The notes under the pieces: model-generated | Seen by the model: the letters and a program-made list of their open reading frames with translations, nothing else | Database searches by the model: none | Told to the model about the DNA's origin: nothing | Program-made: the position numbers and the translations under genes | Shown here: positions 1 to 64,000 of the stretch, piece by piece | Position numbering within the stretch: the stretch's first letter is position 1 | Layout: each line of letters begins with the position of its first letter | DNA from: a virus | Virus record (IMG/VR): IMGVR_UViG_3300020274_000001 | Coordinates: 1 to 64,000 of that record | Length of the DNA: 64,000 nt | Reading direction: 5' to 3' (one strand)

Positions 1-2
1 CC

Positions 3-779
3 ACACGGCGGCGCAAGTCACCAAAGCGGCGGACCACACGGCGGCGGAAGACAACCCGGCGGCGGAAGTCACCAAAGCGGCGGACCACACGGCGGCGGAA
101 GACAACTCGCCGGCGGAAGTCACCAAAGCGGCGGCGGTCCACCAAGCGGCGAACCACTCGGCGGCGGCGGTCCCCAGCACGGCGGCGGCGTGTCTCACGG
201 CGGCGCACTGTTTCACGGCGGCGGTCAAGCGGTGGCTCCCGGAAATTCAACTTCAAGAACGTTAGCAAATTCGTAACCGACAACATGACCGGTCTCGAAG
301 CAATCGGTGCTGTGAGCATCGGTCTTGTAAGCGGTCTAATGCTACCCGGCTACGTCCAGACAGGACTTGCTAAGTTGGGAGTAGGTTCCAAATACACAGG
401 CTGGATGACCACTGGATACACCAAGTATCTGGCTGGTGCGGCTACAACATCTGTTGCGGCATTCGCTCTATACAGCATGAAGGCTATCAACTTGCAGACT
501 GCATCCGCAATCGCTATTGCTGGAAGCGCAATCAACGCAATGAACCTACTTGCTAACCACGGCCCACTATCCAAATACGTCCCAACTCTATCCGTCAGCA
601 GTTCGTTGAGCGGATTCGGCGGATACGGATACCTTGGCAACCACAACGCTATGCATGGCGGACATGACATGGTAGGAATGGGCGCAATGGACGACGACGG
701 AATGTTCGGCGTCCACCAAGGATACGGTAACTCGAACAGTAACATGTTCGGTGCTGGCCGAGAGATGAACTTCTACTGA
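3..779 (+). CDS. 5'-truncated protein: protamine/sperm-histone-like Arg-rich N-terminus fused to a hydrophobic membrane domain (putative virion DNA-condensing protein)
   Basis: Frame 3 is open from base 3 into the 285 ATG: TRRRKSPKRRTTRRRKTTRRRKSPKRR...SRRRSSGGSRKFNFKNVSKFVTDNM. Downstream part has 2-3 hydrophobic segments and a Gly/Met-rich tail. Confidence 0.8.
   Translation, partial: TRRRKSPKRRTTRRRKTTRRRKSPKRRTTRRRKTTRRRKSPKRRRSTKRRTTRRRRSPARRRRVSRRRTVSRRRSSGGSRKFNFKNVSKFVTDNMTGLEAIGAVSIGLVSGLMLPGYVQTGLAKLGVGSKYTGWMTTGYTKYLAGAATTSVAAFALYSMKAINLQTASAIAIAGSAINAMNLLANHGPLSKYVPTLSVSSSLSGFGGYGYLGNHNAMHGGHDMVGMGAMDDDGMFGVHQGYGNSNSNMFGAGREMNFY
15..135 (+). repeat. 51-nt coding tandem repeat (17 aa, KSPKRRTTRRRKTTRRR)
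   Basis: AAGTCACCAAAGCGGCGG starts at 15, 66 and 117. Confidence 0.9.
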
Positions 780-833
780 AGTCAACCTGCACTCCACCGG
801 TAATCCGGGGGTAGGTTTACCTACCTGCCCCCG

Positions 834-1046
834 GTGTCCTATGGTGGATACGGGGTGGTATACGTGAAGACAGGCGCAAGCATCGGATGGCACGCAGGTG
901 TCGGATTGGTCTCTGCCGGTTTGTTTATGCTCGTAACTAAGCGAGGATATTCAGATGTCAAAGGCAAAGATACATGGAGCACCCTGCTACTACCAGCCGC
1001 CGCAGGCGGCATTGTTGGATATGCACGAACACGGAATGACGCTTAA
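834..1046 (+). CDS. small two-TM membrane protein (putative virion)
   Basis: Two hydrophobic Gly/Ala-rich segments; GTG start. Confidence 0.6.
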   Translation: MSYGGYGVVYVKTGASIGWHAGVGLVSAGLFMLVTKRGYSDVKGKDTWSTLLLPAAAGGIVGYARTRNDA

Positions 1047-1293
1047 CCTTCGATAGTCTCGAGGATTGGGATGCCACACGTCCGGCACCAGCCGGTAGAA
1101 TGGCATACGTCGCCCACTAATGGGCCGCATACGGTGCACAACAACTTGGGTTGCGATACTCGATGTAGTGCTTTCTGCACGTTATAGCGTAAGCGATAGT
1201 TGGATTTATACACTTCTACTAATTGTGTATAAATGAGAATTGCCTCGCACTTTCAATTCTCATTTGATAAAACACATGTTTCCACGTATGGAT

Positions 1294-1482
1294 TCAAAAC
1301 TCGTTTAGTCGCTTCTTAGAAGGTTCAACCAATTGTCCTGTGACTCTCATCTTAGCAGATACACGCACGTAATTTGCTACTGTCTCACCACGACGTTCTG
1401 CTTCTGCTTGTAGCAAAAGAAATAACTCGTGGTCTACACGCACACCTATGGTATGGGTCTTCCGTGAGTTGCCCTCTGCCAT
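1294..1482 (-). CDS. ribbon-helix-helix DNA-binding protein
   Basis: THTIGVRVD beta-ribbon followed by two helices (..AERRGETVANYVR); divergent from the capsid operon. Confidence 0.75.
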   Translation of the reverse strand: MAEGNSRKTHTIGVRVDHELFLLLQAEAERRGETVANYVRVSAKMRVTGQLVEPSKKRLNEF

Positions 1483-1646
1483 GTCCTGTGATTCTTCGTA
1501 TTGGTTATGAGGCTACCGCTATGATTAACTTTGTTTAACAAATGTTCTCAAACGTATTCGTTTTCGAGCACTCCTTCATATACTACAATACCTACCCGGA
1601 ACCAGCCCACACAATTGGGCCACTAAAAAACAGGAGATGAAAAAAA

Positions 1647-2261
1647 ATGGAACTTAGACCATACTACGACAGACCAACTGCGGTAATCAGTGATTACCTT
1701 GCACGAATAGACCAAAAAGTGCGGGCAAACTACCCACACTGGGGTTACGAAAACAAAGGTGTTTGGCCAAAAGGCGAATACGGAAAAGGTATTCTACGGG
1801 CTGACCAATTTTCCCTATTGGGAACATTTGGACAGTGGCTTATCCCTTCCTCTGGAGCAAACGGCAACTCAACAACAATTGCTGTTGATTCCTTCGGATG
1901 GGCACAAAGAACACTTGACTTCAAAACTCTGGAAGAATTCTACTACCTATTGATGGGAATTCAATACCCAGTTACCCCTCTTTTGATTACAGAGCACCAA
2001 TGGCGGATTTCCGGTATTGAGACCCCTGTTATCGACCAACAAATCTTCGAGGTCCTTGAAGAACCATTTGTATGGTATGAAGAGCCTATTGTCATCGAAC
2101 CAGAGAAGACTGTCGTCTGTGCTCACCGGGTCGTTGGTGGACTTTCCAACTTCGGAAACGGAACCATCGCTGGTGGAGAAAAGTGGCGTATCATCGGTTC
2201 AGTGGTAGGACAGCATCACGAGTTGATTCAGCAACGGCAATCCATCGGAGAATTGTCCTGA
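1647..2261 (+). CDS. putative major capsid protein (single jelly-roll type)
   Basis: 204 aa, beta-rich; PFVWYEEPIVIEPEKT segment resembles my recollection of sphaerolipovirus-type SJR capsid proteins; strong RBS AGGAGA; first gene of the structural operon. Fold is inferred. Confidence 0.55.
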   Translation: MELRPYYDRPTAVISDYLARIDQKVRANYPHWGYENKGVWPKGEYGKGILRADQFSLLGTFGQWLIPSSGANGNSTTIAVDSFGWAQRTLDFKTLEEFYYLLMGIQYPVTPLLITEHQWRISGIETPVIDQQIFEVLEEPFVWYEEPIVIEPEKTVVCAHRVVGGLSNFGNGTIAGGEKWRIIGSVVGQHHELIQQRQSIGELS

Positions 2262-2295
2262 GCACCCTTGGTGACTCTTTTAGGAGGTATCAAAT

Positions 2296-3027
2296 ATGGG
2301 AGTATTAGGAGGACTGGATGTTGGCTTCGGTGCTAACATGCAAATTGTCCGGACAAACTACCTTGTTGTAAACACTTCAGCACAGGCAACTACTGCTGAA
2401 ATGGCCAGATTCTTGGCTCTTTACAACACACAAGCCACACAAAACGTTAACGGAAACAGTGGCCTTACTTGCGACTACGTCATGTCAGAGAGCCACCCGC
2501 CATCTGACGCCGCAACAAAGACCGACCCAAGCGTTATCGAAACAATCACTGGAGCGGCTGTTCCTGTTGCAAACGCACACGCTAACGCCAACCAACCCGG
2601 ATACAACGTAATCGCTGTTCTATCGGTTGGTGCGGCTACGCTTACCGCTAACGGACAGACGGGAACTGCTGTTGCTTCTGCACTAAACGCAAACGCTGAC
2701 TTCGCTAACAGTGACCTTTTGGCAAGCCTTGCCGGCGACGAAGATGGAGCAGACAACGTCCTATCCACCTTCGCAGACAACGTGAACAAAGGTGAAATCG
2801 CTACTGTGAACATCTCGGAATTGATAGGCGACATTACCACCCTAATGGATGCTGGTGGTGCAAAAGTTGCTGTTCTTGCAGGTGCTACACAACTAAGTGA
2901 TAGTGGATTCGTTGAGAAAGGAAACGCCTCTGGAGCGGCTCCTGTCAATTTCAGCCAACTATCAGTGGCTAACACATCTATCGCAGTTGTAAGCGTTGTT
3001 ACCCTAATGGGAACAGGCTTCGCTTGA
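2296..3027 (+). CDS. Ala/Asn/Thr-rich structural protein
   Basis: RBS AGGAGGT; position in capsid operon; composition. Confidence 0.6.
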   Translation: MGVLGGLDVGFGANMQIVRTNYLVVNTSAQATTAEMARFLALYNTQATQNVNGNSGLTCDYVMSESHPPSDAATKTDPSVIETITGAAVPVANAHANANQPGYNVIAVLSVGAATLTANGQTGTAVASALNANADFANSDLLASLAGDEDGADNVLSTFADNVNKGEIATVNISELIGDITTLMDAGGAKVAVLAGATQLSDSGFVEKGNASGAAPVNFSQLSVANTSIAVVSVVTLMGTGFA

Positions 3028-3203
3028 GCATAGTTGGCTTTAGTCAATGACTCTCCCCTACGGGGGTGTGGCATACAATATAGCGTAAGCCACGCCCCTG
3101 TTTTGGAGAGCACCGTAACGAATACGGTTATAATCGTATTCGCTATCGCATTGACAAGGGCCGACAGCCCAACACCAATAAGAAACAGAACAGGTGATAA
3201 ATT

Positions 3204-4190
3204 ATGGCAAACGCAAACCAATCAGCAAACAGAGCAGGAAATGTCTTCGGTCGAGAGGCCGGAGCCGGCTTCGCCGGGAACGACTGGGAGAACATTGTTC
3301 TCAAACCGGGGTATATTATCAAGGTTAGAGACAGGTTCCACCTTGTAGAAGCAGTCGAGGGACTTACCGTCGACCTCTTCTTTAACGACAGTTTTACTTT
3401 TACTGTCGCAGGTGGAAAGATTGACGCCGCAGACGACGGAAACATGTTACTCCAATACGGAGACGAGTCGATGCAGACGGCGTTAGTCCCTCAAACGACT
3501 ACACCAGTGGGGAACAAAGCATATCCCGATACGAGGGCTAACATTCTAAAGCCTTCATACGACAGTGGTTTCATTGAATTCAAAGACCTTGAACCATACC
3601 GTGGACACTTGTATCACTTGTGTCCTTCGGTCCCGACACAACCGAAATTCATCGACATCGAATCAGGAAATTGGCTTGTCCCAGCAGGTTCGGCCACAGG
3701 TCTTAACCCAGATAACGGAGGAACACCAATGGGATTCAAGGCGTCTGGGACGGCTGAACACAACATGAACGTAGGAACAATATCTCCTAAAGTCTACCTT
3801 CGTCACCCTGCGGGTGTGCCGAAGTGGGTTTTGGATGAGGCACCAGAAGGTTCCAGTGGTTCAGTAAGGGTTTCTTCAACCCTTGAAGGTCTATCCGGAT
3901 TCATTGACGGACAAATCAGTCCTGTCGAAGACCCAGATTGGACATACTCGATATGGATTGAGTCTGGAGAGAACAACCTACCATCGTTCAAAATGGTTAA
4001 CGACACACAAGAAGTCATCATTGATGGCCGCCTGCATTTGCAGGGATGGAAGTATCGTATCGTCGAGTTAGGCATGGACCAATTGAAACAAATCCGTGAC
4101 CGAAGTGGCGGTCGGTTGACTTTCAAGATTGTCACGCCCGGAGGCATTCCAACACCCGGAACCTTGCTCGCTGATTACTTCCCACGTTGA
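3204..4190 (+). CDS. putative structural protein (possible second capsid protein)
   Basis: RBS AGGTGA; beta-rich 328 aa; operon context. Confidence 0.5.
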   Translation: MANANQSANRAGNVFGREAGAGFAGNDWENIVLKPGYIIKVRDRFHLVEAVEGLTVDLFFNDSFTFTVAGGKIDAADDGNMLLQYGDESMQTALVPQTTTPVGNKAYPDTRANILKPSYDSGFIEFKDLEPYRGHLYHLCPSVPTQPKFIDIESGNWLVPAGSATGLNPDNGGTPMGFKASGTAEHNMNVGTISPKVYLRHPAGVPKWVLDEAPEGSSGSVRVSSTLEGLSGFIDGQISPVEDPDWTYSIWIESGENNLPSFKMVNDTQEVIIDGRLHLQGWKYRIVELGMDQLKQIRDRSGGRLTFKIVTPGGIPTPGTLLADYFPR

Positions 4191-4226
4191 GGAAGAAAGA
4201 AGTAGAGAAAGGGTATGGGATGATTC

Positions 4227-5717
4227 ATGCAGGCAAATCGAGGGTCCGGTAACTTCACCACAGATGGCACACCTATTGCTGTCCCCGGAACAGGCACATT
4301 GGGCATTCCAACAGTCTTTTCTGGTGCTGTTAGAGAGCAACGCAGTAGAGATGCATTGTTCCGTCCAGACGAGCGATTGATTATAACCGAATTCAGCAAC
4401 TTAACTATTGACACAGGAACGAATTTTGAAGTTATCGATATATCTGAAGCAGGAGAATTGCACAGTATTGTGATTGTATCTGACAATCCATACTTGCAAG
4501 TATTCTTACAGATTGATGACTTTAGAAACGCGGAACCTCATGGATTGAGTGTTGCCGAGTTACTCTTCAATGGAGATGTGACACAAACGTCTCAACGAAG
4601 ATTCAAAGCCATCGATGGTCAATCTCCAACAGTCGGATATGCTATGGTGTTTGAACCAATGAAGCCTGTCCAATACACAGACAGGTTGAGGATTATCGTT
4701 TACAACAACGTTCCTAAAAATAATAATGTGTATGGTAAAGATTTGAATTTCCGTAATTCTGCTACACTACCAACACCGGCGGCACCAGCCCACATGGCTG
4801 GTGGGACATTTGAACAGTCATCTCTGGCATCTGTGCCTCTTAGACAGATAGCCCAAGCAATGGCGACCCCTGTTGGTTCACCAGCGTATTATTCCGGAAA
4901 GGTATACAATACGGCGGCTCTAAGTGGCCAACTTCTTTCTGGAATGAAATTAGGAACCGACCATCCTTATGTCGGTATTGCTGGTAGACCGAATTTCCAA
5001 TCTGACCCGTCATGCACAACCATACCAAAGGAGAAGGTAGGAGCCTCACACAGAGACGCCCCCTACCGGCTCACAGTAAGAGATGACGCAGAGAGATTTC
5101 CGGGAACCCCCGAATCATCATCTTCAATGGTTTTGGATATCGTTTGCCAAGTTGGAGAGTCTGGTGTATTGAATGGAAGCAATGGTGCTACCGGTGCAGG
5201 CGGACCGAAACTTGATGATGCGGCATATACTTCTCACTTGGGTTTTGGAGTTGCTTTCAACGGGGCCGGTAACAACATTACTTTCGATGTTACATCACCA
5301 AATTACCCTATCGGTAAGAGGATGTATTATCGGGTCGGTGGTCAAGTAGCAATGCTCGGAGTATGCACCGCAGTTAGCCTAACGTTTGACAACGAAGGAA
5401 CCAACGAATTGGTTGGAACCGGTTTTGAAGATTCCGTGATTGGAAAGACTACACAGACTGCGGCTTTAGCGGCAACATCTGGTTCCGATTACAAGGCTCC
5501 CGAATTCCACTTGAAGATTGAACCGGGACTTGCTGGTGCAAGCAACGATTTCGCCACAGAGGTTTCTACGGCGGCTGGGTCACTTACAACTGGACTAACC
5601 AACACAACAGAATTCGCTCGCTGGGGTATTGTTACATCCCAAGCAGACACAAACCCGAAAATTTTCGTGAAGAAAATTGACGTGCGCAGACGCAAAGTAT
5701 ATTCTAAGGAGGGTTGA
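4227..5717 (+). CDS. putative virion protein (vertex/penton-like?)
   Basis: 496 aa, beta-rich, Gly/Thr-rich C-terminal half; operon context. Confidence 0.45.
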   Translation: MQANRGSGNFTTDGTPIAVPGTGTLGIPTVFSGAVREQRSRDALFRPDERLIITEFSNLTIDTGTNFEVIDISEAGELHSIVIVSDNPYLQVFLQIDDFRNAEPHGLSVAELLFNGDVTQTSQRRFKAIDGQSPTVGYAMVFEPMKPVQYTDRLRIIVYNNVPKNNNVYGKDLNFRNSATLPTPAAPAHMAGGTFEQSSLASVPLRQIAQAMATPVGSPAYYSGKVYNTAALSGQLLSGMKLGTDHPYVGIAGRPNFQSDPSCTTIPKEKVGASHRDAPYRLTVRDDAERFPGTPESSSSMVLDIVCQVGESGVLNGSNGATGAGGPKLDDAAYTSHLGFGVAFNGAGNNITFDVTSPNYPIGKRMYYRVGGQVAMLGVCTAVSLTFDNEGTNELVGTGFEDSVIGKTTQTAALAATSGSDYKAPEFHLKIEPGLAGASNDFATEVSTAAGSLTTGLTNTTEFARWGIVTSQADTNPKIFVKKIDVRRRKVYSKEG

Positions 5718-6280
5718 ATTTGGGAATATTGAAGAGAGACAAAGAGAAAAATTTTGGAAACGGACTACTTAATTTCGCTTACAATTATCCTCTTGTCGGT
5801 GTTCTTGTTCTACCCATCTTGTTCGATTGGCCAGCAAAGGCCCTACAAGCGGCTGTAAGGACAGCAAAACATGGCGACCCACGTCTGGGTGCCGCGCCCG
5901 TTGCTTTCGACCTTGAGGACAGTAATGACGGTATGATGGGATTGTCTCTTTTCGGCTCTATCGCTAAACAAGGTGGTCACTTTGACGAGGGGGCACAATT
6001 CCCACCAAGAGGGGACATGTATCGTGACACCACTCATCTTACAAGCCACAAGACGGGGCCAATGTATGGAGAGGCGGGGTTCTACAACGATACTCGCCAC
6101 CTTGCGCCTTCTAAGCCAACACCGGGAGCCTTTTCAGAAGGTTTCCTTGACGCTAAAGGAAAAGGACCAAAGCCAGACAAGCGACCCTCATACGGCAAAG
6201 CAAACCAACAGATGGTAGACATCGTAGGCGGCGGTTCAGTATTCCGTGGTATCTCGGGACTCGGGAGGATTCGAAGATGA
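5714..6280 (+). CDS. membrane-anchored virion protein
   Basis: N-terminal TM (PLVGVLVLPILF); many FG/LG/YG dipeptides. Confidence 0.55.
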   Translation: MNLGILKRDKEKNFGNGLLNFAYNYPLVGVLVLPILFDWPAKALQAAVRTAKHGDPRLGAAPVAFDLEDSNDGMMGLSLFGSIAKQGGHFDEGAQFPPRGDMYRDTTHLTSHKTGPMYGEAGFYNDTRHLAPSKPTPGAFSEGFLDAKGKGPKPDKRPSYGKANQQMVDIVGGGSVFRGISGLGRIRR

Positions 6281-6555
6281 ACCGTAGAGTCCTTCAAAAC
6301 CCCGCATACGGGGCAACACATTCTAACTTCGGATTCGTAACTGTCAATCCTGCTACTGCATCTGGAATGGTATTCGGTGGTGCCGCTCTCGGTGCTCTCG
6401 CTGGAGCCGTCTTCATCGGTAACGACCCTGCTAAGAATGCTATGCTGAAGAGCATGGTATCCCCGGGTGGCGGAGTAATGACGAGTGCGGCTATCGGTGC
6501 CGCTATCGGTGCATTGACTTCATTAGGACTATATTCCTACCAGCAGGGGGCATAA
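6277..6555 (+). CDS. two-TM Gly/Ala-rich membrane protein
   Basis: Glycine-zipper-like GAALGALAG and GAAIGALT segments. Confidence 0.65.
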   Translation: MNRRVLQNPAYGATHSNFGFVTVNPATASGMVFGGAALGALAGAVFIGNDPAKNAMLKSMVSPGGGVMTSAAIGAAIGALTSLGLYSYQQGA

Positions 6556-6557
6556 TC

Positions 6558-6722
6558 TTGAATCTGTCTAACCTCTCTCTGTCTCAAAAATTGACATTAG
6601 GGGTTACAGTAGTATATGTTGCCACATCACTGATTCACGCAAAAGAGGGCCGTAAAGGACTCTCTATGTTATTTGCTGGCTATTCTATCGCCAACATAGG
6701 CGCAATTGCTTTGGAGGGCTAA
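6558..6722 (+). CDS. 54-aa two-TM protein (not in ORF track)
   Basis: TTG start, LNLSNLSLSQKLTLGVTVVYVATSLIHAKEGRKGLSMLFAGYSIANIGAIALEG*; tightly packed with neighbours. Confidence 0.55.
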   Translation: MNLSNLSLSQKLTLGVTVVYVATSLIHAKEGRKGLSMLFAGYSIANIGAIALEG

Positions 6723-6724
6723 AC

Positions 6725-6892
6725 ATGGCTATGAGTGGAGCAGACGGTAAGAGATTCTCTCTACAACAGAATCTTGGTAGTGCTCCCCTCGGAGGTATGT
6801 TGAGACTAAACAAGATACTCCCACCTTTGATTGTGGTAGGAGTAGTAGGCACGGTTGCCTATTTTACAATCAAAAGACTAAGGGGTGAGTAA
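6725..6892 (+). CDS. 55-aa C-terminally anchored membrane protein (not in ORF track)
   Basis: MAMSGADGKRFSLQQNLGSAPLGGMLRLNKILPPLIVVGVVGTVAYFTIKRLRGE*; RBS GGAGG. Confidence 0.65.
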   Translation: MAMSGADGKRFSLQQNLGSAPLGGMLRLNKILPPLIVVGVVGTVAYFTIKRLRGE

Positions 6893-7565
6893 CGTGCCGA
6901 AAGAAACACTACGAGAGAAATTGAGCAACTTTGGAAATGAGGCACCTTTACTATCAATGTTCTATATTGCGGTATTAGGGTTTACTGTCGTAGATGTAAT
7001 GTCCTCATTTAGCCTTCCACGGGGAAGTGGTCCACTCTCACCAAAGGCAAACCTTGGAGCCACCACCTCCACTTCCACTACAACATCCTCTTCTCACCCC
7101 CCTATTGTAAGGGAAAGAATGCAAAGTTACGGCACATCTCTGTCTGGAATGAGCAAGAAGCAAATTGCAGATAAGCATCCTAAAGGAACAAAGAAGAGCC
7201 ACATAGACCGAATGCATCACCACATGAAGAGAGGGGTAGAGTTTGGACCTGCGCACGATTTAGCAACCAAGGAAGGATTCCCTGCCATGGGCAGTATTGG
7301 CTCCCATCATGGACTGGCGCATCATTGCACAGAAGGAGTAGGATTCCATCACGGTGTTGGTGGTAAAGACTCTCGACAACTACCTCCGGGACTAAGGAGA
7401 AGGATGATGACTCGCACCTACGAATCAGAAGTAGCAGGTGCCCATCTTGGAAAGCAAGACCTTTCCACGTCTGACCGTGCACATGACAACGCCATGAAGA
7501 GCATGAGTGGAATGTTCGACCTGCAAGGAATCATGCCAGAATCAGACAGTGGGTGGACCGAGTGA
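6885..7565 (+). CDS. membrane-anchored His/Met-rich virion protein
   Basis: TM at aa 22-40; operon packing. Confidence 0.55.
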   Translation: MSNVPKETLREKLSNFGNEAPLLSMFYIAVLGFTVVDVMSSFSLPRGSGPLSPKANLGATTSTSTTTSSSHPPIVRERMQSYGTSLSGMSKKQIADKHPKGTKKSHIDRMHHHMKRGVEFGPAHDLATKEGFPAMGSIGSHHGLAHHCTEGVGFHHGVGGKDSRQLPPGLRRRMMTRTYESEVAGAHLGKQDLSTSDRAHDNAMKSMSGMFDLQGIMPESDSGWTE

Positions 7566-7798
7566 GTAGGAAATTAGAATTGAAGAAACCCCGAGACCAT
7601 CCTATCAACAGGAATCCTCTAAAGGTCCTTGGCTTTCACGAATTCAACGAAATGGCCATTACTGATGACCGTGTAGAGAAATCTGCCGCACCACTATCAA
7701 AAAGACGTGGCGTGGGCACAATCGTTACCAGAAAGCACGTCGATTATCTGACGATTGCTGTCGCTGGGTTTGCGGCGTGGAAATTTTTACAAGAGTAA
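7562..7798 (+). CDS. small tail-anchored membrane protein
   Basis: C-terminal YLTIAVAGFAAWKFL. Confidence 0.55.
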   Translation: MSRKLELKKPRDHPINRNPLKVLGFHEFNEMAITDDRVEKSAAPLSKRRGVGTIVTRKHVDYLTIAVAGFAAWKFLQE

Positions 7799-7800
7799 AA

Positions 7801-7974
7801 TCATTCCATTCCAACTGATAGTTTGCCGCCCTTAGACAACAACTTCACTTGGTTTGCGAGGTCTTTTACACCCTCTTCGATTTCGTAATCATAAATGACA
7901 CTTGTAATTACCATCTTGATTCCGTCGTATTCAAACTCTGCGCTCACGTTCTTTGTCTTTGCTTCTTTTGCCAT
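7801..7974 (-). CDS. hypothetical protein
   Basis: MAKEAKTKNVSAEFEY... with GGAG RBS; end of a minus-strand operon. Confidence 0.5.
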   Translation of the reverse strand: MAKEAKTKNVSAEFEYDGIKMVITSVIYDYEIEEGVKDLANQVKLLSKGGKLSVGME

Positions 7975-7975
7975 C

Positions 7976-8566
7976 TTATTCATCTCCTTTTTTATTTTTG
8001 TAGAGGTGTCGCTTTCGGGCTCGCTTCTCGTTTTCGCTTGGCACATAATGCAAGGATTTCGGGTCGTTTTTGCCCTCCGCTTCACCTATACGCAAATTGC
8101 GCTTTGATTTATAGGTTTTGGTTTTGAGTTTTGCATTCTTGTCGTATTTTTCGTCGTGGTCTCTCAACCCAACAGCCTGTTCGTTCGACCAACGGATAGC
8201 GTGTTTCTGCCCTTCTGTCTGGTCAAGAGGGCGGGTCAGTCCAATGGTTTCATCCCAAGGATTGCCAAGACAAGGGTTGGTCATTGCTACGTGCGACCAC
8301 TCACAAGACTCGCACTTTACGATAACTTGGTGGGTCCAAGGTTGAGCATCGCCACGGTCAGAAGTTCGACCAAGTTCTACCGCCGTAACGGTGTGATGAA
8401 CACGAATGTCCGTATGCCCACAGTCTGGGCAGAATAGGGGGTTGCCATCATCAGCGAACATTTGTTCACCTTCAAGGTTCAACTTCTTGTTCTTAATGTC
8501 TTCACATATGGGACATACTTTCTTGGAATTCCATTCAGTTGCGTTTATTCTCTCATCAGTCGCCAC
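7976..8566 (-). CDS. Zn-finger protein
   Basis: CPIC, CPDCGH, CESC motifs; basic C-terminus. Confidence 0.6.
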   Translation of the reverse strand: MATDERINATEWNSKKVCPICEDIKNKKLNLEGEQMFADDGNPLFCPDCGHTDIRVHHTVTAVELGRTSDRGDAQPWTHQVIVKCESCEWSHVAMTNPCLGNPWDETIGLTRPLDQTEGQKHAIRWSNEQAVGLRDHDEKYDKNAKLKTKTYKSKRNLRIGEAEGKNDPKSLHYVPSENEKRARKRHLYKNKKGDE

Positions 8567-8780
8567 TTACGGTCACCTCCGGTGGTCTCTGGACCGATTC
8601 AAATAATATTTCTAACAATGCCGTGTTAGCGAGGTATGCAAGAGTTTTGGGGTTTCCACTATACGAGTAACCTGCGCCTGTTCCTTCAGTAAAGGAGGCG
8701 ATTAGAACCTCATGTATGCCTATTTCTGCAAGTTTTTGCTTGCACTCATCCATGATAGCCAAAGCCGCCTCACTCACCAC
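8556..8780 (-). CDS. hypothetical protein
   Basis: Overlaps neighbours; RBS GGAGGT. Confidence 0.5.
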   Translation of the reverse strand: MVSEAALAIMDECKQKLAEIGIHEVLIASFTEGTGAGYSYSGNPKTLAYLANTALLEILFESVQRPPEVTVSGD

Positions 8781-9204
8781 GAGCAGACCTCCTTATCGAT
8801 TCTTTTAGCCCTTCTATGGCCTCATTCATTTCTTTGTTAGGCTCGTCTTCTCCAAACCCATATTCAATCCACCGATTTAGGAACGACTTAATTCGTTGAG
8901 AATTAGGAAGTGGCTCTTTGGTCCATTCTGGGACATCCTTTCTTATCTGCTCGAATGTTTTTTCTCTTATCTCCATCCAGCAAGTGTGACAGCAGACTTT
9001 CGCCTCTACGACCATTTCCCATTTTTTAATTGCTTCAACCCCTTCCTCGTCCTCGTATTTCCGTGGACGGGTCTCTTGCAGATATGCTTCGTATTCTGGC
9101 ATTTCGAGTATATGTGAGCGTGTTCCGGTGCCACATATAATGCACTTCGCATACTTCACGTTCCAGTCTGGTTGGTCTCCCATATTGCCCGTTATGTTTC
9201 GCAT
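8770..9204 (-). CDS. Cys-containing hypothetical protein
   Basis: CIIC and CHTC pairs. Confidence 0.55.
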   Translation of the reverse strand: MRNITGNMGDQPDWNVKYAKCIICGTGTRSHILEMPEYEAYLQETRPRKYEDEEGVEAIKKWEMVVEAKVCCHTCWMEIREKTFEQIRKDVPEWTKEPLPNSQRIKSFLNRWIEYGFGEDEPNKEMNEAIEGLKESIRRSARGE

Positions 9205-9260
9205 CAGACATAAGGGTAGTCAGCGACACTCTCAAGTGCTTTAACATGTTGGGCCTATAC

Positions 9261-9899
9261 ATGTCGAAGGACAGTGGCGTAAAACCGACGTTTCCACACG
9301 TGGCAACAAAAAGCAACTCATCAGCATCAGTGCCCCTCCGAGGGGTAGCGAACTTGAACTCTCCTACTGCAAGACTTGAAGTGTCTGACACCGGTAGAGA
9401 AATATGGGCATATGACCTTCCATATATCCCGTTGAACATCCCACAATTCGCCGATTTCAACAGAACATTATCACTATTCGAACTCATCAAACGACATCAT
9501 ATCGATACATTTGATTCTGACACACAATACCAAGGTTCGACTTTACAGGTCGAGACATTCGACGCTACCGATGTATTGGCCCACCGTGGTTTCCTATTCA
9601 AAGCGGGGATGTCGAACCCCGGCGAAATTTACGTGTCAAATCTGGCGAAACCATACGTCATAGGGGCTTCTTCTGTTTATGCTACCAATTCAATTACTGG
9701 GACCGTGACAGGTTCCCGTATTCTGAAAGACGTTTCGGACCCGACTAACACTGCCTCATACTTGTCTATGGGAGCAAATTCTTACACAGGAATTCCACTA
9801 TTGCCCGGAGAATCTATGTTCTTCGAAATAAACCGGGCATCAGAAGTGTATCTGAACCCAACAGCCGCAGGATGTAAATTACACTGGATGCCAATATGA
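9261..9899 (+). CDS. beta-sandwich virion protein (vertex/spike associated)
   Basis: FLFKA..NPGEIYV...GIPLLPGESMFFEI..SEVYL pattern typical of small viral beta-sandwich domains; precedes the spike genes. Confidence 0.5.
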   Translation: MSKDSGVKPTFPHVATKSNSSASVPLRGVANLNSPTARLEVSDTGREIWAYDLPYIPLNIPQFADFNRTLSLFELIKRHHIDTFDSDTQYQGSTLQVETFDATDVLAHRGFLFKAGMSNPGEIYVSNLAKPYVIGASSVYATNSITGTVTGSRILKDVSDPTNTASYLSMGANSYTGIPLLPGESMFFEINRASEVYLNPTAAGCKLHWMPI

Positions 9900-9908
9900 G
9901 GTGGTCTC

Positions 9909-11744
9909 GTGGCTTACATCAAGGATTCACCAACCACAGACATTGCTACCACTTTGTCTGAACCAAGTTTTGTTGGCGGTCAATCAAGTATTCAAGATTA
10001 TCCATTTCAACAAAGAGGCTTTGGATTGGTTATGGCACAATTGGCCTCATCGTCTCCATTTTACTCGGGCGATTACTCCGAGACCAACTTGTTTGAATCC
10101 TTGATACCGATAGAGTTACTCCTTGGTGCTGGTGGTGGTGGTGGCTTTGGTGGTGGTGGAAGTTCTTACTCGAGATTCGCTCGTCCAATTCTACTTAGGA
10201 AGGATGACCACTATATCCCTACGCCCGCAGCAGTGGGGCTCGAAAACCCACCAGCCGATTTTCAAGACGACCAATTAGTAGAATTCAACTCCGACAATTA
10301 CTTTCAACTTAACCCAACAGAAGTTGTCGAACTCAATTCAGACGTTACGATAACTTCGGGTGGCACAGGGTATCCTTTCGGGGTATTTACTAACGTCGCC
10401 ACCACTGGGGGGACCGGGGTTGGATTAACCGTTGACATCCAAGTTGCCGGCGCAGGAGGAGTCACCGTAATATCTGCCACCGTTAACAATGAAGGATTTG
10501 GCTACACACATGGAGATACTATCAAAATCATTCATCCTACCGACCCCAGCCATGACAAAGCCAACAGAGCATCTCTAACGCTCAACAGAGACACGTTCAC
10601 TGTAATAATGAGAAACCTCACTAACACCAAACTGACTCTCAAGTATGGGAATGTAGACCAATTCGTATTTGTTGAGGGAACTAACCTTGGTGATGAACCT
10701 TCATCAGCAACAGCACAGACTGTGAGCAACATTCGCTGGCTTAAAAACAGAGCCGACATCGACTTTAACATTGATACTCTTACGATTTCAAATGCCGGTT
10801 CGGGTTTTACTCCCAACCAAGGAATCAGCAATGTGGTTCCTACTGGCGGGACCGGAACGGGCCTGATAGTCAACTTAGTTACGCACAGCACTCAAGATAA
10901 GATTATCTCCACTGTAATTGTTTCAGAGGGTCAAGGATATTCAAACGGAGATATCTTGAATGTCCCCGGGGGAAACAACGACGCTACTCTTACCGTGGTA
11001 ACCGATAGGTTTGGACATATTGCCGATATAACTGTTCAAAATGGAGAGGTTACCGGGCTCTCGGTCGTGACAACCGCAGATACCGCCAGTGGTTCAGACC
11101 CACTTGGAACAGGAGATTTACTGGAAGCAACACTTAGCAACGGCGGAAAGGTGAAATTCCGATATCTCAAAGGCATAACAGAATATCATAATTTTATAGC
11201 CGCAATTATGGTTCAAATTAACACCGCCGCCGGACATGGCTTTGAAGTAGGAGATTATATGGTGGTTGCCCATGACAACCCCGCTTTCCAAGTTTTAGGA
11301 ACTCCCGGTTTTTCCAGTTCGAAGAAAGACAAAGGAGAATACACTTGGGTAGACGAAGATGCCGTGTATTTCTTCCACCGTAACGTATCCCACCAAGATT
11401 GGGCTTCAGGTTTCGTAACTACTCCTGTGAACGACAGGTCGAAATTAGTGTCAGGAGTATCAGACGGCCCGGCGGCTCTTTCCGCCACTGATAAAATAAA
11501 TGAAAATCAAATGGGTATAACAGGCTCGTTTAATACGATAGCGCAAAGATTGAACCCTAAGTTCAAAGCGGTCAAAATGACGTGTGCTTCTGCTTGGAAT
11601 CTTCAAGAAAATGGCAAAACTACCGCTATCGGGGCAAACGTAGAACATATATTCCGATATTTTGGAGAAAATGATGGTTTATTCAAAGCAAACACACAAG
11701 GCGGAGGGTCAGCCACCCTTAATTGGCAATACTTCGTAGGTTGA
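9909..11744 (+). CDS. spike/fibre protein with repeated Gly-Thr beta domains
   Basis: Repeated modules GGTGY..TTGGTGVGLTVDI..EGFGY and PTGGTGTGLIVNL..EGQGY. Confidence 0.65.
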   Translation: MAYIKDSPTTDIATTLSEPSFVGGQSSIQDYPFQQRGFGLVMAQLASSSPFYSGDYSETNLFESLIPIELLLGAGGGGGFGGGGSSYSRFARPILLRKDDHYIPTPAAVGLENPPADFQDDQLVEFNSDNYFQLNPTEVVELNSDVTITSGGTGYPFGVFTNVATTGGTGVGLTVDIQVAGAGGVTVISATVNNEGFGYTHGDTIKIIHPTDPSHDKANRASLTLNRDTFTVIMRNLTNTKLTLKYGNVDQFVFVEGTNLGDEPSSATAQTVSNIRWLKNRADIDFNIDTLTISNAGSGFTPNQGISNVVPTGGTGTGLIVNLVTHSTQDKIISTVIVSEGQGYSNGDILNVPGGNNDATLTVVTDRFGHIADITVQNGEVTGLSVVTTADTASGSDPLGTGDLLEATLSNGGKVKFRYLKGITEYHNFIAAIMVQINTAAGHGFEVGDYMVVAHDNPAFQVLGTPGFSSSKKDKGEYTWVDEDAVYFFHRNVSHQDWASGFVTTPVNDRSKLVSGVSDGPAALSATDKINENQMGITGSFNTIAQRLNPKFKAVKMTCASAWNLQENGKTTAIGANVEHIFRYFGENDGLFKANTQGGGSATLNWQYFVG

Positions 11745-11748
11745 TAAC

Positions 11749-14700
11749 ATGGGAGACATAGGTGGACATTTATCGGCAAAGGGTGCATTCATTGACACCA
11801 ACAATGACGGCATCGTTGACGGATTTGCTCACACTATCAAGAACGCTGGTAACTTCAACACCTTTTCGCTAACCAATGGTGTCCTAACTGTTCAAGGTCC
11901 AACAGGCGGTGCCGCCATAGGTGGCTTAGATACTCATGTTCAATTCAATGACGGAGGAGTGTTCGGTGGAGAATCAACCTTTACTTACAATAAAACGAGC
12001 AATACATTGAACATTGCTAACGTTGTCATCAGCGGCGACCTAACAGTTAGCGGGACCACTACTACAATAAACACTGCCACATTAGATGTGGCCGACAATA
12101 TCATTACACTAAATAGTGACCTTGGGGGAGCAGTTGCTCCTTCTCAAAACGCAGGTATTCTGATTAACCGTGGTTCATCAGACGACGCTCAATTCATATG
12201 GGATGAAGGAAACGACCAGTGGAACTTTAGCGATGTGGGTGGAACCGAGCATGACCTCGCAGGGGTAGCAAAGGTATTCGCAAAAGGGGCTGGCGCAGTA
12301 TACACTTTCACCACCGACACAGATACAGGAATAGAGCACACTGGGACAGACCAACTTGGATTGGTCACAGGAAACACTCGTGTGCTTATGGTAAGCACAA
12401 ATGGTGTTCACATTGCACCCGGTGGTGCAACAGGTGCGGGTTCTAACCAAGCACTACTTGTAGACGACATCGTAATGGATACGCAAACCATTAGCACATT
12501 GAACTCCAACAAGAACCTCATACTTGCTCCGCACGGTAGCGGTTCAGTAGAGTTGGGAGCAGTATCATCTAACGCTACTTCTGTCATTACTACCCCATCT
12601 GCGCACAATGTAATTGGAACCTCTGTATCTATTCAAGCAGGTAGCACAACTGCCGGCACAACAAACAACATCGCAGGTGGAAGCCTAACTCTGTCTGCGG
12701 GACAAGGAAAGGGAACGGGAGCAGGTGGTTCAATTCTTTTCAAGACGGCAGACGGTGGTTCATCGGGAAGCACACTTAACCCATTGACTACCAAGATGAC
12801 CATCTTGGATAGTGGTTTCGTTGGTATCGCACAAAACACCCCTACGGCCTCATTGCATGTAGGTGGCGATGCAATTATTTCTGGTAACTTAACAGTTAGC
12901 GGAACCTCGACGGCTGTTTCAACAACGAACACATTCGTCACAGACGACATATTAACACTCAACAGTGGAGAGACAGCCAACGGTGTCGCAAGTGGGGCGG
13001 CTGGTATTGAAATCGACAGGGGTGTTAATGGTGGTGGAGTTGACAATACTATTGCTCGGTTCATTTTTGACGAAAGCGATGACAAATTCAAAACACAGAT
13101 GGAGACAAGTTCGGGCTCTGGCTCATACAATGCCGCAGGTATAGTTGCTTCATCTGTTGAAGGAACAACAGGAACGTTCTCCGGAGACTTGACTGTCGAC
13201 ACGAACGTTCTGAAAGTGGACACATCAAACAATCGTGTTGGTGTCAACAAGGCTCCAACAGTCGCACTCGACGTTAGTGGAGCGGTGGCCGGTGATAGTA
13301 GTGCTACCTTTGGTGCCATTGTTCAAGGCGAAGGGATATTGGCCTCCAACAAGTCTGGGTTTCTCGTCTACTTCATCAACAACAATGCCTCGTCTACGGC
13401 CTTGGGTATGCCTCTACGCATAGACGGTAGTCATGCTACAAGTGTCGTCCAAGCGAACCAAGCGCAAAGCAACACACTTGCGAACTGTGCAGTTGGTTTG
13501 GCCACAGGCAACACGGGCAACGGCGATACAGGAAGAATGGCTGTATCGGGTTCATTGCTGGATATTCCAGCATCATCATTTACAGGAAGCGACCCTTCAG
13601 ATGGAGATGCAGTATATGTCTCGGGCACCGCAGGGAAACTAACTGTTGACGTTCCTTCTACCGGCTATGTCCAACAGATTGGTAGGATTCAAGATACGAA
13701 TGTAAGTGTCTCCGGTAACAGTGGAACGGCAACCATCATTATCAGTATTGGAACGCCAATCCCCGCAGAAGTGTATGATGGAGACGCTCAAGGGGTAACA
13801 GTTGTAACAGGCACACTGCCAATTGTATCCACAGGAGGAGCAACACCAGCAATCAGCATCAACGCCGCTACTACGGGTGCCGCAGGTTCTATGTCTGCCG
13901 CAGACAAAACGAAATTAGACGGTATTGAAGCACTCGCAGACGTGACAGACGCAACCAATGTTAACGCCGCAGGTGCAATCATGCATAGCGACTTAGGAAC
14001 AAAGGGGGACTTGGTTGTAGGTGATGGTGTAGGAGATGCGACTATTTTGTCAGTGGGAACTGACGGATTTGCTTTAACAGCCGACAGTAATGAAGCGTCT
14101 GGAGTCAAATGGGCAGAAAATTATAGAAAAGTCAAAGTGGCACTCGTCGGAGCAGCAGACGCAACTCTTGCCGCCGATGAAACATTAACACTAATTGGCG
14201 GCACTAACGTCACACTTAGCGAAAATGCTGGAGCAGTGACCATCAATGCTACGGGTGGCGGTGGTGGTGGAACTACACAAAATCTCTTTGAAACGATTGC
14301 TGTCTCGGGTCAAAGTAATGTAGTTGCTGATAGTGCAACTGATACATTGACATTGGTTGCCGGTAGCAATATGACTATCACCACAAATGCAGTTGGAGAT
14401 AGTATAACCTTTGCGTCTTCTGGTGGAGGGGGTGGTGGCAGTGGCGGCTATCCATTGTTTAGGCACGACAAGACCCCATCCTTACATAATTTTTCACCAT
14501 TTAGAATACTACAAGATGGCGACACAATAGAATTAGGGGTGTCAGGTTATGGCGGAGACGATGCAGATGTTTCGGTATTCACCCCCGAACCGAAAATCGA
14601 CGATGGGTTAAAGACGGATATTATTACTATATCTGACATAGGGCCTGTGTCAACAAATACAGGTCGAGAATACATTTTTTACGGACAATTTGGTCCTCCA

Positions 14701-15105
14701 AAGTTAACGAATATAACAGCGTATACCACAGATACACAAAATGGAGTTTATGGAAAGAAAACCTTTTTCATTAGCAATATGTCTGTCGTCAAGTTAGGTG
14801 CGGCTACGCCTGTTTCGAGTGCTATCTATATTGTCGGAATGGGCCCAGTGAATAACGTCAGAGTAATAGATGCTGGAGAACATGACATAATACCACAAGA
14901 CTCGAATCCGCTCGACCTCGGCGAAGGAGAAGGAGAAGGAGGAGGAGGAGGCTCAGTAGAAAATTGCCGGCTATTACTGATTTGTGACAACCAAGTGCGT
15001 TTGGTAATGGATGACAATTCTGGAGAACCGGTTTTATTCCCTAACTTTGCTTTTAACCCTACTCAATTAGGAATAGTAGGTGGCGGCAAAGGCGGCGGTA
15101 AGTAA
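11749..15105 (+). CDS. long receptor-binding fibre/spike (1118 aa)
   Basis: Gly/Thr/Ala/Asn rich; internal repeats GDLTVSGTTT..DNIITLNS and GNLTVSGTST..DDILTLNS; fibre-type motifs. Confidence 0.7.
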   Translation: MGDIGGHLSAKGAFIDTNNDGIVDGFAHTIKNAGNFNTFSLTNGVLTVQGPTGGAAIGGLDTHVQFNDGGVFGGESTFTYNKTSNTLNIANVVISGDLTVSGTTTTINTATLDVADNIITLNSDLGGAVAPSQNAGILINRGSSDDAQFIWDEGNDQWNFSDVGGTEHDLAGVAKVFAKGAGAVYTFTTDTDTGIEHTGTDQLGLVTGNTRVLMVSTNGVHIAPGGATGAGSNQALLVDDIVMDTQTISTLNSNKNLILAPHGSGSVELGAVSSNATSVITTPSAHNVIGTSVSIQAGSTTAGTTNNIAGGSLTLSAGQGKGTGAGGSILFKTADGGSSGSTLNPLTTKMTILDSGFVGIAQNTPTASLHVGGDAIISGNLTVSGTSTAVSTTNTFVTDDILTLNSGETANGVASGAAGIEIDRGVNGGGVDNTIARFIFDESDDKFKTQMETSSGSGSYNAAGIVASSVEGTTGTFSGDLTVDTNVLKVDTSNNRVGVNKAPTVALDVSGAVAGDSSATFGAIVQGEGILASNKSGFLVYFINNNASSTALGMPLRIDGSHATSVVQANQAQSNTLANCAVGLATGNTGNGDTGRMAVSGSLLDIPASSFTGSDPSDGDAVYVSGTAGKLTVDVPSTGYVQQIGRIQDTNVSVSGNSGTATIIISIGTPIPAEVYDGDAQGVTVVTGTLPIVSTGGATPAISINAATTGAAGSMSAADKTKLDGIEALADVTDATNVNAAGAIMHSDLGTKGDLVVGDGVGDATILSVGTDGFALTADSNEASGVKWAENYRKVKVALVGAADATLAADETLTLIGGTNVTLSENAGAVTINATGGGGGGTTQNLFETIAVSGQSNVVADSATDTLTLVAGSNMTITTNAVGDSITFASSGGGGGGSGGYPLFRHDKTPSLHNFSPFRILQDGDTIELGVSGYGGDDADVSVFTPEPKIDDGLKTDIITISDIGPVSTNTGREYIFYGQFGPPKLTNITAYTTDTQNGVYGKKTFFISNMSVVKLGAATPVSSAIYIVGMGPVNNVRVIDAGEHDIIPQDSNPLDLGEGEGEGGGGGSVENCRLLLICDNQVRLVMDDNSGEPVLFPNFAFNPTQLGIVGGGKGGGK

Positions 15106-15154
15106 TACCATAAGTTCCGATTCATTCATGTCCTATGCGAACATGGAGTAGCAC

Positions 15155-15613
15155 ATGGACCCATTCTCGCCACCATACAAGACGGGATTCGTTGGCACGG
15201 TAGAAGTGCCAAAGAAGAAAGGCAACAACGTTGTCGAGTATGCCTTTGAATGGCATGATGGCAACCCCGAAGACGAAGACCGCTCTGGCTACGGGGTTTC
15301 CGTCTTAGAGGGCAAGATAGTCATAGGAGGTAGCCCAATCATTGGTATCTCGACTCGTGTAGATGATTACGACCCATCTATACAATGGGTGGCAATCGAA
15401 GGATTCGCTGAAATTAGGACTTCACTATTACTTGGCAACGCTGGTCATATTGACAAGAATGGATTTTTCAAAGCCAAGAAGAAGTTGCCCAAGATATCTG
15501 GCTCCCGGGTTGCAATACTAATTGAGACCGTTAAGGAACCAGAAATGGGTAAGAACATGTTCCAAATGAAGAAATGCCTTTCACCGGGTGTTTCTAAAGT
15601 TCTGCTGTGGTGA
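15155..15613 (+). CDS. hypothetical protein
   Basis: Probable leaderless start about 30 nt after an AT-rich box (TTCATTCAT). Confidence 0.55.
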   Translation: MDPFSPPYKTGFVGTVEVPKKKGNNVVEYAFEWHDGNPEDEDRSGYGVSVLEGKIVIGGSPIIGISTRVDDYDPSIQWVAIEGFAEIRTSLLLGNAGHIDKNGFFKAKKKLPKISGSRVAILIETVKEPEMGKNMFQMKKCLSPGVSKVLLW

Positions 15614-15618
15614 AAGAA

Positions 15619-15912
15619 ATGGCATTAGTAAAACAAATAGAATCTCCATCGGGAGTAACACTTGAACAAGGATATCATAAGATTGCTGAAGGACACTTGA
15701 AGTGGATAGAAAATAAACGCAGGTGGTATCTCAAGTATACCGTCGAGCACTATTATGACCGGACCGCCCGTAAGCAAAAGAAAGAGCCCGTATTCATGTC
15801 AGAATACTTGATGAAAATCAACCTAACAGATGAAGCAGATGGAAACCCAATCGCTCAAGCCTACAAACATTTGAAGACCATGGAAGGATTCGAAGAGGCA
15901 GGTGACATCTGA
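15619..15912 (+). CDS. hypothetical protein, fibre-assembly-like
   Basis: MALVKQI...IAQAYKHLKTMEGFEEA pattern is common next to phage fibre genes. Confidence 0.5.
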   Translation: MALVKQIESPSGVTLEQGYHKIAEGHLKWIENKRRWYLKYTVEHYYDRTARKQKKEPVFMSEYLMKINLTDEADGNPIAQAYKHLKTMEGFEEAGDI

Positions 15913-16319
15913 TGGGTTCTTTAGAAATGTCGAAGATAGTCGGTGAAGGCACCACTTCAGTTTCACAAGCAAAGAAGGCTTTGAAACTCGCCATTAAAGA
16001 ATACAAGCACTCGATTACTCGAGAATACCTTGACGACAAGAAGAAGGGCATTGTAGGGCGGAAGATGTATCGTGACAAGTGGGGCTATGACGAATTGTCT
16101 GCTGAAGTTCAATGGGTTGGTCTAAACAGCCAGTTGATTGTCGTTTGCGAATATTTTCTACGGCATCTTGAAACACATACCCTTGCCCAAACAAAGAAAC
16201 ATTTCTTGAAATTGTGGGATGCAAAAGTAAAGGACAAACACATGAGAGAGGTAAAAGAACATCAAAATAAACTCCTTTACCGTCTCAATGAGGGCATCGA
16301 AGGTGCTCTAATGCCCTAA
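15912..16319 (+). CDS. basic hypothetical protein
   Basis: TGATG coupling with the upstream gene. Confidence 0.55.
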   Translation: MGSLEMSKIVGEGTTSVSQAKKALKLAIKEYKHSITREYLDDKKKGIVGRKMYRDKWGYDELSAEVQWVGLNSQLIVVCEYFLRHLETHTLAQTKKHFLKLWDAKVKDKHMREVKEHQNKLLYRLNEGIEGALMP

Positions 16320-16366
16320 GCGTATGCGTCATCTCGTTTAAGGCTGATACGAAACCTACGCACTTC

Positions 16367-17899
16367 ATGGCAGACGTCACCGATGCGACCCAAGAGGGTC
16401 AGAAAGTCACAGCGCAAGAAGTAAACATCATCGCCGCAAAAGAGATTGCGAACCTTGTTCGGTCCACCCTTGGACCTATGGGCATGGACAAGATGTTGGT
16501 ATCAAATGATGGCAGTATCACCGTTACAAATGACGGTGCTACGATTCTCCGGACGGTTAACATTACACACCCTACGGCTCGAATGATTATTCAAGTCGCA
16601 AAAGCACAGGAAGCAGAGTGCTATGACGGAACAACATCATCCGTTATCTTCGCCGGCGAGTTAATGAAGCAAACAGAACAACTACTTGCGAAAGGAATCC
16701 ACGCTACTATGATTGTTCGTGGTTTCAAGCAAGCGGCAAAGAAAGCACTCGCACACCTCGATACCATCACAGAGAACACAGGAAAGGCACTTAATGACGT
16801 AGCATTGACCGCAATGACAGGGAAGTCGGCAGAAGACGACGGAGACCATCTTGCGGCTCTGTGTGTAGAAGCGGCTACACGCTCCTCTCCAACTGATGTA
16901 AATATCGTAGTCCGACCGGGAGCACCTGTTTCCGATTCATTCTTCACAGATGGTTGTATCGTAGACAAATCAAAGATGATTCATTCCATGCCCGATGCAG
17001 TAGTTGGTGCCAAGGTTGCACTGTTCGACTGCGAATTGACCGTTCCTTCATTGGGACAAGGCGTGAATATGCAATTCAACGACCCCACATTGGCCTCCCA
17101 ATATCTCGAGGAAAAGAAATCAGAGTTAGCCACTATTGCGCAACAAATCATCGATTCTGGAGCAAACGTGGTTTTATCCATGAAGGACATTGACCCAGCC
17201 GTAGCAGACGTATTTGCCCGAAACAAAGTGTATGCGGCTCGCAGAGTAGCGGCGTCAGACCTCGAAGCAGTAGCAGTTGCAACCAATGCTACCATTGTAA
17301 GCAATGTTCATGACATTGAACCAGCAGACCTCGGAGAGTGCGATTCGGTAGAAGAGAAGAAATTCGACTTATCTCCACGCCCACTATTGTTCTTTAATGG
17401 TGTCCCAAACAGTGAAGTATCGAGTATCATGGTATTCGCACCAACGGAACACCTTGCATACGAGATTGGGAGGGCCTTGGATGACGCTGTTGGTGTAGTC
17501 CATATCGCTCACAAAGATAACGCAATTGTTTCTGGAGGAGGAAGCGCATACATGTCAATGTCACTACAAGTGAAGGATTTTGCGGCCTCCGTAGGGGGTA
17601 GGGCACAGTTAGCAGTAGAAGCATATGCAGAGGCATTGGAGATTATTCCAGCCACTCTTGCAGAAAACTGTGGGCTATCTCCTATTGATAGTCTACTCAA
17701 ACTCCGTGTAGCCCACGCTAATGGAGACCATGGAGCATATATTGATGCTTTTGAAGGCGACCTGTCTGTTGACAGAACAGTCGTCGAACCGAAGCGTGTG
17801 GTTCACACAGCCGTTCAAGGCGCAACCGATACCGCATGCATGATACTTCGTATAGACAACATCGTTACTGCGAAGGAACCAGAAGAATTTGGAATGTGA
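16367..17899 (+). CDS. ths: group II chaperonin (thermosome subunit)
   Basis: STLGPMGMDKML, TNDGATIL, CYDGTTS, GGGSAY, ILRIDNIV motifs. Confidence 0.97.
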   Translation: MADVTDATQEGQKVTAQEVNIIAAKEIANLVRSTLGPMGMDKMLVSNDGSITVTNDGATILRTVNITHPTARMIIQVAKAQEAECYDGTTSSVIFAGELMKQTEQLLAKGIHATMIVRGFKQAAKKALAHLDTITENTGKALNDVALTAMTGKSAEDDGDHLAALCVEAATRSSPTDVNIVVRPGAPVSDSFFTDGCIVDKSKMIHSMPDAVVGAKVALFDCELTVPSLGQGVNMQFNDPTLASQYLEEKKSELATIAQQIIDSGANVVLSMKDIDPAVADVFARNKVYAARRVAASDLEAVAVATNATIVSNVHDIEPADLGECDSVEEKKFDLSPRPLLFFNGVPNSEVSSIMVFAPTEHLAYEIGRALDDAVGVVHIAHKDNAIVSGGGSAYMSMSLQVKDFAASVGGRAQLAVEAYAEALEIIPATLAENCGLSPIDSLLKLRVAHANGDHGAYIDAFEGDLSVDRTVVEPKRVVHTAVQGATDTACMILRIDNIVTAKEPEEFGM

Positions 17900-17903
17900 T
17901 AAT

Positions 17904-18143
17904 ATGACAGAAGGAAAGAAAGAAGAAACCAAAGAAGTAACACAGGCCCCAGCGCAACCACAGGAAACTACCCGAGACCACGTGCTGGCACGCCTTAACC
18001 ATTTGACTACGCTCCCCATTAGGTGTGTAAACATCGTTTACATACCGGAGACCGGAGAGTTGATGTTAAATCACACACAGGGCATGCCAAGGCATGAGAT
18101 TGTTGGGCTAATGGAGGCCGTTCGAGATGAGACAAAAAAGTGA
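17904..18143 (+). CDS. hypothetical protein
   Basis: Packed downstream of the chaperonin. Confidence 0.5.
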   Translation: MTEGKKEETKEVTQAPAQPQETTRDHVLARLNHLTTLPIRCVNIVYIPETGELMLNHTQGMPRHEIVGLMEAVRDETKK

Positions 18144-18153
18144 TGCTATTGGA

Positions 18154-18921
18154 ATGATGACTAACCCGCTTGTTGGGAGCCTATTGGCTAACGATAGCAA
18201 TGAATTAAACGAAGAGTTAATGCTCGCCAGAGAGGAGCAGAGAGAACATGAATTACGCCTACTCGGGACATTTCTGTTCCAAGCAGTTTTCCTTTCTCTA
18301 TGTATCCTGTTATATGAGCGATGGGAGTGGTCTCAATTCAATAACCTATACGAAGCACTCGTATTCTGGTTTACTGCGTCGTTCGCACTACAAGCAGGCT
18401 TCTACTTTATTTATCGAGCAGGATTTGAAGATTCCAATAGTCACCGTAAGAACCTACGCCGAATGAGACAATCGAACAAGCGAAGACTGTCGATGATTAA
18501 ATACCAACAAGAAAAGAAACAATTAGAGACCGTATTGGCTCAACAATTGTCCATGTTCCAGCAAACCTATTCAGAATATAATGCCGATGGCGTTATTGAT
18601 GCACAGGAGAATGCTGATTTGGGAAACAAGTTGGCCGAGATAATGTCGACATTGGCACAAGTCTCTGGAGGCGAACCCCAGCAACAACAGAGGTCTCTAA
18701 CTCCACAAGACGTAGGTCTGGGTCGAATGGACATTATGGGACTACCAATCGGCCCAAAACTGACGATTTCATCAATACCCGATGGAGGCTTGCAAGGTGG
18801 TCCAGCGTCCTTCCAAGGAGGTCCCCCGAATCAAATGTTGAATTTGCAACCAGCAGGGACCCGAGAAGAGCAAGAAATCATTCGAGCCAACCAACTGGAA
18901 GAAATAAACTCAAACGTATAA
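18154..18921 (+). CDS. two-TM coiled-coil membrane protein
   Basis: Two TM helices, coiled coil, EF-hand-like loop EYNADGVIDAQE, Gln/Pro tail. Confidence 0.65.
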   Translation: MMTNPLVGSLLANDSNELNEELMLAREEQREHELRLLGTFLFQAVFLSLCILLYERWEWSQFNNLYEALVFWFTASFALQAGFYFIYRAGFEDSNSHRKNLRRMRQSNKRRLSMIKYQQEKKQLETVLAQQLSMFQQTYSEYNADGVIDAQENADLGNKLAEIMSTLAQVSGGEPQQQQRSLTPQDVGLGRMDIMGLPIGPKLTISSIPDGGLQGGPASFQGGPPNQMLNLQPAGTREEQEIIRANQLEEINSNV

Positions 18922-19196
18922 CCTGCGGGGCATTGACAAAGGCAGGAACGCCGTGTAAGATAAGAACGAAAGGAGGGCATTGTCATCACCACGACTAATC
19001 AAAAGGCCGTTGATGCGGCAACATTCGTCGACATATTGTCGAAAACCTGCTCGATGTTGTTAGAATATCACGAAGAGTGGGGCGTTCATCATATCGAAGA
19101 GGTTACGAAATTACTATGGGTATTGTCAGATGCCACATTTGATAAAGAAAACAGTAAAGTAAAAATGGATTTCTCACCATTTCTGGGGGAAGCCTA

Positions 19197-19445
19197 ATGC
19201 CACTTGGGTATAGTATTTTTAGAAACAACGAAGACGAGCAAAGAGAAGCAATGGCCTCTCAACAAACTTACGCCAACGAAGGAATAACTTGGCACCTTCG
19301 CATTATGCGCTGGAAATACATCGGCTACACCGTAGTATGGTCAACGGCAACAGGATGCGCAGTAGCGATTACCGATTATTCTATCAACCTGTTTACCGAT
19401 TATAACGGTATACTTGGATGGGTTTTTACTGGCTTGTTCGGGTGA
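19197..19445 (+). CDS. small membrane protein of the GTPase operon
   Basis: Hydrophobic C-terminal half; immediately upstream of the GTPase. Confidence 0.6.
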   Translation: MPLGYSIFRNNEDEQREAMASQQTYANEGITWHLRIMRWKYIGYTVVWSTATGCAVAITDYSINLFTDYNGILGWVFTGLFG

Positions 19446-19449
19446 TTGA

Positions 19450-20163
19450 ATGGCTTCCGGAGAAATCCTCGTTGCTCACGGTATGTGGGAGGTTATCCGG
19501 AGTTCTCGTCAGTATGTTCAACATTCGGTAGGAGTCTATGGTGCGTCAATGACTGGTAAAACAACACTCGACAGGCAATTAACCACTCAAGGTGAAGTAA
19601 GACCACTCGGAGAGGATGAACGCACCCATCACCGGAAGAAGCGAGGAGGATACGTTATGCCAGAACCGACAGCCAAAAGAATCCGCAGTCAAGGGTTGAG
19701 AAGGACCGTAGTGTCAAGAGACTTAGGTGGGCACGTTGAATATCAGTCTTCTTGGCTCAAAGACATGTGGCAAAGGAAAGTTAAGACGATAGTTGTCGTT
19801 CTTGACCATCGACATTTAGAAGATGTTTCAAACACCGAAAATCAAGTTGCTTTGTCGTATCTTGTGAGTTCGCTTCGTAGTCAAACAAGACCAAAGGGCC
19901 TCGGATTAAAGCGAATACTTCAACGAAAATACATGCCTCGAAGGGTAATAATACTCATGAACAAAGCAGATATTTGGATGGATGAGGAAGCCTATGAATT
20001 ATGGGAAAAGGGGTTCATTGTTAGGCATGCAATATTCGACGCTTTCCGTCAGACCTTGTATGAATTCCAAGAAGCAAATATACCTGTTAGAGTAGACGCC
20101 TGTGCCGCTTCAATAGGTTGGAATGTCGACGATGCTATCTTCAAGGGGTTGATGGACCTTTGA
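19450..20163 (+). CDS. small Ras/Arf-like P-loop GTPase
   Basis: G1 GASMTGKT, G3 DLGG, G4 NKAD, G5-like CAA. Confidence 0.85.
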   Translation: MASGEILVAHGMWEVIRSSRQYVQHSVGVYGASMTGKTTLDRQLTTQGEVRPLGEDERTHHRKKRGGYVMPEPTAKRIRSQGLRRTVVSRDLGGHVEYQSSWLKDMWQRKVKTIVVVLDHRHLEDVSNTENQVALSYLVSSLRSQTRPKGLGLKRILQRKYMPRRVIILMNKADIWMDEEAYELWEKGFIVRHAIFDAFRQTLYEFQEANIPVRVDACAASIGWNVDDAIFKGLMDL

Positions 20164-20211
20164 CCGATTCATTGATTTGCTTGTGCATGCTGGCATAGTT
20201 GAGGCGATATC

Positions 20212-20976
20212 ATGTCATTTCAAGAAGAGCGCATGTTGAAAATGATAGAACAACTTCCTCAAAACGACAGCGAGGTCGGATATAATGCTGTTATTCCTGT
20301 CGTAGAATGGGAGTTTTCTGACACAGGGGACCCAGTAAAAGACCGCAGAAGGAACATCAAAAATGCACTAAAGGCACTAAAACCAGAAAAGCGTTGGTTT
20401 GCTATTCCCGGATTTGGATTATTGCCGTTTGTAGGCGGAGCGAGATTCCGATACAGTGGTAACGCTAACAGGTGCGTTGTAACAGGTAGTGATTGCTCTG
20501 CCCTTTCTTACGGGGAATTGTGGAATATGTATCGACCAGACTTATTCACCCCATACTCAAAGGTGCTCCCCGGAGCAGGGGTTCCACTTAATGGGACATA
20601 TAGTCCCCAACACATGCAACTATACCACTTGTTGCTACAATGGGTCGAGCAGGAGGCCGCCGAAAACGACAAAGGATTCTTCAAACGAATGAAGAAGAAA
20701 GGAGTTTCCTTCATACCGATTCGCAGAGAAGAAGTAGTCCAAACAGACCCCCTTCTCAACAAATGGTCAGAGGCATTTATGGAGGCAGAGAAGGACGGTA
20801 TTCCTATTATGCACTTCAAGAATCCCGGTTGTCCTAATTGTGGGTATGGCAAAGGCCAGAACGACGTAACCTTCATGATGTTCGATAATAGGACTCTCAA
20901 TGCTACTTTTGAAAGAGCAGATACTATGGACGGTAAGGCGTATGAAACAACTTCTAAAGGAGCGCAAGTGAATTAA
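20212..20976 (+). CDS. hypothetical protein (Cys motifs)
   Basis: 254-aa ORF in the GTPase cluster. Confidence 0.6.
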   Translation: MSFQEERMLKMIEQLPQNDSEVGYNAVIPVVEWEFSDTGDPVKDRRRNIKNALKALKPEKRWFAIPGFGLLPFVGGARFRYSGNANRCVVTGSDCSALSYGELWNMYRPDLFTPYSKVLPGAGVPLNGTYSPQHMQLYHLLLQWVEQEAAENDKGFFKRMKKKGVSFIPIRREEVVQTDPLLNKWSEAFMEAEKDGIPIMHFKNPGCPNCGYGKGQNDVTFMMFDNRTLNATFERADTMDGKAYETTSKGAQVN

Positions 20977-20992
20977 GTGTATTCTTCATCGG

Positions 20993-21706
20993 GTGAATTA
21001 TATGGGACTATGGGGCAACAGCAATCAGACAAATAATGGATTAACACCAAGCGGTGTTAATGGCGGGCTTGCACCCGAACAGAAGCAACTTTTCCAACAA
21101 GCGGCCCAAGATTCTGGGCTTGCAGGAATAGGCATGAGTATGCTCGATAAAGCCACAGGCGGTATGAGCAACGAAAACCAAGTGCAAATGTTCTACAATC
21201 TTATGGCAACTCACCCGAATGAAGTATCTCTTTTCTTCCTACATTACCCACAATTCATCAAAGAAATATTTGAAGTATTCAGATTAATTGTCCGGCAAGA
21301 GTTGTATAGTATGTTCTCATCTGACATGATTCCACAATTCAAAGTCGACGCTACTAAGGCTGTCGAATTAGGATACTCTACCATTACACAAGAAAACATC
21401 GATGCGGCCATTGCAAAGGCCGTCCCGTTGCAACAAATGCAAGCAGAAGTCTCTCAAGCAGACATGCAAGCAATGCAACAAATCAACGCGGCAGGTATGG
21501 GAATGATGCAACAAGGCATCAACCAACAAATGAATCAGCAAATGATGCAACAGCAAATGATGCAACAGCAAATGATGCAACCGCAGAGACCCGGATTAGG
21601 AGGAGCCATAGGCGGCTTCGGTGCCTCCCTTATCCGAGGCACTCTTGGTCTGCCTCCCGCTCAACCCCAGATGGGATACCAGCAACAACAACCGCCGCAA
21701 TATTGA
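20993..21706 (+). CDS. Gln/Met-rich low-complexity protein
   Basis: QQMMQQQMMQQQMMQ repeats (15-nt unit near 21530-21580). Confidence 0.7.
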   Translation: MNYMGLWGNSNQTNNGLTPSGVNGGLAPEQKQLFQQAAQDSGLAGIGMSMLDKATGGMSNENQVQMFYNLMATHPNEVSLFFLHYPQFIKEIFEVFRLIVRQELYSMFSSDMIPQFKVDATKAVELGYSTITQENIDAAIAKAVPLQQMQAEVSQADMQAMQQINAAGMGMMQQGINQQMNQQMMQQQMMQQQMMQPQRPGLGGAIGGFGASLIRGTLGLPPAQPQMGYQQQQPPQY

Positions 21707-21716
21707 GGCGGTATAG

Positions 21717-24446
21717 ATGGTGAAGTTTCCAGAGGTCAACGCTCGGGTTCTACCCGAATTCCCAGAGACTTCATTGCAACAACGCTGGAGGGCAAAACAA
21801 ACCGAGTCGCTTGTAGCAAGAAGGACTTGGAAGAGCGCACAGATGTCTGTTACCTCAATTTGTATACCGTTCAAAACATATCTTGTCCGAGAATTCGGAG
21901 AAGATTACATCTCGACAATGATGGGACAATTCGAAAACATCCAACTTGGCAACCCGACACAAATGAACACGGCTACTGCCATAGTGTTAGGGCCAAGTAT
22001 GCCAGATAAACCAGATAAACCAGATGCATTACCAGAAAACCCTTCTCCAGAGGAGCAGACAGAATGGTCAGAATCAATGTCAGCCTATAAGGAATCATAT
22101 GACGGCTATGTAGCCGATGTAGAGATAGCAAAGTCCTACGTTGGTATGCCACGCCCAGACGCAGAGACCGCCAACAGAATAGTTACACTCGTGCTCAAAA
22201 TGATGGAATATGGACAAGCAGTGTTCAATGCGGAGGCTGAAGCAAAGAAACTCGCTCTCGAATCTCTTATCAAAGGCGAAACTCCATCTGCCGCATTACT
22301 ACGAGCAGTTACACAGACCAACCAACGATACGATTGGGAAGCAAACAAATTCGTAAACAAACCACTCAACTTCGCAAACTACGGGATAAACAGCGATGAC
22401 CCAAGACAGTGGAACGGGACCCAACTGATGTTAGATTTACTACAACCCTTGTTCTGGCAAAGCCAGTTTGCCGCAAGCGAAGGCTTTCTTAGCACTTGGA
22501 ATAGTAGTAACTATAATAGAGCAAAATGGGAGTCAAACTTCATAATGAATTGGGCAATAGGAAAGTTCGGCATTATCAATATAGGGTTGATTGGTAGCAT
22601 TATGGCCGATGCTGGAGACAGCGTATTGGCTCGGAAATTTTACGAAGCGTTCCCGAACATAAATCTGCTAATTACATCAGCAGGCACCAGAACTGTCAAC
22701 TCTGGGGGAACAAGGTATCAACAATTGCTGGTAAAGGGCCACCAACAAGGTTGGTTTACTCCAGAGGGAAGTGGGTTTAGGAACATCGGTAAAACCATTT
22801 TATTCTACGCAAAGGCATACGGCAAGACGGCAGACCCGCTAACATTTTGGTCAACCCACGCAAAGTATCGTGTGGCATCGAGGTCAATGGGAACATACGG
22901 AACCTATGGTGAAATTACCGCAGTAGACGCATCCATTGGTGCGCCCTCTGGGTTGGCTTCTGCAATATTGATTTATCCATCTGGCACTTCCACCAACGCA
23001 CCGATGATTGCGCTCAAGCAGTATTTCCCTTATCTGATGGATGTTGAGACAGGAAACAACCCTAAGATTGACAAATACATCGAAGACAAAATCGCTGACC
23101 GCAAAATCGCAAAGGCTGGAGCCGACTTCCAGAAGTTACCGCCGTCAACACAGACGAGTTATCGCTATGTGGCAGTAACCGAAACATTACTCGCATATCC
23201 CGGCGACTTAATGTTTCCAGCAGACAACACGTTCTCTCAAGAAAACAAATTCGCTTATGCGTTTACCGGAAGAGGGGCCGAATCCGATGCCCAATTCATG
23301 CACATTAGAAATCTAATTTCGAACACCTTCATCCACAAGGGATGGGCTGGTCGTATGAGAGATGGTAGTGTTGCCAATCAATTCTATATGTTGAAGAGTC
23401 CGTTCTCCGCTCTTGAAGAGCCATCTGGTCGACCATGGCCAGACGGTAGACCGGGGTTCCAAAGGGCAGAGTATAAGGAGCCTATAACCGACCGCCCTTT
23501 TTCTTGGGCTTCCGCTACACAAGCAATGAACAAAGAGCACCGTCAAATCATTTACGGGCTACCGAGCCCACACCCGAATGCCCGAATTATTTCTACGCTC
23601 AAGATTGTTCTCGTTCCATCACATATTGATACTGCGATTCGAGAATTGTATGCTCAATTAAAGCAAATCAAGGGTAAGATGGTCCAAGCATGGGGTAACG
23701 GTAACAAACATGCCCCAGACCCAGAATGGCTCGCTTACAGTAACGCTATGATTGCTTTAACATCTGGACATTGGGTAAATGAAGGAAAGTGGTTACGAGA
23801 AGGTAACCATGCGCTTAGAGCAGACCATGACATCAATACCATGTTTTCTACCATGGGGATACCCGTCGCTGGAACTTACACTTACATTGACAAATATCAG
23901 TATAGTAGCAAAACTCCCCGGCAAAAAAGCGACCAAGAGTGGGAACTTGAGCAAGTTATGGCCGTCTTGCAGAAACACGGACTAACTGATTTGAGTGGAT
24001 TGAAGACAGTATATGAAGACGCAATCAATGACACAGACGATATTGCCGCAGTAGTCAAGAATTTCCGTAGGGCCTTCCCCGGTATCCAAGAATTGGTCAT
24101 GCCTGATGTCGCACAATTAGATGAATTGACTCCGAACCAAAGGCCATTCAACGCAAATGTGACAGGGTTTAGCCGTGGTTTAGTTGCCGCAATCCCCGGC
24201 GTGCCCGGTAATCAACAAGCATCTCATATGGTTAGAAGGGTCGCCATGAACGTCAAAGGGACCTCTGGTAAAACATATTCCTTCGGAACAGGTAGGTCAG
24301 CCTTAGATGAGTTGACCCTTACTACGAATACTCAAGAGATGGAGATAGATACAAGTGGTTCTGTTGCACCTATTCTTGCTGGAACCGCACTCGGGGCGGC
24401 GGCTTTAGGAGCGTATGCTCTAATTAGGGGGATTACTTCGAGGTAG
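21717..24446 (+). CDS. large tail-anchored virion protein (909 aa)
   Basis: C-terminal TM ILAGTALGAAALGAYALIR. Confidence 0.6.
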   Translation: MVKFPEVNARVLPEFPETSLQQRWRAKQTESLVARRTWKSAQMSVTSICIPFKTYLVREFGEDYISTMMGQFENIQLGNPTQMNTATAIVLGPSMPDKPDKPDALPENPSPEEQTEWSESMSAYKESYDGYVADVEIAKSYVGMPRPDAETANRIVTLVLKMMEYGQAVFNAEAEAKKLALESLIKGETPSAALLRAVTQTNQRYDWEANKFVNKPLNFANYGINSDDPRQWNGTQLMLDLLQPLFWQSQFAASEGFLSTWNSSNYNRAKWESNFIMNWAIGKFGIINIGLIGSIMADAGDSVLARKFYEAFPNINLLITSAGTRTVNSGGTRYQQLLVKGHQQGWFTPEGSGFRNIGKTILFYAKAYGKTADPLTFWSTHAKYRVASRSMGTYGTYGEITAVDASIGAPSGLASAILIYPSGTSTNAPMIALKQYFPYLMDVETGNNPKIDKYIEDKIADRKIAKAGADFQKLPPSTQTSYRYVAVTETLLAYPGDLMFPADNTFSQENKFAYAFTGRGAESDAQFMHIRNLISNTFIHKGWAGRMRDGSVANQFYMLKSPFSALEEPSGRPWPDGRPGFQRAEYKEPITDRPFSWASATQAMNKEHRQIIYGLPSPHPNARIISTLKIVLVPSHIDTAIRELYAQLKQIKGKMVQAWGNGNKHAPDPEWLAYSNAMIALTSGHWVNEGKWLREGNHALRADHDINTMFSTMGIPVAGTYTYIDKYQYSSKTPRQKSDQEWELEQVMAVLQKHGLTDLSGLKTVYEDAINDTDDIAAVVKNFRRAFPGIQELVMPDVAQLDELTPNQRPFNANVTGFSRGLVAAIPGVPGNQQASHMVRRVAMNVKGTSGKTYSFGTGRSALDELTLTTNTQEMEIDTSGSVAPILAGTALGAAALGAYALIRGITSR

Positions 24447-24484
24447 CGACAGCCTCAAGACCTCAAACGTATTCGGGTGAAACA

Positions 24485-24937
24485 ATGGACCTCGCATCGC
24501 AGACTCAAAGACACCTCACAATGCGAGGATTTGGTTCCACGCACAATGGGTCACAGCCTCCGTATCACCCATCTAACGGCAAAGAATTCTCTTCCACTAA
24601 AGATAAATTCCCAAGTTTCGGCATGGTTGTCGCCGGAGACGCACAAAGAGTAGCCGCAGAGACCGGCGAAAAGGACACTCCACAAGACAGTGGTCTTGAC
24701 TACACAGGGCTTTCTGGTCCCTCACAACACGTTCTACGAGAGTATAAAATGTCGAACACAACTACCGGACTTGGTATTGGTTTAACGACAGGTCTTCTAC
24801 TTGTATACGCCGGACTCGACTTCCCTTATGGGAGGGAATCCATCAAGGCATTGAGGAATGTTAGACTCGACAGAGCGTTCCGCACAGCGGCACTACTTGG
24901 TGGCGGTGTGTTAGTAGCACAGAATTTGGGGGCATGA
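24485..24937 (+). CDS. membrane protein
   Basis: Two C-terminal hydrophobic segments. Confidence 0.6.
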   Translation: MDLASQTQRHLTMRGFGSTHNGSQPPYHPSNGKEFSSTKDKFPSFGMVVAGDAQRVAAETGEKDTPQDSGLDYTGLSGPSQHVLREYKMSNTTTGLGIGLTTGLLLVYAGLDFPYGRESIKALRNVRLDRAFRTAALLGGGVLVAQNLGA

Positions 24938-24939
24938 TT

Positions 24940-25350
24940 ATGGCGTATAGGACTCCACATCAATTTGGCAAGGCGAACTTACCTCCCGGTCTCGGAGAAA
25001 TCCGCATGGGAGAGACCGCAGAAGAACCAATCGAAATGGATGATTACGATTTCGAGCCCGTAGAGGACTCCATTCCTCGCACTGCTGGTATGGCAAGTGT
25101 TCCTAATCCAAAGCCAATAGGGGCCGCCAAAGTAGCCCAATTCAAGCAATTGGGCACAGCAGGTGGTCAAAAGATGTCAAACTTCTTCCAGCACCCGTTT
25201 ACCCACCTTGGCGTAGGCATCCTTGCTGGTATGTTGCTTGCTGATGTAGCCTCTGACAGATTTGTTATGCCTATCGTTAAGCATCCAGCATCAACTCTTG
25301 CTCTAACGAGCGCAGGGACTATTGGGGTCCTTTCAGTAATTAACAGGTGA
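24940..25350 (+). CDS. membrane protein
   Basis: Two C-terminal hydrophobic segments. Confidence 0.6.
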   Translation: MAYRTPHQFGKANLPPGLGEIRMGETAEEPIEMDDYDFEPVEDSIPRTAGMASVPNPKPIGAAKVAQFKQLGTAGGQKMSNFFQHPFTHLGVGILAGMLLADVASDRFVMPIVKHPASTLALTSAGTIGVLSVINR

Positions 25351-25354
25351 TACA

Positions 25355-26236
25355 ATGGTAAAGGTAGGAATGTTCAATCATCAAATCTCTCGAACCTTGG
25401 GTTCCAGAGCAAGAATGACACATGTCCGCAACAACATTGCCGCACTACGGGGTTCGCCTTACGCCCCATACGAGCAAGACAGGCTCAACATGGAAGTCAA
25501 ACAGTTGGCTGGTCTGGCAGATGAATTAGACCGTAACGAAGATGGTAGGGTCAGCCTATGGGAAAGAGGAACATCTGTCGTAACTTTACCAATTCGCGCT
25601 CTACTTTACACATCAGACGAAGTTGACCCAACATACGAAGAATACCTTAGCCTGCAAGAAGGTGCCATGGGAGACATGAATGAATCACAGTCTGGTCGCA
25701 TCGAAATGCTCAACAAAGCCGTTCAAGACCGACAAAGGCTCATTGGTAACTACGAATTAGTGCTTCAACAATACAATGCTCAAGTAAAAGTTATCAAAGA
25801 CACAGAAAACGAGCAACACACAGAATTAAAGAATTTCATCGAATACATGAAGACGAAGTTACAAGACCCAACAGATGATGTTACCTTTGATGGTCAAACC
25901 TACCAAGAGGCTCTCGCTAAATATCAACGAGAGGCCGCAGTAATTACAGAGGCTAAATCCAACGTAGACACTCTTGGAGAGCAACTAAGGACGCTACAAG
26001 GACAGATTGAAGCACAAGATAAGGCCGTCAAAGACGCCGCAGTAGTTGCTGGAGTCGATGTAGAGAGTGGAGCACTCGAAGCCACAGGAGATGCAATAGG
26101 TGGATTCATTGGACCATTCATTATTGGTGGCATTGGTGCAACACTACTCCTCGGTGCCATAGCAGGTATGCGTGGCCGAACCCCACCTCGACGTGGTCGA
26201 AGAGGAAGTGCCATGGATGTATTCATGAGTCGCTAA
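25355..26236 (+). CDS. coiled-coil protein with C-terminal TM and Arg-rich tail
   Basis: Long heptads; EF-hand-like DRNEDGRVSLWE; TM then RGRTPPRRGRR. Confidence 0.65.
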   Translation: MVKVGMFNHQISRTLGSRARMTHVRNNIAALRGSPYAPYEQDRLNMEVKQLAGLADELDRNEDGRVSLWERGTSVVTLPIRALLYTSDEVDPTYEEYLSLQEGAMGDMNESQSGRIEMLNKAVQDRQRLIGNYELVLQQYNAQVKVIKDTENEQHTELKNFIEYMKTKLQDPTDDVTFDGQTYQEALAKYQREAAVITEAKSNVDTLGEQLRTLQGQIEAQDKAVKDAAVVAGVDVESGALEATGDAIGGFIGPFIIGGIGATLLLGAIAGMRGRTPPRRGRRGSAMDVFMSR

Positions 26237-26285
26237 TAGGTTATCAACCGAATAATCTATAAACAACTCTCTTTTGTGCCGGGTT

Positions 26286-26762
26286 ATGGAAGATAATTCG
26301 CCAATAAAACAAGCCTTAGACAGATGGCTAAACGCTTTGAATACATTTACTCATTCTTTAGGTTTAGACGAAGACCAATCTCATACTCTTTTCAAAACAT
26401 TTGACTTGTTTGAAGATTACATGACTCTCAAGTATGGCCTGTTGCAAAACACCGGAAACATGAGTTTCGCAGTTGCATCGGAAATACCGGTTACCGGGGA
26501 TTCGAACCCCCTAAATGGTCAAGAAGACTCTACTAAGGAAGAAGAAACGACTAAGAACATGTTCCAAAAGGAGTCCGGCTTACAAACCGGAGCATTAGAT
26601 ACCACCTGTTCCATTGGAAAGTGGAAAGGACAAACCTTCCGAGAGATGTTAGAATCTCCCGAAGGAGAGAGCGCAGTAAGAGTCATTGCTATGTCTCAAT
26701 TGCCATCAGCAAAGACGGCTAAGATAGTCGTCAATTATCACGACGGAGTTGCCCAAGAATGA
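26286..26762 (+). CDS. hypothetical protein
   Basis: Leaderless-type start after TCTATAAA; GKWKGQTF motif. Confidence 0.55.
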   Translation: MEDNSPIKQALDRWLNALNTFTHSLGLDEDQSHTLFKTFDLFEDYMTLKYGLLQNTGNMSFAVASEIPVTGDSNPLNGQEDSTKEEETTKNMFQKESGLQTGALDTTCSIGKWKGQTFREMLESPEGESAVRVIAMSQLPSAKTAKIVVNYHDGVAQE

Positions 26763-26968
26763 GAGAATCAAAAGGAAAGACTCATGTGAAAGCACACTGC
26801 AAGGTATGCGGACACATATCCCCCGCAACAGTATACACCGAGAATGGTGTCTTAACATTAATTCACATACAATGCTATGAGCACGCTGATTATCTTTTGA
26901 ATAAGATAAAATTCGGGCCTATGAGGAAAGGACAACAAGAATTGAAGGTGGAACATCATGGATACTAA
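26759..26968 (+). CDS. small Zn-binding protein
   Basis: CKVCGH...CYEH. Confidence 0.5.
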   Translation: MRESKGKTHVKAHCKVCGHISPATVYTENGVLTLIHIQCYEHADYLLNKIKFGPMRKGQQELKVEHHGY

Positions 26969-27529
26969 TTGTCTTGTTGGCATAGTTGGAGTGATTATAT
27001 TATATCTTCTGGGTCGAATAATATACCCAGACGAGAGTAATCACAAGACATCATTAATCAATTACGGAGAAGCGGTGGGACAGGTATACGGGAGCGAAGA
27101 AGAATGACCGACGAAGAAGTATTAGAATTCATTAGATGGGCTGAAAAGACACACCCAGCATATCTCAACAACCTCAAAGACGGCTACCGTCGATTCAAGG
27201 AGGCTTCACAATGACATTCGTCATTGAGTGTCATTCAGAAGCAACAGGTTGGCTACCATATGCAAGAGCCGATAATATCGAAGAAGCCCGTATGAAGGCC
27301 GCCAATGCCTTCATTAAGACACGGCACACCGTCGTGCGTATCAAGGAGACGAGATGATGAAATTGGTGCTGATAGTATTCTATTTGATGTTGCTTCTTTT
27401 TGCATCTATGTATTTATTTGACCGATATTACATCACCCATGTAACTGAAGAAGAGCGTCATTCTTGGTATGATGAAGCGGCAAAAAGATATGGGGCAGAA
27501 TTCATTGCTTCAATATTAGAGGGAGAAGA

Positions 27530-27667
27530 ATGAGTCTTGTTTGCCCAGAATGTGGAGAGAAAGCCTTCACGATTGTCAAGTATTCCTCTAAGGGCGGCAC
27601 TTGGACAAGGCACCGAGAGAGAGCAATATATCGCTGTTCTACTTGTGGATACGAAGAAACCGTATGA
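27530..27667 (+). CDS. 45-aa zinc-ribbon protein (not in ORF track)
   Basis: MSLVCPECGEK...YRCSTCGYEETV*. Confidence 0.6.
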   Translation: MSLVCPECGEKAFTIVKYSSKGGTWTRHRERAIYRCSTCGYEETV

Positions 27668-27876
27668 CCTTTCCAGCAATGGTTATAGGTGATGACTCTT
27701 TGGCTTATAACGAAAGGAGATTACTATGTGGTATATACTAATTAACACCAAAGAACCCGAAACACCGCCAGAAGTCATTGCTATGAGCAGGACCAAGGAA
27801 GAGATGAAAAGAATAACAGACGCACTCGCAAAAGCGAAGGCACAATACTCTGGCGGACTGTTCGTGGTGACTTACG

Positions 27877-28782
27877 ATGGGGAGTAGTGGCTGGACACTT
27901 GCCAACGCATCCTACTCGATGTTGAGCACATGGATGACTTGCAGACAGAAATTCGCCTACAAATACAGGGACCGTATGAAGGAGCCAGACGGCATCTATT
28001 TTCCTCAAGGAAACACGATTCACGCCGCTCTTTATGACTTCCACCAGACCCCTACAATCGAAAACGAGTTACTGTTGTCTATGGCAGAACAGTATTGGGC
28101 GAATGAAATAGAAGGAAAGGAATTCTTCGATTTCAAAGGAAACCGTCAGACAGCAGAACAGATTGAAGCGGCTTACGAAGATACCATTCGTTGGCTAAAC
28201 GGATACGTCAATGCAGTAAAGAACGGAGACTTCCCGTTCATTGAATTCGCTACCCCTCCAGAGCAAGATGTTCAAAGAGAGGTAGACGGCACTCTATTTA
28301 CCGCACGTGGTTATGTCGATTTCTTCCCGAAAGAAGTCAAGGTTCTCCCAACAGGAGAGATACTCATGGCTTGTAAAGACGGAGAAGTCCACATAGGGGA
28401 TTTCAAGACAGGTTCTAAGAAATTCAACGCATGGAATCAAGTGAAAGCAGACATCGACCTGCAACCAACGGTATACGGATACATCATGGGTAAGAAACCC
28501 ATGACCTTCCACTATGTCGTAATCGAAAAGACGGCATCCCATGAGAAACCGTCTCTCAAGCACATTGTGACAAAGCGTGATGCGAAGGACTACGAGATGT
28601 TCGAGAACATCATGAAAGAATTCGACCGCTCCGCAGACCGTCTTAACCAATATCAAGACGGCATCTTCTTCCCAGAACCTACCATGGGGTTCGGGCGTTT
28701 CTGCTCTAAATTATGCTCATTCAAAGACCAATGCTGGAACGACCACTTTGTAAAGGAGGAAGCCGGAAATGCTGTCGCATGA
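27877..28782 (+). CDS. PD-(D/E)XK nuclease, RecB/AddB/Cas4-like
   Basis: SYSML..W..C, GNTIHAAL, RGYVD, GDFKTG, QPTVY, C-terminal CxxxCxxxxxC. Confidence 0.88.
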   Translation: MGSSGWTLANASYSMLSTWMTCRQKFAYKYRDRMKEPDGIYFPQGNTIHAALYDFHQTPTIENELLLSMAEQYWANEIEGKEFFDFKGNRQTAEQIEAAYEDTIRWLNGYVNAVKNGDFPFIEFATPPEQDVQREVDGTLFTARGYVDFFPKEVKVLPTGEILMACKDGEVHIGDFKTGSKKFNAWNQVKADIDLQPTVYGYIMGKKPMTFHYVVIEKTASHEKPSLKHIVTKRDAKDYEMFENIMKEFDRSADRLNQYQDGIFFPEPTMGFGRFCSKLCSFKDQCWNDHFVKEEAGNAVA

Positions 28783-28990
28783 ATGGTTTATGGTTATCAT
28801 ACTTGTAGTGTTATTCTTAGTGACACTAAGAACAATGCTTATGGTTAACGCCCTTGGTCAATTGACCTTTGCTGTTGCGGAGAGAGCCGTAGATATCATG
28901 GATGAATTAGAAGAATCCGTAGAGAAGGCTAACAAGAAGCAGGCAGAAGGAGACCCTACTAAATGGAGAGATTGGGATGGAATCGCATAG
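28769..28990 (+). CDS. small membrane protein
   Basis: N-terminal TM. Confidence 0.5.
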   Translation: MLSHEWFMVIILVVLFLVTLRTMLMVNALGQLTFAVAERAVDIMDELEESVEKANKKQAEGDPTKWRDWDGIA

Positions 28991-29134
28991 TGGCTTTGGT
29001 TGGCATGAATCATATCAGTGTCCAGAGTGTCATGTCATCGATGACGCCTGCTTTCAAGAAGAAGGCGATTTGGAGATTACCATCTTGACCTGTTGCGGTA
29101 TCATCATAGTCGATGTTGTTGAAGAGGTAGTGGC

Positions 29135-29371
29135 ATGATTTGGGACCCCGTATTCGGATGGGATTGGGATAGAATCCGCTTTGGATTCTTGTTCATAGGT
29201 TTCGTATTCGTATTTTCGGGGTTCATTTCAGCCACAGAAGGCGGGTCTTTTCTTGACCCTACTATGAGTCTTCTCGGGTTCTTAAAGAAGAACGACATTG
29301 CGGTATTGATAGGCACTCTCCTACTCCTAATGTTAGGATACTCTTGGTGGAGAAGGGAGGTGGGCTGGTAA
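29135..29371 (+). CDS. two-TM membrane protein
   Basis: Two hydrophobic helices. Confidence 0.55.
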   Translation: MIWDPVFGWDWDRIRFGFLFIGFVFVFSGFISATEGGSFLDPTMSLLGFLKKNDIAVLIGTLLLLMLGYSWWRREVGW

Positions 29372-30006
29372 TGGTCGCTGTAATGTATGTATTCAAAGAA
29401 AAACCCGCTATGACGCTCGATATATACGAGCCTCTGTTGAACCTTGTAGCCGTTAGGCACTCTCTCAAGGTTGAGGGTGTGTATGCTGACGGATTTGAAG
29501 TCCCACGAGGAGGGTGGAGTAATCTTGTTGAAGACATCAAGAAAGAGGGGATTACTTCAATTATCATACCGAATTTCTCCAAATGGGATGGTAAACCCGA
29601 GGAGTTCATGCGGGATATTCAGCCTCTTGTTAACGCAGGGGTGGCAGTAGCAGTAGCACATGCGCCTTTCATCAATAATGGTCTAATTAACGACAATGCT
29701 GGGCTTGCTCAAGCCATCATTGTCATTGAATCTGCGCAATACTACCGGGATGTCAAGGGCCTGCGCATACGTGCAGGGCAGAAAGCCACAGATAAGAATA
29801 TCGGAAACACCCCTTACGGCATGAAGAATATCAATGGGACGCTGGTTATCGATTCTGGAGAAATGGAGAATGTTAGACATATCATGCGAGCGCATCTAAT
29901 GGGAGTGTCTGCGGGTGACATTTCTCGGGCTTTAGGCCCCGGTTTCAACTACGATAAGGTATACCATGTCATAGAATATTGGACAGATAAGGCGGGATGG
30001 CGTTGA
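29371..30006 (+). CDS. degenerate serine-recombinase-like protein
   Basis: RIRAG...GNTPYG...EMENVRHI...GVSAGDISRAL resembles the recombinase C-terminal region; no YxRxS catalytic motif. Confidence 0.55.
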   Translation: MVAVMYVFKEKPAMTLDIYEPLLNLVAVRHSLKVEGVYADGFEVPRGGWSNLVEDIKKEGITSIIIPNFSKWDGKPEEFMRDIQPLVNAGVAVAVAHAPFINNGLINDNAGLAQAIIVIESAQYYRDVKGLRIRAGQKATDKNIGNTPYGMKNINGTLVIDSGEMENVRHIMRAHLMGVSAGDISRALGPGFNYDKVYHVIEYWTDKAGWR

Positions 30007-30233
30007 GCGACAGGAAGGTGCATTCAGTGATACCCAAACCCACTACAAGTCTGGTCGAAAAGATAGGTCTTGATGAGGTTAACCTCAACATTACCTTGTC
30101 CGATGACACGAAAGAAATGGTCGAGAACATGAAGGATACCATGCAAAGTGAGACCAGAAAAACAAGGAATGTTTTGATTGTTTTAGGTGTGCTAAATGCA
30201 CTATCTTTCTTCCTTGGCAAATATGTCGTATAA
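29997..30233 (+). CDS. tail-anchored membrane protein
   Basis: C-terminal TM. Confidence 0.5.
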   Translation: MALSDRKVHSVIPKPTTSLVEKIGLDEVNLNITLSDDTKEMVENMKDTMQSETRKTRNVLIVLGVLNALSFFLGKYVV

Positions 30234-30365
30234 GTCATAAATTCATTAAAAATCTTCAGTTTATATACTGTCGACGTTGTTTAGTGTGTAAAAGTGACTT
30301 AGAACATGTTTCATTTAGAAATGGTGTAAGAATCCCTTATCACCAATGCGAAGCATCGTCTGTTT

Positions 30366-30440
30366 GGCCCCGTGGTGTAATGGATAGCATATGAGGTTCC
30401 GAACCTCATGACCCGGGTTCGACTCCCGGCGGGGCCGCCA
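30366..30440 (+). tRNA. tRNA-Arg(CCG), CCA encoded
   Basis: Acceptor GGCCCCG/CGGGGCC; anticodon arm TGAGG-TTCCGAA-CCTCA; T arm CCGGG-TTCGACT-CCCGG; ends G-CCA. Confidence 0.95.
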
Positions 30441-30450
30441 AGGTGTTTTC

Positions 30451-30906
30451 ATGGACAGGAAAGAAATCCGGAAAATGGTCATGAAAATCAAGCCTAATTA
30501 CAAGAAGATTCGATTGATATTCTACTACTCATTAGGCTTCTATAAAGACGGAGTAATTCAATTCTACAAAGGCGGGTTAACAGATAACATCCCCAAGAGA
30601 CTGTATGACCTACGGTCATATGTGCAGAAGAGAGGATATACTGTCGATTTCGAGAGCGACCCACACATATTCTTTGGCTGGAAGAGTGCTAAGAAGTTCG
30701 AGAATAAACTGTTAGCCATCGAGGATATCAGAACAGAATCGCCCTTTGGATACTTCAACGGGCATACTGAATTGTTCACGGTTGCTCCCCTTGAGTATGC
30801 CTATTCTAATGGAATGGCTAAATCGAATTGGGATGATTATTGGGACAATTTCGACAAAGGAGTGCATCACCCTGCTTGGCATCTGGCGGGTTGGCTACAT
30901 GAATGA
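30451..30906 (+). CDS. GIY-YIG superfamily (T5orf172/MUG113-like) nuclease
   Basis: FYKGGLTDNIPKRL...AKKFENKLL...FNGHTELF; directly after the tRNA. Confidence 0.65.
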   Translation: MDRKEIRKMVMKIKPNYKKIRLIFYYSLGFYKDGVIQFYKGGLTDNIPKRLYDLRSYVQKRGYTVDFESDPHIFFGWKSAKKFENKLLAIEDIRTESPFGYFNGHTELFTVAPLEYAYSNGMAKSNWDDYWDNFDKGVHHPAWHLAGWLHE

Positions 30907-31171
30907 AAATACACACACAGGTAAGTATTCGGCACTTGATACCACCGTCGAATATATAGATAGGAAGTATATGGCCCGACTTATGTATCCAACTATTAAT
31001 TGGTCCCTCCAGAAAAAGAAAGACAAAAAGGATTGGAAAGTGAAGTTACGACAACCCGTAATAGATTTGATTTCTGAATTAAAACGAAACCCGTCATTCG
31101 AAGATGTTGCTGGCACTGTCCACGTAGACACACAATATGCTACGGTCAAATTCAAAGTTAACCCAGAGTAA
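30899..31171 (+). CDS. hypothetical protein
   Basis: ORF from MNENTHT, overlapping the upstream stop. Confidence 0.45.
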   Translation: MNENTHTGKYSALDTTVEYIDRKYMARLMYPTINWSLQKKKDKKDWKVKLRQPVIDLISELKRNPSFEDVAGTVHVDTQYATVKFKVNPE

Positions 31172-31317
31172 TCTTTATCCCTTTGCTCTGGATATCTGCA
31201 AGTATGCCGGAAGAATGCCAATGCGAAGCACCTTGCCCAAGACACAGTGGGTGTCACCCTACCTCTTGTTCTCGTTGTGAGAAGATAATTGAGTATTAGG
31301 CCAGAAAATTCCAGTTA

Positions 31318-31566
31318 TCGACGTTTTACCCCCTACTAATAGGTGGTATTACTCCGAGGGTAACATAGTATACCTCAAACGTAGTTACCCTCGTTGGAGG
31401 AGAATTCATAACCTATATGTTTGTGGCTTGATTTGGGTCGGGGAGCACCTATCAACCTCTTTCATACTTTAGGCATTTTCACCTTTTGGTATTTTCCTCA
31501 TCTCTCCGACCCATCTCCTGTCAATTCTGGTAGGTTTCGACGTTATACCCCCTATTGGAAGGGGTG
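31318..31566. repeat. direct and inverted repeats upstream of the serine recombinase (candidate res/att site)
   Basis: TCGACGTTWTACCCCCTA at about 31318 and 31537; inverted CGAGGGTAAC/GTTACCCTCG at about 31355-31393. Confidence 0.55.
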
Positions 31567-31635
31567 TTTTTGGACATATGGCGTGAATTAGAGGCCCCCT
31601 AAACACTTATGCCCTTTATTCACGTGCGGAGATAC

Positions 31636-32499
31636 ATGAGACGAGCCTCGATGAGCGGCAAGAAATGTGTGATTTATTGTCGGACTTCTACCGACAAGCA
31701 AGAAACCGGACTCGACACCCAATATTTCGACTGTCGAACCCAAGTCAGTAGGATTGGGCTTGAATTATTGATTCCTACTATGGAGGAAACTACGGTTGAG
31801 GGAGACTACGATTTCCTCGGATACACCAGCATGCCGGGTGGATTTTTTGATGAGGGTCAGTCGGGAGGACTCGACCCTATGGAGAGACCCGGGTTTTCTA
31901 CCATGATGAATTATGTTAGAGACCAAGAAATTGAATTAATTGTCATGTATCACAACGACCGTCTCGCTCGTGATGTCGAGTTGACTTTGAGGGTGGTCAG
32001 AGAGTGTAAGCAAGAAGGAATTGAATTCCTATTTGGCAACCTTCCAGACATCAATATCGATACACCAGAAGGTAAAATGCTCCTTACGCAGATGTCTTCT
32101 GTGGGTGAATATTTCCGTAATGACGGTAAGAGAAAGACCCGAGCAGGTATGGCCAGATTGAAGGCTGAAGGTCGTTGGCTCGGAGCAACTCCATACGGAT
32201 TTTATGCCATTACTAAGCATGAAGACGAAGACAATTATGGGCTACTTCTTTACGACTTTGCAGAGTTAGATGCGCTGGTAAAATTGTTCCGTCACTTTAC
32301 TACTTCTCGGCCACCATCATATTCCGCAACAGCCAAGTATTTGAATGAACAAGGGATACCTACACGCAGGGGGGGCCAATGGTCCAGAAAGCATGTTCAA
32401 AAGTTACTAACGCACGCTGTGATGCGGCGTTACAGAGATGAATTGGGCCGCAAATACGGCGAATATTTTCCAGATGGAATTGTGGAAGAGGAGGAATGA
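31636..32499 (+). CDS. serine recombinase (resolvase plus recombinase domain)
   Basis: IYCRTSTDKQ (catalytic Ser), SGG..ERPGF, DRLARD, GRWLGATPYGF, LNEQGIPTRRGGQWS. Confidence 0.92.
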   Translation: MRRASMSGKKCVIYCRTSTDKQETGLDTQYFDCRTQVSRIGLELLIPTMEETTVEGDYDFLGYTSMPGGFFDEGQSGGLDPMERPGFSTMMNYVRDQEIELIVMYHNDRLARDVELTLRVVRECKQEGIEFLFGNLPDINIDTPEGKMLLTQMSSVGEYFRNDGKRKTRAGMARLKAEGRWLGATPYGFYAITKHEDEDNYGLLLYDFAELDALVKLFRHFTTSRPPSYSATAKYLNEQGIPTRRGGQWSRKHVQKLLTHAVMRRYRDELGRKYGEYFPDGIVEEEE

Positions 32500-32702
32500 A
32501 AATGCCAGTAAAATTGAATGAAGGAGAGATGAGAGAAGCAGAATGGTGGTGTAGACACCACAAGGATAACGTGGCATACTTGTGCGTAGTCTTGCGCAGA
32601 ATAATGAGGGCGCATGAAGAAAATGATGCAGAAGATATGGCAGTAAACATCAGAATGATGCAAGCGCAATTGCCTGCTTTTGAAGAAATATCGAGGTCGT
32701 GA
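32496..32702 (+). CDS. hypothetical protein
   Basis: ATGA overlap; RBS GAGGAGG. Confidence 0.5.
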   Translation: MKMPVKLNEGEMREAEWWCRHHKDNVAYLCVVLRRIMRAHEENDAEDMAVNIRMMQAQLPAFEEISRS

Positions 32703-32703
32703 A

Positions 32704-33162
32704 ATGGGCGGAATCAAAGACGCTGTAAAGCGAGATTTAGTCCTGTGGAATGACATTGCGCAGAAGATATGGTTTAGCGTTACCCGTAATCAACCATCAG
32801 ATATCAAAGAGGCGTTGATGTTCGACATCACTACTCAAAAGATGGCAGAAGTAGCAACTCTCAAAGATGAAAAATTGATTCGTGCTTCGTTTGAAGCAAT
32901 GGTGGAGGTTGTAACTCGGCGGAAGAATCTTATCGAAATAATCACTTCGACCATCGGAGGTAAAGAAGAATTCTCTCGGATTGACCTCGATTGGGCACTA
33001 CGATACGGTGCGGAATTCTTTCCAGAAAGTGTAACAGATTGCTTTGAAAAAGAACGAAAAGAAGTATTCGAAAGGATGATGGATACCGGAATGAGGACCA
33101 GAGTCAAGTCAATAATTGACAATGTTGGCGAGGTTAACCTTGATAACCCATACGAAACATAG
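32704..33162 (+). CDS. hypothetical protein
   Basis: Operon packing; RBS GAGGT. Confidence 0.55.
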   Translation: MGGIKDAVKRDLVLWNDIAQKIWFSVTRNQPSDIKEALMFDITTQKMAEVATLKDEKLIRASFEAMVEVVTRRKNLIEIITSTIGGKEEFSRIDLDWALRYGAEFFPESVTDCFEKERKEVFERMMDTGMRTRVKSIIDNVGEVNLDNPYET

Positions 33163-33169
33163 TGGTAAC

Positions 33170-33598
33170 ATGGGCAAGACATACTATACCTATGAAGGAA
33201 AGAAAAAGACACTCGGAAAACTATCTGCAATGTTCAACGACCTCGTTCTCGTCGAAGATGAATGGGTTGCCGCAATCCAGAAACAATTCAACAAATCTGG
33301 ATATATGCACCTACTTGCATTCGTAAAGAAAGTGGTTCGCCACGAATTATCTGTTGACTTGACAGATGCACAAGCATGGTTGGTTCTTCACGACTTGACC
33401 AATGATGGCGTCCCAATGGCTCTCCGAGATGTTGAGTCAGACGAAGATGCGAACGCCGCTAAAATCCTAAAGAGTGCGGTTGCTGGTGTTGCTAACACTG
33501 TAATGGTGCCTTTTGAGGCCACTGCGCAGGCTTTCAAGAAAAAGAAAAGCACCGAAATCGATGAGGAACTCCCAACAGAAGAAACTGTTGAAGAGTGA
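33170..33598 (+). CDS. hypothetical protein
   Basis: Operon packing. Confidence 0.55.
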   Translation: MGKTYYTYEGKKKTLGKLSAMFNDLVLVEDEWVAAIQKQFNKSGYMHLLAFVKKVVRHELSVDLTDAQAWLVLHDLTNDGVPMALRDVESDEDANAAKILKSAVAGVANTVMVPFEATAQAFKKKKSTEIDEELPTEETVEE

Positions 33599-33654
33599 TT
33601 TGTTATAGGTTATTATCCGTAATCTCTATAACCATCTTATCTTTGGTTCTCGAC

Positions 33655-34242
33655 ATGCGAGCACGTGTTCCTATTGTCAAATATTTGTCAATGGTTTCTA
33701 AAGTGGAGCCTCACAAGAAGACTACACGGTTCTACTTGCAGATGTCAAACCACCCGATAGAAGCGGGGCATGTGCTGTTTGACGATAACCCTCGTGGCTC
33801 AAACAACATGCATGTTCTCACTACTTTACTCGACTACTTGAACGCTGGAAAGTCATGTCCTAAGTGTGGGTCAAAAGACTCGGCATTAAGCCAACATCGG
33901 GGCATCGATTACCACATTTGTTCAGAATGTAATAACCGGTGGATACCGTCTTCAAACTTACCGGATGACTTCATGGGAACCACCCCTGTCTATCGACCGA
34001 AGAAAGAGAAAGACGAGTTCAAAGGTGTAAGTGCTATTGAAGTCGGAGAAGCCGGGCTCTTAGAGGGATGGCACAAAAAGGACTCTGAATGCTACGCATG
34101 TCGTTGTCCTGTTCACAACGGACAAAGTGTCAACAGTATGGTAGTGTTCAATGACGGACACTTCTACTGCCACATGAATTGTGATGGTAAAGAGATATAC
34201 CGAGTGCTGAAAGAATTGAAGAAAGAAGGAGGAGTTGAGTAA
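33655..34242 (+). CDS. Zn-ribbon plus primase-type CHC2 zinc-binding domain protein
   Basis: CPKCG...CSEC and CRCPVH...SMVVF..GHFYCHMNC. Confidence 0.65.
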   Translation: MRARVPIVKYLSMVSKVEPHKKTTRFYLQMSNHPIEAGHVLFDDNPRGSNNMHVLTTLLDYLNAGKSCPKCGSKDSALSQHRGIDYHICSECNNRWIPSSNLPDDFMGTTPVYRPKKEKDEFKGVSAIEVGEAGLLEGWHKKDSECYACRCPVHNGQSVNSMVVFNDGHFYCHMNCDGKEIYRVLKELKKEGGVE

Positions 34243-34730
34243 TGGAAACAATATACATGACTGAATTAGAACACAAAGGAAACTTACGAATCGTGGTCGA
34301 GGTTCATACTTCTACCGATGGTTTTTCTAATTTAGAAAGCAGGAAACCGAGAATGATTCTAAGACCTGTCCGTAAAGAAAATGAAAACCCGAGAAATCTA
34401 CCAGAAAGAGAATTGCCTCGTAACTACAATGTAAGGGCAAGGTATCTTCGTGACGAAGAGAGTTATGATGTCAACTTCGACATTGACTCCACTAAGGCGT
34501 TTGAATGGTTTCGAATGGTCGAGAAGGATGAACACCCATACAGGGCCGCATATTACTTTACGAACATGTTCCTTGCCGCAGGACTGCCTGTCGGATTGCA
34601 ACTTACCAAGGCCAGCATCGACCAAATCAATTATTCGCTATCTTCGATAATCCAACACCAGAAGTGGATATCCGAAGGACATGTCGGAACAGAATACATG
34701 CACTACATGTTACCGGAGGACTTACTATGA
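34242..34730 (+). CDS. hypothetical protein
   Basis: TAATG coupling. Confidence 0.55.
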   Translation: METIYMTELEHKGNLRIVVEVHTSTDGFSNLESRKPRMILRPVRKENENPRNLPERELPRNYNVRARYLRDEESYDVNFDIDSTKAFEWFRMVEKDEHPYRAAYYFTNMFLAAGLPVGLQLTKASIDQINYSLSSIIQHQKWISEGHVGTEYMHYMLPEDLL

Positions 34731-35050
34731 AACTTTACGGCAATCATCTATTGCAACAAATGCGTCAAATGATGATGAGAGGCAAAGTGAATCCTAACGA
34801 GATGGCAAGATACAATGAAATTGTGCGAGTTGGAGACGCAGTTATCAACAGAAACACCAATACTATTGCCAGAGTCATCAGAAAAGACGAGGTAATTGCT
34901 GGAGCATACTTTAACATGGTTACCGTCTACGTCCTACAATATCCAGACAATACCACCCATCGATGGGGCTTCAATGATATGGCAGAATGCTGGAATCTAT
35001 GTCAACCACCAGCCATGGAGGAGTCAATGCTACCGGAGGAATTGAGATGA
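34727..35050 (+). CDS. hypothetical protein
   Basis: RBS GGAGG; shares a C-terminal MLPE(D/E)L with the upstream gene. Confidence 0.5.
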   Translation: MKLYGNHLLQQMRQMMMRGKVNPNEMARYNEIVRVGDAVINRNTNTIARVIRKDEVIAGAYFNMVTVYVLQYPDNTTHRWGFNDMAECWNLCQPPAMEESMLPEELR

Positions 35051-35156
35051 AAGAAACAGACGTCAAACTACTTGCAATGTTACTAATGAACACCATTTAC
35101 AATGACATTCGTATGATTGTCAGAGAGGAATTAGAGAGAGCAAAGGAGGAATAGAA

Positions 35157-38100
35157 ATGGTCACAATTATCAACAGTGTATTGAAGAACGGAGAAGATGT
35201 AGGTCTGATTTCTGTAAGATGGAGAGATGAAGACGGTAATCGACAAGAAGATGTGTTCCGTCACAATCCGTATGTCTACCTTGACCCTGCAAATGTCAAC
35301 CAATTGCAATCAACGAAAGAAGTGGTAGCAGGGACACCTCGTGCTTCATTCCCGCTTTCAGAGAAAGCATTTGCTCGCCGTCTGAAAGAGTGGCGTCGTA
35401 AGAAATCATACGACAATAGAGCCATCTGGGAACAGGGCGTAAAGATGGATGGAGTTGTCCATGTCGAAGAAGACCCCGACACTGTCACAAGAGATGGTGT
35501 CACTTTGACTCGTGTTGAATTCAGAGATGCACGCTCCCGTTCTGCTTTCCGTCGTGCCTATTCCGGTCTATCTGCTTCCAGAACCAAGCATGAGGAACAG
35601 TTCTGTATACGCCCTCCTATGGAGAAGGATTCTTTCGAATCGTTGTTTAACGACTCTCCTACACATACGCTATACTTTGACCTTGAATTACTCCAATATC
35701 ACGGTAATGGAGACTTCCCCAAATACACAGATATGCGTAATCCTCGGCACGATGTCCGCATAGGATTGAACAGTGCTGGGCTACAAGAGATGTCTCTGAT
35801 TGCAGTATACGCTGATTGGCTCGACCAATACCTTGTATGGGCACATCACCCTAACTTTGCCGAGTATGATACCGGTGCTTTACCGAGAGAGTATGCAGAT
35901 ATGGGAGAAGTCCGATACTTCAACGATGAGCGAGAGATGCTTGAGAATTTCGTGCAATGGATAGATATTATGGACCCAGACATGCTTGTAGCATGGAATG
36001 GTGACGGATACGATTTACCTATGCTACGCTACCGTCTTGAGGTAACAGGAGTCGGTGCTGACCGCATGTCTCCACGAGTGTCCTCTTCTAACGGTCAATT
36101 TACTACTACACCAGATTACCTGCCACCGTCTGACAATTGGACAGAGGAAGGAGAGCGTGTAATGAAGGGCAAATATGCCGCTTCCCGACAACCAATTCGT
36201 GGTAGGGCGAGTATTGACTTGCAACCTGCTTTCGTAGGTTGGTGGCGTTCTACCAAAGGACAAACACTTGGGTCGTATATATCGCTCGACAGGGCTACAA
36301 ATGACCTTCTCAAAGACTACATTAGTGTGGGTAAAGCAACAGACTTCAAGCCAGACTTTGACGACAAGACCTATGATACCTTCATTGAGGATTATATCTA
36401 CTATAACATAGTTGACGTAGCCGCTATGGTTGAAATCGAACGATATGCAAATGTCATCGAATTGCACCTTGCTATGCAGAATTTCTTGAAGGTTCCATTT
36501 GGCTCTACTTTCAACTCTACTCGCTTCTGTGGTGTCATGTTCAGTAAGGAGGCAGGGTTCCTTCCTGTCGACCCTGTATGGGATAATCAGCCCTATCAGA
36601 CCTATTGGGCATACGACCCCGAAACAGGAGAGCGTAGCGATACTGGAAACTTGCTTGACCCGAAGAACAAAGACGACGGTTTGGCGTATGAAGGTGCAGA
36701 AGTCGTGGACGTTCTATCCGAAGGTAACAAAGGATTACACTTCAATGTAGCCGCTTTCGACGCAAAGTCAATGTATCCATACAACATTGTGGGTAAGAAC
36801 ATCTGCTGGTTGACGGCATACAAGCCTCAAGAGGGCGACCCTAACGCCGTGTGGTTCGATATTCACTTGAGGAAAGGAAAGAAAGTGGTCGGTCGAGAAT
36901 CGATTGCTTTCCACCCAGCCGACAAGATGGAAGGCTCTTTGCCACGCATCGTATCTGTTGTCCTTGAGCGTCGTGCTCATTACAAGAAGGTGGCCAAGGA
37001 GTGCCGTCTTGCTGGTGACGACCTTGGTGCAAAGCAAGCCGATAACATGCAGAAGGCTGTGAAGGTTGTAGCCAATTCCTTCTATGGTGTTCTTGGTAAT
37101 GCTTGGGAATGGGGTCGAGATTCTCTTGACTTTGCTACATTCGGCCTTGCAGGTGCTACTACCAAATTCGGTAAGAAACAGGTTCAAAGTTGCCGTAAAT
37201 ATTGTGAGGACCTTGGTTACAAATCTATCTTCGGGCACACTGATTCTGTGTTCGTGAAGATGGGAGACGACAGGACTGTCGAGGACTGTATCGAGCAATG
37301 CCTAACCTTGGCCGATGACATCAGTGCCCACATCCAAAAAGACCTTGGTCACACAGGCGCAGAGTGGGAATTCGAGCAATTCATGGACCGATATTTCATT
37401 GCGAAAAAGAATCGGTATGCTGGTCGTATTGCATGGGTCGATGGTGAAATGGTTACCGATAAGCCGCTATCTCAACGACTGAAAGCGTCTGGATTTGAAT
37501 TGAAAGCCGCTAACACTTCCAAGGTTGTCCGAGATGTCCAATTGGAGACTCTGTCGTTGATGTTTGACGGTGCTGGTTTCAACGAGGTTGTTGATTTCTG
37601 CCGAGATAAATACGATACTGTGGCCTCTGGTAAAGTCCCTGTGGCTGAATTGGCTCCCCGTATGACAATCCAACAACATCTACCCCACCGATATCAGAAA
37701 ACTGGTTGGAATCGCTACTCTCCTTGTAGTTGTGGTGGATGCCCCATTATGGTCACTAAGGGGATGACAAAGGCCCAGAAGGGCGGACTTCGTAAGAATC
37801 GCAAGGATGACCTATGTTATACCATACAGGGTCCTCGTGGGTCAGACCACAGACGATACACCGTAGGTGAGCCTCTATGGAGACTAATGGATGAGCGTGC
37901 ATCTGCGGCGGCTTGGTTCAATGATTTCATTGCTAATGAGAATGAGCCTCCTATTGTCAAGGGTGAGTCGTTTTACTCCATACCTGTCCGAGATGGTCCC
38001 CATCCTGTCCCATACAGGAATAACAAGGTTCTGGGCCGTCAGTATGGCTTCATTGGTGTCCGTAGCATAGAACAAGCCGGGGCGTTCACTCCAGACTTTG

Positions 38101-38219
38101 AGGCTCTTGCCAATTCTACTGTTGTTGAGCCTCTCAAGAACGTGTTTGAAGGTATGCAGTGGGATATTGAAATCATCCGTGGTTTCAGACCTCCTACTCT
38201 CCAAGAATTTCTCTACTAA
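35157..38219 (+). CDS. polB: family B DNA polymerase (RNA-primed type)
   Basis: Exo YFDLE, WNGDGYDL, YNIVDV; polymerase FDAKSMYP, KVVANSFYG, GHTDS, KKNRYAG. Confidence 0.97.
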   Translation: MVTIINSVLKNGEDVGLISVRWRDEDGNRQEDVFRHNPYVYLDPANVNQLQSTKEVVAGTPRASFPLSEKAFARRLKEWRRKKSYDNRAIWEQGVKMDGVVHVEEDPDTVTRDGVTLTRVEFRDARSRSAFRRAYSGLSASRTKHEEQFCIRPPMEKDSFESLFNDSPTHTLYFDLELLQYHGNGDFPKYTDMRNPRHDVRIGLNSAGLQEMSLIAVYADWLDQYLVWAHHPNFAEYDTGALPREYADMGEVRYFNDEREMLENFVQWIDIMDPDMLVAWNGDGYDLPMLRYRLEVTGVGADRMSPRVSSSNGQFTTTPDYLPPSDNWTEEGERVMKGKYAASRQPIRGRASIDLQPAFVGWWRSTKGQTLGSYISLDRATNDLLKDYISVGKATDFKPDFDDKTYDTFIEDYIYYNIVDVAAMVEIERYANVIELHLAMQNFLKVPFGSTFNSTRFCGVMFSKEAGFLPVDPVWDNQPYQTYWAYDPETGERSDTGNLLDPKNKDDGLAYEGAEVVDVLSEGNKGLHFNVAAFDAKSMYPYNIVGKNICWLTAYKPQEGDPNAVWFDIHLRKGKKVVGRESIAFHPADKMEGSLPRIVSVVLERRAHYKKVAKECRLAGDDLGAKQADNMQKAVKVVANSFYGVLGNAWEWGRDSLDFATFGLAGATTKFGKKQVQSCRKYCEDLGYKSIFGHTDSVFVKMGDDRTVEDCIEQCLTLADDISAHIQKDLGHTGAEWEFEQFMDRYFIAKKNRYAGRIAWVDGEMVTDKPLSQRLKASGFELKAANTSKVVRDVQLETLSLMFDGAGFNEVVDFCRDKYDTVASGKVPVAELAPRMTIQQHLPHRYQKTGWNRYSPCSCGGCPIMVTKGMTKAQKGGLRKNRKDDLCYTIQGPRGSDHRRYTVGEPLWRLMDERASAAAWFNDFIANENEPPIVKGESFYSIPVRDGPHPVPYRNNKVLGRQYGFIGVRSIEQAGAFTPDFEALANSTVVEPLKNVFEGMQWDIEIIRGFRPPTLQEFLY

Positions 38220-38221
38220 AG

Positions 38222-38486
38222 CGCATACGTTAGGGGTTAAAAAAAATTAAAGTAGTTTTTTTCGGGGCACTGCGCCTATGAAAAAACGTTAATTGGAATT
38301 TAAGCCACCTAAGCAGGCTCTCTGTGATGCGAATTTTAGAGTTAGTGTGAAACATTAACGCATTCTATAATTTTTCAGACGTCGGAACCATGCTTATTGA
38401 TTGCAATAACGACTTGGAATATGTTCTAAGACACTTTTACTTTTTATCACCCGTCCCCCCGGAAATACGTGCCGCATACGTTAGGG
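38222..38486. repeat. AT-rich intergenic region bounded by a 14-nt direct repeat (candidate origin or regulatory site)
   Basis: CGCATACGTTAGGG at 38222 and 38473; A/T runs between. Confidence 0.5.
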
Positions 38487-38528
38487 TAATCTTGCTTTCG
38501 CTAAACCATGCGAGTAGCATGTCACTAC

Positions 38529-41500
38529 TCACTCGGTATACTTGAGTAACTCTTGACCGACCAACGGTGCTCTTCCTGCTATTGTTGAGCCTGTGACAGA
38601 GCGCATATCGGATACATTTCCAATCACTACTCCTCCTCGCAATTGCTTCTTCACGTCTTCCATAGCCATCGAATCGAAAGTATTGACGGAATTCGTCCCT
38701 ATGTTGCCAGAACCCGGACCTAAACCAATCAGTTTACCTTTAGCAGATATTGCTTCTGCGATAGTAGTGACATACCGGTAATCATAGTCACCTATTCCGC
38801 TTGAAGCATTCATCTGATAATTCAGTTGGTCCGCTACACAGGCTTGAGCGGCTTCTATTCCGAGGAACTTCTCTACTGTCTTAGGGTTGTCACACCATAT
38901 TGAGTCAACGTCAACATAATCTCCAAGTAATCGGACAAGGCCATCCCACACCTGTTCATGAGCAGAATCAATTTGCAAACCATACTTTCCATCTTTACGG
39001 GTGATGTATGTGGAACCTCCTTGTGGTAATCCGGATACTTGAACCAGAGAAATGTAGTCTCGCATGTTTAGCATTGCTCTGGCAGAAGTAGAATTCACCT
39101 TGATAACGAAGTTATCTCCTTCACCAATCTCTGCTCTCAACTCTCCGTCTGGTGAACTTTGCAGGTCACGGAAGACCCTTCTCACTTGTCTCATGGCAAA
39201 CTCAAGGTCGATGCTCTTATCTCGGGCCTTCTTTCTATCAACATAGAAGATACATAGCCCGTTCTCTACATCGTAGTCTACAACATCAAGTATGTCGCCA
39301 ATAAATTGAACTGAACACCAATCTGCAATACGGTCAGCGTCTTCCTCATTCCAATACTCTGGCTTCAGAGTGACGTAGGTAAACACCTGCTTACCCGGGT
39401 CGCTTTGGTCGGAACACTGGACAATTTGGTCAAGACGGTCCACAGATGTTCCCTGTCCTTTACCACCAGCGTGGAATGTTCTAAGTGAACCCTGTGTTGC
39501 CGGTTCTGCGAGACAACCTGCGGCGGTAGAACCGATTGCTTCTCCGGGCTTAACCTTGTTCTCTTCAATCCACCAGAGTAATTTGTCTACCATTGTTTTT
39601 ACCATGGGCTTCATGACCTCTCTTTTAGATAGAACATGTTTTACAGCCGAAATTAGTTTGTTAAGGTCGTGTTTCTTGGAAATTTCGTCTTCGAAGAACT
39701 CTATATGGGCACTTCCTTTAACACACTCGTCGCAATCCATCCCAAGTGGAACCTTGTGTTTACATGTAAAGTCGAAGAAATACGGTTGTAATTCTATGGT
39801 AAAGTCTTCGTCGGGCCCGCTAACAGTAAAGTCTTCTTTTACCTGTCCGTCTGGGAATCGGTGAACCATCTTAGCAGAGTATGGTCGGAACCCGTCTCCA
39901 CCGGCTCTGAAGGATATAACCGAGTTATCTTTCAAGTCTATGGTCTTTCCATCCTTATCTACCACAAGTGATTCTAATGCTCTCCTTACCCTGTTAGCGA
40001 GATAACCAGAGTCTTGTAGAGCACCAGATGAAGATTCCATGTCTGACCTTCTTCCGGCAACAGAAGCCATGAAGTATTCGTGTGGCTCCATTCCGGTGTA
40101 ATATGAGTTACGAGTATATCCATTGTGTATTGGGTGCTCTATATCGTATCCACTAAGAGGATAGTGAGAAAAGTTTCGTGGTAGAATCGTGGTATGTTGT
40201 ATTATTTCTTGAGGGGCCATTTCTCCATCTTCATTCTCTTGATAATTCTTGTATGAAGTCCACCCTTTACTTTGGAAGCCTCGCACTGGCAGAACTCCAG
40301 AAATCCTAACTTGTCCGTATGCCGCCCCCATCTGTTGGATGTTGAGTTCCTTACCTCTGCCCCCAGACCTAACTGCAATCTCCATAGCGTTGTCTGCACC
40401 AGCGATTTGAGATACTGCCATAGCGACACCATCTTCCCAAGGTGCCTGTGCTTCGTAAATGAGCATTTGACGGAACTGATATGGATTCTTATCGAGAATC
40501 TGTTGCTTCTCTGATTTAGAATAATCTGGAGAAAGCCATTTGTCACTATCCACATACCTCTGTAAGTTATAATTAGCGAAGTCGATATTTATCTGCTTGC
40601 ATACTTCGGAGGTTGTATCATAACCCGCTCGTATGTCTTCATAGTATTCCATAGGTAAACCACAATCTGCAACACCCATCGAATAACCTACTGCGTGATG
40701 TGCGGCAAATCCAAGACGGCACAACATATCGATGAATTTCTGCATCTGCTTACCGCCTTCTTCGTAACCAAAGCGATAATAGAACGCGGGAGCAATTGTT
40801 CCCTTTTCTTTACCTGCGAATGTCTTGTCAAGCGTTCCCGTAATCATCTCACCGTCAATGATTACCGTCGTGTCTTTTTCGGGCTTTCCTTTATCGTTGA
40901 GAACCATAGAGCCGTCTTCTTTGTAAAGTATACCAGACTTGAATTTAGCATTGATTCCATCTGGTAGTAGGAGACTTATGCACCGATATCCAGAATAGTA
41001 TTTGCCTTTGACATCGGGTTTACCAATGTCTTCGATATATTGGATACGAGCGTCTCCATCTGGTAGTAGGCTTCCGTCTTTGTGGTATACTTTACTGAAT
41101 AATTCAAGCATACTCTTCTTACTGAAATAAACTACGCCATCTGAATCGAAACCGACACCGATGGACTCGTTGAAAGTATTAGCCTTACTCTTATGCTTCA
41201 TTGTCAAGAGATAAACACCAGAAGTCTGGTCGTGGTCTGTTCCAATTACCAACTTACCCATACGGTGATGAAGCATATTGTCCCTCAACTGTAACTTATC
41301 TCTTATTTCGTTCATGGCCTCTTCAGACCCCGGAACATAGATGTTCATTTGGTCACCGTCATAATCTGCGTTAAATGGAACACAAATCGCAGGATTAAAC
41401 GATATCGAATGCTGGTCTAACGGAACTACTCTCAATCCATTCAATGATTGACGATGTAGGGAAGGCTGTCGGCCAAACAAAACATAATCTCCGGGCAATA

Positions 41501-43523
41501 AGTTACGAGCGACAACATCTCCGACTCTTAATTTAACAGACCCTTCTGGTCCAAACATTTCTCTACGCCTCTCCATGTTCTTTTCCCACTCAAACATCCA
41601 TTCTTCTCGCTTCATTTTTTTAGCGAAATCTACGGTGCTATTTTCGTCTGGCTTAGGTATAGTCTTCTTGTGCTCTACCCATTCTTCGCCGATGGCCCCC
41701 CATCTTCCGTTGTTCCAGAGAGGGGTATCATCAAGTTTCCACCTTCTGACTTCCTTGAGTCCGAATGGTTCAATCCACATCGCTCCCGGATATCTTTGCT
41801 TTACAATATCTCCGAGAGACCAATTGTGTGTAATTGACCGCTTTTCAGAAGGCACCCCTCTAATGACGAGTTCTGTTAATTGGTCTATGTTTTCTTCCGT
41901 TACCTTCACTCTCACATACGTGTTCATACACGCCGCAGTAGGCACTCCAACTTCGTTAATCGAAAGGTCTCCGTTAGCCGTAATTACCGACCGTATGACA
42001 TTGTTAACCACTTTGGAGTTCATCCTTCTCCGAAAGATGGTTTTCTTGCTTCCATATCCCGACACCGTATCGAGGATACCGGCCCTAATTGTCCGCTTTT
42101 CTCGCCCTGCTTTCGTGCGGACCATCTTGGCTCTGAACATACCAATGCTGGCGTTCTGATTGTAGAAGCAATGGGCGACGGAACGGAACAAGTCGCCCAC
42201 CATACGGGTTTGAATTTGACCGGGGTCGTAAGCACGTTGTTTCGCTTGCTTAATCTGATTATTGACACGGACAACTTGCGAATACATCATAGTGAGGTCG
42301 TTCTCCATCGGTCTACCTGTCTTGAAGTCTTCTTGCATTGGTCGCATAGTATTGGGCGCAACCGGCAGAACCTTCATCATCATGTATTCGGGACGCATAG
42401 TAGGGGCGTCAAAGCCCATCATACGAGCATTTTCGTCTGTAATCGACTGTAATAGAATATACACGTTAGAGTAAGGATAGAATCGGGGCCCAACCTTCTT
42501 CTTTAGTGCTGGTTGTAAAAGGAACATTCTTTGTCTTATGTTCCATGTTACTAACGGTGAATCTTTCTCACAATGAGGGCAAATAAGAACGCCTCTATTG
42601 GAATCCCTATTCTTTTCTTTCCTAATCGCTGTATTGATTAAGTTACGAATCCTACCCACGCCGCTTGGGTTCTTGGATATTCGGTGAATCCTCTCTATTT
42701 TCGGTGATAACTCATCATACCTTTCATCAGATATTGGAATCTTGAAACAATGGTGGCAGAACATGTTCAAGACGGAATCAAATGAATTCGGATTGGAGGC
42801 TATTGCGAACAAAACATGGGGAACAGGTTCAGCGAGTTCGATGTGTCCAAAGTGACCGGGGCAGTAGGGTGGGTTGTCGAGTAAGCCCTCACATGTTTGA
42901 CATTGTCCACTTCTTTCACTTGCCCCAAGTCTGCCGTCTACTGGACCATTCATTACGGGAGTAGGTTGTCGAGTCTGTGTTATTGTAGTGTGATTGTTTA
43001 CCTGTAATACAGACATCGCTCGTATATCTTCTGGAGACATCATATTCATTCCTACACGACGAATTACCTTCTCGTCGGTGGTCACTACCGTATCTTTCAC
43101 ATTTACTTTCGCTGTGAATCGAATAGGGGTTGAAACATATACTCCTCGCATACCCATGTCATCGAATTCATCTGGATATTGCTCGGATAAGTCATACACA
43201 TCTTCTGTTTCATAGAAGGTAGCCGGGATTGTAGGAACAACCCCTTCTTCGTCGGGGGTATCATCAAATGTTCCTACATTAACTTGACCTACGAGATAAT
43301 TAATTTTACTCGACCGTAATCCTTCTGCGTCAGGATGCATGTAAAAATATGCAATGGCGGCTGTTTCTCTGTCTGGTAGAAACCTTCGGTCTCCCCCAGA
43401 AATATCAATATCTGCTACTGTAATTTCCTTTCCGTTTTCCAACAACTCTGACCTAAGTTGGTCTTTACGGAAGAACCAATAGAATGAGGTAACTTTGAAT
43501 GGCCCTTCTTGTTCTTCATCCAT
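38529..43523 (-). CDS. rpo1: DNA-directed RNA polymerase largest subunit, fused Rpo1N+Rpo1C (A'+A''), with N-terminal extension
   Basis: SPEDIRAMSV, CQTC..CPGHFGHIEL, RSVIT, GRQPSLHR, catalytic FNADYDGDQMN, SGYLANR, AEPATQGSLRTFH, LGIEAA. Confidence 0.95.
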   Translation of the reverse strand: MDEEQEGPFKVTSFYWFFRKDQLRSELLENGKEITVADIDISGGDRRFLPDRETAAIAYFYMHPDAEGLRSSKINYLVGQVNVGTFDDTPDEEGVVPTIPATFYETEDVYDLSEQYPDEFDDMGMRGVYVSTPIRFTAKVNVKDTVVTTDEKVIRRVGMNMMSPEDIRAMSVLQVNNHTTITQTRQPTPVMNGPVDGRLGASERSGQCQTCEGLLDNPPYCPGHFGHIELAEPVPHVLFAIASNPNSFDSVLNMFCHHCFKIPISDERYDELSPKIERIHRISKNPSGVGRIRNLINTAIRKEKNRDSNRGVLICPHCEKDSPLVTWNIRQRMFLLQPALKKKVGPRFYPYSNVYILLQSITDENARMMGFDAPTMRPEYMMMKVLPVAPNTMRPMQEDFKTGRPMENDLTMMYSQVVRVNNQIKQAKQRAYDPGQIQTRMVGDLFRSVAHCFYNQNASIGMFRAKMVRTKAGREKRTIRAGILDTVSGYGSKKTIFRRRMNSKVVNNVIRSVITANGDLSINEVGVPTAACMNTYVRVKVTEENIDQLTELVIRGVPSEKRSITHNWSLGDIVKQRYPGAMWIEPFGLKEVRRWKLDDTPLWNNGRWGAIGEEWVEHKKTIPKPDENSTVDFAKKMKREEWMFEWEKNMERRREMFGPEGSVKLRVGDVVARNLLPGDYVLFGRQPSLHRQSLNGLRVVPLDQHSISFNPAICVPFNADYDGDQMNIYVPGSEEAMNEIRDKLQLRDNMLHHRMGKLVIGTDHDQTSGVYLLTMKHKSKANTFNESIGVGFDSDGVVYFSKKSMLELFSKVYHKDGSLLPDGDARIQYIEDIGKPDVKGKYYSGYRCISLLLPDGINAKFKSGILYKEDGSMVLNDKGKPEKDTTVIIDGEMITGTLDKTFAGKEKGTIAPAFYYRFGYEEGGKQMQKFIDMLCRLGFAAHHAVGYSMGVADCGLPMEYYEDIRAGYDTTSEVCKQINIDFANYNLQRYVDSDKWLSPDYSKSEKQQILDKNPYQFRQMLIYEAQAPWEDGVAMAVSQIAGADNAMEIAVRSGGRGKELNIQQMGAAYGQVRISGVLPVRGFQSKGWTSYKNYQENEDGEMAPQEIIQHTTILPRNFSHYPLSGYDIEHPIHNGYTRNSYYTGMEPHEYFMASVAGRRSDMESSSGALQDSGYLANRVRRALESLVVDKDGKTIDLKDNSVISFRAGGDGFRPYSAKMVHRFPDGQVKEDFTVSGPDEDFTIELQPYFFDFTCKHKVPLGMDCDECVKGSAHIEFFEDEISKKHDLNKLISAVKHVLSKREVMKPMVKTMVDKLLWWIEENKVKPGEAIGSTAAGCLAEPATQGSLRTFHAGGKGQGTSVDRLDQIVQCSDQSDPGKQVFTYVTLKPEYWNEEDADRIADWCSVQFIGDILDVVDYDVENGLCIFYVDRKKARDKSIDLEFAMRQVRRVFRDLQSSPDGELRAEIGEGDNFVIKVNSTSARAMLNMRDYISLVQVSGLPQGGSTYITRKDGKYGLQIDSAHEQVWDGLVRLLGDYVDVDSIWCDNPKTVEKFLGIEAAQACVADQLNYQMNASSGIGDYDYRYVTTIAEAISAKGKLIGLGPGSGNIGTNSVNTFDSMAMEDVKKQLRGGVVIGNVSDMRSVTGSTIAGRAPLVGQELLKYTE

Positions 43524-44361
43524 GTCTACACCGCACCTTGAATTTCAATTGGCGGGTGATACGATGGTTTTGCGTTCCCTCTTTTGCGAATGCTGGCCTG
43601 TCAACATCAGCAAAAAGAAGTCCCGTGAGGTCTACGACCTGTCCCGCCGGAACATAGTCGTAACCCTTTCTGTTGACGTTTCGGCGAACACGCTCTTTTC
43701 CGCTACCTACTTTGTCATAAAGGGCCTCATCTGTCGCAAACCATTCTACTACCAGAGGTCTGGCCGAATAGATTTGCGGGACCATAGTGAATCTCATTTG
43801 ATAATTGGCCTGCTTTAGCATGCCGTCAAAGTATCCTTCTTCTATATCTGAAGTTACTTCGATTGTCCATACTCTGTTTTTTTCTCCATCAGATTTAATA
43901 TCGAATATATCCGAAATAGGTATATGTGTTCCTTGACGGAGGTTAGTTTTGATACTGTTACCAAAGTTAACTATGGCGAAAGGCTTTCCGCCTTGTTGTA
44001 ATTTTACATTGTTTCCATACTCTCCGAGTTTAGACCACGGAGCATCTCCGGGCACAACATTCCGAGAATCGGATAGCATTGCTTTCTGCATTGCGTTGCC
44101 AAAGTTAGCGACACGTATATTCGGCTTATATCCTTGACAAAACCAATTAGTATGAACCTTGACTAACCGTCTCGTTTTCTTTTCCCATAAAACACAACCC
44201 CCATACTGTCCTTTACCGACAGGTTTGTAGAATTTACAGGTCCCACACTTCTTTTTATCGTTGGGTGCTATGGTTTCTATTTTAGTCCCGCGAATAGACT
44301 TCAAGGCGGCGGCAATGGTGGGAGTTGGAACCATCCCTAACCCACGCTTGTAGAAGTCCAT
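43516..44361 (-). CDS. hypothetical protein with N-terminal 4-Cys metal-binding motif
   Basis: CGTCKFY...GGCVLW...NWFCQGY. Confidence 0.6.
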   Translation of the reverse strand: MDFYKRGLGMVPTPTIAAALKSIRGTKIETIAPNDKKKCGTCKFYKPVGKGQYGGCVLWEKKTRRLVKVHTNWFCQGYKPNIRVANFGNAMQKAMLSDSRNVVPGDAPWSKLGEYGNNVKLQQGGKPFAIVNFGNSIKTNLRQGTHIPISDIFDIKSDGEKNRVWTIEVTSDIEEGYFDGMLKQANYQMRFTMVPQIYSARPLVVEWFATDEALYDKVGSGKERVRRNVNRKGYDYVPAGQVVDLTGLLFADVDRPAFAKEGTQNHRITRQLKFKVRCRHG

Positions 44362-44378
44362 CGATACACCCCAAGCGT

Positions 44379-44837
44379 TCAGTCATCATAAGGATAACCC
44401 GTAGAGCATACATATGCCAACTTATCTACGAACTCGTTTAGCGGTTCTCCGCTATGTCCTCTCACCCATTCGTATTCGGGTTCAGCAGGAAGGTCTCCCG
44501 AGATATTGTCTATCTTTTCCATGATTGGCTTCAAATTGGGAGACTGTATGTCATATTCTCCTCGTAGTCCTTTAACAGATACTTCACTATCCGAATATAC
44601 TACGAGAGACATGACCTCTCCCTCAATCTTTTCGGTAACTTCCTCTAAGCACCGCATGATAGCGTAAAGTTCGGCATAATTGCTGGTCTGGGTGCCTATG
44701 AACTCTGCTCCGCAGAACAATATGTCGTTACCATCTGTGACGGCGTAAGCAATTCCGCAGTCTCCTCGGCCACTGTTCTTTCTCTTGATTGTTGAACCGT
44801 CTGTCCAACATTCAAGTATCACATCAGTCATTGACAA
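44379..44837 (-). CDS. rnhA: ribonuclease HI
   Basis: WTDGS, SNYAELYAI, YSDSE, WVRGHSG..NEFVDKLA. Confidence 0.93.
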   Translation of the reverse strand: MSMTDVILECWTDGSTIKRKNSGRGDCGIAYAVTDGNDILFCGAEFIGTQTSNYAELYAIMRCLEEVTEKIEGEVMSLVVYSDSEVSVKGLRGEYDIQSPNLKPIMEKIDNISGDLPAEPEYEWVRGHSGEPLNEFVDKLAYVCSTGYPYDD

Positions 44838-45075
44838 TCAGCCTCCATGTGAGTAATTTGCCACTCACAAGGTCATCTCTTTCAATCTGAACGATGTCTC
44901 CAACTTCCATGTCTTGTCCTTCTGCTCTCATGCGAACCAGCACGGCATCACTGAACAGAATGCGAGGCATTCTTTCGATGTCGTCTACTTTTTGTTGTTT
45001 GAGTATGAGGTTGCCTTGTGCTTTAGTTAAAACTTTGTGAATGGGGACTCTGCGGTGCTTTAGTGGGTCTGCCAT
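44824..45075 (-). CDS. rpoH: RNA polymerase subunit Rpo5 (RpoH)
   Basis: HRRVPIHKVL...MPRILFSDAV...VGDIVQIER...TWRLIV. Confidence 0.88.
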   Translation of the reverse strand: MADPLKHRRVPIHKVLTKAQGNLILKQQKVDDIERMPRILFSDAVLVRMRAEGQDMEVGDIVQIERDDLVSGKLLTWRLIVND

Positions 45076-45326
45076 GGTTCGGGGACGTTGTTGTCAGACA
45101 TATCCCTTTCCCGAGATAGGCGTATCCACCCCGCTACACCCATGAACACAGATAACAAGAATAATCCGACAAAAAATAGACTAATACCGTCTATCCACAC
45201 ACCCAGAAAGACGGTAAGCAAACCAAGAAAGCAACAAATGACGTCAACTACGCCCAACCCGAAGTTGCTTTCTTCTCTTGAGAGTAAATCATTCCCAATC
45301 GTCATCCCAATCATCGTCGTCGTCAT
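45060..45326 (-). CDS. small two-TM membrane protein (start uncertain)
   Basis: Hydrophobic segments; fills the gap in the operon. Confidence 0.45.
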   Translation of the reverse strand: MTTTMIGMTIGNDLLSREESNFGLGVVDVICCFLGLLTVFLGVWIDGISLFFVGLFLLSVFMGVAGWIRLSRERDMSDNNVPEPWQTH

Positions 45327-45798
45327 CGTCGTCGTCTGAAGTGTCGTTCCCTTTGCTCATTAGAGAGTTTAATCCCCATTCGTCATCAGAATTTTCAGAT
45401 TCTTCTTTCTCTTCGGGTTCTTCCTCTGGTTCTTCCTCTGGTTCTTCCTCTGGTTCTTCTTCGTCATCATCTAAAGAATCCCAATCGACATCATCATCTT
45501 CGTCCCAATCTTCGTCTTCGTCTTCGTCTAAGGAGTCCCAATCTGCGTCATCCCACTCTGGGTCCCACTCTTCTTCCTCTGGTTCTTCTTTCGCCTTTTT
45601 CTTAGAAAGAGTCTTCTTTTTGGTAGCAGGCTTCTTGGTAGAAGGTGCATTATCGGACAAATCGACGCTTTTGAGCGTGATTGAGTCGTTCTTCTTGAGT
45701 GCGAGGCTTGGTTCTAACCAACCCGATAATTTATTCTTCACTGACTCAAGGTTCTTGCCTTTAATTGATACCGTTATGTCGAAATCGAATTCCTTCAT
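45289..45798 (-). CDS. protein with long Asp/Glu/Trp-rich acidic tail
   Basis: EEPEEEP and DWD repeats; first gene of the RNAP operon. Confidence 0.7.
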   Translation of the reverse strand: MKEFDFDITVSIKGKNLESVKNKLSGWLEPSLALKKNDSITLKSVDLSDNAPSTKKPATKKKTLSKKKAKEEPEEEEWDPEWDDADWDSLDEDEDEDWDEDDDVDWDSLDDDEEEPEEEPEEEPEEEPEEKEESENSDDEWGLNSLMSKGNDTSDDDDDDDDDWDDDWE

Positions 45799-45894
45799 GG
45801 ACGTGGCAGGTTAATATTGGACATAAAGAATGCGGTCAATCTCTATTTCTCATAAAAAGTAACAGTTATAGGTGAAACCGTCTTGGACTTATCA

Positions 45895-46053
45895 ATGGCG
45901 AACAATGATTCATCGGTCGAAGACGCCTTTACCACTATCCGAATTCGCCGTTTTGACCATGACCGATTGAGTAACTTGCGCCGGCCAAGAGAATCTTGGT
46001 GGGAAGTTGTGCGACGTTTACTTGACGCACACGACTTGGATAAAGGTGAATAG
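45895..46053 (+). CDS. 52-aa ribbon-helix-helix protein (not in ORF track)
   Basis: MANNDSSVEDAFTTIRIRRFDHDRLSNLRRPRESWWEVVRRLLD; divergent from the RNAP operon. Confidence 0.65.
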   Translation: MANNDSSVEDAFTTIRIRRFDHDRLSNLRRPRESWWEVVRRLLDAHDLDKGE

Positions 46054-46054
46054 T

Positions 46055-46444
46055 GTGCCCAAAGGTGACAGGAAAGTAAATCAAATCAAATCAGCGTTTC
46101 TTGATATTCAAATCAAAAACGACGTAAACGAAGTATCCATTAGGGCTGTGGAAACGTGGCTCAATTGCAACACCAAGGATGGAATGTCCTTGATGAAGTT
46201 AGCAAATCTTCTTTCAAAGCGACCATCATTCAAGATGGTTCGCAGAGAACGCAAGCGTGGGACTACTGAAACCGAGTCTTTCTGGACTATGCCAGAGAAC
46301 ATGAGTGGCCCATATGGTAAGACGGCGACCAGAGACGGGTGGGTAGTAGACCGAGGACACTGTGCAAAGTGTGACCAATTCCTACAATTGAACCAAGAAG
46401 CCCTCTGTGACAACTGCTACATCTACTCTACAAGGCTTGCATGA
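46055..46444 (+). CDS. putative winged-helix DNA-binding protein with C-terminal Zn finger
   Basis: ETWLN..TKDGMSLMKLANLLSKRP pattern; CAKC..CDNC. Confidence 0.5.
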   Translation: MPKGDRKVNQIKSAFLDIQIKNDVNEVSIRAVETWLNCNTKDGMSLMKLANLLSKRPSFKMVRRERKRGTTETESFWTMPENMSGPYGKTATRDGWVVDRGHCAKCDQFLQLNQEALCDNCYIYSTRLA

Positions 46445-46450
46445 TACACC

Positions 46451-46492
46451 ACATATGTAGGCCACGCACACTCATATAATGAAGGAGGAGAG
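46451..46492 (+). promoter_or_regulatory. conserved 42-nt promoter-like repeat, copy 1
   Basis: ACATATGT..CACGCACACTCATATAATGAAGGAGGAGAG; 30-nt core identical in three copies. Confidence 0.75.
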
Positions 46493-47003
46493 ACTACAAT
46501 CTCTCAACTAATTGATTGTAAATCTTGGAAGAACCAAGTGCGCGTCTCTCTCCTTCACAGACCAAGGCAGGTTCTTTTGAGCCTGCTGTCCTCTTGTGGC
46601 CTAACCTTCGGGTTTATCAGTGCCACTTGAGGAATCGCAAAAGTCCTACCCCTCCAAGGGTAGGCGAAAAAAAAATCTCCTAAAAGTAATGGAGATTACT
46701 GTAACGAGGTGGTAGAATGGTCGAGAGGCCGGGGGCCGGCCAGTGGAAACACTGCACGGAACGCCACAATTAGCAATACATTCCTGAGAAACAGGACTGC
46801 GACTACGAACCACATTTAATTGTGGCATCCCGTAAGGGATGAAGAAGAATGTGCTTGTGCTCACGCAAAGGTGTCGTCCCGGGTCATGCCGGCGATACTG
46901 ACACAAGAGGAAACTCGCGGAAGTTATAGTAATTATTGATATTACTCGTGGTTTAGCAACCACATAGAAACTTGGGGTGGCTCCCCTTAGCAAAAAGCCA
47001 TAG
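46480..47003 (+). ncRNA. structured noncoding RNA 1 (about 520 nt)
   Basis: No credible ORF; stems with UUCG (46603-46614), GAAA (46741-46754) and GUAA (46827-46840) loops; TGAAGGAG/CTCCTTCA long stem. Confidence 0.6.
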
Positions 47004-47129
47004 ATGAACGTTCAAGACCTACTTGACAACCCGATGGTTGAGAAGCATATATTTCTCGACTTTGACGGTAACATCGTATGCCGCTTTGAGCATCCGGAAT
47101 TCATTTTCGAGATGACTCAAGAAGCATAA
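47004..47129 (+). CDS. 41-aa hypothetical protein (not in ORF track)
   Basis: ATG immediately after a hairpin+ATAG; MNVQDLLDNPMVEKHIFLDFDG... Confidence 0.5.
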   Translation: MNVQDLLDNPMVEKHIFLDFDGNIVCRFEHPEFIFEMTQEA

Positions 47130-47149
47130 CTTGGCCCAATGGGTCACAG

Positions 47150-47431
47150 ATGTCGTTTAATTACGCATTTATCAAAGCAGACACCAAGGCGGAAGTCCTT
47201 GAGGCAGTTTCAAACTTGCCTCATGAACCGAAGCAAGCGGTTTCTGGAACACAGGCCCATGGCCTGTCATTCAGCGGTCCTGCCGCTGATGAGAGAACAA
47301 CCATATGGTATGACTTGGCTAACCCCCAATACTCCATAATGTTCATCCGAACATTTGTCGACGAAAACGACTATGATGGTAGAGAAATCGACCCATCAGA
47401 GTGGGCGTCGACTATGGAAAGACTCTCATGA
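47150..47431 (+). CDS. hypothetical protein
   Basis: Bounded by two hairpin elements. Confidence 0.6.
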   Translation: MSFNYAFIKADTKAEVLEAVSNLPHEPKQAVSGTQAHGLSFSGPAADERTTIWYDLANPQYSIMFIRTFVDENDYDGREIDPSEWASTMERLS

Positions 47432-47787
47432 TGACCCAATGGGTCACAGATTAGAGCACAAACAGACTGTTGTGGAGGTAGAGAACTGTCTCTGCCCAAA
47501 CGACAGGTGCGTTGACAATCCCTTAGACACGGTTCGGTGGTGCTAAGGAGTATATGAACCGAATAGGAATACAGTGATACAGAAGACCTATGTCACATCT
47601 GCCGGCGAGGCAGAGTAATCCGAAATTCGTCTTCGGTGATGTGTAGAACATATTTTAAGTCCAAAAGACCGAGAATATGTAATACACAAGGTAGGGATGG
47701 GAGTTCGAATATTAGATTTGAACATATATTTGCAAATATATGTGCCAAAAATAGTATTCGAACGTAGTAAATAGAGATGTGTGCATC

Positions 47788-47829
47788 ACATATGTGACTC
47801 ACGCACACTCATATAATGAAGGAGGAGAG
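47788..47829 (+). promoter_or_regulatory. promoter-like repeat, copy 2
   Basis: Same 30-nt core. Confidence 0.75.
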
Positions 47830-48435
47830 GGGAGTATCCTAAAAGGACCCCTCAGAGACAACCAACTCCTTCACAGACGCCTAACCGGTCTTGTTTTGTC
47901 GTAAAAAACAATAAGAAGAACGGTAAACAGAAAGAGAGGGATAGAGGGTCCCTCACAGATTGGGCAGGGAAAGACATCTTGTTGATACTGTCTGTGTTTG
48001 CAAAGATTCTGCATTTATGTAGAATCTGCGTAAACTGCATTTAATTGCAAGCAGGCAGAGGAGAGATGGACGGAACTGTCCGAACACATACAACACAGAA
48101 AAGTTGTAACAGTAAAGCCGATGGTCACTTTGAGAAATCAACGTGACTGTCGGCTATTTTTTATGGCCCCATTGGGGTCTTAGGTTGGGATGAGCCATGT
48201 AAGCGGAACTCAAGATATGTCCATGAGAGACCTCTGTTGAGAATTAAAAAACTCACTTGCTAAATCATCCTCAGATTTGTGGGGGAACCCACATATCACA
48301 AGGAGGTGAAACCTTGAATTTATAATACACAACTTTGCGCAATTAGGAACCGATGATGGAGGGTGGATGCCCGTTGATGTCATTGTGCGGTGTAGCAAAG
48401 TGGGCCCCGTTAGAACATGCCGCCGCGGGCCACAG
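47817..48435 (+). ncRNA. structured noncoding RNA 2 (about 620 nt)
   Basis: No credible ORF; stems 48004-48027 and 48116-48155; 5' TGAAGGAG/CTCCTTCA stem. Confidence 0.5.
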
Positions 48436-48711
48436 ATGAATATCTGCATCCTTTATGCTGATAATCGTCATGTCGATAACATCGACATGTTGTTTCTCTC
48501 AATGAGAGAAAGCCCTGCACGAATCATCGTGCACGAAAATGGCGTTGAGAACGTTGGACTAATTCAGTCCATTCAACGCGAGGACGGCTCTGGGCGGTCG
48601 TTCAATGTCACCGTTTTGGTTGGCGACGAATACCACACGTATTACGTCGGAGAGTATGAAAATAATCCTACTCGACCACGACGAGGAATCAGAGTATTTG
48701 ATTCCGAGTGA
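48436..48711 (+). CDS. hypothetical protein
   Basis: Start reassigned to the ATG after hairpin+ACAG; GLIQSIQREDGSGRSFNVT. Confidence 0.6.
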   Translation: MNICILYADNRHVDNIDMLFLSMRESPARIIVHENGVENVGLIQSIQREDGSGRSFNVTVLVGDEYHTYYVGEYENNPTRPRRGIRVFDSE

Positions 48712-48941
48712 CGGAGCCTATGGTTCCACAGATAAACATGCCAACTATTTCTAAAGTAGTCGGTCACGTCAACGGCACTCCTATATGGGCCGATGTAGAG
48801 ATTAACACCCTTTACACCTGCTCTGACTGCCAGCGTGGTCGATGCAAGATATCGCATGAAGACCAAGTTTGAATCTCATTTCAGACTAATCTTCGACGAA
48901 GTTAATGACTTCACAGAAACAATAGTTTCAGGATTGATAAA

Positions 48942-49236
48942 TATGAACAAAAATAAGAAATCAAACAAAGCAAGCAAAATATACACAAAAATGTTCTGGG
49001 GACCTTTGCGTCGACTCGAACTTGGGCAATATGCCATGGCTACCAGCCGTGCTATTCCTAAGCCACCCGTAGTCAACTCGAAGGCCAAGAAGGACCCAAC
49101 TGGAAGAGTATCATTCGAAATGATGGGAATCCGGTATGACCTAACTTGGGCCCAACTGCGTGACCATTACCCGTTTTATGCGAGTATGGTGGCGAGTAGT
49201 GTGCAATCGTTCGAGGAGAGGGCTCAAGCCCAATGA
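48942..49236 (+). CDS. basic hypothetical protein
   Basis: MNKNKKSNK... downstream of the hairpin at 48898 (start approximate). Confidence 0.45.
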
Positions 49237-49604
49237 CTCTCGGCACACACTGTTGCGTATAGAAAAACCAAGACCTCCAAAGGGGGCGAGTAGAACGACG
49301 ATTCCGTCTACTGGAGGTAAAAGTCAGTCAACAATACCTCTCGCATAACAGACCTTGCGTAAAGTTGACTTAGATTGGTCGTAATTGGTGATGTTAATCA
49401 TCAATTACGACAGTATGATGTTGGTCGTAATTGGTTAAAGTTAATGTAAGTCCCCTCTGAACTCAAGGGCATTCGACGCTCCCAATAGGCTGAGAACATC
49501 AAAAGGAGTGCGAATAATGGCAAGGTCTGAGACAAACTCAAAAATCCTTCGCTATTGAAAAGGTCGCACAGATTATGAGTTGGAGGGCACTCGTATATCA
49601 CACA

Positions 49605-49642
49605 TTAACCGTGTTGTATTATTACAACACGGTTGATTTTTT
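49605..49642 (+). terminator. long hairpin followed by a T-run
   Basis: TAACCGTGTTGTA...TACAACACGGTTG-ATTTTTT. Confidence 0.5.
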
Positions 49643-49668
49643 GGGTTATTGTAACCCATAGAAAACCC

Positions 49669-49830
49669 ATGAAGTGTAAAACTTGTGGGCGACGTATGTC
49701 GAAGAGAACCAACTACCCGTTTGGTCGCTCAAACAAACCTATGCGTAACAAGCGCAGAGAGTCTGTTAAGCGAAACAGCGGTGGGGTTACCTCGATAACT
49801 TGCCAATACTGTGCTTACCGTAAAGAGTAA
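49669..49830 (+). CDS. small basic Zn-finger protein
   Basis: CKTC...CQYC; follows the hairpin+ATAG at 49643. Confidence 0.55.
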   Translation: MKCKTCGRRMSKRTNYPFGRSNKPMRNKRRESVKRNSGGVTSITCQYCAYRKE

Positions 49831-50050
49831 GCCAATTTGGTAAGTGGCCGCTGAAAGGCGGGTCGCGGGCGGTGACCGAACACCAAGGTGACTTTACCTA
49901 ATGTGCCTCGAACATTAAACTAAGTGAAGCAAGAATCTATTGAAAAACCAACTATGGCCCAACGTCTATGACCGAGGAGAACCACTGGTGGCGAGTAATT
50001 AGGTAGTAATGCATATATTAAACAAAAAAAAGGCCCCAAAGGGCCCCAGA

Positions 50051-50221
50051 ATGGCTAATGACTTTGTTATTGACCACGAGACCAATACCGCTTGGATGTG
50101 GGCCACCACAACCCAAGAAATGGTCGAAATGACAATGCTCCTTATGGGGAACATTGTTGCTGGAGGGTTCCGTCTGGAACAACATATCCAGCCAAACAGA
50201 CCGGATAATATGCCGGTTTGA
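50051..50221 (+). CDS. hypothetical protein
   Basis: Bounded by hairpin elements. Confidence 0.5.
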   Translation: MANDFVIDHETNTAWMWATTTQEMVEMTMLLMGNIVAGGFRLEQHIQPNRPDNMPV

Positions 50222-50387
50222 TAAGGCCCCATGGGCCACAGATGTCAGAATGACTATCGTTCTACGAATGCAAATCTTACCCGAGTGCGTTCAACATATA
50301 CACGTGTTATGTTCTCGAAGGCCCATGTGGTCGGTAGAGGTAGAATATTGAGGGTGAATAAATGAAGTCAATGACTTCGCAGAAACC

Positions 50388-50624
50388 ATGCAACTTAATT
50401 TTGCAAATGGATGGGGAGTATCCATCGTCGACTTCGGTTACGGAGCCGAGGAAGGACTTTCCGAATTGGCCGTCTTGAAAGACGGTAGACTGCACTACGA
50501 AAACCCCGTTGCTCGGGGCGACGTTCGCGGTTGGCTTACCGATGACGATGTGGGTAAACTCACATCCGAGGTTGAGTCTTGGTCTTCGGACCAAACTTTT
50601 CCCGAATGGGAAGAGGAAGAATGA
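50388..50624 (+). CDS. hypothetical protein (paralog A)
   Basis: NFANGWGVS...ELAVLK...RGWLT. Confidence 0.7.
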   Translation: MQLNFANGWGVSIVDFGYGAEEGLSELAVLKDGRLHYENPVARGDVRGWLTDDDVGKLTSEVESWSSDQTFPEWEEEE

Positions 50625-50639
50625 CCTAATGGGTCTCAG

Positions 50640-50909
50640 ATGCAAGAAATAATTGATTTTACTTCATCTCTTTATTTTGGAGATGAAGAAAAACTGAATT
50701 TTGCAAATGGTTGGGGAGTCTGCGTCGGCCTGATGATGGCTGGTTGTGGACAGCGGCTCTTCCGCTTGACCGTCCTGAAGAATGGTGACCCATACTTCAA
50801 CGACGACAGAGAATGGAGATGGCTTAAGGAGGCAGATGTCGCAAGACTGTCTGCCATCGTCAAGTCATGGACACCTAACCAAACTTTCCCCGGAGGGGAA
50901 GAAGAATGA
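50640..50909 (+). CDS. hypothetical protein (paralog B)
   Basis: NFANGWGVC...LTVLK...SWTPNQTFP; tandem duplicate of paralog A. Confidence 0.65.
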   Translation: MQEIIDFTSSLYFGDEEKLNFANGWGVCVGLMMAGCGQRLFRLTVLKNGDPYFNDDREWRWLKEADVARLSAIVKSWTPNQTFPGGEEE

Positions 50910-50924
50910 CCTAATGGGTCGCAG

Positions 50925-51101
50925 ATGGAAGAAATTCCACTATTTTTTTTGGACAGAAAGCACCTCTGGGTGGATAAGGACCTCAAGCCTACTGACGAGT
51001 GGGAACGAGCCGAATTCATCATGGAAGGGTCACTTCCAGTTCGAATTGCGAAACCCGGCTCTTTTGGAGCATGGGTTCACGAACTCCGCAAGACGGAGTA
51101 A
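50925..51101 (+). CDS. 58-aa hypothetical protein (not in ORF track)
   Basis: Exactly fills the interval between two hairpin elements. Confidence 0.55.
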   Translation: MEEIPLFFLDRKHLWVDKDLKPTDEWERAEFIMEGSLPVRIAKPGSFGAWVHELRKTE

Positions 51102-51118
51102 CCGGCCAATGGCCACAG

Positions 51119-51355
51119 ATGTATTCCAATACATATGGATTCAGCAGGAATCCCCCCATTTATAGGGGCATTCCCGGAGCAGGAAAAAGCGTTGCCGCTT
51201 TTGACTTGAGAAAACTTAACGAAATCGAAGTTACTGATTTTATTACAGAGTTCGAAAAAGCACTTTCGGGAATACAAGAAGAAAGAAAACTGATTGCCGC
51301 AGATAAAATCCGAAAGGCATTCCGTGCCTATATGGCGAGAACACGCGGAAAATGA
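51119..51355 (+). CDS. small protein with isolated Walker A-like segment
   Basis: IYRGIPGAGKS resembles IYRGLPGSGKS of ORF 54216. Confidence 0.5.
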   Translation: MYSNTYGFSRNPPIYRGIPGAGKSVAAFDLRKLNEIEVTDFITEFEKALSGIQEERKLIAADKIRKAFRAYMARTRGK

Positions 51356-51377
51356 CCCAATGGGTCGCAGAGTAAAC

Positions 51378-52013
51378 ATGTCAAACATAACTGATAATGG
51401 AAACCGCATGGTCGTTGATGACGACCTACATACCTACGCAATGGTTGCGTGGGTGGCGTCGCTGGCGCATAAAGACCAGCAACGTAAAACTGGAGGCGCG
51501 TATATTATGCACCCGTTGGGTGTATCGTGCCTAATCGACCCTGCATGGTCGAAACTTGATAACATGTGCGTGGCCGTTTGCCACGACGTCCTTGAAGACG
51601 TTCCACACATGTTGGATTACGCTAAGGAAGAACTCACTAAATATGGGTTTGGAATTAGTGCTGAAACAGAGCCTTGGGACTTCCTTTCCCCGAAAGGAAA
51701 ACTCACCCATTTGCTGGCTATATGCAGCAATGGGAACACGAGATGGGCTCGCTCTATTACTTCTAAAGTGATGGAACTTACGGTAGTTTGGCCTCGGCCA
51801 GACCATCCGGAAGATGACCCTAAAGACAAAGTTGCGAAGAAGGCGTGGGAAGTCGAGAGGATTCAGAACCTTTCGATGGATGCCGCATCCGTGACGAAGG
51901 CCGATAAGACCTTCAATTCGCTGAACCCAATCCCGGGTCGAGACCCGGTGAAGGAGGCGGCAAAGTATCAGCGATACTTTGACGCTGTTGACGCTCGAAT
52001 GTCGGAGGAGTAA
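51378..52013 (+). CDS. HD-domain hydrolase, RelA/SpoT-hydrolase (Mesh1)-like
   Basis: AHKDQQRK..AYIMHP, CHDVLED, KADKTFN. Confidence 0.8.
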   Translation: MSNITDNGNRMVVDDDLHTYAMVAWVASLAHKDQQRKTGGAYIMHPLGVSCLIDPAWSKLDNMCVAVCHDVLEDVPHMLDYAKEELTKYGFGISAETEPWDFLSPKGKLTHLLAICSNGNTRWARSITSKVMELTVVWPRPDHPEDDPKDKVAKKAWEVERIQNLSMDAASVTKADKTFNSLNPIPGRDPVKEAAKYQRYFDAVDARMSEE

Positions 52014-52045
52014 GACCGACTCGGTTCCCTAATGGGGGACCCCAG

Positions 52046-53083
52046 ATGTCAGACGACATTGAATTGTATGATGAGGTAGACCTCATCAAAAAGATGACGA
52101 GAGATTTGAAAAAATCGTCATCTTCATTGAAGAAACCGGAAGTTCGGTTTCTGGTTGATGCATACTACCGTATGCAGGAAAAGCGTATCCAATACGCCAG
52201 CCAGATTCGAACTATGAAGGAATTCGGTGAGCCGCACGAACTACTAACATGGTTCTACACGCAGGCTCATACCCTTGAAAAGCAAATTGCTGGAGCACTC
52301 GATGCTTACAGCACGAGCAATAAAGTGGGACAATGGATGCGAAGCATTCCGGGCATTGGTCCGGTAATTGCGGCTGGATTCATGGCTCACCTTGATATTG
52401 CTCCGTGGCGTTGTCATAACGTCGGACTCAAGGGCAAGAAAAACCTTCCTTGCACCGCTGAAAAGGGTGCCTGCACAGACAATTGTGGCCACGAGCCTAT
52501 CAATTACGCTGGACAATGGCACACGTTTGCAGGAATGAATCCTCGCATCCAGTGGGAAAAGAAAACACGCCGACCATGGAACACAGCACTCAAAACGCTG
52601 TGTTACAAGTTGGGTGAATCGTTCGTAAAGGTTCAAAACCATAAGGACGATTTCTACGGTCAAATCTTCGTTGCGCGTAAATCCCAAGAATGGGAGCGCA
52701 ACTTCAATGGTGAGAATGCCAAAGCGGCAGAACTTGCTTTGAAGAAAAACATCGGAAAGAACACGAATGCCTACAAGTGGTATTCTGGAGCAGTGGCCAG
52801 TGATTGGGCACGTTCAGAGTGGGAATCCGATAAGAAAGGACAGAAGTTTGGAGGAGCAACGCTCCCCAAGAAAGCAATTGTTGAAGACGGAACACCTATG
52901 CTTCCGCCGGCACACATTCACGCACGAGCGCGACGCTATGTCGCCAAGTTGTTCTTGTTCCACCTGCATCAAGTTATGTGGGAAGTTGAACAAGGTGAAT
53001 CACCGCCACCACAGGCTTTCTTCCAAGACAGTGAAAACATCATTGAGGTGCCAACTGTCTTCCCGAACTCTCCGTTCGTTTGA
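52046..53083 (+). CDS. IS110/Nop-family RNA-binding protein lacking a RuvC domain (TasA-like)
   Basis: Coiled coil LVDAYYRMQEKRI; HhH SIPGIGPVIAA; FAGMNP; PWNTALKTLCYKLGESFVK; AHIHARARRYVAKLFL; no N-terminal DEDD. Confidence 0.75.
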   Translation: MSDDIELYDEVDLIKKMTRDLKKSSSSLKKPEVRFLVDAYYRMQEKRIQYASQIRTMKEFGEPHELLTWFYTQAHTLEKQIAGALDAYSTSNKVGQWMRSIPGIGPVIAAGFMAHLDIAPWRCHNVGLKGKKNLPCTAEKGACTDNCGHEPINYAGQWHTFAGMNPRIQWEKKTRRPWNTALKTLCYKLGESFVKVQNHKDDFYGQIFVARKSQEWERNFNGENAKAAELALKKNIGKNTNAYKWYSGAVASDWARSEWESDKKGQKFGGATLPKKAIVEDGTPMLPPAHIHARARRYVAKLFLFHLHQVMWEVEQGESPPPQAFFQDSENIIEVPTVFPNSPFV

Positions 53084-53112
53084 AGAAAAACAACGGCCCC
53101 AGTGGCCATAGA

Positions 53113-53265
53113 ATGATGTCTTTTGAGACTGAACATGGATTGGTAACAATCCACTTTGATGATAAGAGTTTGATGATTACTTCCAGTAAGCAGGTAATGA
53201 ATATTGAACTCTTTCAAGCCTTCATTGGCTACATGGAACGTATTAATGCTGTTCCGGCTCAATGA
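53113..53265 (+). CDS. hypothetical protein
   Basis: Bounded by hairpin elements. Confidence 0.5.
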   Translation: MMSFETEHGLVTIHFDDKSLMITSSKQVMNIELFQAFIGYMERINAVPAQ

Positions 53266-53272
53266 GCCATAG

Positions 53273-53455
53273 ATGCTGTGTTATGCACGTATTGAAAAGG
53301 GTAGCGCATGGAAAATATGTGGTCACAAAATGAGTGACTACGTTCCATTTGCTGGACGCATGCAATGCCCTACTTGTGGAGTGAAAGGAAGTTTCCGCTC
53401 TCCAGAATATGTTGAGAATGAACCAAGATATATTTTGGTTAATCCAGCAGAATAA
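53273..53455 (+). CDS. small Zn-finger protein
   Basis: C..ICG...CPTCG; ATG directly after hairpin+ATAG. Confidence 0.6.
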   Translation: MLCYARIEKGSAWKICGHKMSDYVPFAGRMQCPTCGVKGSFRSPEYVENEPRYILVNPAE

Positions 53456-53609
53456 AGGCCAATGGCCATAGAACCAACCATCATACAAGAATTGCACTAT
53501 GCACGAATGGTTCACAGAGCACGCTATTAATGAGGAACTGCAAAAGCGGCGAATGCTCATAGAACCAAATCAGAGCCAATGTAATATATTTGAAAAGTAA
53601 GGTTCACAG

Positions 53610-53771
53610 ATGACACAAAAAAGTTGTCCGAATTGTGGAAAGGTCTACGAGACCGATTTCCCTACTCGTGAAGAAGCAGTTGCCAATGGTGGCACCGCTA
53701 TTCAAAGAGAGCAACACCAAACAGGAATCTGTTCCGACAAATGTTGGGATGAATTCCTTGGTCTTGCTTGA
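53610..53771 (+). CDS. 53-aa Zn-finger protein (not in ORF track)
   Basis: MTQKSCPNCG...GICSDKCWDEFLG; ATG after GGTTC-ACAG. Confidence 0.65.
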   Translation: MTQKSCPNCGKVYETDFPTREEAVANGGTAIQREQHQTGICSDKCWDEFLGLA

Positions 53772-53791
53772 AACGGTCTTATGGACCACAG

Positions 53792-54037
53792 ATGTCGAAG
53801 CAAAACGACAAAGCATACACAACCGAAGATATCGGTAAAGAAGTAACGTTGAATATTGATGGCGTTGCTCTCAACGATGTCGTGGTCGAAGTTGCACTAC
53901 CCGGAAGGGGAAGCATCATCGGCCCTACATTTGTGTGCGCTCACATATTTGCTCGTCTGACTATGATGGAGGCCATGATGGCCGCATCAGCACACGCCAA
54001 CCGAGAGCGTGATGATTGGTCAGACGAAATGGCTTGA
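53792..54037 (+). CDS. hypothetical protein
   Basis: Start after hairpin+ACAG. Confidence 0.55.
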   Translation: MSKQNDKAYTTEDIGKEVTLNIDGVALNDVVVEVALPGRGSIIGPTFVCAHIFARLTMMEAMMAASAHANRERDDWSDEMA

Positions 54038-54062
54038 TGCCAGACGGTCCTATGGACCACAG

Positions 54063-54200
54063 ATGAAATGTCCACACTGTGACAAATCTATCGCTGTCCG
54101 GCTTGAACAACCGGGCAAGAAGGCGGCTCGCCGTCGAACTCTTCGTGCCCGTAAGGCAGAGAAGTTGAGAGAAATCCAACCATCTAACGAAGAAGAATGA
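54063..54200 (+). CDS. small basic protein with CPHC
   Basis: Start after hairpin+ACAG. Confidence 0.55.
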   Translation: MKCPHCDKSIAVRLEQPGKKAARRRTLRARKAEKLREIQPSNEEE

Positions 54201-54215
54201 CCCAATGGGTCGCAG

Positions 54216-54803
54216 ATGTTCTCTAAAAAAGACATTTATGATGATATGATTGGCAATGCCAGTCCCGATGTTATTCGGTATATGAAGGAATATTACGGTT
54301 CACCCCGTAATTTCTTCAACGAAAATGAGGTAGAGGCTTACAACCCTAAACCTCAAAAGCCGAAAAAGAAAGGCACGGTAATCATCTATCGTGGTTTGCC
54401 CGGAAGTGGCAAATCAACTTCCATCTCTAAAAGGTTCCCGAACGCCGCCGTGTGTTCGGCGGACCACCATTTCTATGGTGAAGATGGAGAATACAATTTC
54501 AAACCATGGGAACTTCCCATGGCACATCAAGAGTGTTACTATAATTTCGTCAACCTTCTCTTCGCTGAAGAGGAATTGGTGATTGTAGACAACACGAATA
54601 TGTGTAGATGGGAGTATATGAATTATGCTCTCCTCGCCCAAAAGATGGGATACAAAGTGAGAATCATTTGCATGGCCCCCGGTCTGCATGATTCGACCTC
54701 TATCCCGACACTCGCCGAGCGAAACAAGCATGGAGTGGATGTTGATACCATCTGCAAAATGCAGTCTCGTTATGAACCCGAGTATGGGGAAGAAATTGAG
54801 TAA
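54216..54803 (+). CDS. P-loop kinase (AAA_33 / N4BP2-like polynucleotide kinase family)
   Basis: YRGLPGSGKST, CSADHHF, IVDNTN, RNKHGV. Confidence 0.82.
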   Translation: MFSKKDIYDDMIGNASPDVIRYMKEYYGSPRNFFNENEVEAYNPKPQKPKKKGTVIIYRGLPGSGKSTSISKRFPNAAVCSADHHFYGEDGEYNFKPWELPMAHQECYYNFVNLLFAEEELVIVDNTNMCRWEYMNYALLAQKMGYKVRIICMAPGLHDSTSIPTLAERNKHGVDVDTICKMQSRYEPEYGEEIE

Positions 54804-54821
54804 CGGTCCAATGGACCATAG

Positions 54822-54982
54822 TCTGGTAGTTACGAGGTGGCAATAACCCGCCTTAATCGTCCGAGGGTCGCTCCCTTGGGGCCTCGTAGCAACCTCGCTT
54901 GGGTGGAGGCTTTCCACCGCTTGACTTCCTCGGACTTCGGTCCTTGCCGTTCCCAAGACGGGAGGATTAGGTGGGTGCCAGA
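54822..54982 (+). ncRNA. GC-rich structured RNA (about 160 nt)
   Basis: Starts right after hairpin+ATAG; closed by TCTGGTA/TGCCAGA; internal stems incl. GGAC-TTCG-GTCC. Confidence 0.45.
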
Positions 54983-55109
54983 CATCCAAGCGTAGATTAA
55001 AATGAGTATGAAATCGAAGACGCAGACTTTCGTGGTCTGCATGACTTTGATGATGTTCGGTCTTTTCACGACCGTCATCATGCAACTCGGCTAATGGCCA
55101 CAGAGCAAC

Positions 55110-55313
55110 ATGGGTAACAGAGGAAATCCATCACGCAAGTCTCGTTGGAGCGGAAAAGCCCATATTAAGGCTGAAGAGAAGCGAAGACGAAGAGAAGAAG
55201 CAAAACAAGCGATAAGGGAAGCACAAATAGAAAGGGTGGAATGTGAAAACGAAGTAATACTCTACCGAAGAATCCCTATTCGATATGATGGCGTAATACG
55301 CAATCATAATTGA
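55110..55313 (+). CDS. small basic protein
   Basis: Bounded by hairpin elements. Confidence 0.5.
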   Translation: MGNRGNPSRKSRWSGKAHIKAEEKRRRREEAKQAIREAQIERVECENEVILYRRIPIRYDGVIRNHN

Positions 55314-55540
55314 TTCTTAACGGCCAATGGCCACAGAAAACTGTTAAAGACAATCCGAAGTATGGAGTGACATGCAAGACTACCAAGTCCGATGCACCGT
55401 TGCGGCCATGCTTTATGTCGGAGGGCAAGTTAAGTCCTACGAAGAAGCATTGAAAATTGCAGACAGCATGTTGAATGCTTCTAAGCAGTATCAAGGTTAA
55501 TCGCACATATGTGCCAAAAAAAACCATAGAACAGGGCACA

Positions 55541-55582
55541 ACATATGTGCCTCACGCACACTCATATAATGAAGGAGGAGAG
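55541..55582 (+). promoter_or_regulatory. promoter-like repeat, copy 3
   Basis: Same 30-nt core; an additional CACATATGTG palindrome at 55504. Confidence 0.75.
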
Positions 55583-56715
55583 GACCACCAATCCAGAATC
55601 CTTCATAACCCGAGTGTCGCGGAATACTAATTCCGAATGTCACTCGGGTTAGTGTTATTTCATAGAAGGGAGTTTGCTCGAAGCCGAGCATCCCCACAGA
55701 ATACCTACGTGTAAACCCACAAGTGCCTCTTCGGAGGTTGGCCTAATCAGAGGTCCTCGGCGAAAGCCGACCTAATTGTGGTCTCGTAGGGGACACCACC
55801 CCTCCGGCTTGGCCGGTTGGAGTGTGGATTGTGTGTCTTACCGGGGAGTAGCATGAAGACTCCCAAGGTAGGGCTTGGGTATGGTCCGTTCAAAAGGACC
55901 ATAATGCGCAATTGAACACAAGAAGAAAAAAGACAGGAAAATAGTTTGCCGGTAATCAACCCGGGGCTATGGACGTGTTCGCCTTCGGGCGAAGAAGATG
56001 TGCCGGGAAGAGGAAACCCGGTTGTTCTTGGAAACATTACTGCCGTATTCTGGCTGGCACCAGAAGGAGTAGTGGAGAAAGGAGACCCCCTTGGGGGGAT
56101 ACGGAATCATGCTGGGCCTGCACTAACACTGCGGGGTTCCCGGTGATTCTAACGCGCCTGCGGGTTGATAACCGCAGGCCACCGACCATGACGTGAAAAC
56201 CAAAAGGTCGGCATCTGACACAACCGAGAAATCGGACTTTAGTAGATTAACACTCGAACGAGATTTTCTGAATTGTGGACCTGCCGGTTTAAGACCGGAC
56301 GGGCCGAAAGGTATCAATTGGACTGAGGGACCGCTGAATAAGCGGGTCGGCGTTTTAGTCGTTTACCGAAACAAGGAATGGACACGTATCAACGATAATG
56401 ACTTATCACCAATGAACGTCTTACGGTTAGTTCCGTTCCTGTGAATAACTCAAATGCTCTTGGAGAATGTAGCCGTAAGACGTTAAATTCTCTGTCAATA
56501 GAGCCTCCCCATGCCTCCCCGGATGGACACACGTAGATGATGAACTTATTTCATCCGCCACGCTTTGTGAAAGCAACTACGACAGCAGACAAGGAAGGAA
56601 CATCTTCCTTAACTGCATCATTGAAAGCACTTCACGGCGACATGGTGCGAAGAGGATATCCTCCGAGCACTACAACAACTAAAACAAGAGTGGATTGAAG
56701 TTCACTCTTTTTTTT
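55570..56715 (+). ncRNA. large ornate noncoding RNA (about 1.15 kb)
   Basis: Dense stems with UUCG/GNRA loops (55726, 55757, 55978, 56224); long pairings 55606/55641 and 56415/56472; no credible ORF. Confidence 0.7.
56686..56715 (+). terminator. hairpin plus T-run
   Basis: AAGAGTGGA-TTGAAG-TTCACTCTT-TTTTTT. Confidence 0.55.
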
Positions 56716-56779
56716 GGGATTCGAAACATAGAATATGAAATTTATTTAGAATGAACGAACTCGAATCTCTTAGGTTAAA

Positions 56780-58264
56780 ATGTCAAACAAAAAGACAAAC
56801 AACAACCGCAAATCCGGTAATGCCGGAAAGGGAGGCAATGCCTCCAAGCGAGGAAACCACAAGCAGGGGCGCGGGAAACCAGCCTCTCGTGATGACCTCA
56901 AAGGTGGGAGCAGTAATGGTTACAACCATCGCTCTCCTATCGGAAATCGTAAGTCAAAGAGACACAACACTCACCGAGTGAGTGCTGATAAAGCCTCTGG
57001 CAAGCAAAACACGAAACCGAAGATGATGCCGAAAGGTAGAATTCCTCGGAACAGCAAGGCACCAATGGTTCCTTGGGTAGAACTTCCAAAGTCTGCTCAA
57101 GTCCACCATTACTACTTTGTTATTCGTGAATGTCTTGAAGGTGCTTACGAATGGGATGCGAAAAACAAGGCTCGAAACCTTGGAATTCGCCAACTCGACC
57201 TGCACGGCTCAACAGCCGGCTCTGTCGAGTCTATGTTGACCCAAACCGCTCGACTACGTCGTGATTGGAGAGCCGTTGTTGGTATTCTAAGAATGCTACA
57301 CGCGGACGACCTAATCTCGGCTTCATTTGTCGAGAAGATACTGAACAACCATCCTCTAACGGGTGCTAAGTCAGTAAGGGTCACCCAAGACACTGAATTC
57401 GTTAGCGATTACATTCGTGACAAGAGTTCTCTGTCGAACAAATCATGGGTAAAAGATGCGAAAGCATCGTATACTCGTGCACTCAAACGCATTCGTGCTG
57501 ATTGGGAGAAGGAAACGGTTGACGCTGAAAAAGCGAAATACCCAGACCTCTCTGATGAACAATACGCACATGCGGCCAGCGTTGCATGGAAAGCAATGTC
57601 GAATGACCGAAAGGCACCGACAATTGAAGTGGATGGTGAATCTATTCTGTGTAAAACAGAGGATGCCTTCGTTTCTGCTCACATGCAACGTCGAGCACGC
57701 AAGGAAGCCGCAAGGCTCCCTGCCCTATACCGCCTCAAAGGTGGAGTATCTTACAAGATGTTGGATAAAGACGGCGAGATTGTTTCTCGTTCCGACTTCG
57801 TTAACATCGAATACGCTGTAAGAAACAACGGCAAAATTTTCATTGCCGTCGTCAATGGAGGAGGAAGAGGAAAGGTGGCTAATTCACCATTCCGCTCCGA
57901 AGCATACAACATGAAATCCCGTAAGGGAGATGAGTTGCACATTGATGATGTTGGAACGCCCACAGAGGTGGAAACCAACGTAATTCAGCGTGAGATACCC
58001 GAAACCGAGGGAGCAAAACTCCCATCAGACCCTAAGCGTCTGAAAGAGGTTCTTGGTGACGAAAAGAGGATGAATAAAATCCTTGAACCGGACATGCATC
58101 TTCCCGTCGAGGAAGTTATTGACCGGATGAACCAAGCACAATGGGGAGTTCCTTCGCAATCGAAAGATAAAGCGAAGAAACGCTCAAAGAAGGCGACGAG
58201 AAAGGTGGACATGTCCGCTAACCGTCGTGCTGGTCGACGCTCTGACAAGAGCGAAGATGAGTGA
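56780..58264 (+). CDS. 494-aa protein with very basic disordered termini (candidate RNA-binding protein)
   Basis: K/R/N/G-rich first 90 aa and last 35 aa; directly follows the large ncRNA. Confidence 0.7.
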   Translation: MSNKKTNNNRKSGNAGKGGNASKRGNHKQGRGKPASRDDLKGGSSNGYNHRSPIGNRKSKRHNTHRVSADKASGKQNTKPKMMPKGRIPRNSKAPMVPWVELPKSAQVHHYYFVIRECLEGAYEWDAKNKARNLGIRQLDLHGSTAGSVESMLTQTARLRRDWRAVVGILRMLHADDLISASFVEKILNNHPLTGAKSVRVTQDTEFVSDYIRDKSSLSNKSWVKDAKASYTRALKRIRADWEKETVDAEKAKYPDLSDEQYAHAASVAWKAMSNDRKAPTIEVDGESILCKTEDAFVSAHMQRRARKEAARLPALYRLKGGVSYKMLDKDGEIVSRSDFVNIEYAVRNNGKIFIAVVNGGGRGKVANSPFRSEAYNMKSRKGDELHIDDVGTPTEVETNVIQREIPETEGAKLPSDPKRLKEVLGDEKRMNKILEPDMHLPVEEVIDRMNQAQWGVPSQSKDKAKKRSKKATRKVDMSANRRAGRRSDKSEDE

Positions 58265-58276
58265 TGTCGGGGGCCA

Positions 58277-58738
58277 ATGGCCCCCCCAGTGCAAACCGAT
58301 ACTAACACTATTGATTACACGCAAGCCGTCAATGACGGTATAGTCGTTCTTCAGAACGGCGTCCGGGTGCTTAACAGTTCACCCCACTCCTTCGTCTTCG
58401 ACGATGGGACTACGGTGCCGTCTTGCGGCATCAGCCTCAACTGTGACTTTGTCGAAAACGAGGCTAACCCGAAAGACATTTTCAGCGACCTCACGTTTGT
58501 GACGATTGCGAAGATGCCGCGAGCAGAGGGCATTGCGTTCCTCGACGTCGTTCCAATCGACGTTCTCGTGCTCGGGTCTGCACATGCGGCAGAAGCCTAT
58601 GGCTTTCCTGTCGTTATGCCGGTTCCAACACCGGATTCTAAAAGAGGCTCCTTCGCTGATAGGAGAGTCTGCTCTGACCGTTTCACGGTTACCCAGACTC
58701 CACCCGTTCGTTCGGGGGTCTCTTTGGACAGTCTTTGA
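58277..58738 (+). CDS. hypothetical protein (phage-type)
   Basis: LNSSPHSFVF...VLVLGS pattern; start overlaps a hairpin element. Confidence 0.55.
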   Translation: MAPPVQTDTNTIDYTQAVNDGIVVLQNGVRVLNSSPHSFVFDDGTTVPSCGISLNCDFVENEANPKDIFSDLTFVTIAKMPRAEGIAFLDVVPIDVLVLGSAHAAEAYGFPVVMPVPTPDSKRGSFADRRVCSDRFTVTQTPPVRSGVSLDSL

Positions 58739-58846
58739 GACGGCCAATGGCCACAGTAAACATACAAGGCGATGCCTGCGGAAACGCAGTCATCGCTTAT
58801 TTTTTTGGGCGAGATATTCATATACTCTCGCCGTAGAGGTAAAGAC

Positions 58847-59341
58847 ATGAGTCATTACACTGAAGTAAAGTCGGCATTCAGCAGTGAACACACTACTGAA
58901 ATGGTGTCGGCTTTGGAGGAATTGTGGCCAGAAGCCACAATTCTTGTTAGCGAAGAAGGAACCGCTAAATGCCGTGGATGGCCGGGGCAACAGCCCCGTA
59001 ACTGCCACGTTGTTGTTCGTTTCCGAAACCCAAATATCGAAAAGCAAGGAAACTATGATATTGGGTTCATCAAGAGAGCCGATGGCTCTTATGCGATGAT
59101 TTCTGATTGGTATGCTTGCACATACCCAGAAGCAACGAACGACCAAGGGCGAACCGGTTCTAACGCAGTAGAGGGAATGATTAAGCCACTCTACACTAAG
59201 AATCTGATGAAGAAGACTTTGAAGAAGAACAAGCGATTGCGAGGCTTCAAAGACATCAGTAAGAAGAACGACATTATCACAAAGAAGGATAAGAACGGAA
59301 AGAGTGTTCGATACGCTCGACTACGTTACCAAAGGACGTGA
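58847..59341 (+). CDS. DUF1257 (Ycf35-like) protein
   Basis: MSHYTEVKS..ALEEL...YDIGFIKRADGSYAMISDWY. Confidence 0.75.
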   Translation: MSHYTEVKSAFSSEHTTEMVSALEELWPEATILVSEEGTAKCRGWPGQQPRNCHVVVRFRNPNIEKQGNYDIGFIKRADGSYAMISDWYACTYPEATNDQGRTGSNAVEGMIKPLYTKNLMKKTLKKNKRLRGFKDISKKNDIITKKDKNGKSVRYARLRYQRT

Positions 59342-59345
59342 TTTA

Positions 59346-59564
59346 ATGGGTAAAACGAAATCAGAAATAATCGAGGTTCTAATCCCTGTGGATGACCCCG
59401 ATGTGCCCATCAGTATTGATGCGCTGAATTTCGAAGGTGACGCTTGTTCACTTGCCACCGCAGAGTTTGAAAAGGCTCTCGGTAAGGTCGAGTCGAAGAA
59501 GTTGAAACCAGAGTTTCGAAAGAAAAAGGTCAAGGCAAAACGCAACATTCAGTTGGGTAATTGA
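59346..59564 (+). CDS. DUF2997-like protein
   Basis: ISIDALNFEGDACSLATAEFEKALG..KLKPEF. Confidence 0.75.
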   Translation: MGKTKSEIIEVLIPVDDPDVPISIDALNFEGDACSLATAEFEKALGKVESKKLKPEFRKKKVKAKRNIQLGN

Positions 59565-60532
59565 CCGGAGGAATATCCTCCATAGATGGAAGTATAACAA
59601 CCCATACGCTTGCGTGTGAATTGAATTAGTTCAATTCATACGCACTTGAAACCCTTGCCCTAATGGGGCGAGCATAATCCTCGTGAGGAGGAGGTTATGG
59701 AACGCAAAGACCCGAATCGTAATTACGTCTCCTTGGGAGATGTAATGCGACAGAGGCAACGGCAAAATTCAATTACAGCACCACAGACAAAACGTCCGTG
59801 CTCTCCTGTTTTTGACTCTGAGCACTATCCTCATAGAAAGCAGACGATATTAAAATAGACACACCACATAGTAAGAAGACCGCAACGTCTGCGTATAAGT
59901 CTTGGTCGAAAGGCCAACAGTGGTGTGTCGTTCGGTGAACGGGTGATGCCGCATCGAGGGGTCCGACAATAGAGGGCGAGAGCCGCATGTTTGACGGGGT
60001 TTCACCGCCTCGGAGTGCCGGAATATGGTGTCGCAACCATTTCACAAACTCAATTATCACGGACTTTGCTAAAGCGGTTATAAGCCGCAGGCGAAATCTT
60101 CTGAACCGAATATGGGAATACCACCGTCTGGTAAACGGCCCCATGTTCTTAGGGTGAAAACTCGAGGCATTGCGAGAGTGCAATGCATTCGATGACCATA
60201 CGAGTATTCGTATCTCGCGGGTCGCACAAAATTTCTCGCCAGACTACGTCTGGAACGAAATTTAGAAGCGACAAGAAGCGAATTCTAATGAATACTCCAC
60301 CTACGCACAATACACTCATGCACATCCCCGCGAGATACGAATACTCGTGCCGCGGCATGCATGAAAGACGTGTAAGTTGTCTATGACGAGCATATGGCGT
60401 TGGAATATCTTCTAACGACTATTATGCACGGCGTGCACAAAGGTCCTATCGTAACGTTAGGGCCCATGGATATCTATCGAATGATAAAAACAAATTATAG
60501 TGCAGGAATATAGTCTTGCAACTTATAATGAC

Positions 60533-60670
60533 TTAATCAACGAACATCCAATGAATATTTACCGGTATCTTGACACCCGTTGTTAACCAACAGTTGTCCT
60601 AAGTATTGGGAAAACCATTCGTTTGGTATGAAGAACCATTTGTTATTGAGCCAGAGAAGACTACGTGTCT
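60533..60670 (+). pseudogene. degenerate fragment of the capsid gene (corresponds to about 1983-2120)
   Basis: LINEH/Q*IFTGILTPVVNQQLS*VLGKPFVWYEEPFVIEPEKT vs LITEHQWRISGIETPVIDQQIFEVLEEPFVWYEEPIVIEPEKT. Confidence 0.85.
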
Positions 60671-61448
60671 TACGGTTAAACAATGGAGATGTAACAGAAA
60701 GATGTTCTAAGAGGAATTCTTAGAGCGTTTTTTGTCGACAGTATATAAAGACAGGAATTTTAAGCCTGCATATAAACATTTGACACCGACAAGATGTATC
60801 TTACCCGAGACGGTAAGGATACAACTAAAGAAGACTGAGGTCTCTGACGAGCACTCAATCTTCTCTACTTGTCTTCTGTTGCATCCATCCTTGTGGGACA
60901 TTGTCCCATTTTGCTTTCGCTACGGAAAGGAAGTTGCGTAACTGCGACTTACCCTCCGATGAGGGAGCGGCGTCCCCACCATTATTTGGCTGGGATGTTA
61001 AGGAAAGTTCGTCCAACCCGTCCTCCTCACTTGAGGTGGAAGGTAAAGACATCTCGTTGGTTCCAAGTGACTCTGCATGTAAGGTTGTAACCTCTTGCAA
61101 GGTGTCACCACCATCACTGGAAAGAGACGTAGAATCTTCTACATTTTCTCTTTCTTCGGCGATGGAATCGGTAGTGTTCTTGGACATAACCAGAGGTATG
61201 GTTTCCGAAATATATACATTTCGGGACAATATCTGCTGTAAAACATATTCCAAGGACAAATTGTGGTATTGAACGATACTGCATTCCCATAAACAGGTAG
61301 CAAAGTTCCTCAAGAGTTTTGCTAATACAGTGGCATCATACTGACGTCACAAGTAATCCAGAGATACTCTGGGCATAACCTGCAATATAGGGTAAGAAGA
61401 TATTCTAAGCACAATTGGTGGGTATCCCCACCCCGTGGCCATCTCAAC

Positions 61449-61502
61449 TGGGGCTCTTCGAACAGAGGAGTATCCACAAAAGGTGAATACGGAAAGGCAA
61501 TT
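61449..61502 (+). pseudogene. degenerate fragment of the capsid gene (1740-1793)
   Basis: WGSSNRGVSTKGEYGKAI vs WGYENKGVWPKGEYGKGI. Confidence 0.7.
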
Positions 61503-61694
61503 TGCAATTGCAAAATTCTTGTTGATAAGTAATTCAACAGGGCAGTGATATCGATGATGATGGTAGTCACTCTATTGATAGAGTAGATAAAGCCAATATA
61601 GTCAACAAAGATATTCTAAGTGTATTAACTATTGTAAAGAATAAGTTTTGCCACGCTCGCGTCTCATGATGTTAGTTGGTCAAAACTGCAAACT

Positions 61695-61734
61695 AAAGAA
61701 AATGGAATTACGACCGTATTACGACAAGCCGGCT
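61695..61734 (+). pseudogene. fragment of the capsid gene start (1640-1679)
   Basis: MELRPYYDKPA vs MELRPYYDRPT, with the A-rich upstream flank. Confidence 0.8.
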
Positions 61735-62379
61735 CGGCTTGAGTTTGAGAAAGGTCGTGAGAAACATAGTCTTTGAAGAATAACATAAGGATAGGACATT
61801 CTTATTCAAGAGTGGAAGTATACCCGGTGACCTGACTTTATTGTCAGGGAGAACACAAAAATGTAGAGCAGTCTATCGAATAGACATTGAAATCTACGTA
61901 ATAACAAACCGGCTTCACGCATGCGCAAGAAGAACAACATGTTCTTCCAGCATATGCGGGTTGGACTAATGCTTGAAACATATTCTAAGACTATTATTGA
62001 CATGAAAGGTCGCTTCAAACGTTCCACCCCGGTGGGACCTCTGTGAGCACTACTTTGTTCGGAAGAAAGAAGAGGCGAGAAACGATTCTGCCTTGTTTCA
62101 GAACCATGTCAAGAACATATTCTAAAGCATATCTGCTACTAAATGATGGTAACGAAGAAGGCTGTGTCTTTCTTCTTTCCAATCTTCTTGCTTGTGCAAG
62201 AGCGTGGTAGTAAGATTGCTTGGACTTGCAATCAATTACGATGGCGTATGCGTATGCGTTTTGGAGGGCTGTTTAGCAGTGTGTCCCCGACCCCGGGAAG
62301 CGTTATCAGCGCATTACACACGAAGCCCACCGCCTCGAGGTTAAACACCCCTCGGTTATACGTGACTAAGTCACACAGA

Positions 62380-64000
62380 ATGGAATCTAAAGATTTCGGA
62401 GATACCCTTAACGGGGCTATGACGGCACACGTTCCAATCGTGGCCGCACATACATCAGAGGTTGATGCTACAATCGCTGAAGTATTGAAATTTGGTCTGA
62501 CGACCGTTCCGGAGATGAGAGTAAAGGGCCCCGAAGGGGGACCTATTCGAGTCCCCATGAACAAGAAGGCCAAGACGTTTGTATGGCGACAAGCAGACGA
62601 AGGTTTCCGTGAATGGAACCTTTACTACCCGGGCGGACACCCTCAACAATTCCAAATTGTGAATAGGGTCGAAGGTCCGGAAGATGAAGACTTGGAAATT
62701 GCGGCTCCCAACCATGGGACCGAGATTATCCTATGTGATGGACAAGAGACAGGCGACCCCTTCCGAGAAACAATTGAATATATTGAAAATTGGGACTGGA
62801 AGGCTGACGGACCTGCGCAGTTCATCTTGCGAGATATGCACTATCATCTCAACCCGTTGCAAGGGACCCAAAAAGGTCTCGGTGCAGACGACATGGAAGA
62901 GAACGTTGATAGATTGGCTCGCGCTTGTGAACGTATTGCTGGAATGGCAAAATACGTCCAAATCATCATCTTGCACGAAACTCGCTGGCATGTTCCAGCA
63001 GAGTTGGACGGCTTTGTATACCGTGTCAGAATTCACCCTCCTAACAAGGAGTCTCGAATCGAAAAGATTCGATACATGAAGGAAGGTATTGAAGAAGACG
63101 CAAGCAGTATACAGTCGTATCCTAAAGTCGCAAACATGACAGACGTCGACATTGAAGACGTTGCTGATGCTGGAGCCGGTTTGACTTCTACACAATTTGA
63201 AAATCTATTGTGTATGAGTCTTGCCAATAATGCCGATATGAGTGGCCAATTTATCCTTCGAGAGAAGGCAAAGTTGGTCGAACAGGCTGGTTTCAAACTC
63301 ATCACGCCAAAAGAGTCCTTTGACAACATCGGTGGTCTTGAACCACTGAAGAAATGGGCTCGCCGCCGAAAGCGTCGATTTACTGACGCCGCTGGCTTGT
63401 ATGGATTCCGTCGCGCACCGCGAGGAATGCTACTTGCTGGTGTCCCCGGCTGTGGGAAGACTCTACTCGCTAAGGCTACGGCCAAAGAGTGGAACATGAA
63501 CATTATCGCTGTTCGAGCACCTGACTTGAAAGGGTCATTGGTGGGCGAATCAGAAGAGAAGACACAAAAGTTGCTTGATATGGCTGAAGCGAATGGACCC
63601 TGTGTGGTCTTTATCGACGAAGCCGAGAAGTTGCTTGGTTCTCAAGATTCTGTAAGAGATGGAGGAGCACACGACGCCGTTCTGGCGCAGTTCCTTTCAT
63701 TCATGCAGGACAACGAGGCTGGTGTATACTTCATCTTCACTGCGAATCAAATGAACAAATTCCCGCCAGAACTGGTTGACCGATTTGAAGGTCGCTGGTT
63801 CGTTGACTTGCCAAGCGCAGACGAGAGAGAAGGTATTCTGAATATCCACCTCACTTTGAACGCAAGCGACAACAACGGACTTTTGGAAATTGCTAATGAT
63901 GAATCCATTATGGAGAAACTCATTAAGAAGACCGAAGGTTTCAGTGGTCGTAACATTGAGCAAGCAGTCGAAGAGGCGATGGACCTCGGGTTCGAAGAGA
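62380..64000 (+). CDS. Ycf46-like AAA+ ATPase, 3'-truncated (not in ORF track)
   Basis: Open from ATG 62380 to the window end; FILRDMH, IGGLEPLKKW, Walker A GVPGCGKT, Walker B VFIDEAEK, TANQ, FSGRNIEQ. Confidence 0.9.
   Translation, partial: MESKDFGDTLNGAMTAHVPIVAAHTSEVDATIAEVLKFGLTTVPEMRVKGPEGGPIRVPMNKKAKTFVWRQADEGFREWNLYYPGGHPQQFQIVNRVEGPEDEDLEIAAPNHGTEIILCDGQETGDPFRETIEYIENWDWKADGPAQFILRDMHYHLNPLQGTQKGLGADDMEENVDRLARACERIAGMAKYVQIIILHETRWHVPAELDGFVYRVRIHPPNKESRIEKIRYMKEGIEEDASSIQSYPKVANMTDVDIEDVADAGAGLTSTQFENLLCMSLANNADMSGQFILREKAKLVEQAGFKLITPKESFDNIGGLEPLKKWARRRKRRFTDAAGLYGFRRAPRGMLLAGVPGCGKTLLAKATAKEWNMNIIAVRAPDLKGSLVGESEEKTQKLLDMAEANGPCVVFIDEAEKLLGSQDSVRDGGAHDAVLAQFLSFMQDNEAGVYFIFTANQMNKFPPELVDRFEGRWFVDLPSADEREGILNIHLTLNASDNNGLLEIANDESIMEKLIKKTEGFSGRNIEQAVEEAMDLGFEE

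Follow-up and report, generated by a model that had tools for sequence, protein, structure and literature searches.

A closed virus-like genome of archaeal aspect encodes RNA polymerase subunits Rpo1 and Rpo5 and no detectable Rpo2

How might a virus use the largest subunit of a cellular-type RNA polymerase when the second-largest is not encoded with it? The question is raised by a 64-kb stretch of DNA (hereafter the window; positions 1 to 64,000 of IMG/VR virus record IMGVR_UViG_3300020274_000001), in which an earlier note, made from the letters alone, had seen an archaeal virus-like genome encoding its own multi-subunit RNA polymerase. According to a review of transcription, archaeal viruses encode no RNA polymerase (statement in PMC5569661), and in a second source homology to any polymerase subunit is absent from all archaeal viruses sequenced, which number more than 230 (statement in PMC9501531). 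These statements contrast with a closed genome, of a marine lineage that is widespread, in which Rpo1 is conserved and looks catalytically intact, Rpo5 accompanies it and no Rpo2 was detected.

The gene at issue (protein P0001; 38529..43523, minus strand) encodes a fused Rpo1, the RNA polymerase largest subunit, of 1664 aa with Pfam Rpb1 domains 1–5. Domains 1, 2, 5 and 3 (PF04997, PF00623, PF04983 and PF04998) lie above their cut-offs, with E-values of 4.6e-45 to 8.1e-17, and domain 4 (PF05000) scores 24.3 bits, slightly below its cut-off of 24.8 bits. The top relatives in the PDB are archaeal Rpo1N/A' chains (292–234 bits). The single ORF spans both archaeal A' (to residue ~1215) and A'' (from residue ~1289), a fusion that is not eukaryote-like as such, since single-ORF Rpo1 also occurs in 5/26 extracted archaeal loci, from Bathyarchaeota, Nitrosopumilales, Thermoproteota, Nitrososphaeria and Pacearchaeota MAGs. 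Between the end of the A' matches and the start of the A'' matches, the archaeal split site is occupied by a linker (residues ~1216–1288; 39660..39878, minus strand), in which C1254, H1256, C1264 and C1267 are invariant in 28 family sequences and probably bind zinc.

Both the length of this protein and its N-terminal extension had been described correctly in the earlier note. Pfam domain 1, like every match in the PDB, begins at residue 150–154, and therefore about 150 N-terminal residues are extra. They form a family-specific domain (residues 1–150; 43074..43523, minus strand) that is missing from the archaeal, eukaryotic and giant-virus rows of the alignment and in which, among 30 family sequences, W16 and A56 are invariant and F14, P50, L69 and R70 nearly so. 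Its AlphaFold model has a pLDDT of ~81–94 over residues 11–150. A Foldseek search with this model returned nothing at E <= 0.001, and the best VIA-align match reached a Z of only 4.3, with ADP-ribosyltransferase-fold proteins making up most of the listed rows. Besides this domain, Rpo1 has ~120 inserted residues relative to archaeal Rpo1.

As judged from conserved residues, Rpo1 looks catalytically intact. Both the catalytic loop NADYDGD (residues 718–724; 41352..41372, minus strand) and the sequence AEPATQGSLRTFH, which the earlier note had quoted for a divergent bridge helix and trigger loop, are present. In the family alignment, N718, A719, D720, D722, G723 and D724 are invariant in 28 members. 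The proposed change from NADFDGD to NADYDGD is real in this protein and is not fixed in the family: position 721 is Y in 19/28 and F in 9/28 aligned members, with F found even in relatives that are 80–84% identical. When aligned to archaeal, Pol II, Pol III and giant-virus rows, the bridge helix region (residues ~1148–1190; 39954..40082, minus strand) has a recognisable C-terminal half (SGYL..R..RALES), whereas its N-terminal half is strongly divergent and one residue longer. Strong divergence is confined to this half of the bridge helix; in the trigger loop (residues ~1336–1356; 39456..39518, minus strand), the core EPxTQxxLRTFHxxG is kept and the canonical Met after TQ is replaced by G or A in the family. 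Invariance among the 28 members, which go down to 30% identity, extends beyond the Asp triad to many Cys/His residues of the clamp and to many residues of the bridge helix and the trigger loop.

Rpo1 is the last of six same-strand ORFs that abut or overlap from 45798 down to 38529, a run that looks like an operon and, as proposed earlier, includes Rpo5 and RNase HI. Its first gene (45289..45798, this and the next four on the minus strand) encodes a 169-aa protein with a short N-terminal domain, a long acidic tail rich in Asp, Glu and Trp and no Pfam family; a counterpart is found upstream of Rpo5 in 44/55 family loci, a count that the low-complexity tail may inflate. An 88-aa hydrophobic protein (45060..45326), also without a Pfam family, was seen only among close relatives, those with an Rpo1 identity of 56% or more. 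Rpo5 (44824..45075), an RpoH-type protein of 83 aa, matches Pfam Rpb5_C with 47.4 bits against a cut-off of 23.5 bits (46.3 bits in the six-frame search) and was found in 56/62 family loci. In 19 archaeal loci, its family profile picks up the short RpoH ORFs that precede rpoB (62–148 aa stop to stop; E 7e-14 to 3e-20). Eukaryotic RPB5 is longer than the archaeal form, and the viral protein is of the short archaeal form, without the eukaryotic N-terminal jaw domain. RNase HI (44379..44837; Pfam RNase_H, E 7.1e-13) lies upstream of Rpo1 in 68/70 family loci with enough flank. The ORF that directly precedes Rpo1 (43516..44361) encodes a 281-aa protein with a Cys-rich N-terminus and no Pfam family; it is specific to part of the family, with a homologue in this position in 24/65 loci with enough flank. 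Convergent with Rpo1 is a family B DNA polymerase (PolB; 35157..38219, plus strand; Pfam DNA_pol_B, E 2.3e-28), a homologue of which is present in 36/36 of the family loci whose flank extends 3.5 kb or more downstream of Rpo1. The Rpo1 family comprises at least 263 marine metagenomic relatives; its members are fused proteins of 1548–1690 aa, and the Rpo5–RNase H–Rpo1 synteny is conserved across the 80 independent metagenome loci that we compared.

The window is the first part of a closed genome of 140,336 bp, with an exact terminal repeat of 55 bp and a CheckV completeness of 100% in its virus record. Over the 140 kb, Rfam detects one tRNA only and no rRNA. The capsid candidate is a 496-aa protein with a putative jelly roll, which may be single or double; its predicted structure (pLDDT 72.3) is closest to the SPV1 capsid protein (Z 11.3, 143 residues aligned), with lower matches to GH172 (Z 9.2) and the HHIV-2 capsid (Z 8.2). 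A 242-aa FtsK/HerA-like, packaging-type ATPase is also encoded (DUF87/HerA match, 25.5 bits), and no HK97-type capsid, portal or terminase was detected in the genome by Pfam scans and PHROG matching. Because of the terminal repeat, the completeness, the capsid candidate, the ATPase, the single tRNA and the absence of rRNA, the contig is supported as a virus-like genome and not a cellular fragment.

The information genes of this genome look archaeal in their best matches. Against the PDB, Rpo1 scores 292 bits with an archaeal chain versus 217 bits with Pol II, and the thermosome scores 374 bits with an archaeal chain versus 243 bits with CCT. With regard to Marine Group II (Poseidoniales) as a possible host, the top cellular matches of the thermosome, at 42% identity, are spread over various archaeal phyla. 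In the phylum of a Thermoplasmatota MAG, Rpo1 is 29–35% identical (best segments) to the 80 matched of 81 genomes sampled, and the tRNA-Arg is at most 84% identical among 401 genomes. Shine–Dalgarno-like motifs of the GGTGA type precede 27/122 genes, versus 3.3 expected by chance, and together with the overlapping same-strand genes they point to prokaryotic translation. The closed virus record, the archaeal-looking information genes and these motifs uphold the earlier reading of an archaeal virus-like genome.

The rest of that reading, a complete polymerase of its own, is not supported. Rpo2 had been noted as missing from the window, and it is likewise undetectable in the whole 140-kb genome: a six-frame search with PF00562 gave 0 candidates (the control was positive in 14/14 genomes), and an HMM of 15 archaeal Rpo2 sequences, applied with the --max option to every six-frame ORF of 30 aa or more, gave a best E of 2.6. 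Of five Rpo2 signature patterns, four are without a match in the genome and the loosest has one chance match, whereas the same patterns match 14–15/15 archaeal Rpo2. With hhalign, the probability for Rpo2 reaches at most 22%, in an alignment of 24 zinc-ribbon columns. The genome-wide absence describes one genome, its relatives being read within flanks of ±10 kb, and no Rpo2 at E <= 1 was found in the 1.06 Mb of flanks from 80 family loci. Six-frame searches of the genome found no RNA_pol_N, RPAB4, Rpb6, RNA_pol_L, Rpb7 N-terminal domain, TBP or TFIIB, and the polymerase subunits in Pfam scans are limited to Rpb1 and Rpb5, with no basal transcription factor above cut-off. The same scans list a TFIIA match at E 0.0076. 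Across the complete genome, neither a cognate second-largest subunit (Rpo2/β) for Rpo1 nor Rpo3/11, 6, 7, 10, 12, TBP or TFB was detected. The earlier note had offered two alternatives, an enzyme completed elsewhere in the genome or a swap of viral Rpo1 and Rpo5 into the host enzyme; because the search of the rest of the genome for Rpo2, Rpo3, Rpo11, TBP and TFB found none, the swap would be the better of the two.

We therefore propose, with a confidence that we place at about even, that the Rpo1–Rpo5 module of this ~140-kb marine archaeal-type virus docks on host Rpo2 and its platform to give a hybrid enzyme, which we infer from the genes, their conservation and synteny, and the undetected Rpo2, other subunits, TBP and TFB. 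When archaeal polymerase is assembled, an "Rpo1 module" joins late; viral Rpo1 and Rpo5, made after infection, would together form this module and would dock on a pre-formed host Rpo2–Rpo3/10/11/12 platform, alongside Rpo6 and the Rpo4/7 stalk of the host. The pairing of Rpo1 with Rpo5 would make sense because, in the account of assembly given in PMC13556214, the Rpo3/11/10/12–Rpo2 sub-assembly is first and very stable and Rpo1'1''-5-6 is late to join. In line with this pairing, the placement of Rpo5 ahead of Rpo1 parallels the rpoH–rpoB–rpoA order of the extracted archaeal loci, RNase H taking the place of rpoB. The clamp, jaw and cleft of the chimeric RNA polymerase would be viral, so that its promoter use, factor binding or inhibitor sensitivity might be unlike those of the host enzyme, and the RNase HI of the operon may clear R-loops or RNA–DNA hybrids that such an enzyme leaves behind. 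Compatibility with host Rpo2 is not obvious, since viral Rpo1 is only 29–35% identical, in its best segments, to Rpo1 of the 80 matched genomes and the strongly divergent N-terminal half of the bridge helix is the part that adjoins Rpo2 in known structures. More tentative, and in our estimate somewhat short of even, is the fuller reading in which a chimeric enzyme arises by swapping only Rpo1 and Rpo5, the Rpo1 lineage split before or near the archaeal–eukaryotic radiation, the N-terminal domain is weakly ADP-ribosyltransferase-like and the lineage is widespread in the sea.

Alternatively, the polymerase could be complete and viral, with a second-largest subunit that is encoded but diverged past recognition, perhaps in a large unannotated or polyprotein-like ORF. 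Polymerase subunits that cannot be recognised by sequence occur in jumbo and crAss-like phages. The genome encodes giant multi-domain proteins, and a partner could hide in one of six large ORFs, since these (981, 801, 1439, 978, 1455 and 909 aa) have no Pfam family and PHROG matches at chance level at most (E 0.047 and 0.067). We nonetheless consider this unlikely: Rpo1 is so easily recognised that a co-evolving partner should be too, yet the HMM, motif and hhalign searches gave no Rpo2, and large family-less ORFs are absent near the Rpo operon in all 80 family loci. Two further large ORFs at 9909–15105 (1118 and 611 aa) are Gly/Thr/Ser-rich and fibre-like, and the 611-aa ORF matches a virion structural PHROG. 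A different role altogether, in which viral Rpo1 and Rpo5 do not serve viral mRNA and act as a host-shutoff decoy or in R-loop or primer synthesis with RNase HI and PolB, would suit the RNase HI between Rpo5 and Rpo1, the invariably convergent PolB and the undetected viral TBP and TFB. A pure decoy, however, needs no Asp triad and trigger-loop core kept invariant down to 30% identity, and archaeo-eukaryotic primase domains and an MCM helicase, which the genome also encodes, already serve priming and unwinding; we judge this role distinctly unlikely.

That the element infects a eukaryote and, being related to giant viruses (Nucleocytoviricota or similar) though reduced, has a giant-virus-type RPB1 is suggested by the closest IMG/VR matches of Rpo1 besides its own genome, which are giant-virus MAGs at 22–30% identity, and by domains typical of eukaryotes that are matched weakly or in part (SWIB at E 8e-13, DUF5824 and, under its cut-off, a GATA-like zinc finger). 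In our tree, the Rpo1 family forms a long-branched clade of its own, apart from the archaea, eukaryotes and giant viruses that were sampled; its stem, placed outside the 25 archaeal rows, measures 1.2 substitutions per site, and the family does not sit on a short branch with host-type genes. This deep placement is a weak point, as long-branch artefacts are likely. An AU test does not reject a grouping of the family with eukaryotes plus giant viruses (p 0.17), but it rejects a clade with giant viruses alone (p 8e-5). The higher scores of archaeal over eukaryotic chains for Rpo1 and the thermosome, the short archaeal Rpo5, the signs of prokaryotic translation and the absence of Rpb2, otherwise carried by polymerase-encoding giant viruses, also argue against a eukaryotic host, and we regard it as very improbable. 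We find it hardly credible that the contig is a cellular chromosome fragment or an assembly chimera. Published accounts, in their remarks on magrovirus group D, which has no closed genome there, left it open as a virus, a plasmid or an uncultured archaeon (Philosof 2017, PMC5434244; Xu 2023, PMC10160649). Against this reading stand, besides the viral features described above, the contigs of 131–153 kb that carry the relatives, the synteny in 80 independent loci and a DNA run of another study, which covers the stretch piecewise with zero differences.

If viral Rpo1 and Rpo5 do dock on host subunits, this would be the first case known to us of a virus swapping the catalytic core subunit of a cellular polymerase, and a natural experiment in how far Rpo1–Rpo2 interfaces can diverge and still work. 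The deep, long-branched Rpo1 may also bring a further lineage into the discussion of what viruses contributed as polymerases evolved, a weak point given the likely artefacts.

When compared to known systems, the closest counterpart is magrovirus group D, for which a gene set of PolB, thermosome, resolvase and RNA polymerase A is described, the RNA polymerase gene being already in print in one sentence (Philosof 2017, PMC5434244). All four genes are present in the 140-kb genome. Group D is described in the relevant passages as lacking a recognisable morphogenetic block (PMC5434244; PMC10160649), which agrees with the undetected HK97-type capsid, portal and terminase here; unlike published group D, our genome is closed and encodes both a capsid candidate of jelly-roll type and an ATPase resembling FtsK/HerA, which bears on the 2017 question of whether group D is viral. 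The passages on group D in these two papers make no mention of Rpo5, a missing Rpo2 or the operon. The genome most likely belongs to the group D lineage, an assignment by gene content and not by sequence comparison with published group D.

The viral proteins resemble archaeal cellular RNA polymerase in the domain order of Rpo1, the Asp triad, the trigger-loop core and the short RpoH-type Rpo5, which, as in the archaeal rpoH–rpoB–rpoA order, precedes Rpo1 on the same strand. Unlike in the archaeal operon, the rpoB position is taken by RNase HI and the 281-aa ORF, and unlike archaeal Rpo1, the viral protein has the 150-aa N-terminal domain, the inserted residues and the long stem. With Nucleocytoviricota such as vaccinia, ASFV and mimivirus, the genome shares a virus-encoded fused RPB1 homologue and an RPB5 homologue. 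Nucleocytoviricota with a polymerase also encode RPB2 and further subunits and factors, whereas none of these was found in our genome; a giant-virus clade is rejected, and with viral Rpo1 as query, ASFV RPB1 scores 88 bits versus 292 for archaeal A'. Like jumbo (phiKZ-like) and crAss-like phages, this is apparently a virus of prokaryotes with a double-psi β-barrel polymerase gene. Those phage polymerases are very remote from cellular enzymes and form complete β/β'-like sets or single chains with both barrels, whereas viral Rpo1 is readily recognisable as archaeo-eukaryotic in type and its second barrel subunit is missing. We know of no precedent for viral replacement of the catalytic largest subunit alone; known takeovers by phages and archaeal viruses (T4 AsiA/MotA/gp55, phage sigma factors, the archaeal virus inhibitor ORF145/RIP) add factors or modify subunits. 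The logic proposed here would be the same as in those systems, in that the virus, instead of supplying a whole enzyme, redirects the core enzyme of the host.

The fused largest RNA polymerase subunit (Rpo1, A' plus A'') lies in an operon of six same-strand ORFs that abut or overlap, called in the window from 45798 down to 38529 (-). The first gene encodes a 169-aa protein (45289-45798, -) and is followed by those for an 88-aa hydrophobic protein (45060-45326, -), Rpo5 (44824-45075, -; Pfam Rpb5_C, 47.4 bits), RNase HI (44379-44837, -; Pfam RNase_H), a 281-aa protein without a Pfam family (43516-44361, -) and the 1664-aa Rpo1 (38529-43523, -), with which a family B DNA polymerase (PolB by Pfam; 35157-38219, +) is convergent. 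Rpo5 has the short RpoH architecture. Within Rpo1, Rpb1 domains 1, 2, 3 and 5 exceed the Pfam cut-off, with domain 4 just below it, and the translation contains NADYDGD and AEPATQGSLRTFH. Because neither Pfam models nor solved structures match before residues 150-154, the first 150 residues are extra. The ORFs, the Pfam domains, both motifs and the N-terminal extension thus bear out the Rpo1/Rpo5/RNase HI operon that an earlier note had described. The 169-aa protein consists of a short N-terminal domain followed by a very acidic tail of ~110 residues, enriched in Asp, Glu and Trp, which could serve as a DNA mimic or a polymerase-binding tail. An ORF on the strand opposite its gene (45278-45814) is Ser-rich, of low complexity and probably spurious.

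Rpo1 belongs to a family of marine metagenomic sequences, of which a word-indexed search recovers 40 full-length relatives (1548-1690 aa; identity of 28-96%; contigs as long as 131-144 kb for some); below these, similarity falls steeply to that of cellular enzymes. Among viral contigs, a scan with the Rpo1 alignment finds giant-virus MAGs only (22-30% identity), and a scan with the single protein finds no match. At least 263 relatives occur on metagenome contigs, from which 80 loci were retained. Where the flank is long enough for a call, RNase H precedes Rpo1 at 68 of 70 loci; Rpo5 is seen at 56/62, an acidic protein at 44/55 and the 281-aa ORF at 24/65, and PolB is convergent and downstream of Rpo1 in every case (36/36). 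A 28-member alignment reaching down to 30% identity shows no variation at the three Asp, at many of the clamp Cys/His or at key positions of the bridge helix and trigger loop. Position 721 is Y in 19 members and F in 9, close relatives of the window sequence included. Where archaeal, Pol II, Pol III and giant-virus rows read PYNADFDGDEMN, the family reads PFNAD[YF]DGD[AQ]M. Relative to these rows, its bridge helix is divergent in the N-terminal half and longer by one residue, and its trigger-loop core is retained with Met changed to Gly or Ala. The same rows delimit insertions in Rpo1 at residues 6-147, 591-627, 641-661, 779-798, 813-827 and 1086-1115, and a linker with invariant Cys/His covers the site of the archaeal A'/A'' gene split. 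Since a single-ORF Rpo1 (1154-1287 aa) occurs in 5 of the 26 archaeal loci extracted, namely those of Bathyarchaeota, Nitrosopumilales, Thermoproteota, Nitrososphaeria and Pacearchaeota MAGs, having A' and A'' joined in one chain is nothing unusual by itself; named Korarchaeota and Bathyarchaeota entries are likewise unsplit.

The N-terminal domain of Rpo1 (residues 1-150; 43074-43523, -) is family-specific, conserved in an alignment of 30 members and confidently folded in an AlphaFold model. Foldseek returns no match for it at E <= 0.001, and VIA-align gives a weak list (Z <= 4.3), about 40 of whose 50 rows are, judging by their titles, ADP-ribosyltransferase-fold proteins. The domain alignment shows no obvious catalytic Glu that is conserved, and the likeness, drawn from a predicted model, is a lead only.

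To place the family, we inferred trees with FastTree (207 rows) and with IQ-TREE under LG+C20 (65 rows, 1248 columns). All family members fall into a single clade (support of 100, stem of 1.2), apart from the 25 archaeal rows (99) and likewise from eukaryotic Pol I-III plus giant viruses; with a bacterial outgroup, archaea, eukaryotes and giant viruses together split from the family (97). No short-branch grouping with host-type genes, which the earlier note had held to speak against a viral polymerase, is seen in this phylogeny. AU tests were run on 32 rows under LG+G4, which is more prone to long-branch attraction than the mixture model. They reject the union of the family with four rows from a Thermoplasmatota MAG and its GTDB phylum (p 0.0006) and with giant viruses (p 8e-5), weakly reject that with all archaea (p 0.022) and do not reject that with eukaryotes plus giant viruses (p 0.17). 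The deep position of the family is unsafe because the family and the bacterial outgroup are flagged by the tool as long branches that meet. It is safe to say that none of the sampled cellular lineages was a recent source of this Rpo1.

The virus record, whose first 64 kb make up the window, is 140,336 bp as a whole with direct terminal repeats, rated 100% complete in IMG/VR, and we find an exact 55-bp repeat at both ends. It contains 178 non-overlapping ORFs of at least 60 aa, most of them without a Pfam family; the Pfam protein scans covered all except those at genome positions 103583-104356 and 123531-124079, both of which fell within the six-frame and HMM searches. Pfam identifies PolB, MCM, archaeo-eukaryotic primase domains, a thermosome subunit and a serine resolvase. 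Further matches are to a PD-(D/E)XK nuclease, SWIB, a second RNase H, a protease of retropepsin type, a transglutaminase-like domain and a metzincin-like motif. Giant multi-domain proteins combine HAD phosphatase with NUDIX in one case (genome 120396-123200, +) and an HD-like domain with guanylate kinase, Ham1 ITPase and DUF5824 in another (genome 131318-137944, +). Rfam detects a single tRNA, Arg (CCG), at 30366-30440 (+), and no rRNA in the genome. Two domains typical of eukaryotes are found inside this archaeal-type genome: a GATA-like C-x2-C-x17-C-x2-C zinc finger in a 352-aa basic protein (genome 68005-69063, +; 20.7 bits, below the cut-off) and the SWIB/MDM2 domain in one ORF within 43-68 kb (E 8e-13).

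All four marker genes of magrovirus group D (PolB, thermosome, resolvase and RNA polymerase A) are present, so that by gene content this is probably a closed group D genome. In the available text of Philosof et al. 2017 (PMC5434244), group D is placed next to the magroviruses, and later papers, as far as their accessible parts go, describe it as lacking a major capsid protein, possibly plasmid-like and enriched in the cellular size fraction. We observe a candidate for that protein in a 496-aa product (4227-5717, +) that is well conserved across the clade (56-93% identity), with homologues on contigs of 137-153 kb. Its AlphaFold model, built from a 21-sequence alignment (pLDDT 72.3, pTM 0.69), is closest to the capsid protein of Sulfolobus polyhedral virus 1 (Z 11.3, 143 residues, rmsd 4.5; Foldseek against the SPV1 chain, E 4.7e-4), followed by a GH172 double jelly-roll enzyme (Z 9.2) and the HHIV-2 capsid (Z 8.2), while an ESM Atlas look-up scored at most 0.82, below usable, with an Atlas model of pLDDT 0.37. 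On this predicted fold, the protein is a candidate major capsid protein of a lineage said in print to be without one. A candidate for the packaging ATPase is a 242-aa P-loop protein (genome 138396-139124, +), which passes the cut-off of HerA/DUF87 and stays under those of TraG/TrwB-type models. HK97 capsid, portal and terminase families were not found in the genome, and moderate evidence points to a jelly-roll type virion. Among 10 large or structural ORFs compared with PHROGs, 7 have no match, 2 match at chance level and the 611-aa ORF (9909-11744) falls in a virion structural family; both it and the 1118-aa ORF (11749-15105) are fibre-like. In the layout of the genome, the ATPase gene and the block of the capsid candidate are on either side of the terminal repeat.

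Gene starts in this genome seem to be of two classes. One of GGTGA, AGGTG, GGAGG and GAGGT, a signal of prokaryotic translation, precedes 27 of 122 starts at a distance of 4-17 nt (random 14-mers: mean 3.3, maximum 8 in 200 trials), with 15 of 41 genes at 1-47 kb, 10/32 at 92-140 kb and 2/49 at 47-92 kb; hairpin-ATAG-ATG junctions are common at ~64-76 kb, inside this middle block poor in Shine-Dalgarno-like motifs. In RNA libraries, which yield short contigs only, from two studies, and in which uncovered parts are uninformative, exact pieces of the operon appear in two metatranscriptome runs of one sample (41582-41733 in one run, ~45137-45301 in both), and an oligo-dT run of another study has pieces 90-95% identical over Rpo1, the 281-aa ORF, RNase H and Rpo5. 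Carry-over of DNA is possible for these matches, and many of those at 45298-45347 are low-complexity.

A multi-subunit polymerase requires the double-psi beta-barrels of both large subunits, according to the available text of PMC13556214. No Rpo2 candidate is found in the genome by a six-frame search with PF00562, whose control was positive in 14 of 14 genomes. We built a second model from 15 full-length archaeal Rpo2 sequences, taken directly upstream of Rpo1 in named MAGs; run with --max against all six-frame ORFs of at least 30 aa, it gives a best E of 2.6. Of five signature patterns that recover 14-15 of these 15 sequences, four have no match in the genome and the loosest matches one short ORF. 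By hhalign against those of the 178 ORFs that are at least 120 aa, the Rpo2 profile reaches a probability of at most 22%, for 24 columns of a zinc ribbon, and 1.06 Mb of family loci (+-10 kb flanks) contain no Rpo2 at E <= 1. The 1118-aa ORF, suspected by its size, is Gly/Thr/Ser-rich and was set aside. Six-frame searches of the genome, with recovered Rpb5_C as the positive control, likewise find no RNA_pol_N, RPAB4, Rpb6, RNA_pol_L, Rpb7 N-terminal domain, TBP or TFIIB. A TFIIS-type zinc-ribbon match at 33853-33942 (+; 14 bits, E 0.01), in an ORF (33595-34242) with homologues in 4 of 80 family loci, was rejected as a cleavage factor, as inspection found the acidic hairpin missing. By these searches, the record beyond the window shows no Rpo2, RNA_pol_L, TBP or TFIIB; completion of the polymerase elsewhere in the genome was one of two alternatives considered in the earlier note.

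Six large ORFs have no family, and one of them might be a viral Rpo2 beyond recognition, which we regard as rather unlikely next to these searches. A decoy or a role in replication priming for the viral Rpo1/Rpo5 appears quite improbable. A eukaryotic host, the union left standing by the AU tests notwithstanding, is very unlikely. Against solved structures, Rpo1 scores 292-234 bits with archaeal A' chains (~900 residues), followed by Pol II RPB1 (217), Pol III (209), Pol I (124), bacterial beta' (~100) and ASFV (88), and the thermosome subunit (16367-17899, +) scores 374-283 bits with archaeal thermosomes versus at most 243 with CCT; together with the short Rpo5, these scores speak for an archaeal provenance of the information genes. 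The best cellular matches of this thermosome in GTDB genomes are at 42% identity in varied archaeal phyla and give no host signal, although the peptide patterns used may miss closer ones, and this low identity does not fit recent capture from a known host. In the phylum of the Thermoplasmatota MAG, 80 of the 81 genomes sampled have a match to Rpo1, each at 29-35% identity; the tRNA-Arg(CCG), compared with 401 genomes of that phylum alone and at most 84% identical there, says nothing host-specific. That the contig is a cellular fragment or a chimera is hardly credible. Contigs from a DNA run of a different study match most of the stretch piecewise, with 0 differences.

Reviews state, in their accessible parts, that archaeal viruses encode no polymerase subunit (PMC5569661, PMC9501531), and in the open literature searched the only mention of a virus-encoded archaeal polymerase is one sentence, that on group D (Philosof et al. 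2017). To this the present analysis adds a closed genome, a conserved operon of Rpo5, RNase H and Rpo1, the lack of Rpo2 and of the other subunits, a deep Rpo1 clade that stands apart, the N-terminal domain of Rpo1 and candidates for the capsid protein and the ATPase. In archaeal assembly, as given in the available text of PMC13556214, the Rpo3/11/10/12 platform forms first and is joined by Rpo2 into a very stable sub-assembly, after which Rpo1'1'' enters late with Rpo5 and Rpo6, and the stalk comes last. Of these parts, the virus encodes precisely the large one that enters late, along with Rpo5, its partner in the jaw. The reading we favour, at roughly even chances, is a hybrid virus-host polymerase, in which viral Rpo1-Rpo5 would compete with host Rpo1 for host Rpo2-platform complexes. 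The outcome would be a chimera whose surfaces at the clamp, cleft and jaw are viral, which might alter promoter or factor use. The viral gene order echoes the archaeal rpoH-rpoB-rpoA arrangement, but with rpoB missing.

What the first reader, a model, noticed from the sequence alone, without database searches (positions are those of the whole stretch)
46979..62378. About 30 covarying hairpin+NYAG elements placed directly before almost every gene and ncRNA: a candidate new RNA-processing or gene-cassette system
Seen: a 4-8 bp stem, usually with a 3-nt loop (AAT/TAT/CAT), is followed by ACAG, GCAG, ATAG, CCAG, TCAG or TTAG, then often directly by ATG. Copies start near 46979, 47133, 47433, 48165, 48403, 48713, 48898, 49643, 50032, 50225, 50364, 50623, 50908, 51104, 51354, 52023, 53095, 53256, 53457, 53573, 53775, 54046, 54199, 54805, 55089, 55322, 58269, 58742, 59567 and 62362. 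Stem sequence varies but pairing is kept (GGCC/GGCC, GGTCC/GGACC, GGCTC/GAGCC, GAAGTC/GACTTC, GTGAC/GTCAC). Imperfections are mostly G-T on the + strand, which suggests the element works as + strand RNA. The downstream genes mostly lack Shine-Dalgarno sequences, unlike several structural genes. The element also precedes non-coding segments (47450, 54822). I did not see it in 1-46 kb. Inference: long transcripts are cut or spliced after NYAG to release leaderless monocistronic mRNAs and ncRNAs, analogous to T7 RNase III sites. The co-located P-loop kinase could phosphorylate 5'-OH ends. The catalyst could be a host nuclease, the Nop-family protein or one of the large RNAs. I know of no description of this motif.
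Basis: partly seen in the sequence, partly recalled or inferred. Interest (0 to 1): 0.92.

Follow-up and report, generated by a model that had tools for sequence, protein, structure and literature searches.

The report
Hairpin-plus-YAG gene punctuation, archaeal virus
In one long same-strand block of a marine archaeal virus, nearly every gene and small RNA is separated from the next by a tiny RNA-type hairpin followed by A-C/T-A-G touching the next start, which most likely marks where long transcripts are cut into leaderless messages and also where genes are swapped between related viruses.

Summary
29 of the 30 listed copies are a hairpin plus NYAG. The tight motif occurs 77 times on the + strand and 9 times on the - strand, against 15.6 +/- 4.2 in simulations.

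It runs beyond the window to about 91.5 kb of a complete 140-kb archaeal tailed-virus genome. The consensus is (A)C, G-stem-loop-stem-C, A, YAG, A.

- Pairing covaries: 4 of 5 pairs show double changes, and 99.7% of cells are paired.
- Imperfect pairs are G.T rather than A.C (13 against 1), so the stem is selected on the sense strand.
- The same C-A-YAG junction closes 41 tigRNA-like units of about 46 nt and some larger RNA domains.

RNA contigs give weak direct support. Non-templated poly(A) follows ...YA at 47766 and 60151, and contigs begin at the G at 60152 and 62378.

No promoter boxes lie upstream. Separate TATA-containing repeats and oligo-T terminators exist.

Relatives swap whole genes exactly at YAG|ATG.

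Best reading, at confidence 0.55: an RNA punctuation and processing signal, cut at YA|G by an unidentified nuclease, giving near-leaderless mRNAs. It also serves as a recombination joint.

My four searches on the motif found no description of it in print. This scan has noted similar hairpin-TAG punctuation on other marine archaeal-virus DNA (e1-5834951, e1-5354649).

The parts
46974..47003 (+). Two adjacent stems, each followed by TAG. The second (TGGCT..AGCCA-TAG) abuts ATG 47004. First listed copy.
47132..47149 (+). Element TGGCCCaatGGGTCA-CAG|ATG
   Evidence: Joint of a 300-nt indel in relative X13.
47432..47449 (+). Element TGACCCaatGGGTCA-CAG, followed by a non-coding RNA (47450-47766)
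   Evidence: The other joint of the X13 indel.
47703..47767 (+). RNA domain closed by a 12-bp stem, then G-UA|G. Non-templated poly(A) starts after 47766.
   Evidence: Fold -24.5 kcal/mol, z -7.9. X4 loose end of 23 A.
48165..48183 (+). Element GGCCCCattGGGGTCt-TAG
48399..48413 (+). Weak listed copy (4-5 bp stem, TTAG). Edge of a 318-nt skip in an X3 contig.
   Evidence: table 5c
48713..48731 (+). Element GGAGCCtatGGTTCCa-CAG, ATG 6 nt on
48898..48916 (+). Element GAAGTTaatGACTTC-ACAG (A/T-richer stem)
49642..49661 (+). Element TGGGTTAttgTAACCCA-TAG, just after a hairpin + oligo-T terminator-like site (49604-49647)
50032..50049 (+). Element GGCCCcaaaGGGCCc-CAG|aATG
50225..50241 (+). Element GGCCCcatGGGCCa-CAG|ATG
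50363..50382 (+). Element TGAAGTCaatGACTTCG-CAG, ATG 5 nt on
50623..50639 (+). Element GACCTaatGGGTCt-CAG|ATG
   Evidence: Joint of a 285-nt indel in X13.
50907..50924 (+). Element TGACCTaatGGGTCG-CAG|ATG
51104..51118 (+). Element GGCCaatGGCCa-CAG|ATG
   Evidence: Edge of the replaced segment 51105-52035 in X13.
51353..51370 (+). Element TGACCCaatGGGTCG-CAG, ATG 7 nt on
52023..52045 (+). Element GGTTCCCTaatGGGGGACCc-CAG|ATG, in front of the Tas-like gene. The stem is compensated in L230.
52046..53083 (+). Tas/IS110-C-terminal-domain-like protein (345 aa). A mobile cassette found behind three different hairpins in three genomes.
53095..53111 (+). Element GGCCccagtGGCCa-TAG|aATG
53256..53272 (+). 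Element GGCTCaatGAGCCa-TAG|ATG
53457..53471 (+). Element GGCCaatGGCCa-TAG. Its G starts the first small-RNA unit.
53471..53609 (+). Three tandem stem-closed ~46-nt units (53471-53517, 53517-53562, 53562-53609). Each runs G...C-A-YAG, and the last abuts ATG 53610. Listed copy 53573 lies here.
   Evidence: fold
53775..53791 (+). Element GGTCTtatGGACCa-CAG|ATG
54046..54062 (+). Element GGTCCtatGGACCa-CAG|ATG
54198..54215 (+). Element TGACCCaatGGGTCG-CAG|ATG, in front of the kinase gene
54216..54803 (+). P-loop kinase (AAA_33, PNK-like). Possible 5'-OH end healing; inferred only.
54805..54821 (+). Element GGTCCaatGGACCa-TAG, followed by a non-coding stretch (54822-55088)
55089..55103 (+). Element GGCTaatGGCCa-CAG. 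In L233 this same hairpin precedes the Tas-like ORF.
55322..55336 (+). Element GGCCaatGGCCa-CAG
55669..55699 (+). Nested stem, then C-ACAG, before the abundant RNA. L230 has a different hairpin before the same A-CAG|AATACC.
55700..56710 (+). Hyper-abundant non-coding RNA. It begins at a junction and ends at a hairpin + T8. Candidate trans-acting factor; speculative.
   Evidence: Depth 2137-3320 (X1) and 1269 (X4). No Rfam match. Terminator-like site.
58269..58289 (+). Element GGGGGCCaatGGCCCCCc-CAG, after the stop of the 494-aa gene
58742..58756 (+). Element GGCCaatGGCCa-CAG. An X4 RNA contig ends at 58752.
59567..59585 (+). Element GGAGGAataTCCTCCa-TAG|ATG
60108..60152 (+). 9-bp long-range stem (GAAUAUGGG/CCCAUGUUC), then U-UA|G. 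Poly(A) follows 60151 (X4), and an X1 contig starts at 60152.
   Evidence: The fold z-score is not significant (-0.94).
62362..62378 (+). Element GTGACtaaGTCACa-CAG|aATG, in front of the AAA+ ATPase. An X1 RNA contig aligns from G 62378.
46463..46493 (+). Copy 1 of a 31-nt TATA-containing repeat (candidate true promoter), at the head of the + strand block
47800..47830 (+). Copy 2 of the promoter-like repeat
55553..55583 (+). Copy 3 of the promoter-like repeat, ahead of the abundant RNA

Best explanation
The element is a sense-strand RNA punctuation signal. It sits in the early/accessory block (about 46.5-91.5 kb, + strand) of a marine archaeal tailed virus.

**Grammar.** A helix whose closing pair is G-C is followed by one nucleotide, usually A, and then YAG. 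The helix can be a 4-8 bp hairpin, the closing stem of a ~46-nt guide-like unit, or the base of a larger RNA domain.

**Proposed mechanism**
1. Long transcripts start at a few TATA-containing promoters.
2. An endonuclease recognises the helix end plus A-Y-A-G and cuts between A and G (+/- 1 nt).
3. The upstream product keeps a 3' hairpin with an A-Y-A tail, which can be polyadenylated.
4. The downstream product starts with G, mostly G-AUG or a 5-9 nt A-rich leader. It is translated as a leaderless mRNA, or it is a small RNA whose 5' G pairs with its own 3' C.
5. The same 17-22 nt junction recurs some 100 times, so it also serves as the joint at which whole gene units are exchanged between related viruses.

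**Shown:** the motif, its covariation and strand polarity, its position, its conservation in relatives, and the cassette breakpoints.

**Weakly shown:** RNA ends at the site, from contigs only.

**Inferred:** endonucleolytic cleavage, the identity of the nuclease (host or unrecognised viral), and leaderless translation.
For: **Enrichment and strand bias**
- 77 against 9 hits, with 15.6 +/- 4.2 expected by chance.
- 72 of 91 hits are intergenic or at gene ends in an 84%-coding block.

**Structure kept, sequence free**
- 88 distinct stems.
- 4 of 5 pairs have double changes, and the G-C closing pair is invariant in 65 of 65.
- Orthologous sites carry compensated or entirely different stems before the same junction.

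**Sense-strand polarity**
- 13 G.T against 1 A.C; controls give 385 against 386.

**One junction for three kinds of helix**
- Local hairpins.
- 41 stem-closed units, all on the + strand and 0 on the - strand.
- A 12-bp-closed domain with fold z = -7.9.
- A shared junction after such different helices is natural for folded RNA and implausible for duplex DNA.

**RNA ends**
- Non-templated A22-23 follows 47766 and 60151. Both are ...YA|G sites behind stems.
- X1 contigs begin at 60152 (G) and 62378 (G of CAG).
- In the 41 units, as my pattern defined them, the G of the upstream YAG pairs with the C before the next A-YAG, which places G in the downstream unit.

**No promoter or terminator features**
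- Nothing is conserved upstream of the stem except AC.
- Sigma-70-like matches are not enriched: 23 against 24.1.
- The elements carry no T-run.
- Distinct TATA repeats lie at 46463, 47800 and 55553. Two hairpin + oligo-T sites exist.
- No TFB or TBP is encoded.

**Translation context**
- YAG abuts the ATG in 25 of 53 block ORFs.
- SD-like motifs occur in 6 of 53 block ORFs, against 20 of 34 in the structural block.

**Conservation**
- Seven marine relatives with 97-68% Tas-like identity carry 1.5-2.7 hits per kb on + and 0.1-1.3 on -.

**End-healing enzymes in the genome**
- A PNK-like kinase.
- A PNKP-type HAD phosphatase fused to NUDIX.
Against: - All RNA evidence comes from assembled contigs of metatranscriptomes. 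The tool says these cannot properly show starts, ends or strand. Only four ends at three sites bear on the claim.
- The contig starts carry 1-2 unmatched letters.
- A poly(A) tail after an A cannot separate Y|A from A|G.
- Contigs of X3 (labelled RNA) and X13 (type unknown) read through some elements. That fits precursors, but it also fits DNA carry-over.
- No nuclease was found. The genome has no RNase III, beta-CASP, EndA or Cas6.
- The known archaeal aCPSF1 cuts C|A and did not cut U-A in vitro (passages of PMC3553952). Yet 119 of 186 sites are TAG.
- No poly(A) polymerase domain was found, and pure poly(A) tails are not expected in archaea (recalled).
- Stem-less AYAG is not avoided in coding sequence: 194 against 186 +/- 9.
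- Sense-strand polarity would also fit a single-stranded DNA hairpin.
- The fold before 60151 is not better than shuffles (z = -0.94).
Confidence: 0.55

Rival explanations
1. **Stop-start gene junction for the RNA polymerase.** The hairpin ends the upstream transcript, and transcription restarts at the A or G of YAG. Each gene would then get its own primary, leaderless transcript. In effect this is a minimal promoter read by host RNAP rebuilt with the viral Rpo1 and Rpo5 subunits.
For: - RNA contigs begin at the G, and 3' ends lie one base before it.
- Leaderless archaeal mRNAs normally arise by initiation at the start codon (recalled).
- The virus encodes Rpo1 and Rpo5 homologs.
- Intergenic repeats of halovirus HF2 are proven promoters (abstract of PMC8707807).
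- PolB's nearest named relatives are HF1/HF2-like viruses.
Against: - There is no TATA/BRE-like or any other conserved signal upstream of the stem.
- The loop centre lies only ~11 nt from the site, as read from the sequences.
- No viral TFB or TBP is encoded.
- Stem polarity is that of the sense strand.
- Up to two or three tandem ~46-nt units would each need their own promoter.
- The same junction follows long-range stems with 40-60 nt between the arms.
- Separate strongly conserved TATA repeats and oligo-T terminators exist in the same block.
Confidence: 0.2
2. **Primarily a DNA-level cassette recombination site.** It would resemble an integron attC or an HUH/REP site, read as a single-stranded DNA hairpin. 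The RNA effects would be secondary.
For: - Whole ORF units are present, absent or replaced exactly between elements in relatives: 47137>47438, 50615>50901, 51105>52035, 53084>53271.
- The Tas-like ORF lies behind three different hairpins in the genome, L232 and L233, with joints at YAG|ATG.
- 82 of 238 BLAST breakpoints lie within 10 nt of an element, against 17.7 expected and a maximum of 34 in 2000 randomisations.
- Sense-strand G.T tolerance also fits ssDNA.
Against: - No tyrosine recombinase or Y1 HUH transposase is detectable. There is only a weak 'Recombinase' domain hit (E 2.6e-5).
- The indel joints contain 14-27 shared letters, as expected from plain homologous or microhomology recombination. 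PeSLs behave this way (abstract of PMC2839356).
- RNA 3' and 5' ends fall on the element.
- The tight coupling to ATG, the absence of SD, and use of the junction at the ends of small RNAs are not explained by a DNA site.
Confidence: 0.1
3. **Uncut RNA hairpins.** They would act as 3' stabilisers or barriers to exonucleases and as translational insulators between tightly packed cistrons. The RNA ends seen would come from exonuclease stalling.
For: - The hairpin overlaps or closely follows the stop codon: 31 of 65 stops lie in the loop or 5' arm, and 22 lie within 30 nt upstream.
- 3' ends lie just behind stems.
- Stem-less AYAG is not avoided in coding sequence.
Against: - This does not explain the near-invariant YAG (A and G at 2.0 bits), the A before it, or the A after it.
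- It does not explain 5' ends at the G.
- It does not explain use of the same tetramer between tandem small-RNA units.
Confidence: 0.1
4. **Splice acceptor.** YAG would be a 3' splice site at which a common leader is trans-spliced onto each gene.
For: - YAG resembles a 3' splice site.
- The virus is present in oligo-dT libraries.
Against: - The 8 shown loose ends lying 'before' a place all differ from one another. Two that I compared read like variant cassettes, not a common leader. 23 further rows were not shown.
- The host affinity is archaeal.
- The site is defined by an upstream helix.
Confidence: 0.02

Closest known systems
PeSL (promoter-early stem-loop) cassettes of T4-type phages (Arbiol et al. 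2010, PMC2839356; abstract and section 14 read)
   Same: - Short repeated intergenic modules that hold a stem-loop with G-T pairs.
- They overlap the upstream stop codon and sit in blocks of small accessory genes.
- Gene insertions, deletions and replacements between related viruses occur by exchange at these modules.
   Different: - PeSLs are built around a sigma-70 promoter (-35/-10, AT-rich upstream region) and end with a Shine-Dalgarno sequence.
- Here there are no promoter boxes and no SD.
- The element is 17-22 nt long.
- A YAG tetramer touches the start codon.
- The host is archaeal.
Unit boundaries of stem-loop TIGR arrays (Faure et al. 2025, PMC12045711, passages; Xu et al. 2026 preprint 10.64898/2026.09.09.750476, sections 7, 10, 11)
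   Same: - A Tas/IS110-CTD-like protein is encoded in the block.
- 41 stem-closed units with two variable segments use the same junction.
- Stem-loop tigRNAs are reported at flexible genomic positions, processed at a short motif at the stem base by an unknown mechanism.
   Different: - The reported motif is CUU. Here it is A-YAG.
- Most elements here are bare hairpins without guide segments, and they precede protein genes.
- Units are scattered between genes along 38 kb, not arranged as an array next to tas.
Mimivirus 'hairpin rule' (Priet et al. 2015, PMC4402537; only the start of the abstract in a search listing seen)
   Same: Intergenic hairpins mark the 3' ends of viral transcripts, which are cleaved and polyadenylated there.
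   Different: - Long palindromes cut by a viral RNase III, with a viral poly(A) polymerase (abstract).
- Here the stems are 4-8 bp and the cut lies about 3 nt after the stem.
- No RNase III or NTP_transf_2 domain is encoded.
- The host is archaeal, not eukaryotic.
T7 RNase III processing sites and mitochondrial tRNA punctuation (recalled; no paper read)
   Same: Polycistronic transcripts are cut at structured spacers into individual mRNAs. In mitochondria these mRNAs are leaderless.
   Different: - The structures are different: ~20-bp irregular duplexes, or whole tRNAs.
- The enzymes are different: RNase III, or RNase P/Z.
- None of these structures is present at the junctions.
Halovirus HF2 intergenic repeats (Viruses 2021, PMC8707807; abstract read)
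   Same: Conserved intergenic repeats in an archaeal tailed virus, distantly related by PolB.
   Different: - They are 29-58 bp AT-rich repeats shown to be promoters.
- The hairpin + YAG elements have no AT-rich box.
- The three 31-nt TATA repeats of this genome are the better counterpart.
aCPSF1 / CPSF73-type cleavage at single-stranded CA (Phung et al. 2013, PMC3553952; passages read)
   Same: - A universal archaeal endonuclease that prefers single-stranded C-A.
- The CAG class exposes C-A right after a helix.
   Different: - Cleavage was after C (C|A).
- A U at that position was not cut, yet most sites here are U-A.
- No role of an adjacent hairpin is described in the passages read.

Membership tests
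RNase III processing site (T7 type) | Extended, roughly 20-bp double-stranded stem cleaved within the duplex | tested here: not met
   Stems are 4-8 bp in 185 of 186 hits. The RNA ends lie 2-3 nt 3' of the stem.
RNase III processing site (T7 type) | RNase III available | tested here: not met
   No Ribonucleas_3_3 match in the viral genome. Host enzymes are unknown.
PeSL cassette | Sigma-70-type -35/-10 promoter within the module | tested here: not met
   No conserved positions upstream of the stem except AC. Promoter-like matches number 23 against 24.1 expected.
PeSL cassette | Shine-Dalgarno sequence before the downstream start | tested here: not met
   An SD-like 4-mer occurs in 6 of 53 block ORFs, against 20 of 34 in the structural block.
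PeSL cassette | Gene gain, loss and replacement between relatives at the modules | tested here: met
Stem-loop TIGR array unit / tigRNA | Tas (Nop/IS110-CTD) protein encoded nearby | tested here: met
   The profile of the 345-aa protein hits 9mty (E 8.8e-16), TasH (E 0.0019) and IS621 (E 0.0028).
Stem-loop TIGR array unit / tigRNA | Unit with two variable spacer segments inside a closing stem | tested here: not met
   Met by the 41 ~46-nt units. Not met by the bare 3-5-nt-loop hairpins, which are the subject of this finding.
Stem-loop TIGR array unit / tigRNA | Processing at a conserved CUU at the stem base | tested here: not met
   The junction is A-YAG in all units and elements.
Mimivirus-type hairpin polyadenylation signal | Long palindromic hairpin at the poly(A) site, with a viral RNase III and poly(A) polymerase | tested here: not met
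   Poly(A) is seen at two junctions. But the stems are short, and no RNase III or NTP_transf_2 is found.
Archaeal promoter (TATA/BRE; HF2 repeat type) | AT-rich TATA box about 25 nt upstream of the start | tested here: not met
   Information content is <=0.18 bits at -30..-3 from the stem. TATA-containing repeats exist elsewhere in the block.
N4-type hairpin promoter | Short hairpin with a 3-nt loop at a fixed distance from +1, read by a T7-like virion RNAP on the template strand (recalled) | tested here: inconclusive
   The geometry of the 3-nt-loop class is similar, as read. Loops of 4-5 nt are as common: 105 of 186. Polarity is sense-strand. The search for a T7-like RNAP found nothing, but its control was uninformative.
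Integron attC / HUH (IS200-IS605, REP) site | Dedicated tyrosine recombinase or Y1 transposase | tested here: not met
   No PF00589 or PF01797 match.
Integron attC / HUH (IS200-IS605, REP) site | Strand-specific single-stranded hairpin bounding one-gene cassettes | tested here: met

The most novel reading that the evidence does not exclude
The virus runs a private RNA 'operating system'. A dedicated, still unrecognised catalyst reads helix-A-YA|G. Candidates are the hyper-abundant ~1-kb structured RNA at 55.7-56.7 kb, possibly with the basic 494-aa protein next to it, or the Tas-like protein.

This catalyst would excise every early mRNA and every guide-like RNA from long transcripts. The products would be healed and adenylated by viral enzymes. 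The RNA-defined unit (YAG| to YAG|) would itself be the unit of gene mobility between viruses. RNA processing and modular genome evolution would then share one signal.
Probability: 0.1. Interest if true: 0.92.

Novelty: new variant of a known kind. Interest (0 to 1): 0.72.

Why it matters
- Marine archaeal viruses are abundant, uncultured, and almost unknown at the level of gene expression. A 17-22 nt signal used about 100 times per genome would explain how dozens of tiny genes without promoters or ribosome-binding sites are expressed.
- It offers a concrete, testable maturation signal for stem-loop tigRNA-like guides. Their processing is stated to be unresolved.
- It points to an unidentified archaeal or viral endonuclease, and to an unexplained polyadenylation activity.
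- It shows regulatory punctuation doubling as the joint of gene-cassette exchange in an archaeal virus.
- The element is small and defined by its structure, so it could become a compact part for cutting or insulating polycistronic RNAs.

Tried and rejected
**Searches that led nowhere**
- Megablast of 46.9-55.5 kb against GenBank phages found no match.
- A single-protein scan of IMG/VR for the Tas-like protein found nothing.
- The alignment-driven IMG/VR scan gave 80 loci at 36-47% identity, none with hairpin-NYAG enrichment. The Tas family at large does not carry the signal. L238 (46%) also lacks it.
- Two exact junction strings searched in IMG/VR gave only single matches per contig, 35 and 114+. 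I take these as chance. Two scans were wasted.
- Rfam found only a tRNA at gathering threshold and two sub-threshold chance hits at E<=1. The ncRNAs belong to no known family.
- CM R1 is too tied to GGNCC stems. It recovers 29 + strand hits at E<0.5 in the genome but misses most 4-5-nt-loop elements. I relied on my own structure scan for counts.

**Tests with negative or weak results**
- My first 'unbiased' mismatch scan was badly designed, because perfect short stems were preferred. I replaced it.
- In one search the A.C-rule hits proved to be a recurring terminal C/A juxtaposition, not an internal wobble.
- Pfam on 50 proteins and six-frame family searches of the genome found none of these: RNase III, beta-CASP, EndA, Cas6, NTP_transf_2, Rpb2, TFB, TBP, tyrosine recombinase, Y1 transposase. 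The T7-like RNAP search had an uninformative control.
- Depletion of stem-less AYAG in coding sequence was not seen.
- RNA contigs leave many parts of the stretch uncovered, and some contig ends lie away from elements. I draw nothing from uncovered parts.

**Readings rejected**
- Spliced leader: no common loose end.
- Bacteroidota phage: my first guess, from the A-rich leaders. It was dropped once thermosome, Rpo1N, MCM and AEP primases pointed to archaea.
- Eukaryotic giant virus: considered because of the oligo-dT libraries. It was dropped for the same reasons and because of PolB's affinity to haloarchaeal tailed viruses.

**Literature**
- Searches for a description of the motif were and the find. 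Nothing relevant turned up.
- Supplementary files were not consulted. TIGRFinder tables or magrovirus supplements could mention such arrays.

Full report
**What the DNA is.**
- The window is the first 64 kb of a 140,336-bp virus record with direct terminal repeats, rated complete.
- It encodes:
  - a thermosome whose best solved relatives are archaeal (E 1.6e-110);
  - a full-length RNA polymerase largest subunit closest to archaeal Rpo1N (E 6.8e-86);
  - Rpo5;
  - MCM and two AEP primases;
  - a family-B DNA polymerase whose nearest named relatives are haloarchaeal tailed viruses at about 24% identity;
  - weak tail and virion PHROG hits.
- I read it as a tailed virus of a marine archaeon. 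The runs that hold it are marine.

**The observation.**
- 29 of the 30 listed copies are a stem directly followed by (N)YAG. The 30th is a ~48-nt unit closed by a long-range stem with the same ending.
- With a tight definition the genome has 77 hits on the + strand and 9 on the - strand, against 15.6 +/- 4.2 in Markov simulations.
- The field does not stop at the window's end. It runs to about 91.5 kb, with 65 tight hits between 46.5 and 92 kb.
- Hits lie between genes: 72 of 91, in a block that is 84% coding.
- 35 of 70 crudely called + strand genes in the block have an element within 60 nt upstream. Elsewhere the figures are 1 of 83 + strand genes and 0 of 43 - strand genes.
- Two flavours exist:
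  - 47-59 kb: mostly 3-nt AAT/TAT loops and CAG.
  - 64-91 kb: 3-5-nt loops that often contain the upstream stop codon, and TAG.
- Among the 65 tight hits, 24 upstream stops lie in the loop, 7 in the 5' arm, and 22 within 30 nt upstream.

**Anatomy.** I pooled 186 hits from the genome and seven related loci.
- Conserved features are:
  - a stem that starts with G and ends with C (closing pair G-C in 65 of 65 rows);
  - usually C before the stem and A after it (104 of 186);
  - YAG (TAG 119, CAG 67);
  - then A (146 of 186).
- What follows is ATG (57), AGC (30) or AAC (21).
- Nothing is conserved further upstream (<=0.18 bits at -30 to -3).
- There are 88 different stem sequences.
- On a covariance-model alignment of 86 hits, 99.7% of cells pair and 4 of 5 pairs show double changes (27 cells against 5.1 +/- 1.8; 0 of 500 shuffles). 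That alignment is fitted to the model, so it leans towards the structure. The seeds had been chosen as paired.
- Orthologous sites give independent support.
  - Before the same gene, the window has GGTTCCCT/GGGGGACC and L230 has GGCACCCCT/GGGGGTGCC.
  - Before the abundant RNA, the two genomes have unrelated stems ahead of the same A-CAG|AATACC.

**Which strand, and DNA or RNA.**
- In a symmetric test, stems with exactly one internal non-Watson-Crick pair carry G.T 13 times and A.C once (p = 0.002). Hairpins elsewhere give 385 against 386.
- The structure is therefore selected on the sense strand.
- The same C-A-YAG ending also follows long-range helices:
  - 41 units of about 46 nt on the + strand, none on the - strand;
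  - a 65-nt domain closed by 12 bp (z = -7.9).
- In all 41 units, as my pattern defined them, the G of the preceding YAG pairs with the C before the next A-YAG (GAACC...GGTTC-ACAG, GAGC...GCTC-ATAG). The G thus belongs to the downstream unit, and the natural boundary is YA|G.
- One ending shared by triloop hairpins and helices spanning 40-60 nt is what a folded transcript would present. It is hard to picture on duplex DNA.

**RNA evidence.** One laying of contigs was allowed.
- In run X4, non-templated runs of 22-23 A follow 47766 and 60151. Both lie at ...YA|G behind a stem.
- In run X1, a contig starts at 60152 (G). Another aligns from 62378, the G of the CAG in front of the AAA+ ATPase gene.
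- Oligo-dT libraries of another study also hold the virus.
- These are contigs, and the tool warns that they cannot properly show ends. There are only four ends at three sites. A poly(A) tail after an A cannot separate Y|A from A|G.
- Some contigs read through elements.
- I count this as weak direct support.

**Not a canonical promoter or terminator.**
- There is no upstream box.
- Sigma-70-like matches are not enriched.
- No viral TFB or TBP is encoded.
- The elements have no T-run.
- The block does contain three near-identical 31-nt TATA-containing repeats, at 46463, 47800 and 55553. The last sits ahead of an RNA roughly 50 to 100 times more abundant than most of its neighbours.
- Two strong hairpin + oligo-T sites also exist.
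- A few real promoters and terminators together with about 100 junctions fit processing of long transcripts.

**Translation.**
- YAG abuts the ATG in 25 of 53 block ORFs, against 1 of 34 and 1 of 26 elsewhere.
- SD-like motifs occur in 6 of 53 block ORFs, against 20 of 34 in the structural block.
- The products would be G-AUG or short A-rich-leader mRNAs. From general knowledge this suits archaeal leaderless initiation. It was not tested here.

**Relatives and cassettes.**
- Seven marine metagenome contigs encode a Tas-like protein 97-68% identical. They carry the element at 1.5-2.7 hits per kb on the gene strand, with other stems such as GACGC/GCGTC, GTCTC/GAGAC and GGTGA/TCACC.
- Loci at <=47% identity do not carry it.
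- A related genome in run X13 lacks or replaces whole genes, with joints inside the elements.
- The Tas-like ORF follows three different hairpins in this genome, L232 and L233. In this genome, two of those hairpins precede other genes, at 66,045 and 55,101. The joints are at YAG|ATG.
- 82 of 238 BLAST breakpoints lie within 10 nt of an element, against 17.7 expected. That count includes many short paralogous hits, so it is noisy.
- No recombinase of the usual kinds was found.
- The joints share 14-27 letters. Plain recombination at the repeated junction, as described for PeSLs, is therefore enough to explain the exchanges.

**Who cuts.** This is unknown.
- The virus has no detectable RNase III, beta-CASP, EndA or Cas6, and no poly(A) polymerase domain.
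- Archaeal aCPSF1 prefers single-stranded C-A, but it cuts after C and did not cut U-A.
- Dual-repeat Tas proteins cut their own guides with a Tyr/His pair. Stem-loop systems lack that loop and are processed at CUU by an unknown route.
- A PNK-like kinase and a PNKP-type phosphatase could heal 5'-OH and 3'-phosphate ends. This is circumstantial.

**Comparison and novelty.**
- Functionally the element resembles other transcript punctuation: T7 RNase III sites, mitochondrial tRNA punctuation, and the Mimivirus hairpin rule. In genome dynamics it resembles PeSL cassettes.
- It fails the defining features of each of these families (see the membership table).
- My searches found no description of it.
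- This scan has already noted the same punctuation in this genome (e1-6146779, e1-6146791). It has also noted similar hairpin-TAG or hairpin-hexamer junctions on other marine archaeal-virus DNA (e1-5834951, e1-5354649). I did not re-examine those other genomes.
- I class it as a new variant of a known kind, namely cis-acting punctuation of polycistronic viral RNA. The motif and the enzyme are both undescribed.

**Verdict.**
- The processing reading is the best supported, at confidence 0.55.
- The main rival is stop-start initiation, at 0.2.
- Interest: 0.72.

Noticed in passing
window 38529-45066 (- strand): The virus encodes a fused full-length Rpo1 homolog (1664 aa) and an Rpo5 homolog. It encodes no Rpo2, TFB or TBP. 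This suggests replacement of host RNAP subunits rather than a complete viral polymerase.
   Followed up: partly
window ~55700-56710: A structured non-coding RNA is roughly 50 to 100 times more abundant than most neighbouring transcripts in two metatranscriptome studies (depth 2137-3320 and 1269). It has no Rfam match. It lies behind a conserved TATA repeat, ends at a hairpin + T8, and is followed by a very basic 494-aa protein with no Pfam hit.
   Followed up: partly
window 47766 and 60151: Non-templated poly(A) of 22-23 A appears on viral RNA contigs, and the virus is present in oligo-dT libraries. Yet the host looks archaeal, and no nucleotidyltransferase domain was found in the genome.
   Followed up: partly
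window 46463-46493, 47800-47830, 55553-55583: There are three near-identical 31-nt repeats containing CATATAAT, each preceded by a CACATATGTG-like palindrome. They are candidate strong promoters of the + strand block.
   Followed up: partly
window 53471-53609 and genome 64-91.5 kb (L310, L311): 41 stem-closed ~46-nt units are scattered between genes. Each has two ~8-nt variable segments around a conserved GAAWTRCA core, and they fall into two families (GAACC/GGTTC and GAGC/GCTC closings). They look like tigRNAs. A Tas/IS110-CTD-like protein is encoded at 52046-53083.
   Followed up: partly
genome 120450-123200 (L312:16450-19200) and 131318-137944 (L313:7318-13944): Two large multidomain proteins stand out. 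A 916-aa protein fuses a PNKP-type HAD phosphatase with NUDIX. A 2208-aa protein has HD, guanylate kinase, Ham1 and DUF5824 domains.
   Followed up: no
window 1-38500 versus 46500-64000: The structural block uses Shine-Dalgarno-like motifs (20 of 34 ORFs). The element block largely does not (6 of 53). One virus therefore uses two translation-initiation styles.
   Followed up: yes
window 61390-62130: A recurring decamer, ATATTCTAAG, occurs in at least three copies in the 59.6-62.4 kb non-coding region. I saw it by eye and did not analyse it.
   Followed up: no
window 30366-30440: A single tRNA-Arg (CCG) gene lies in the structural block.
   Followed up: no

What the first reader, a model, noticed from the sequence alone, without database searches (positions are those of the whole stretch)
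55570..56773. About 1.15-kb ornate ncRNA behind a dedicated promoter repeat, followed by a highly basic protein
Seen: many stems capped by stable tetraloops (CCTC-TTCG-GAGG 55726, TCGGC-GAAA-GCCGA 55757, TTCGCC-TTCG-GGCGAA 55978, CCGA-GAAA-TCGG 56224), plus 11-13 bp pairings (55606/55641, 56415/56472) and a terminator-like end. A further stem GGGATTCGA/TCGAATCTC followed by TTAG precedes ORF 56780, matching the processing motif. Established: large structured RNAs such as GOLLD and ROOL occur in phages. Inference: a new large ncRNA or ribozyme, possibly forming an RNP with the 494-aa basic protein.
Basis: partly seen in the sequence, partly recalled or inferred. Interest (0 to 1): 0.8.

Follow-up and report, generated by a model that had tools for sequence, protein, structure and literature searches.

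The report
New giant RNA of ocean archaeal viruses
A marine virus that probably infects archaea carries a gene for a non-coding RNA of about 840 bases, elaborately folded, that matches no known RNA family and is present in ocean RNA samples.

Summary
The boundaries need correcting.

- **Non-coding:** every frame has stops in all 18 sequences, three recoded-stop codes do not open it, and substitutions show no 3-base periodicity.
- **Structured:** folding gives z = -6.
- **Conserved:** the region is present upstream of the 494-aa gene in 19 of 19 assessable related metagenome loci.
- **Covariation:** an 18-sequence alignment gives 279 pairs, 96.1% of cells paired, and 113 pairs with compensatory double changes (18-28 in slid controls). 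It also supports a 12-bp pseudoknot.
- **Strand:** G-U asymmetry puts the RNA on the + strand.
- **Size and limits:** the unit is about 838 nt (55699-56536). An invariant long-range helix closes it, and helix + YAG|A motifs bound both ends.
- **Correction at the 3' side:** the last about 240 nt of the finding hold a conserved 53-aa gene, a terminator-like hairpin and a spacer hairpin.
- **Correction at the 5' side:** the first about 130 nt are leader hairpins with no cover in RNA contigs.
- **Expression:** metatranscriptome contigs from four studies cover the RNA. In one run their depth is 2137-3320, against 5-31 for flanking genes.
- **Family:** no Rfam family matches.

Function is unknown. 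My best guess is a stable trans-acting scaffold, possibly bound by the unusually basic proteins encoded beside it. This scan also noted the same stretch in another window of this genome.

The parts
55372..55500 (+). 42-aa ORF directly upstream, the most conserved protein of the neighbourhood
   Evidence: tblastn finds it in 17 of 21 loci at 80-100% aa identity. Differences sit mostly at third codon positions, e.g. 21 of 26 in L012 and 24 of 36 in L024. No Pfam family.
55537..55583 (+). Promoter-like repeat: palindrome ACATATGTG, then an invariant 30-mer holding TCATATAATG. Its role as a promoter is inferred, not shown.
   Evidence: Three copies in the genome, at 46447, 47788 and 55540. ACATATGTG gives 6 matches against 0.58 expected. 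It is conserved in relatives (columns 1-45). The sigma-70 scan finds nothing here.
55572..55604 (+). Leader hairpin L1 (GAAGGA...TCCTTC)
   Evidence: helix 3: 3 of 5 pairs change on both sides. The arms are fully re-matched in L019, L020 and L024. No RNA-contig cover at 55503-55669.
55606..55650 (+).
   Evidence: helices 5-6: 10 + 4 pairs, 96.6% and 86.1% of cells paired, 6 pairs with double changes.
55668..55698 (+). Variable hairpin followed by CACAG. The YAG|A motif marks the 5' boundary of the RNA.
   Evidence: The stem sequence differs in every lineage, but YAGA is kept in all 18 sequences (columns 399-437). L019 and L008 carry insertions of about 290 and about 100 nt just before it. One X8 contig begins, loose letters included, at G55698.
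55699..55833 (+). 5' domain of the RNA: multi-way junction with TTCG and GAAA hairpins, plus two further hairpins
   Evidence: helices 9-15. An X1 contig covers 55725-56154 with 0 mismatches at depth 2137.
55834..56530 (+). Core of the RNA (697 nt), closed by an invariant long-range helix (55834-55855 with 56511-56530)
   Evidence: 372 of 697 positions are invariant in 18 sequences. Closing helix: 20 pairs, 14 never vary, 97.8% paired (helix 16). About 35 further helices, most with compensatory changes. An X5 contig of 682 nt spans 55835-56515.
56415..56484 (+). Pseudoknot: 56415-26 pairs with 56473-84 and crosses helix 56371-88 / 56427-42
   Evidence: 12 pairs, 98.1% of cells paired, 2 pairs with double changes in 8 sequences. 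The crossed helix has 4 such pairs.
56531..56536 (+). ACGTAG: the NYAG motif at the 3' boundary, directly followed by the ATG of the small ORF
   Evidence: All 18 sequences have (N)YAGA right after the closing helix (columns 1311-1320). RNA contigs of three studies stop at 56511-56516 without loose ends.
56537..56698 (+). Conserved 53-aa basic ORF (pI 10.2)
   Evidence: 3-base periodicity of variation is 9.5x the median power in 56540-56780, against 0.7x in the core. An ORF of 52-60 aa with a shared C-terminal motif was found in 12 of 13 sequences checked (the window and 12 loci). tblastn hits in 18 of 21 loci. pI.
56686..56715 (+). Terminator-like hairpin plus T8 overlapping the stop codon of the small ORF
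   Evidence: Present in close relatives only (L004-L011).
56716..56773 (+). Spacer hairpin GGGATTCGA/TCGAATCTC followed by TTAG, 6 nt before the ATG at 56780
   Evidence: The arms are re-matched in L009-L011. Distant relatives have a short hairpin + ATAG + AGGTATC + ATG instead.
56780..58264 (+). 494-aa basic protein of unknown fold
   Evidence: pI 9.93, N-terminal 95 aa pI 12.0. 17 homologs. No Pfam or PHROG family. AF2 mean pLDDT 57, core residues 105-360 mostly 70-90. No Foldseek hit at E <= 0.001. Best VIA Z 6.0, generic helices.

Best explanation
Window 55699-56536 (+ strand) is the gene of a previously undescribed structured non-coding RNA of about 838 nt. It belongs to a lineage of marine viruses that probably infect archaea.

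**Shown**
- It does not code for protein.
- About 50 helices and one 12-bp pseudoknot are kept by compensatory substitutions.
- Four of its GAAA tetraloops are conserved, three of them invariant, and a 20-bp invariant helix closes a 697-nt core.
- The unit length is held at 830-859 nt in 18 sequences.
- It occurs once in the genome.
- RNA contigs of four studies cover it. In one run their depth is two orders of magnitude above that of contigs from the flanking genes.

**Inferred**
- Transcription starts at the 45-nt repeat at 55537-55583.
- The leader hairpins and the downstream small-ORF mRNA are separated from the RNA at 'helix + NYAG|A' sites. These sites stand at both of its boundaries in every relative.
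- The excised RNA folds compactly, using GNRA tetraloops and the pseudoknot, and acts in trans during infection as a stable scaffold.
- The most likely form is a ribonucleoprotein with the small or basic proteins encoded beside it: the 42-aa ORF upstream, and the 53-aa and 494-aa basic proteins downstream.

**My odds:** a real, discrete, stable trans-acting structured RNA about 0.95; processing at the YAG sites about 0.55; RNP with the neighbouring proteins about 0.4.
For: **Non-coding.**
- The longest ORF in the finding under code 11 is 96 aa.
- TAG=Q, table 4 and TAA=Q do not open it.
- All six frames hold 2-21 stops in each of 18 sequences.
- The core shows no 3-base periodicity (0.68x median power).

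**Structure.**
- z = -6.03.
- RNAalifold gives 218 pairs, 89 of them with compensatory changes.
- Counted on 18 sequences there are 279 pairs. 96.1% of cells are paired, against 85.5% in shuffles and 36-45% when slid.
- 113 pairs have double changes, against 18-28 when slid.
- The covariation score is 0.341, against 0.05-0.07 when slid.
- The pseudoknot is supported.

**Strand.**
- The consensus structure has 475 G-U cells on the + strand. Mirrored on the - strand there are 28 G-U cells and 642 mismatches.
- Alifold energy is -557.5 against -489.0.

**Conservation.**
- The RNA is present in 19 of 19 loci that have upstream sequence.
- Core identity is 73-79% where the neighbouring protein is 28-52% identical.
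- 372 of 697 positions are invariant.

**Expression.**
- X1 contigs 55725-56154 and 56125-56381 have 0 mismatches and word depths of 2137 and 3320.
- X1 contigs of the same strain on flanking genes have depths of 5.5, 6.8, 14.9, 5.25 and 31.
- X5 has a 682-nt contig at 55835-56515.
- Contigs of X5, X8 and X12 (three studies) stop at 56511-56516.
- 24 runs of 10 studies hold parts of the stretch.

**Boundaries.** YAGA follows a helix at both ends in all 18 sequences.

**Neighbours.**
- pI is 9.93 and 10.2 in a proteome with median pI 5.93.
- The 42-aa ORF is 80-100% identical in 17 loci.

**Single copy.** nhmmer finds one match in the genome.
Against: - **Function and partners are untested.** The loci were found through the 494-aa protein, so the linkage of RNA and protein is biased by how the loci were gathered.
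- **The contig evidence is limited.** Contig depths are one figure per contig. The tool warns that they cannot rank genes, cannot give the strand, and cannot give true ends.
- **The 3' end is uncertain.** The contigs stop about 20 nt before the proposed 3' end (56536). Either the mature 3' end lies inside the closing helix, or the contigs are trimmed.
- **The 5' end is thinly supported.** Only one contig begins at the proposed 5' end.
- **The processing signal is not shown genome-wide.** My permissive hairpin + NYAG detector found 349 sites on the + strand, against 354-416 in 10 local shuffles. The signal's generality therefore rests on the local conservation only.
- **The promoter is doubtful.** Hairpin L1 starts right after the TATAAT-like box. 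That does not fit an archaeal TATA box placed about 25 nt before the start. The promoter assignment is unproven.
Confidence: 0.75

Rival explanations
1. An RNA-only homo-oligomeric assembly, working like GOLLD or ROOL of phages. The RNA multimerises into a cage or ring by itself, and the neighbouring proteins are unrelated to it.
For: - It shares size, ornate multi-helix architecture, virus encoding and high abundance with those RNAs.
- From the abstract of PMC12286853, seen in the listing: GOLLD, ROOL and OLE form homo-oligomers.
- Peripheral arms at 55930-56110 vary fast while staying paired.
Against: - No sequence or structure match to ROOL in the whole genome at E <= 10. The control genomes did not ring either, so this test is weak.
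- No match to any Rfam family.
- No tRNA gene nearby; the only one in the window is at 30366.
- I saw no self-complementary conserved loop, but I made no systematic search for one.
Confidence: 0.2
2. A decoy or sponge for a host factor, such as ribosomal subunits, an RNase or an RNA-guided defence. The RNA is made in bulk to titrate that factor.
For: - Very high apparent abundance.
- An invariant hairpin loop AAGAGGAAA (56008-16), and the GGAGG-rich leader, look like Shine-Dalgarno sequences. Such motifs are enriched 8-13x before the virus's genes.
- Fast-evolving paired arms among close relatives could reflect an arms race.
Against: - A decoy rarely needs about 50 conserved helices with 53% invariant positions.
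- The CCUCC-like runs at the 3' end are paired within the closing helix (helix 16).
- No host genome was available to test complementarity.
Confidence: 0.15
3. A large ribozyme, either self-processing at its YAG boundaries or with another catalytic activity.
For: - Size and compact-fold hallmarks typical of large ribozymes: four conserved GAAA tetraloops (three invariant), a long-range pseudoknot, and many invariant unpaired nucleotides.
- A conserved YAG|A stands at both ends.
- A polynucleotide-kinase-like ATPase gene lies about 1 kb upstream in 11 loci. It could act on 5'-OH ends.
Against: - No match to group I or group II introns, RNase P or the small self-cleaving ribozymes in Rfam.
- No domain-V-like hairpin on inspection.
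- The same YAG motif also follows unrelated simple hairpins in the leader. That fits a protein nuclease better than self-cleavage.
Confidence: 0.12
4. A giant cis-acting leader that controls translation or stability of the 53-aa ORF and the 494-aa gene.
For: - The small ORF's ATG follows the closing helix by 6-10 nt in every relative.
- All these features share the same orientation and sit behind one promoter-like repeat.
Against: - RNA contigs stop before the ORF. No contig of any of the 4 runs covers 56520-56780, while the RNA has depth in the thousands in X1.
- About 840 nt, about 50 helices and rRNA-like conservation are far beyond known leaders.
- L022 has an extra 211-aa ORF between the small ORF and the 494-aa gene.
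Confidence: 0.06
5. Not an RNA at all. It is instead a DNA-level element (origin of replication, cruciform) or a decayed gene.
For: Both strands fold equally well relative to shuffles (z -6.03 and -6.06).
Against: - Strong G-U strand asymmetry.
- Metatranscriptome contigs at high depth.
- Compensatory changes that keep pairing.
- No reading frame survives in any relative.
Confidence: 0.02

Closest known systems
GOLLD and ROOL RNAs of bacteriophages and prophages
   Same: Virus-encoded, 0.6-0.8 kb, many-helix 'ornate' architecture with pseudoknots. Function is unknown for these too, and the RNAs are abundant.
   Different: - No match to the ROOL model or to any Rfam family.
- The host is probably archaeal.
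- No adjacent tRNA gene.
- This RNA is bounded by helix + YAG motifs and sits between tiny conserved ORFs.
- Oligomerisation is untested.
OLE RNA with its Oap proteins
   Same: A large, very abundant structured RNA that works as an RNP with small or basic partner proteins encoded nearby. This is what I propose here.
   Different: - OLE is a cellular RNA of anaerobic Firmicutes.
- There is no Rfam match here.
- The partner proteins here have no Pfam family.
- Binding is untested.
phi29 pRNA
   Same: A structured RNA encoded by a tailed virus that acts in trans as part of a viral machine.
   Different: - pRNA is about 170 nt and sits on the portal.
- Nothing here links the RNA to packaging.
- There is no Rfam match.
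Large ribozymes (group I and II introns, RNase P RNA)
   Same: Size, GNRA tetraloops, long-range pairings, and a core of invariant unpaired nucleotides.
   Different: - No model match (group-II-D1D4-1 gave only a 14-nt chance hit elsewhere in the genome).
- No reverse transcriptase or maturase ORF lies within the RNA unit.
- No exon context.
Tan1, a 229-nt abundant ncRNA of marine group II archaea (PMC5069720, passages read)
   Same: An abundant structured ncRNA seen in marine metatranscriptomes and linked to the presumed host group.
   Different: It is 229 nt against about 838 nt, and it is cellular rather than viral.

Membership tests
Structured non-coding RNA gene (generic) | No conserved reading frame | tested here: met
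Structured non-coding RNA gene (generic) | Base pairs kept by compensatory substitutions above controls | tested here: met
   113 of 279 pairs with double changes, against 18-28 when slid. 0 of 500 shuffles reach the observed covariation score. Pseudoknot.
Structured non-coding RNA gene (generic) | Transcribed and accumulating as RNA | tested here: met
   contigs of 4 RNA runs from 4 studies. Strand and exact ends are not shown, because only contigs were available.
ROOL RNA (RF03087) | Match to the family covariance model | tested here: not met
   0 matches in the whole genome at E <= 10. The control genomes held none either; no match.
GOLLD RNA | Match to the family covariance model | tested here: not met
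   All-family Rfam scans found nothing. That GOLLD is among the 4227 families is recalled. My recalled accession was wrong, so no single-family run was made.
GOLLD / ROOL | Homo-oligomeric RNA-only particle | not testable with these tools
   Needs biochemistry or cryo-EM.
GOLLD / ROOL | Frequent neighbourhood of tRNA genes (recalled feature) | tested here: not met
   the only tRNA in the window is at 30366-30440, about 25 kb away.
Group II intron | Domain V/VI or D1-D4 model match; intron-encoded reverse transcriptase | tested here: not met
   Searches gave no hit. One search gave only a 14-nt hit at E 3.9, at 99349, outside the region. No open frame lies in the unit.
Archaeal RNase P RNA / SRP RNA / rRNA | Match to the Rfam models | tested here: not met
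   no match at E <= 10 (window stretch) or E <= 5 (6 relatives).
RNP with the co-encoded basic proteins (OLE-like mode of action) | Physical binding of the RNA by the 42-aa, 53-aa or 494-aa proteins | not testable with these tools
   Only linkage and charge are available.

The most novel reading that the evidence does not exclude
The RNA is the core of a new virus-encoded RNA machine. One form would be a ribozyme. Another would be a ribosome- or RNA-processing-directed RNP built with the ultra-conserved 42-aa and basic 53-aa and 494-aa proteins. It would have rRNA-like sequence constraint plus fast-evolving specificity arms. That would make it the first large catalytic or regulatory RNP known from an archaeal virus, and a class apart from GOLLD, ROOL and OLE.
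Probability: 0.25. Interest if true: 0.95.

Novelty: new variant of a known kind. Interest (0 to 1): 0.82.

Why it matters
Large, intricately folded RNAs of unknown function are rare. Each known one (ribosome, RNase P, introns, and lately the cage-forming GOLLD and ROOL) has revealed new biology.

- **No match found.** This RNA matches no Rfam family. I found no description of it in seven full-text searches.
- **Unusual source.** It comes from viruses that probably infect abundant uncultured ocean archaea.
- **Apparent abundance.** In one marine RNA sample its contigs are far deeper than those of its neighbour genes.
- **Ready for experiment.** There are 18 diverse sequences and a covariation-backed secondary structure, which is enough to start cryo-EM and biochemistry.
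- **Link to gene expression.** The helix + YAG boundaries tie it to an apparently genome-wide way of cutting transcripts in this virus. That could bear on how archaeal viruses that carry their own RNA polymerase express their genes.

Tried and rejected
**Alternative genetic codes.** TAG=Q, table 4 and TAA=Q do not open a frame.

**Known RNA families.** The gathering scan of the whole window gave only a tRNA. The E <= 10 scan of 55000-57200 gave three chance hits to eukaryotic snoRNA and lncRNA models, E 0.56-3.2. The E <= 5 scan of six relatives' loci gave 0 hits.

**Phage database.** blastn found no match.

**Searches for relatives that failed.**
- Viral contigs with the 494-aa protein, with the RNA polymerase and with alignment A1: nothing.
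- Two invariant RNA motifs in viral contigs and one in genome contigs: 0 matches.
- A1 in genome contigs: 0 relatives.

All known relatives therefore come from the one metagenome scan. Records very near the window may be hidden by the tools.

**A second copy in the genome.** There is none.

**Fold of the 494-aa protein.** Mean pLDDT was 57. Foldseek against the PDB gave no hit at E <= 0.001. VIA-align wide gave a top Z of 6.0 on generic helices. The ESM Atlas gave no usable hit. None of this was informative.

**Pfam on the small ORFs.** Nothing for the 42-aa or 53-aa ORFs or three other small neighbouring ORFs; a sixth (54009-54200) gave only a sub-threshold zinc-ribbon hit, E 0.063.

**Genome-wide test of hairpin + NYAG.** My crude detector was too permissive: 349 sites against 354-416 in shuffles. 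NYAG directly followed by ATG occurs at 113 of 2173 NYAG sites, which is only a hint.

**Circular RNA.** No joint between the two ends appeared in the contigs (table 5). The one joint listed, 55909 to 55991 in X12, replaces 81 letters with 88 others, so it is a variant arm.

**No RNA-contig cover.** There was none at 55503-55669 or at 56520-56780. The tool states that holes prove nothing.

**Literature.** Seven searches and passages of two papers gave no description of this RNA. Supplements are closed, so tables of ncRNAs in PMC5069720 could not be checked.

**Not tried.** Complex prediction was not used, because I do not claim protein-protein binding. No covariance model was built, because the unit exceeds the 400-column limit.
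Full report
**1. What is at the coordinates**

The window is the first 64 kb of a 140,336-bp virus record with direct terminal repeats. Between 55570 and 56773 the longest code-11 ORF is 96 aa, on the minus strand. Reading TAG, TGA or TAA as sense opens nothing convincing.

The + strand of 55570-56560 folds at -376.1 kcal/mol, against -321.4 +/- 9.1 for 20 dinucleotide shuffles (z = -6.03). The minus strand gives z = -6.06.

**2. Relatives**

The region has no match in the phage collection. Two invariant motifs have no match in viral contigs, and one of them none in genome contigs.

I therefore aligned the homologs (A1) and scanned the collections:
- Viral contigs: none;
- Genome contigs: none;
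- Metagenome contigs: 21 loci.

Of these 21 loci, 19 have sequence upstream of the gene, and all 19 match the non-coding region by blastn. The other two, L018 and L021, start inside the gene.

**3. It is a structured RNA, on the + strand**

An 18-sequence alignment (A2) covers window 55540-56545 plus 17 of the 19 loci. L006 and L023 were left out as near-duplicates of L005 and L011.

| Measure | Result | Control |
|---|---|---|
| RNAalifold pairs | 218, of which 89 have compensatory double changes | - |
| Pairs in RIBOSUM-scored consensus | 279 in 51 helices | - |
| Cells forming a standard pair | 96.1% | 85.5% in shuffles; 36-45% when partners are slid 1-3 columns |
| Pairs with changes on both sides | 113 | 18-28 when slid |
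| Covariation score | 0.341 | 0.05-0.07 when slid; 0 of 500 shuffles reach it |

It crosses another covarying helix, so it is a pseudoknot: 12 pairs, 98.1% paired, and 2 pairs compensated in 8 sequences.

The consensus holds 475 G-U cells on the + strand. Mirrored on the minus strand there are 28 G-U cells and 642 mismatches, and the alifold energy is -557.5 against -489.0. The RNA is therefore the + strand.

Variation has no 3-base periodicity in the core. Every frame has 2-21 stops in every one of the 18 sequences.

**4. Anatomy and corrected borders**

- **Closing helix.** A 20-pair helix, invariant in sequence (55834-55855 with 56511-56530), closes a 697-nt core. Of those positions, 372 are invariant in all 18 sequences.
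- **5' domain.** In front of the core lies a 135-nt domain (55699-55833) that also covaries.
- **Tetraloops.** The GAAA tetraloops at 55762, 56195 and 56228 are invariant; the one at 56306 is GAAA in 17 of 18 sequences.
- **Boundary motifs.** Both ends of the 55699-56536 unit follow the same pattern in all 18 sequences: a helix, then (N)YAG, then A. At the 5' end the helix is a hairpin whose sequence differs in every lineage.
- **Length.** The unit measures 830-859 nt throughout.
- **Upstream.** Leader hairpins L1 and L2 both covary (helices 3, 5, 6). Before them sits a 45-nt repeat that occurs three times in the genome.
- **Downstream.** The next 160 nt are a real gene of 52-60 aa. Evidence:
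  - 3-base periodicity at 9.5x the median power;
  - a shared peptide motif in 12 of 13 sequences checked, the window and 12 loci;
  - tblastn hits in 18 of 21 loci.
- **After the small gene.** The T-run hairpin follows it in the close relatives, and then the spacer hairpin + TTAG before the 494-aa gene.

The finding's 1.15 kb is therefore leader + an RNA of about 838 nt + small gene + spacers.

**5. Expression**

Parts of 55400-57000 are held by 24 public runs of 10 studies, 18 of them on record as RNA. I laid four RNA runs from four studies on 54000-59000. All four are kept as contigs, so strand, true ends and levels are not given.

- **X1.** Contigs at 55725-56154 and 56125-56381 have 0 mismatches and word depths of 2137 and 3320. 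Contigs of the same run on flanking genes have 0-1 mismatches and depths of 5.5, 6.8, 14.9, 5.25 and 31.
- **X5.** One contig of 682 nt spans 55835-56515.
- **X8.** This is an oligo-dT library. Its first contig starts, loose letters included, at G55698, and its contigs run to 56516.
- **X12.** This is a run of only 6.5 million letters. It covers 55833-56511.

Contigs of three studies end at 56511-56516 with no loose end. That is about 20 nt before the proposed 3' end.

No contig covers the leader (55503-55669) or the small ORF. By the tool's own warning, that absence is not evidence.

With those caveats, the data fit a discrete, abundant RNA separate from its neighbours.

**6. Evolutionary pattern**

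Core identity to the window is 73-79% in lineages whose 494-aa protein is 28-79% identical. In L019 it is 86.5% although the protein is only 47% identical. In L004 and L005 it is only about 87% although the neighbouring gene is 95-96% identical at the DNA level.

Differences between the window and L004 cluster in the paired arms at 55930-56110. One arm, at about 56040-56080, exists in two compensated forms shared across otherwise distant lineages.

I read this as a rigid core plus fast-changing or recombining arms.

**7. Context and host**

The cassette runs: 42-aa ORF, repeat, leader, RNA, 53-aa ORF, 494-aa protein.

- **42-aa ORF (55372-55500).** It is 80-100% identical in 17 loci, with mostly third-position changes. 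It is more conserved than any neighbouring protein.
- **53-aa and 494-aa proteins.** Their pI is 10.2 and 9.93 (N-terminal 95 residues: 12.0). The genome median is 5.93, and 1.7% of ORFs exceed 10.
- **Families and folds.** None of the three proteins has a Pfam family, and the 494-aa protein has no PHROG family either. The 494-aa fold is uninformative.
- **Upstream ATPase.** A polynucleotide-kinase-like ATPase lies about 1 kb upstream in 11 loci.

The host is probably archaeal:
- the RNA polymerase largest subunit matches archaeal Rpo1N best (E 7e-86, against 3e-63 for Rpb1);
- the PolB's best hits in the phage collection are haloarchaeal tailed viruses;
- Shine-Dalgarno-like motifs are enriched 8-13x before the genes.

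**8. Comparison and novelty**

No Rfam 15 family matches the window stretch at E <= 10, or six relatives at E <= 5. ROOL finds nothing in the genome.

The RNA works most like the large ornate RNAs of phages (GOLLD, ROOL) or like OLE with its proteins, but it is not a member of any of them.

Seven literature searches, plus passages of PMC5069720 and PMC11706807, gave no description of it. Supplements could not be read.

**9. Mechanism**

- **Shown:** a conserved, covarying, non-coding RNA on the + strand that is present in ocean RNA samples.
- **Inferred:** a start at the repeat; excision at helix + YAG|A sites; trans action as a compact scaffold, most likely an RNP with the small or basic proteins encoded beside it.
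- **Rivals:** an RNA-only assembly, a host-factor decoy, a ribozyme, a cis leader, and a DNA element. Each is listed with its odds.

Noticed in passing
window 46447-47400 and 47788-48366: The same 45-nt promoter-like repeat stands before two other stretches without long + strand ORFs. Both fold far better than shuffles, with z -6.19 and -6.15. Both begin with the L1-type hairpin followed by ACAG. They may be further ncRNA units under the same signal.
   Followed up: partly
window 55372-55500: A 42-aa ORF directly upstream of the repeat is 80-100% identical in 17 related loci, with mostly synonymous differences. It is far more conserved than the 494-aa protein. No family is known for it.
   Followed up: partly
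window 55930-56110 (arms of the RNA): Close relatives whose flanking gene is 95% identical differ at 13% of RNA core positions, concentrated here and compensated. One arm occurs in two forms shared across distant lineages. This suggests recombination or diversifying selection.
   Followed up: partly
whole genome G000; window 55659-55666, 55694-55698, 56531-56536, 56770-56773: The (N)YAG motif after a helix recurs at module borders around the RNA. NYAG is directly followed by ATG at 113 of 2173 sites genome-wide. My crude hairpin + NYAG count was not above shuffles.
   Followed up: partly
L019:3650-3960 and L008:100-180; L022:2637-3272: Relatives carry insertions at module borders. L019 has about 290 nt, with small ORFs, and L008 has about 100 nt, both between leader hairpin L2 and the RNA. 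L022 has a 211-aa ORF between the small ORF and the 494-aa gene.
   Followed up: no
window 52046-53083: A 345-aa protein matches PHROG 4285 'transposase' at E 2e-29 but has no Pfam family. It is syntenic in 7 loci. Earlier notes of this scan call it Nop/IS110-like.
   Followed up: no
window 38529-43523 (- strand): A 1664-aa RNA polymerase largest subunit in one piece. Its best solved-structure matches are the archaeal Rpo1N halves. This is unusual for a virus of prokaryotes.
   Followed up: partly
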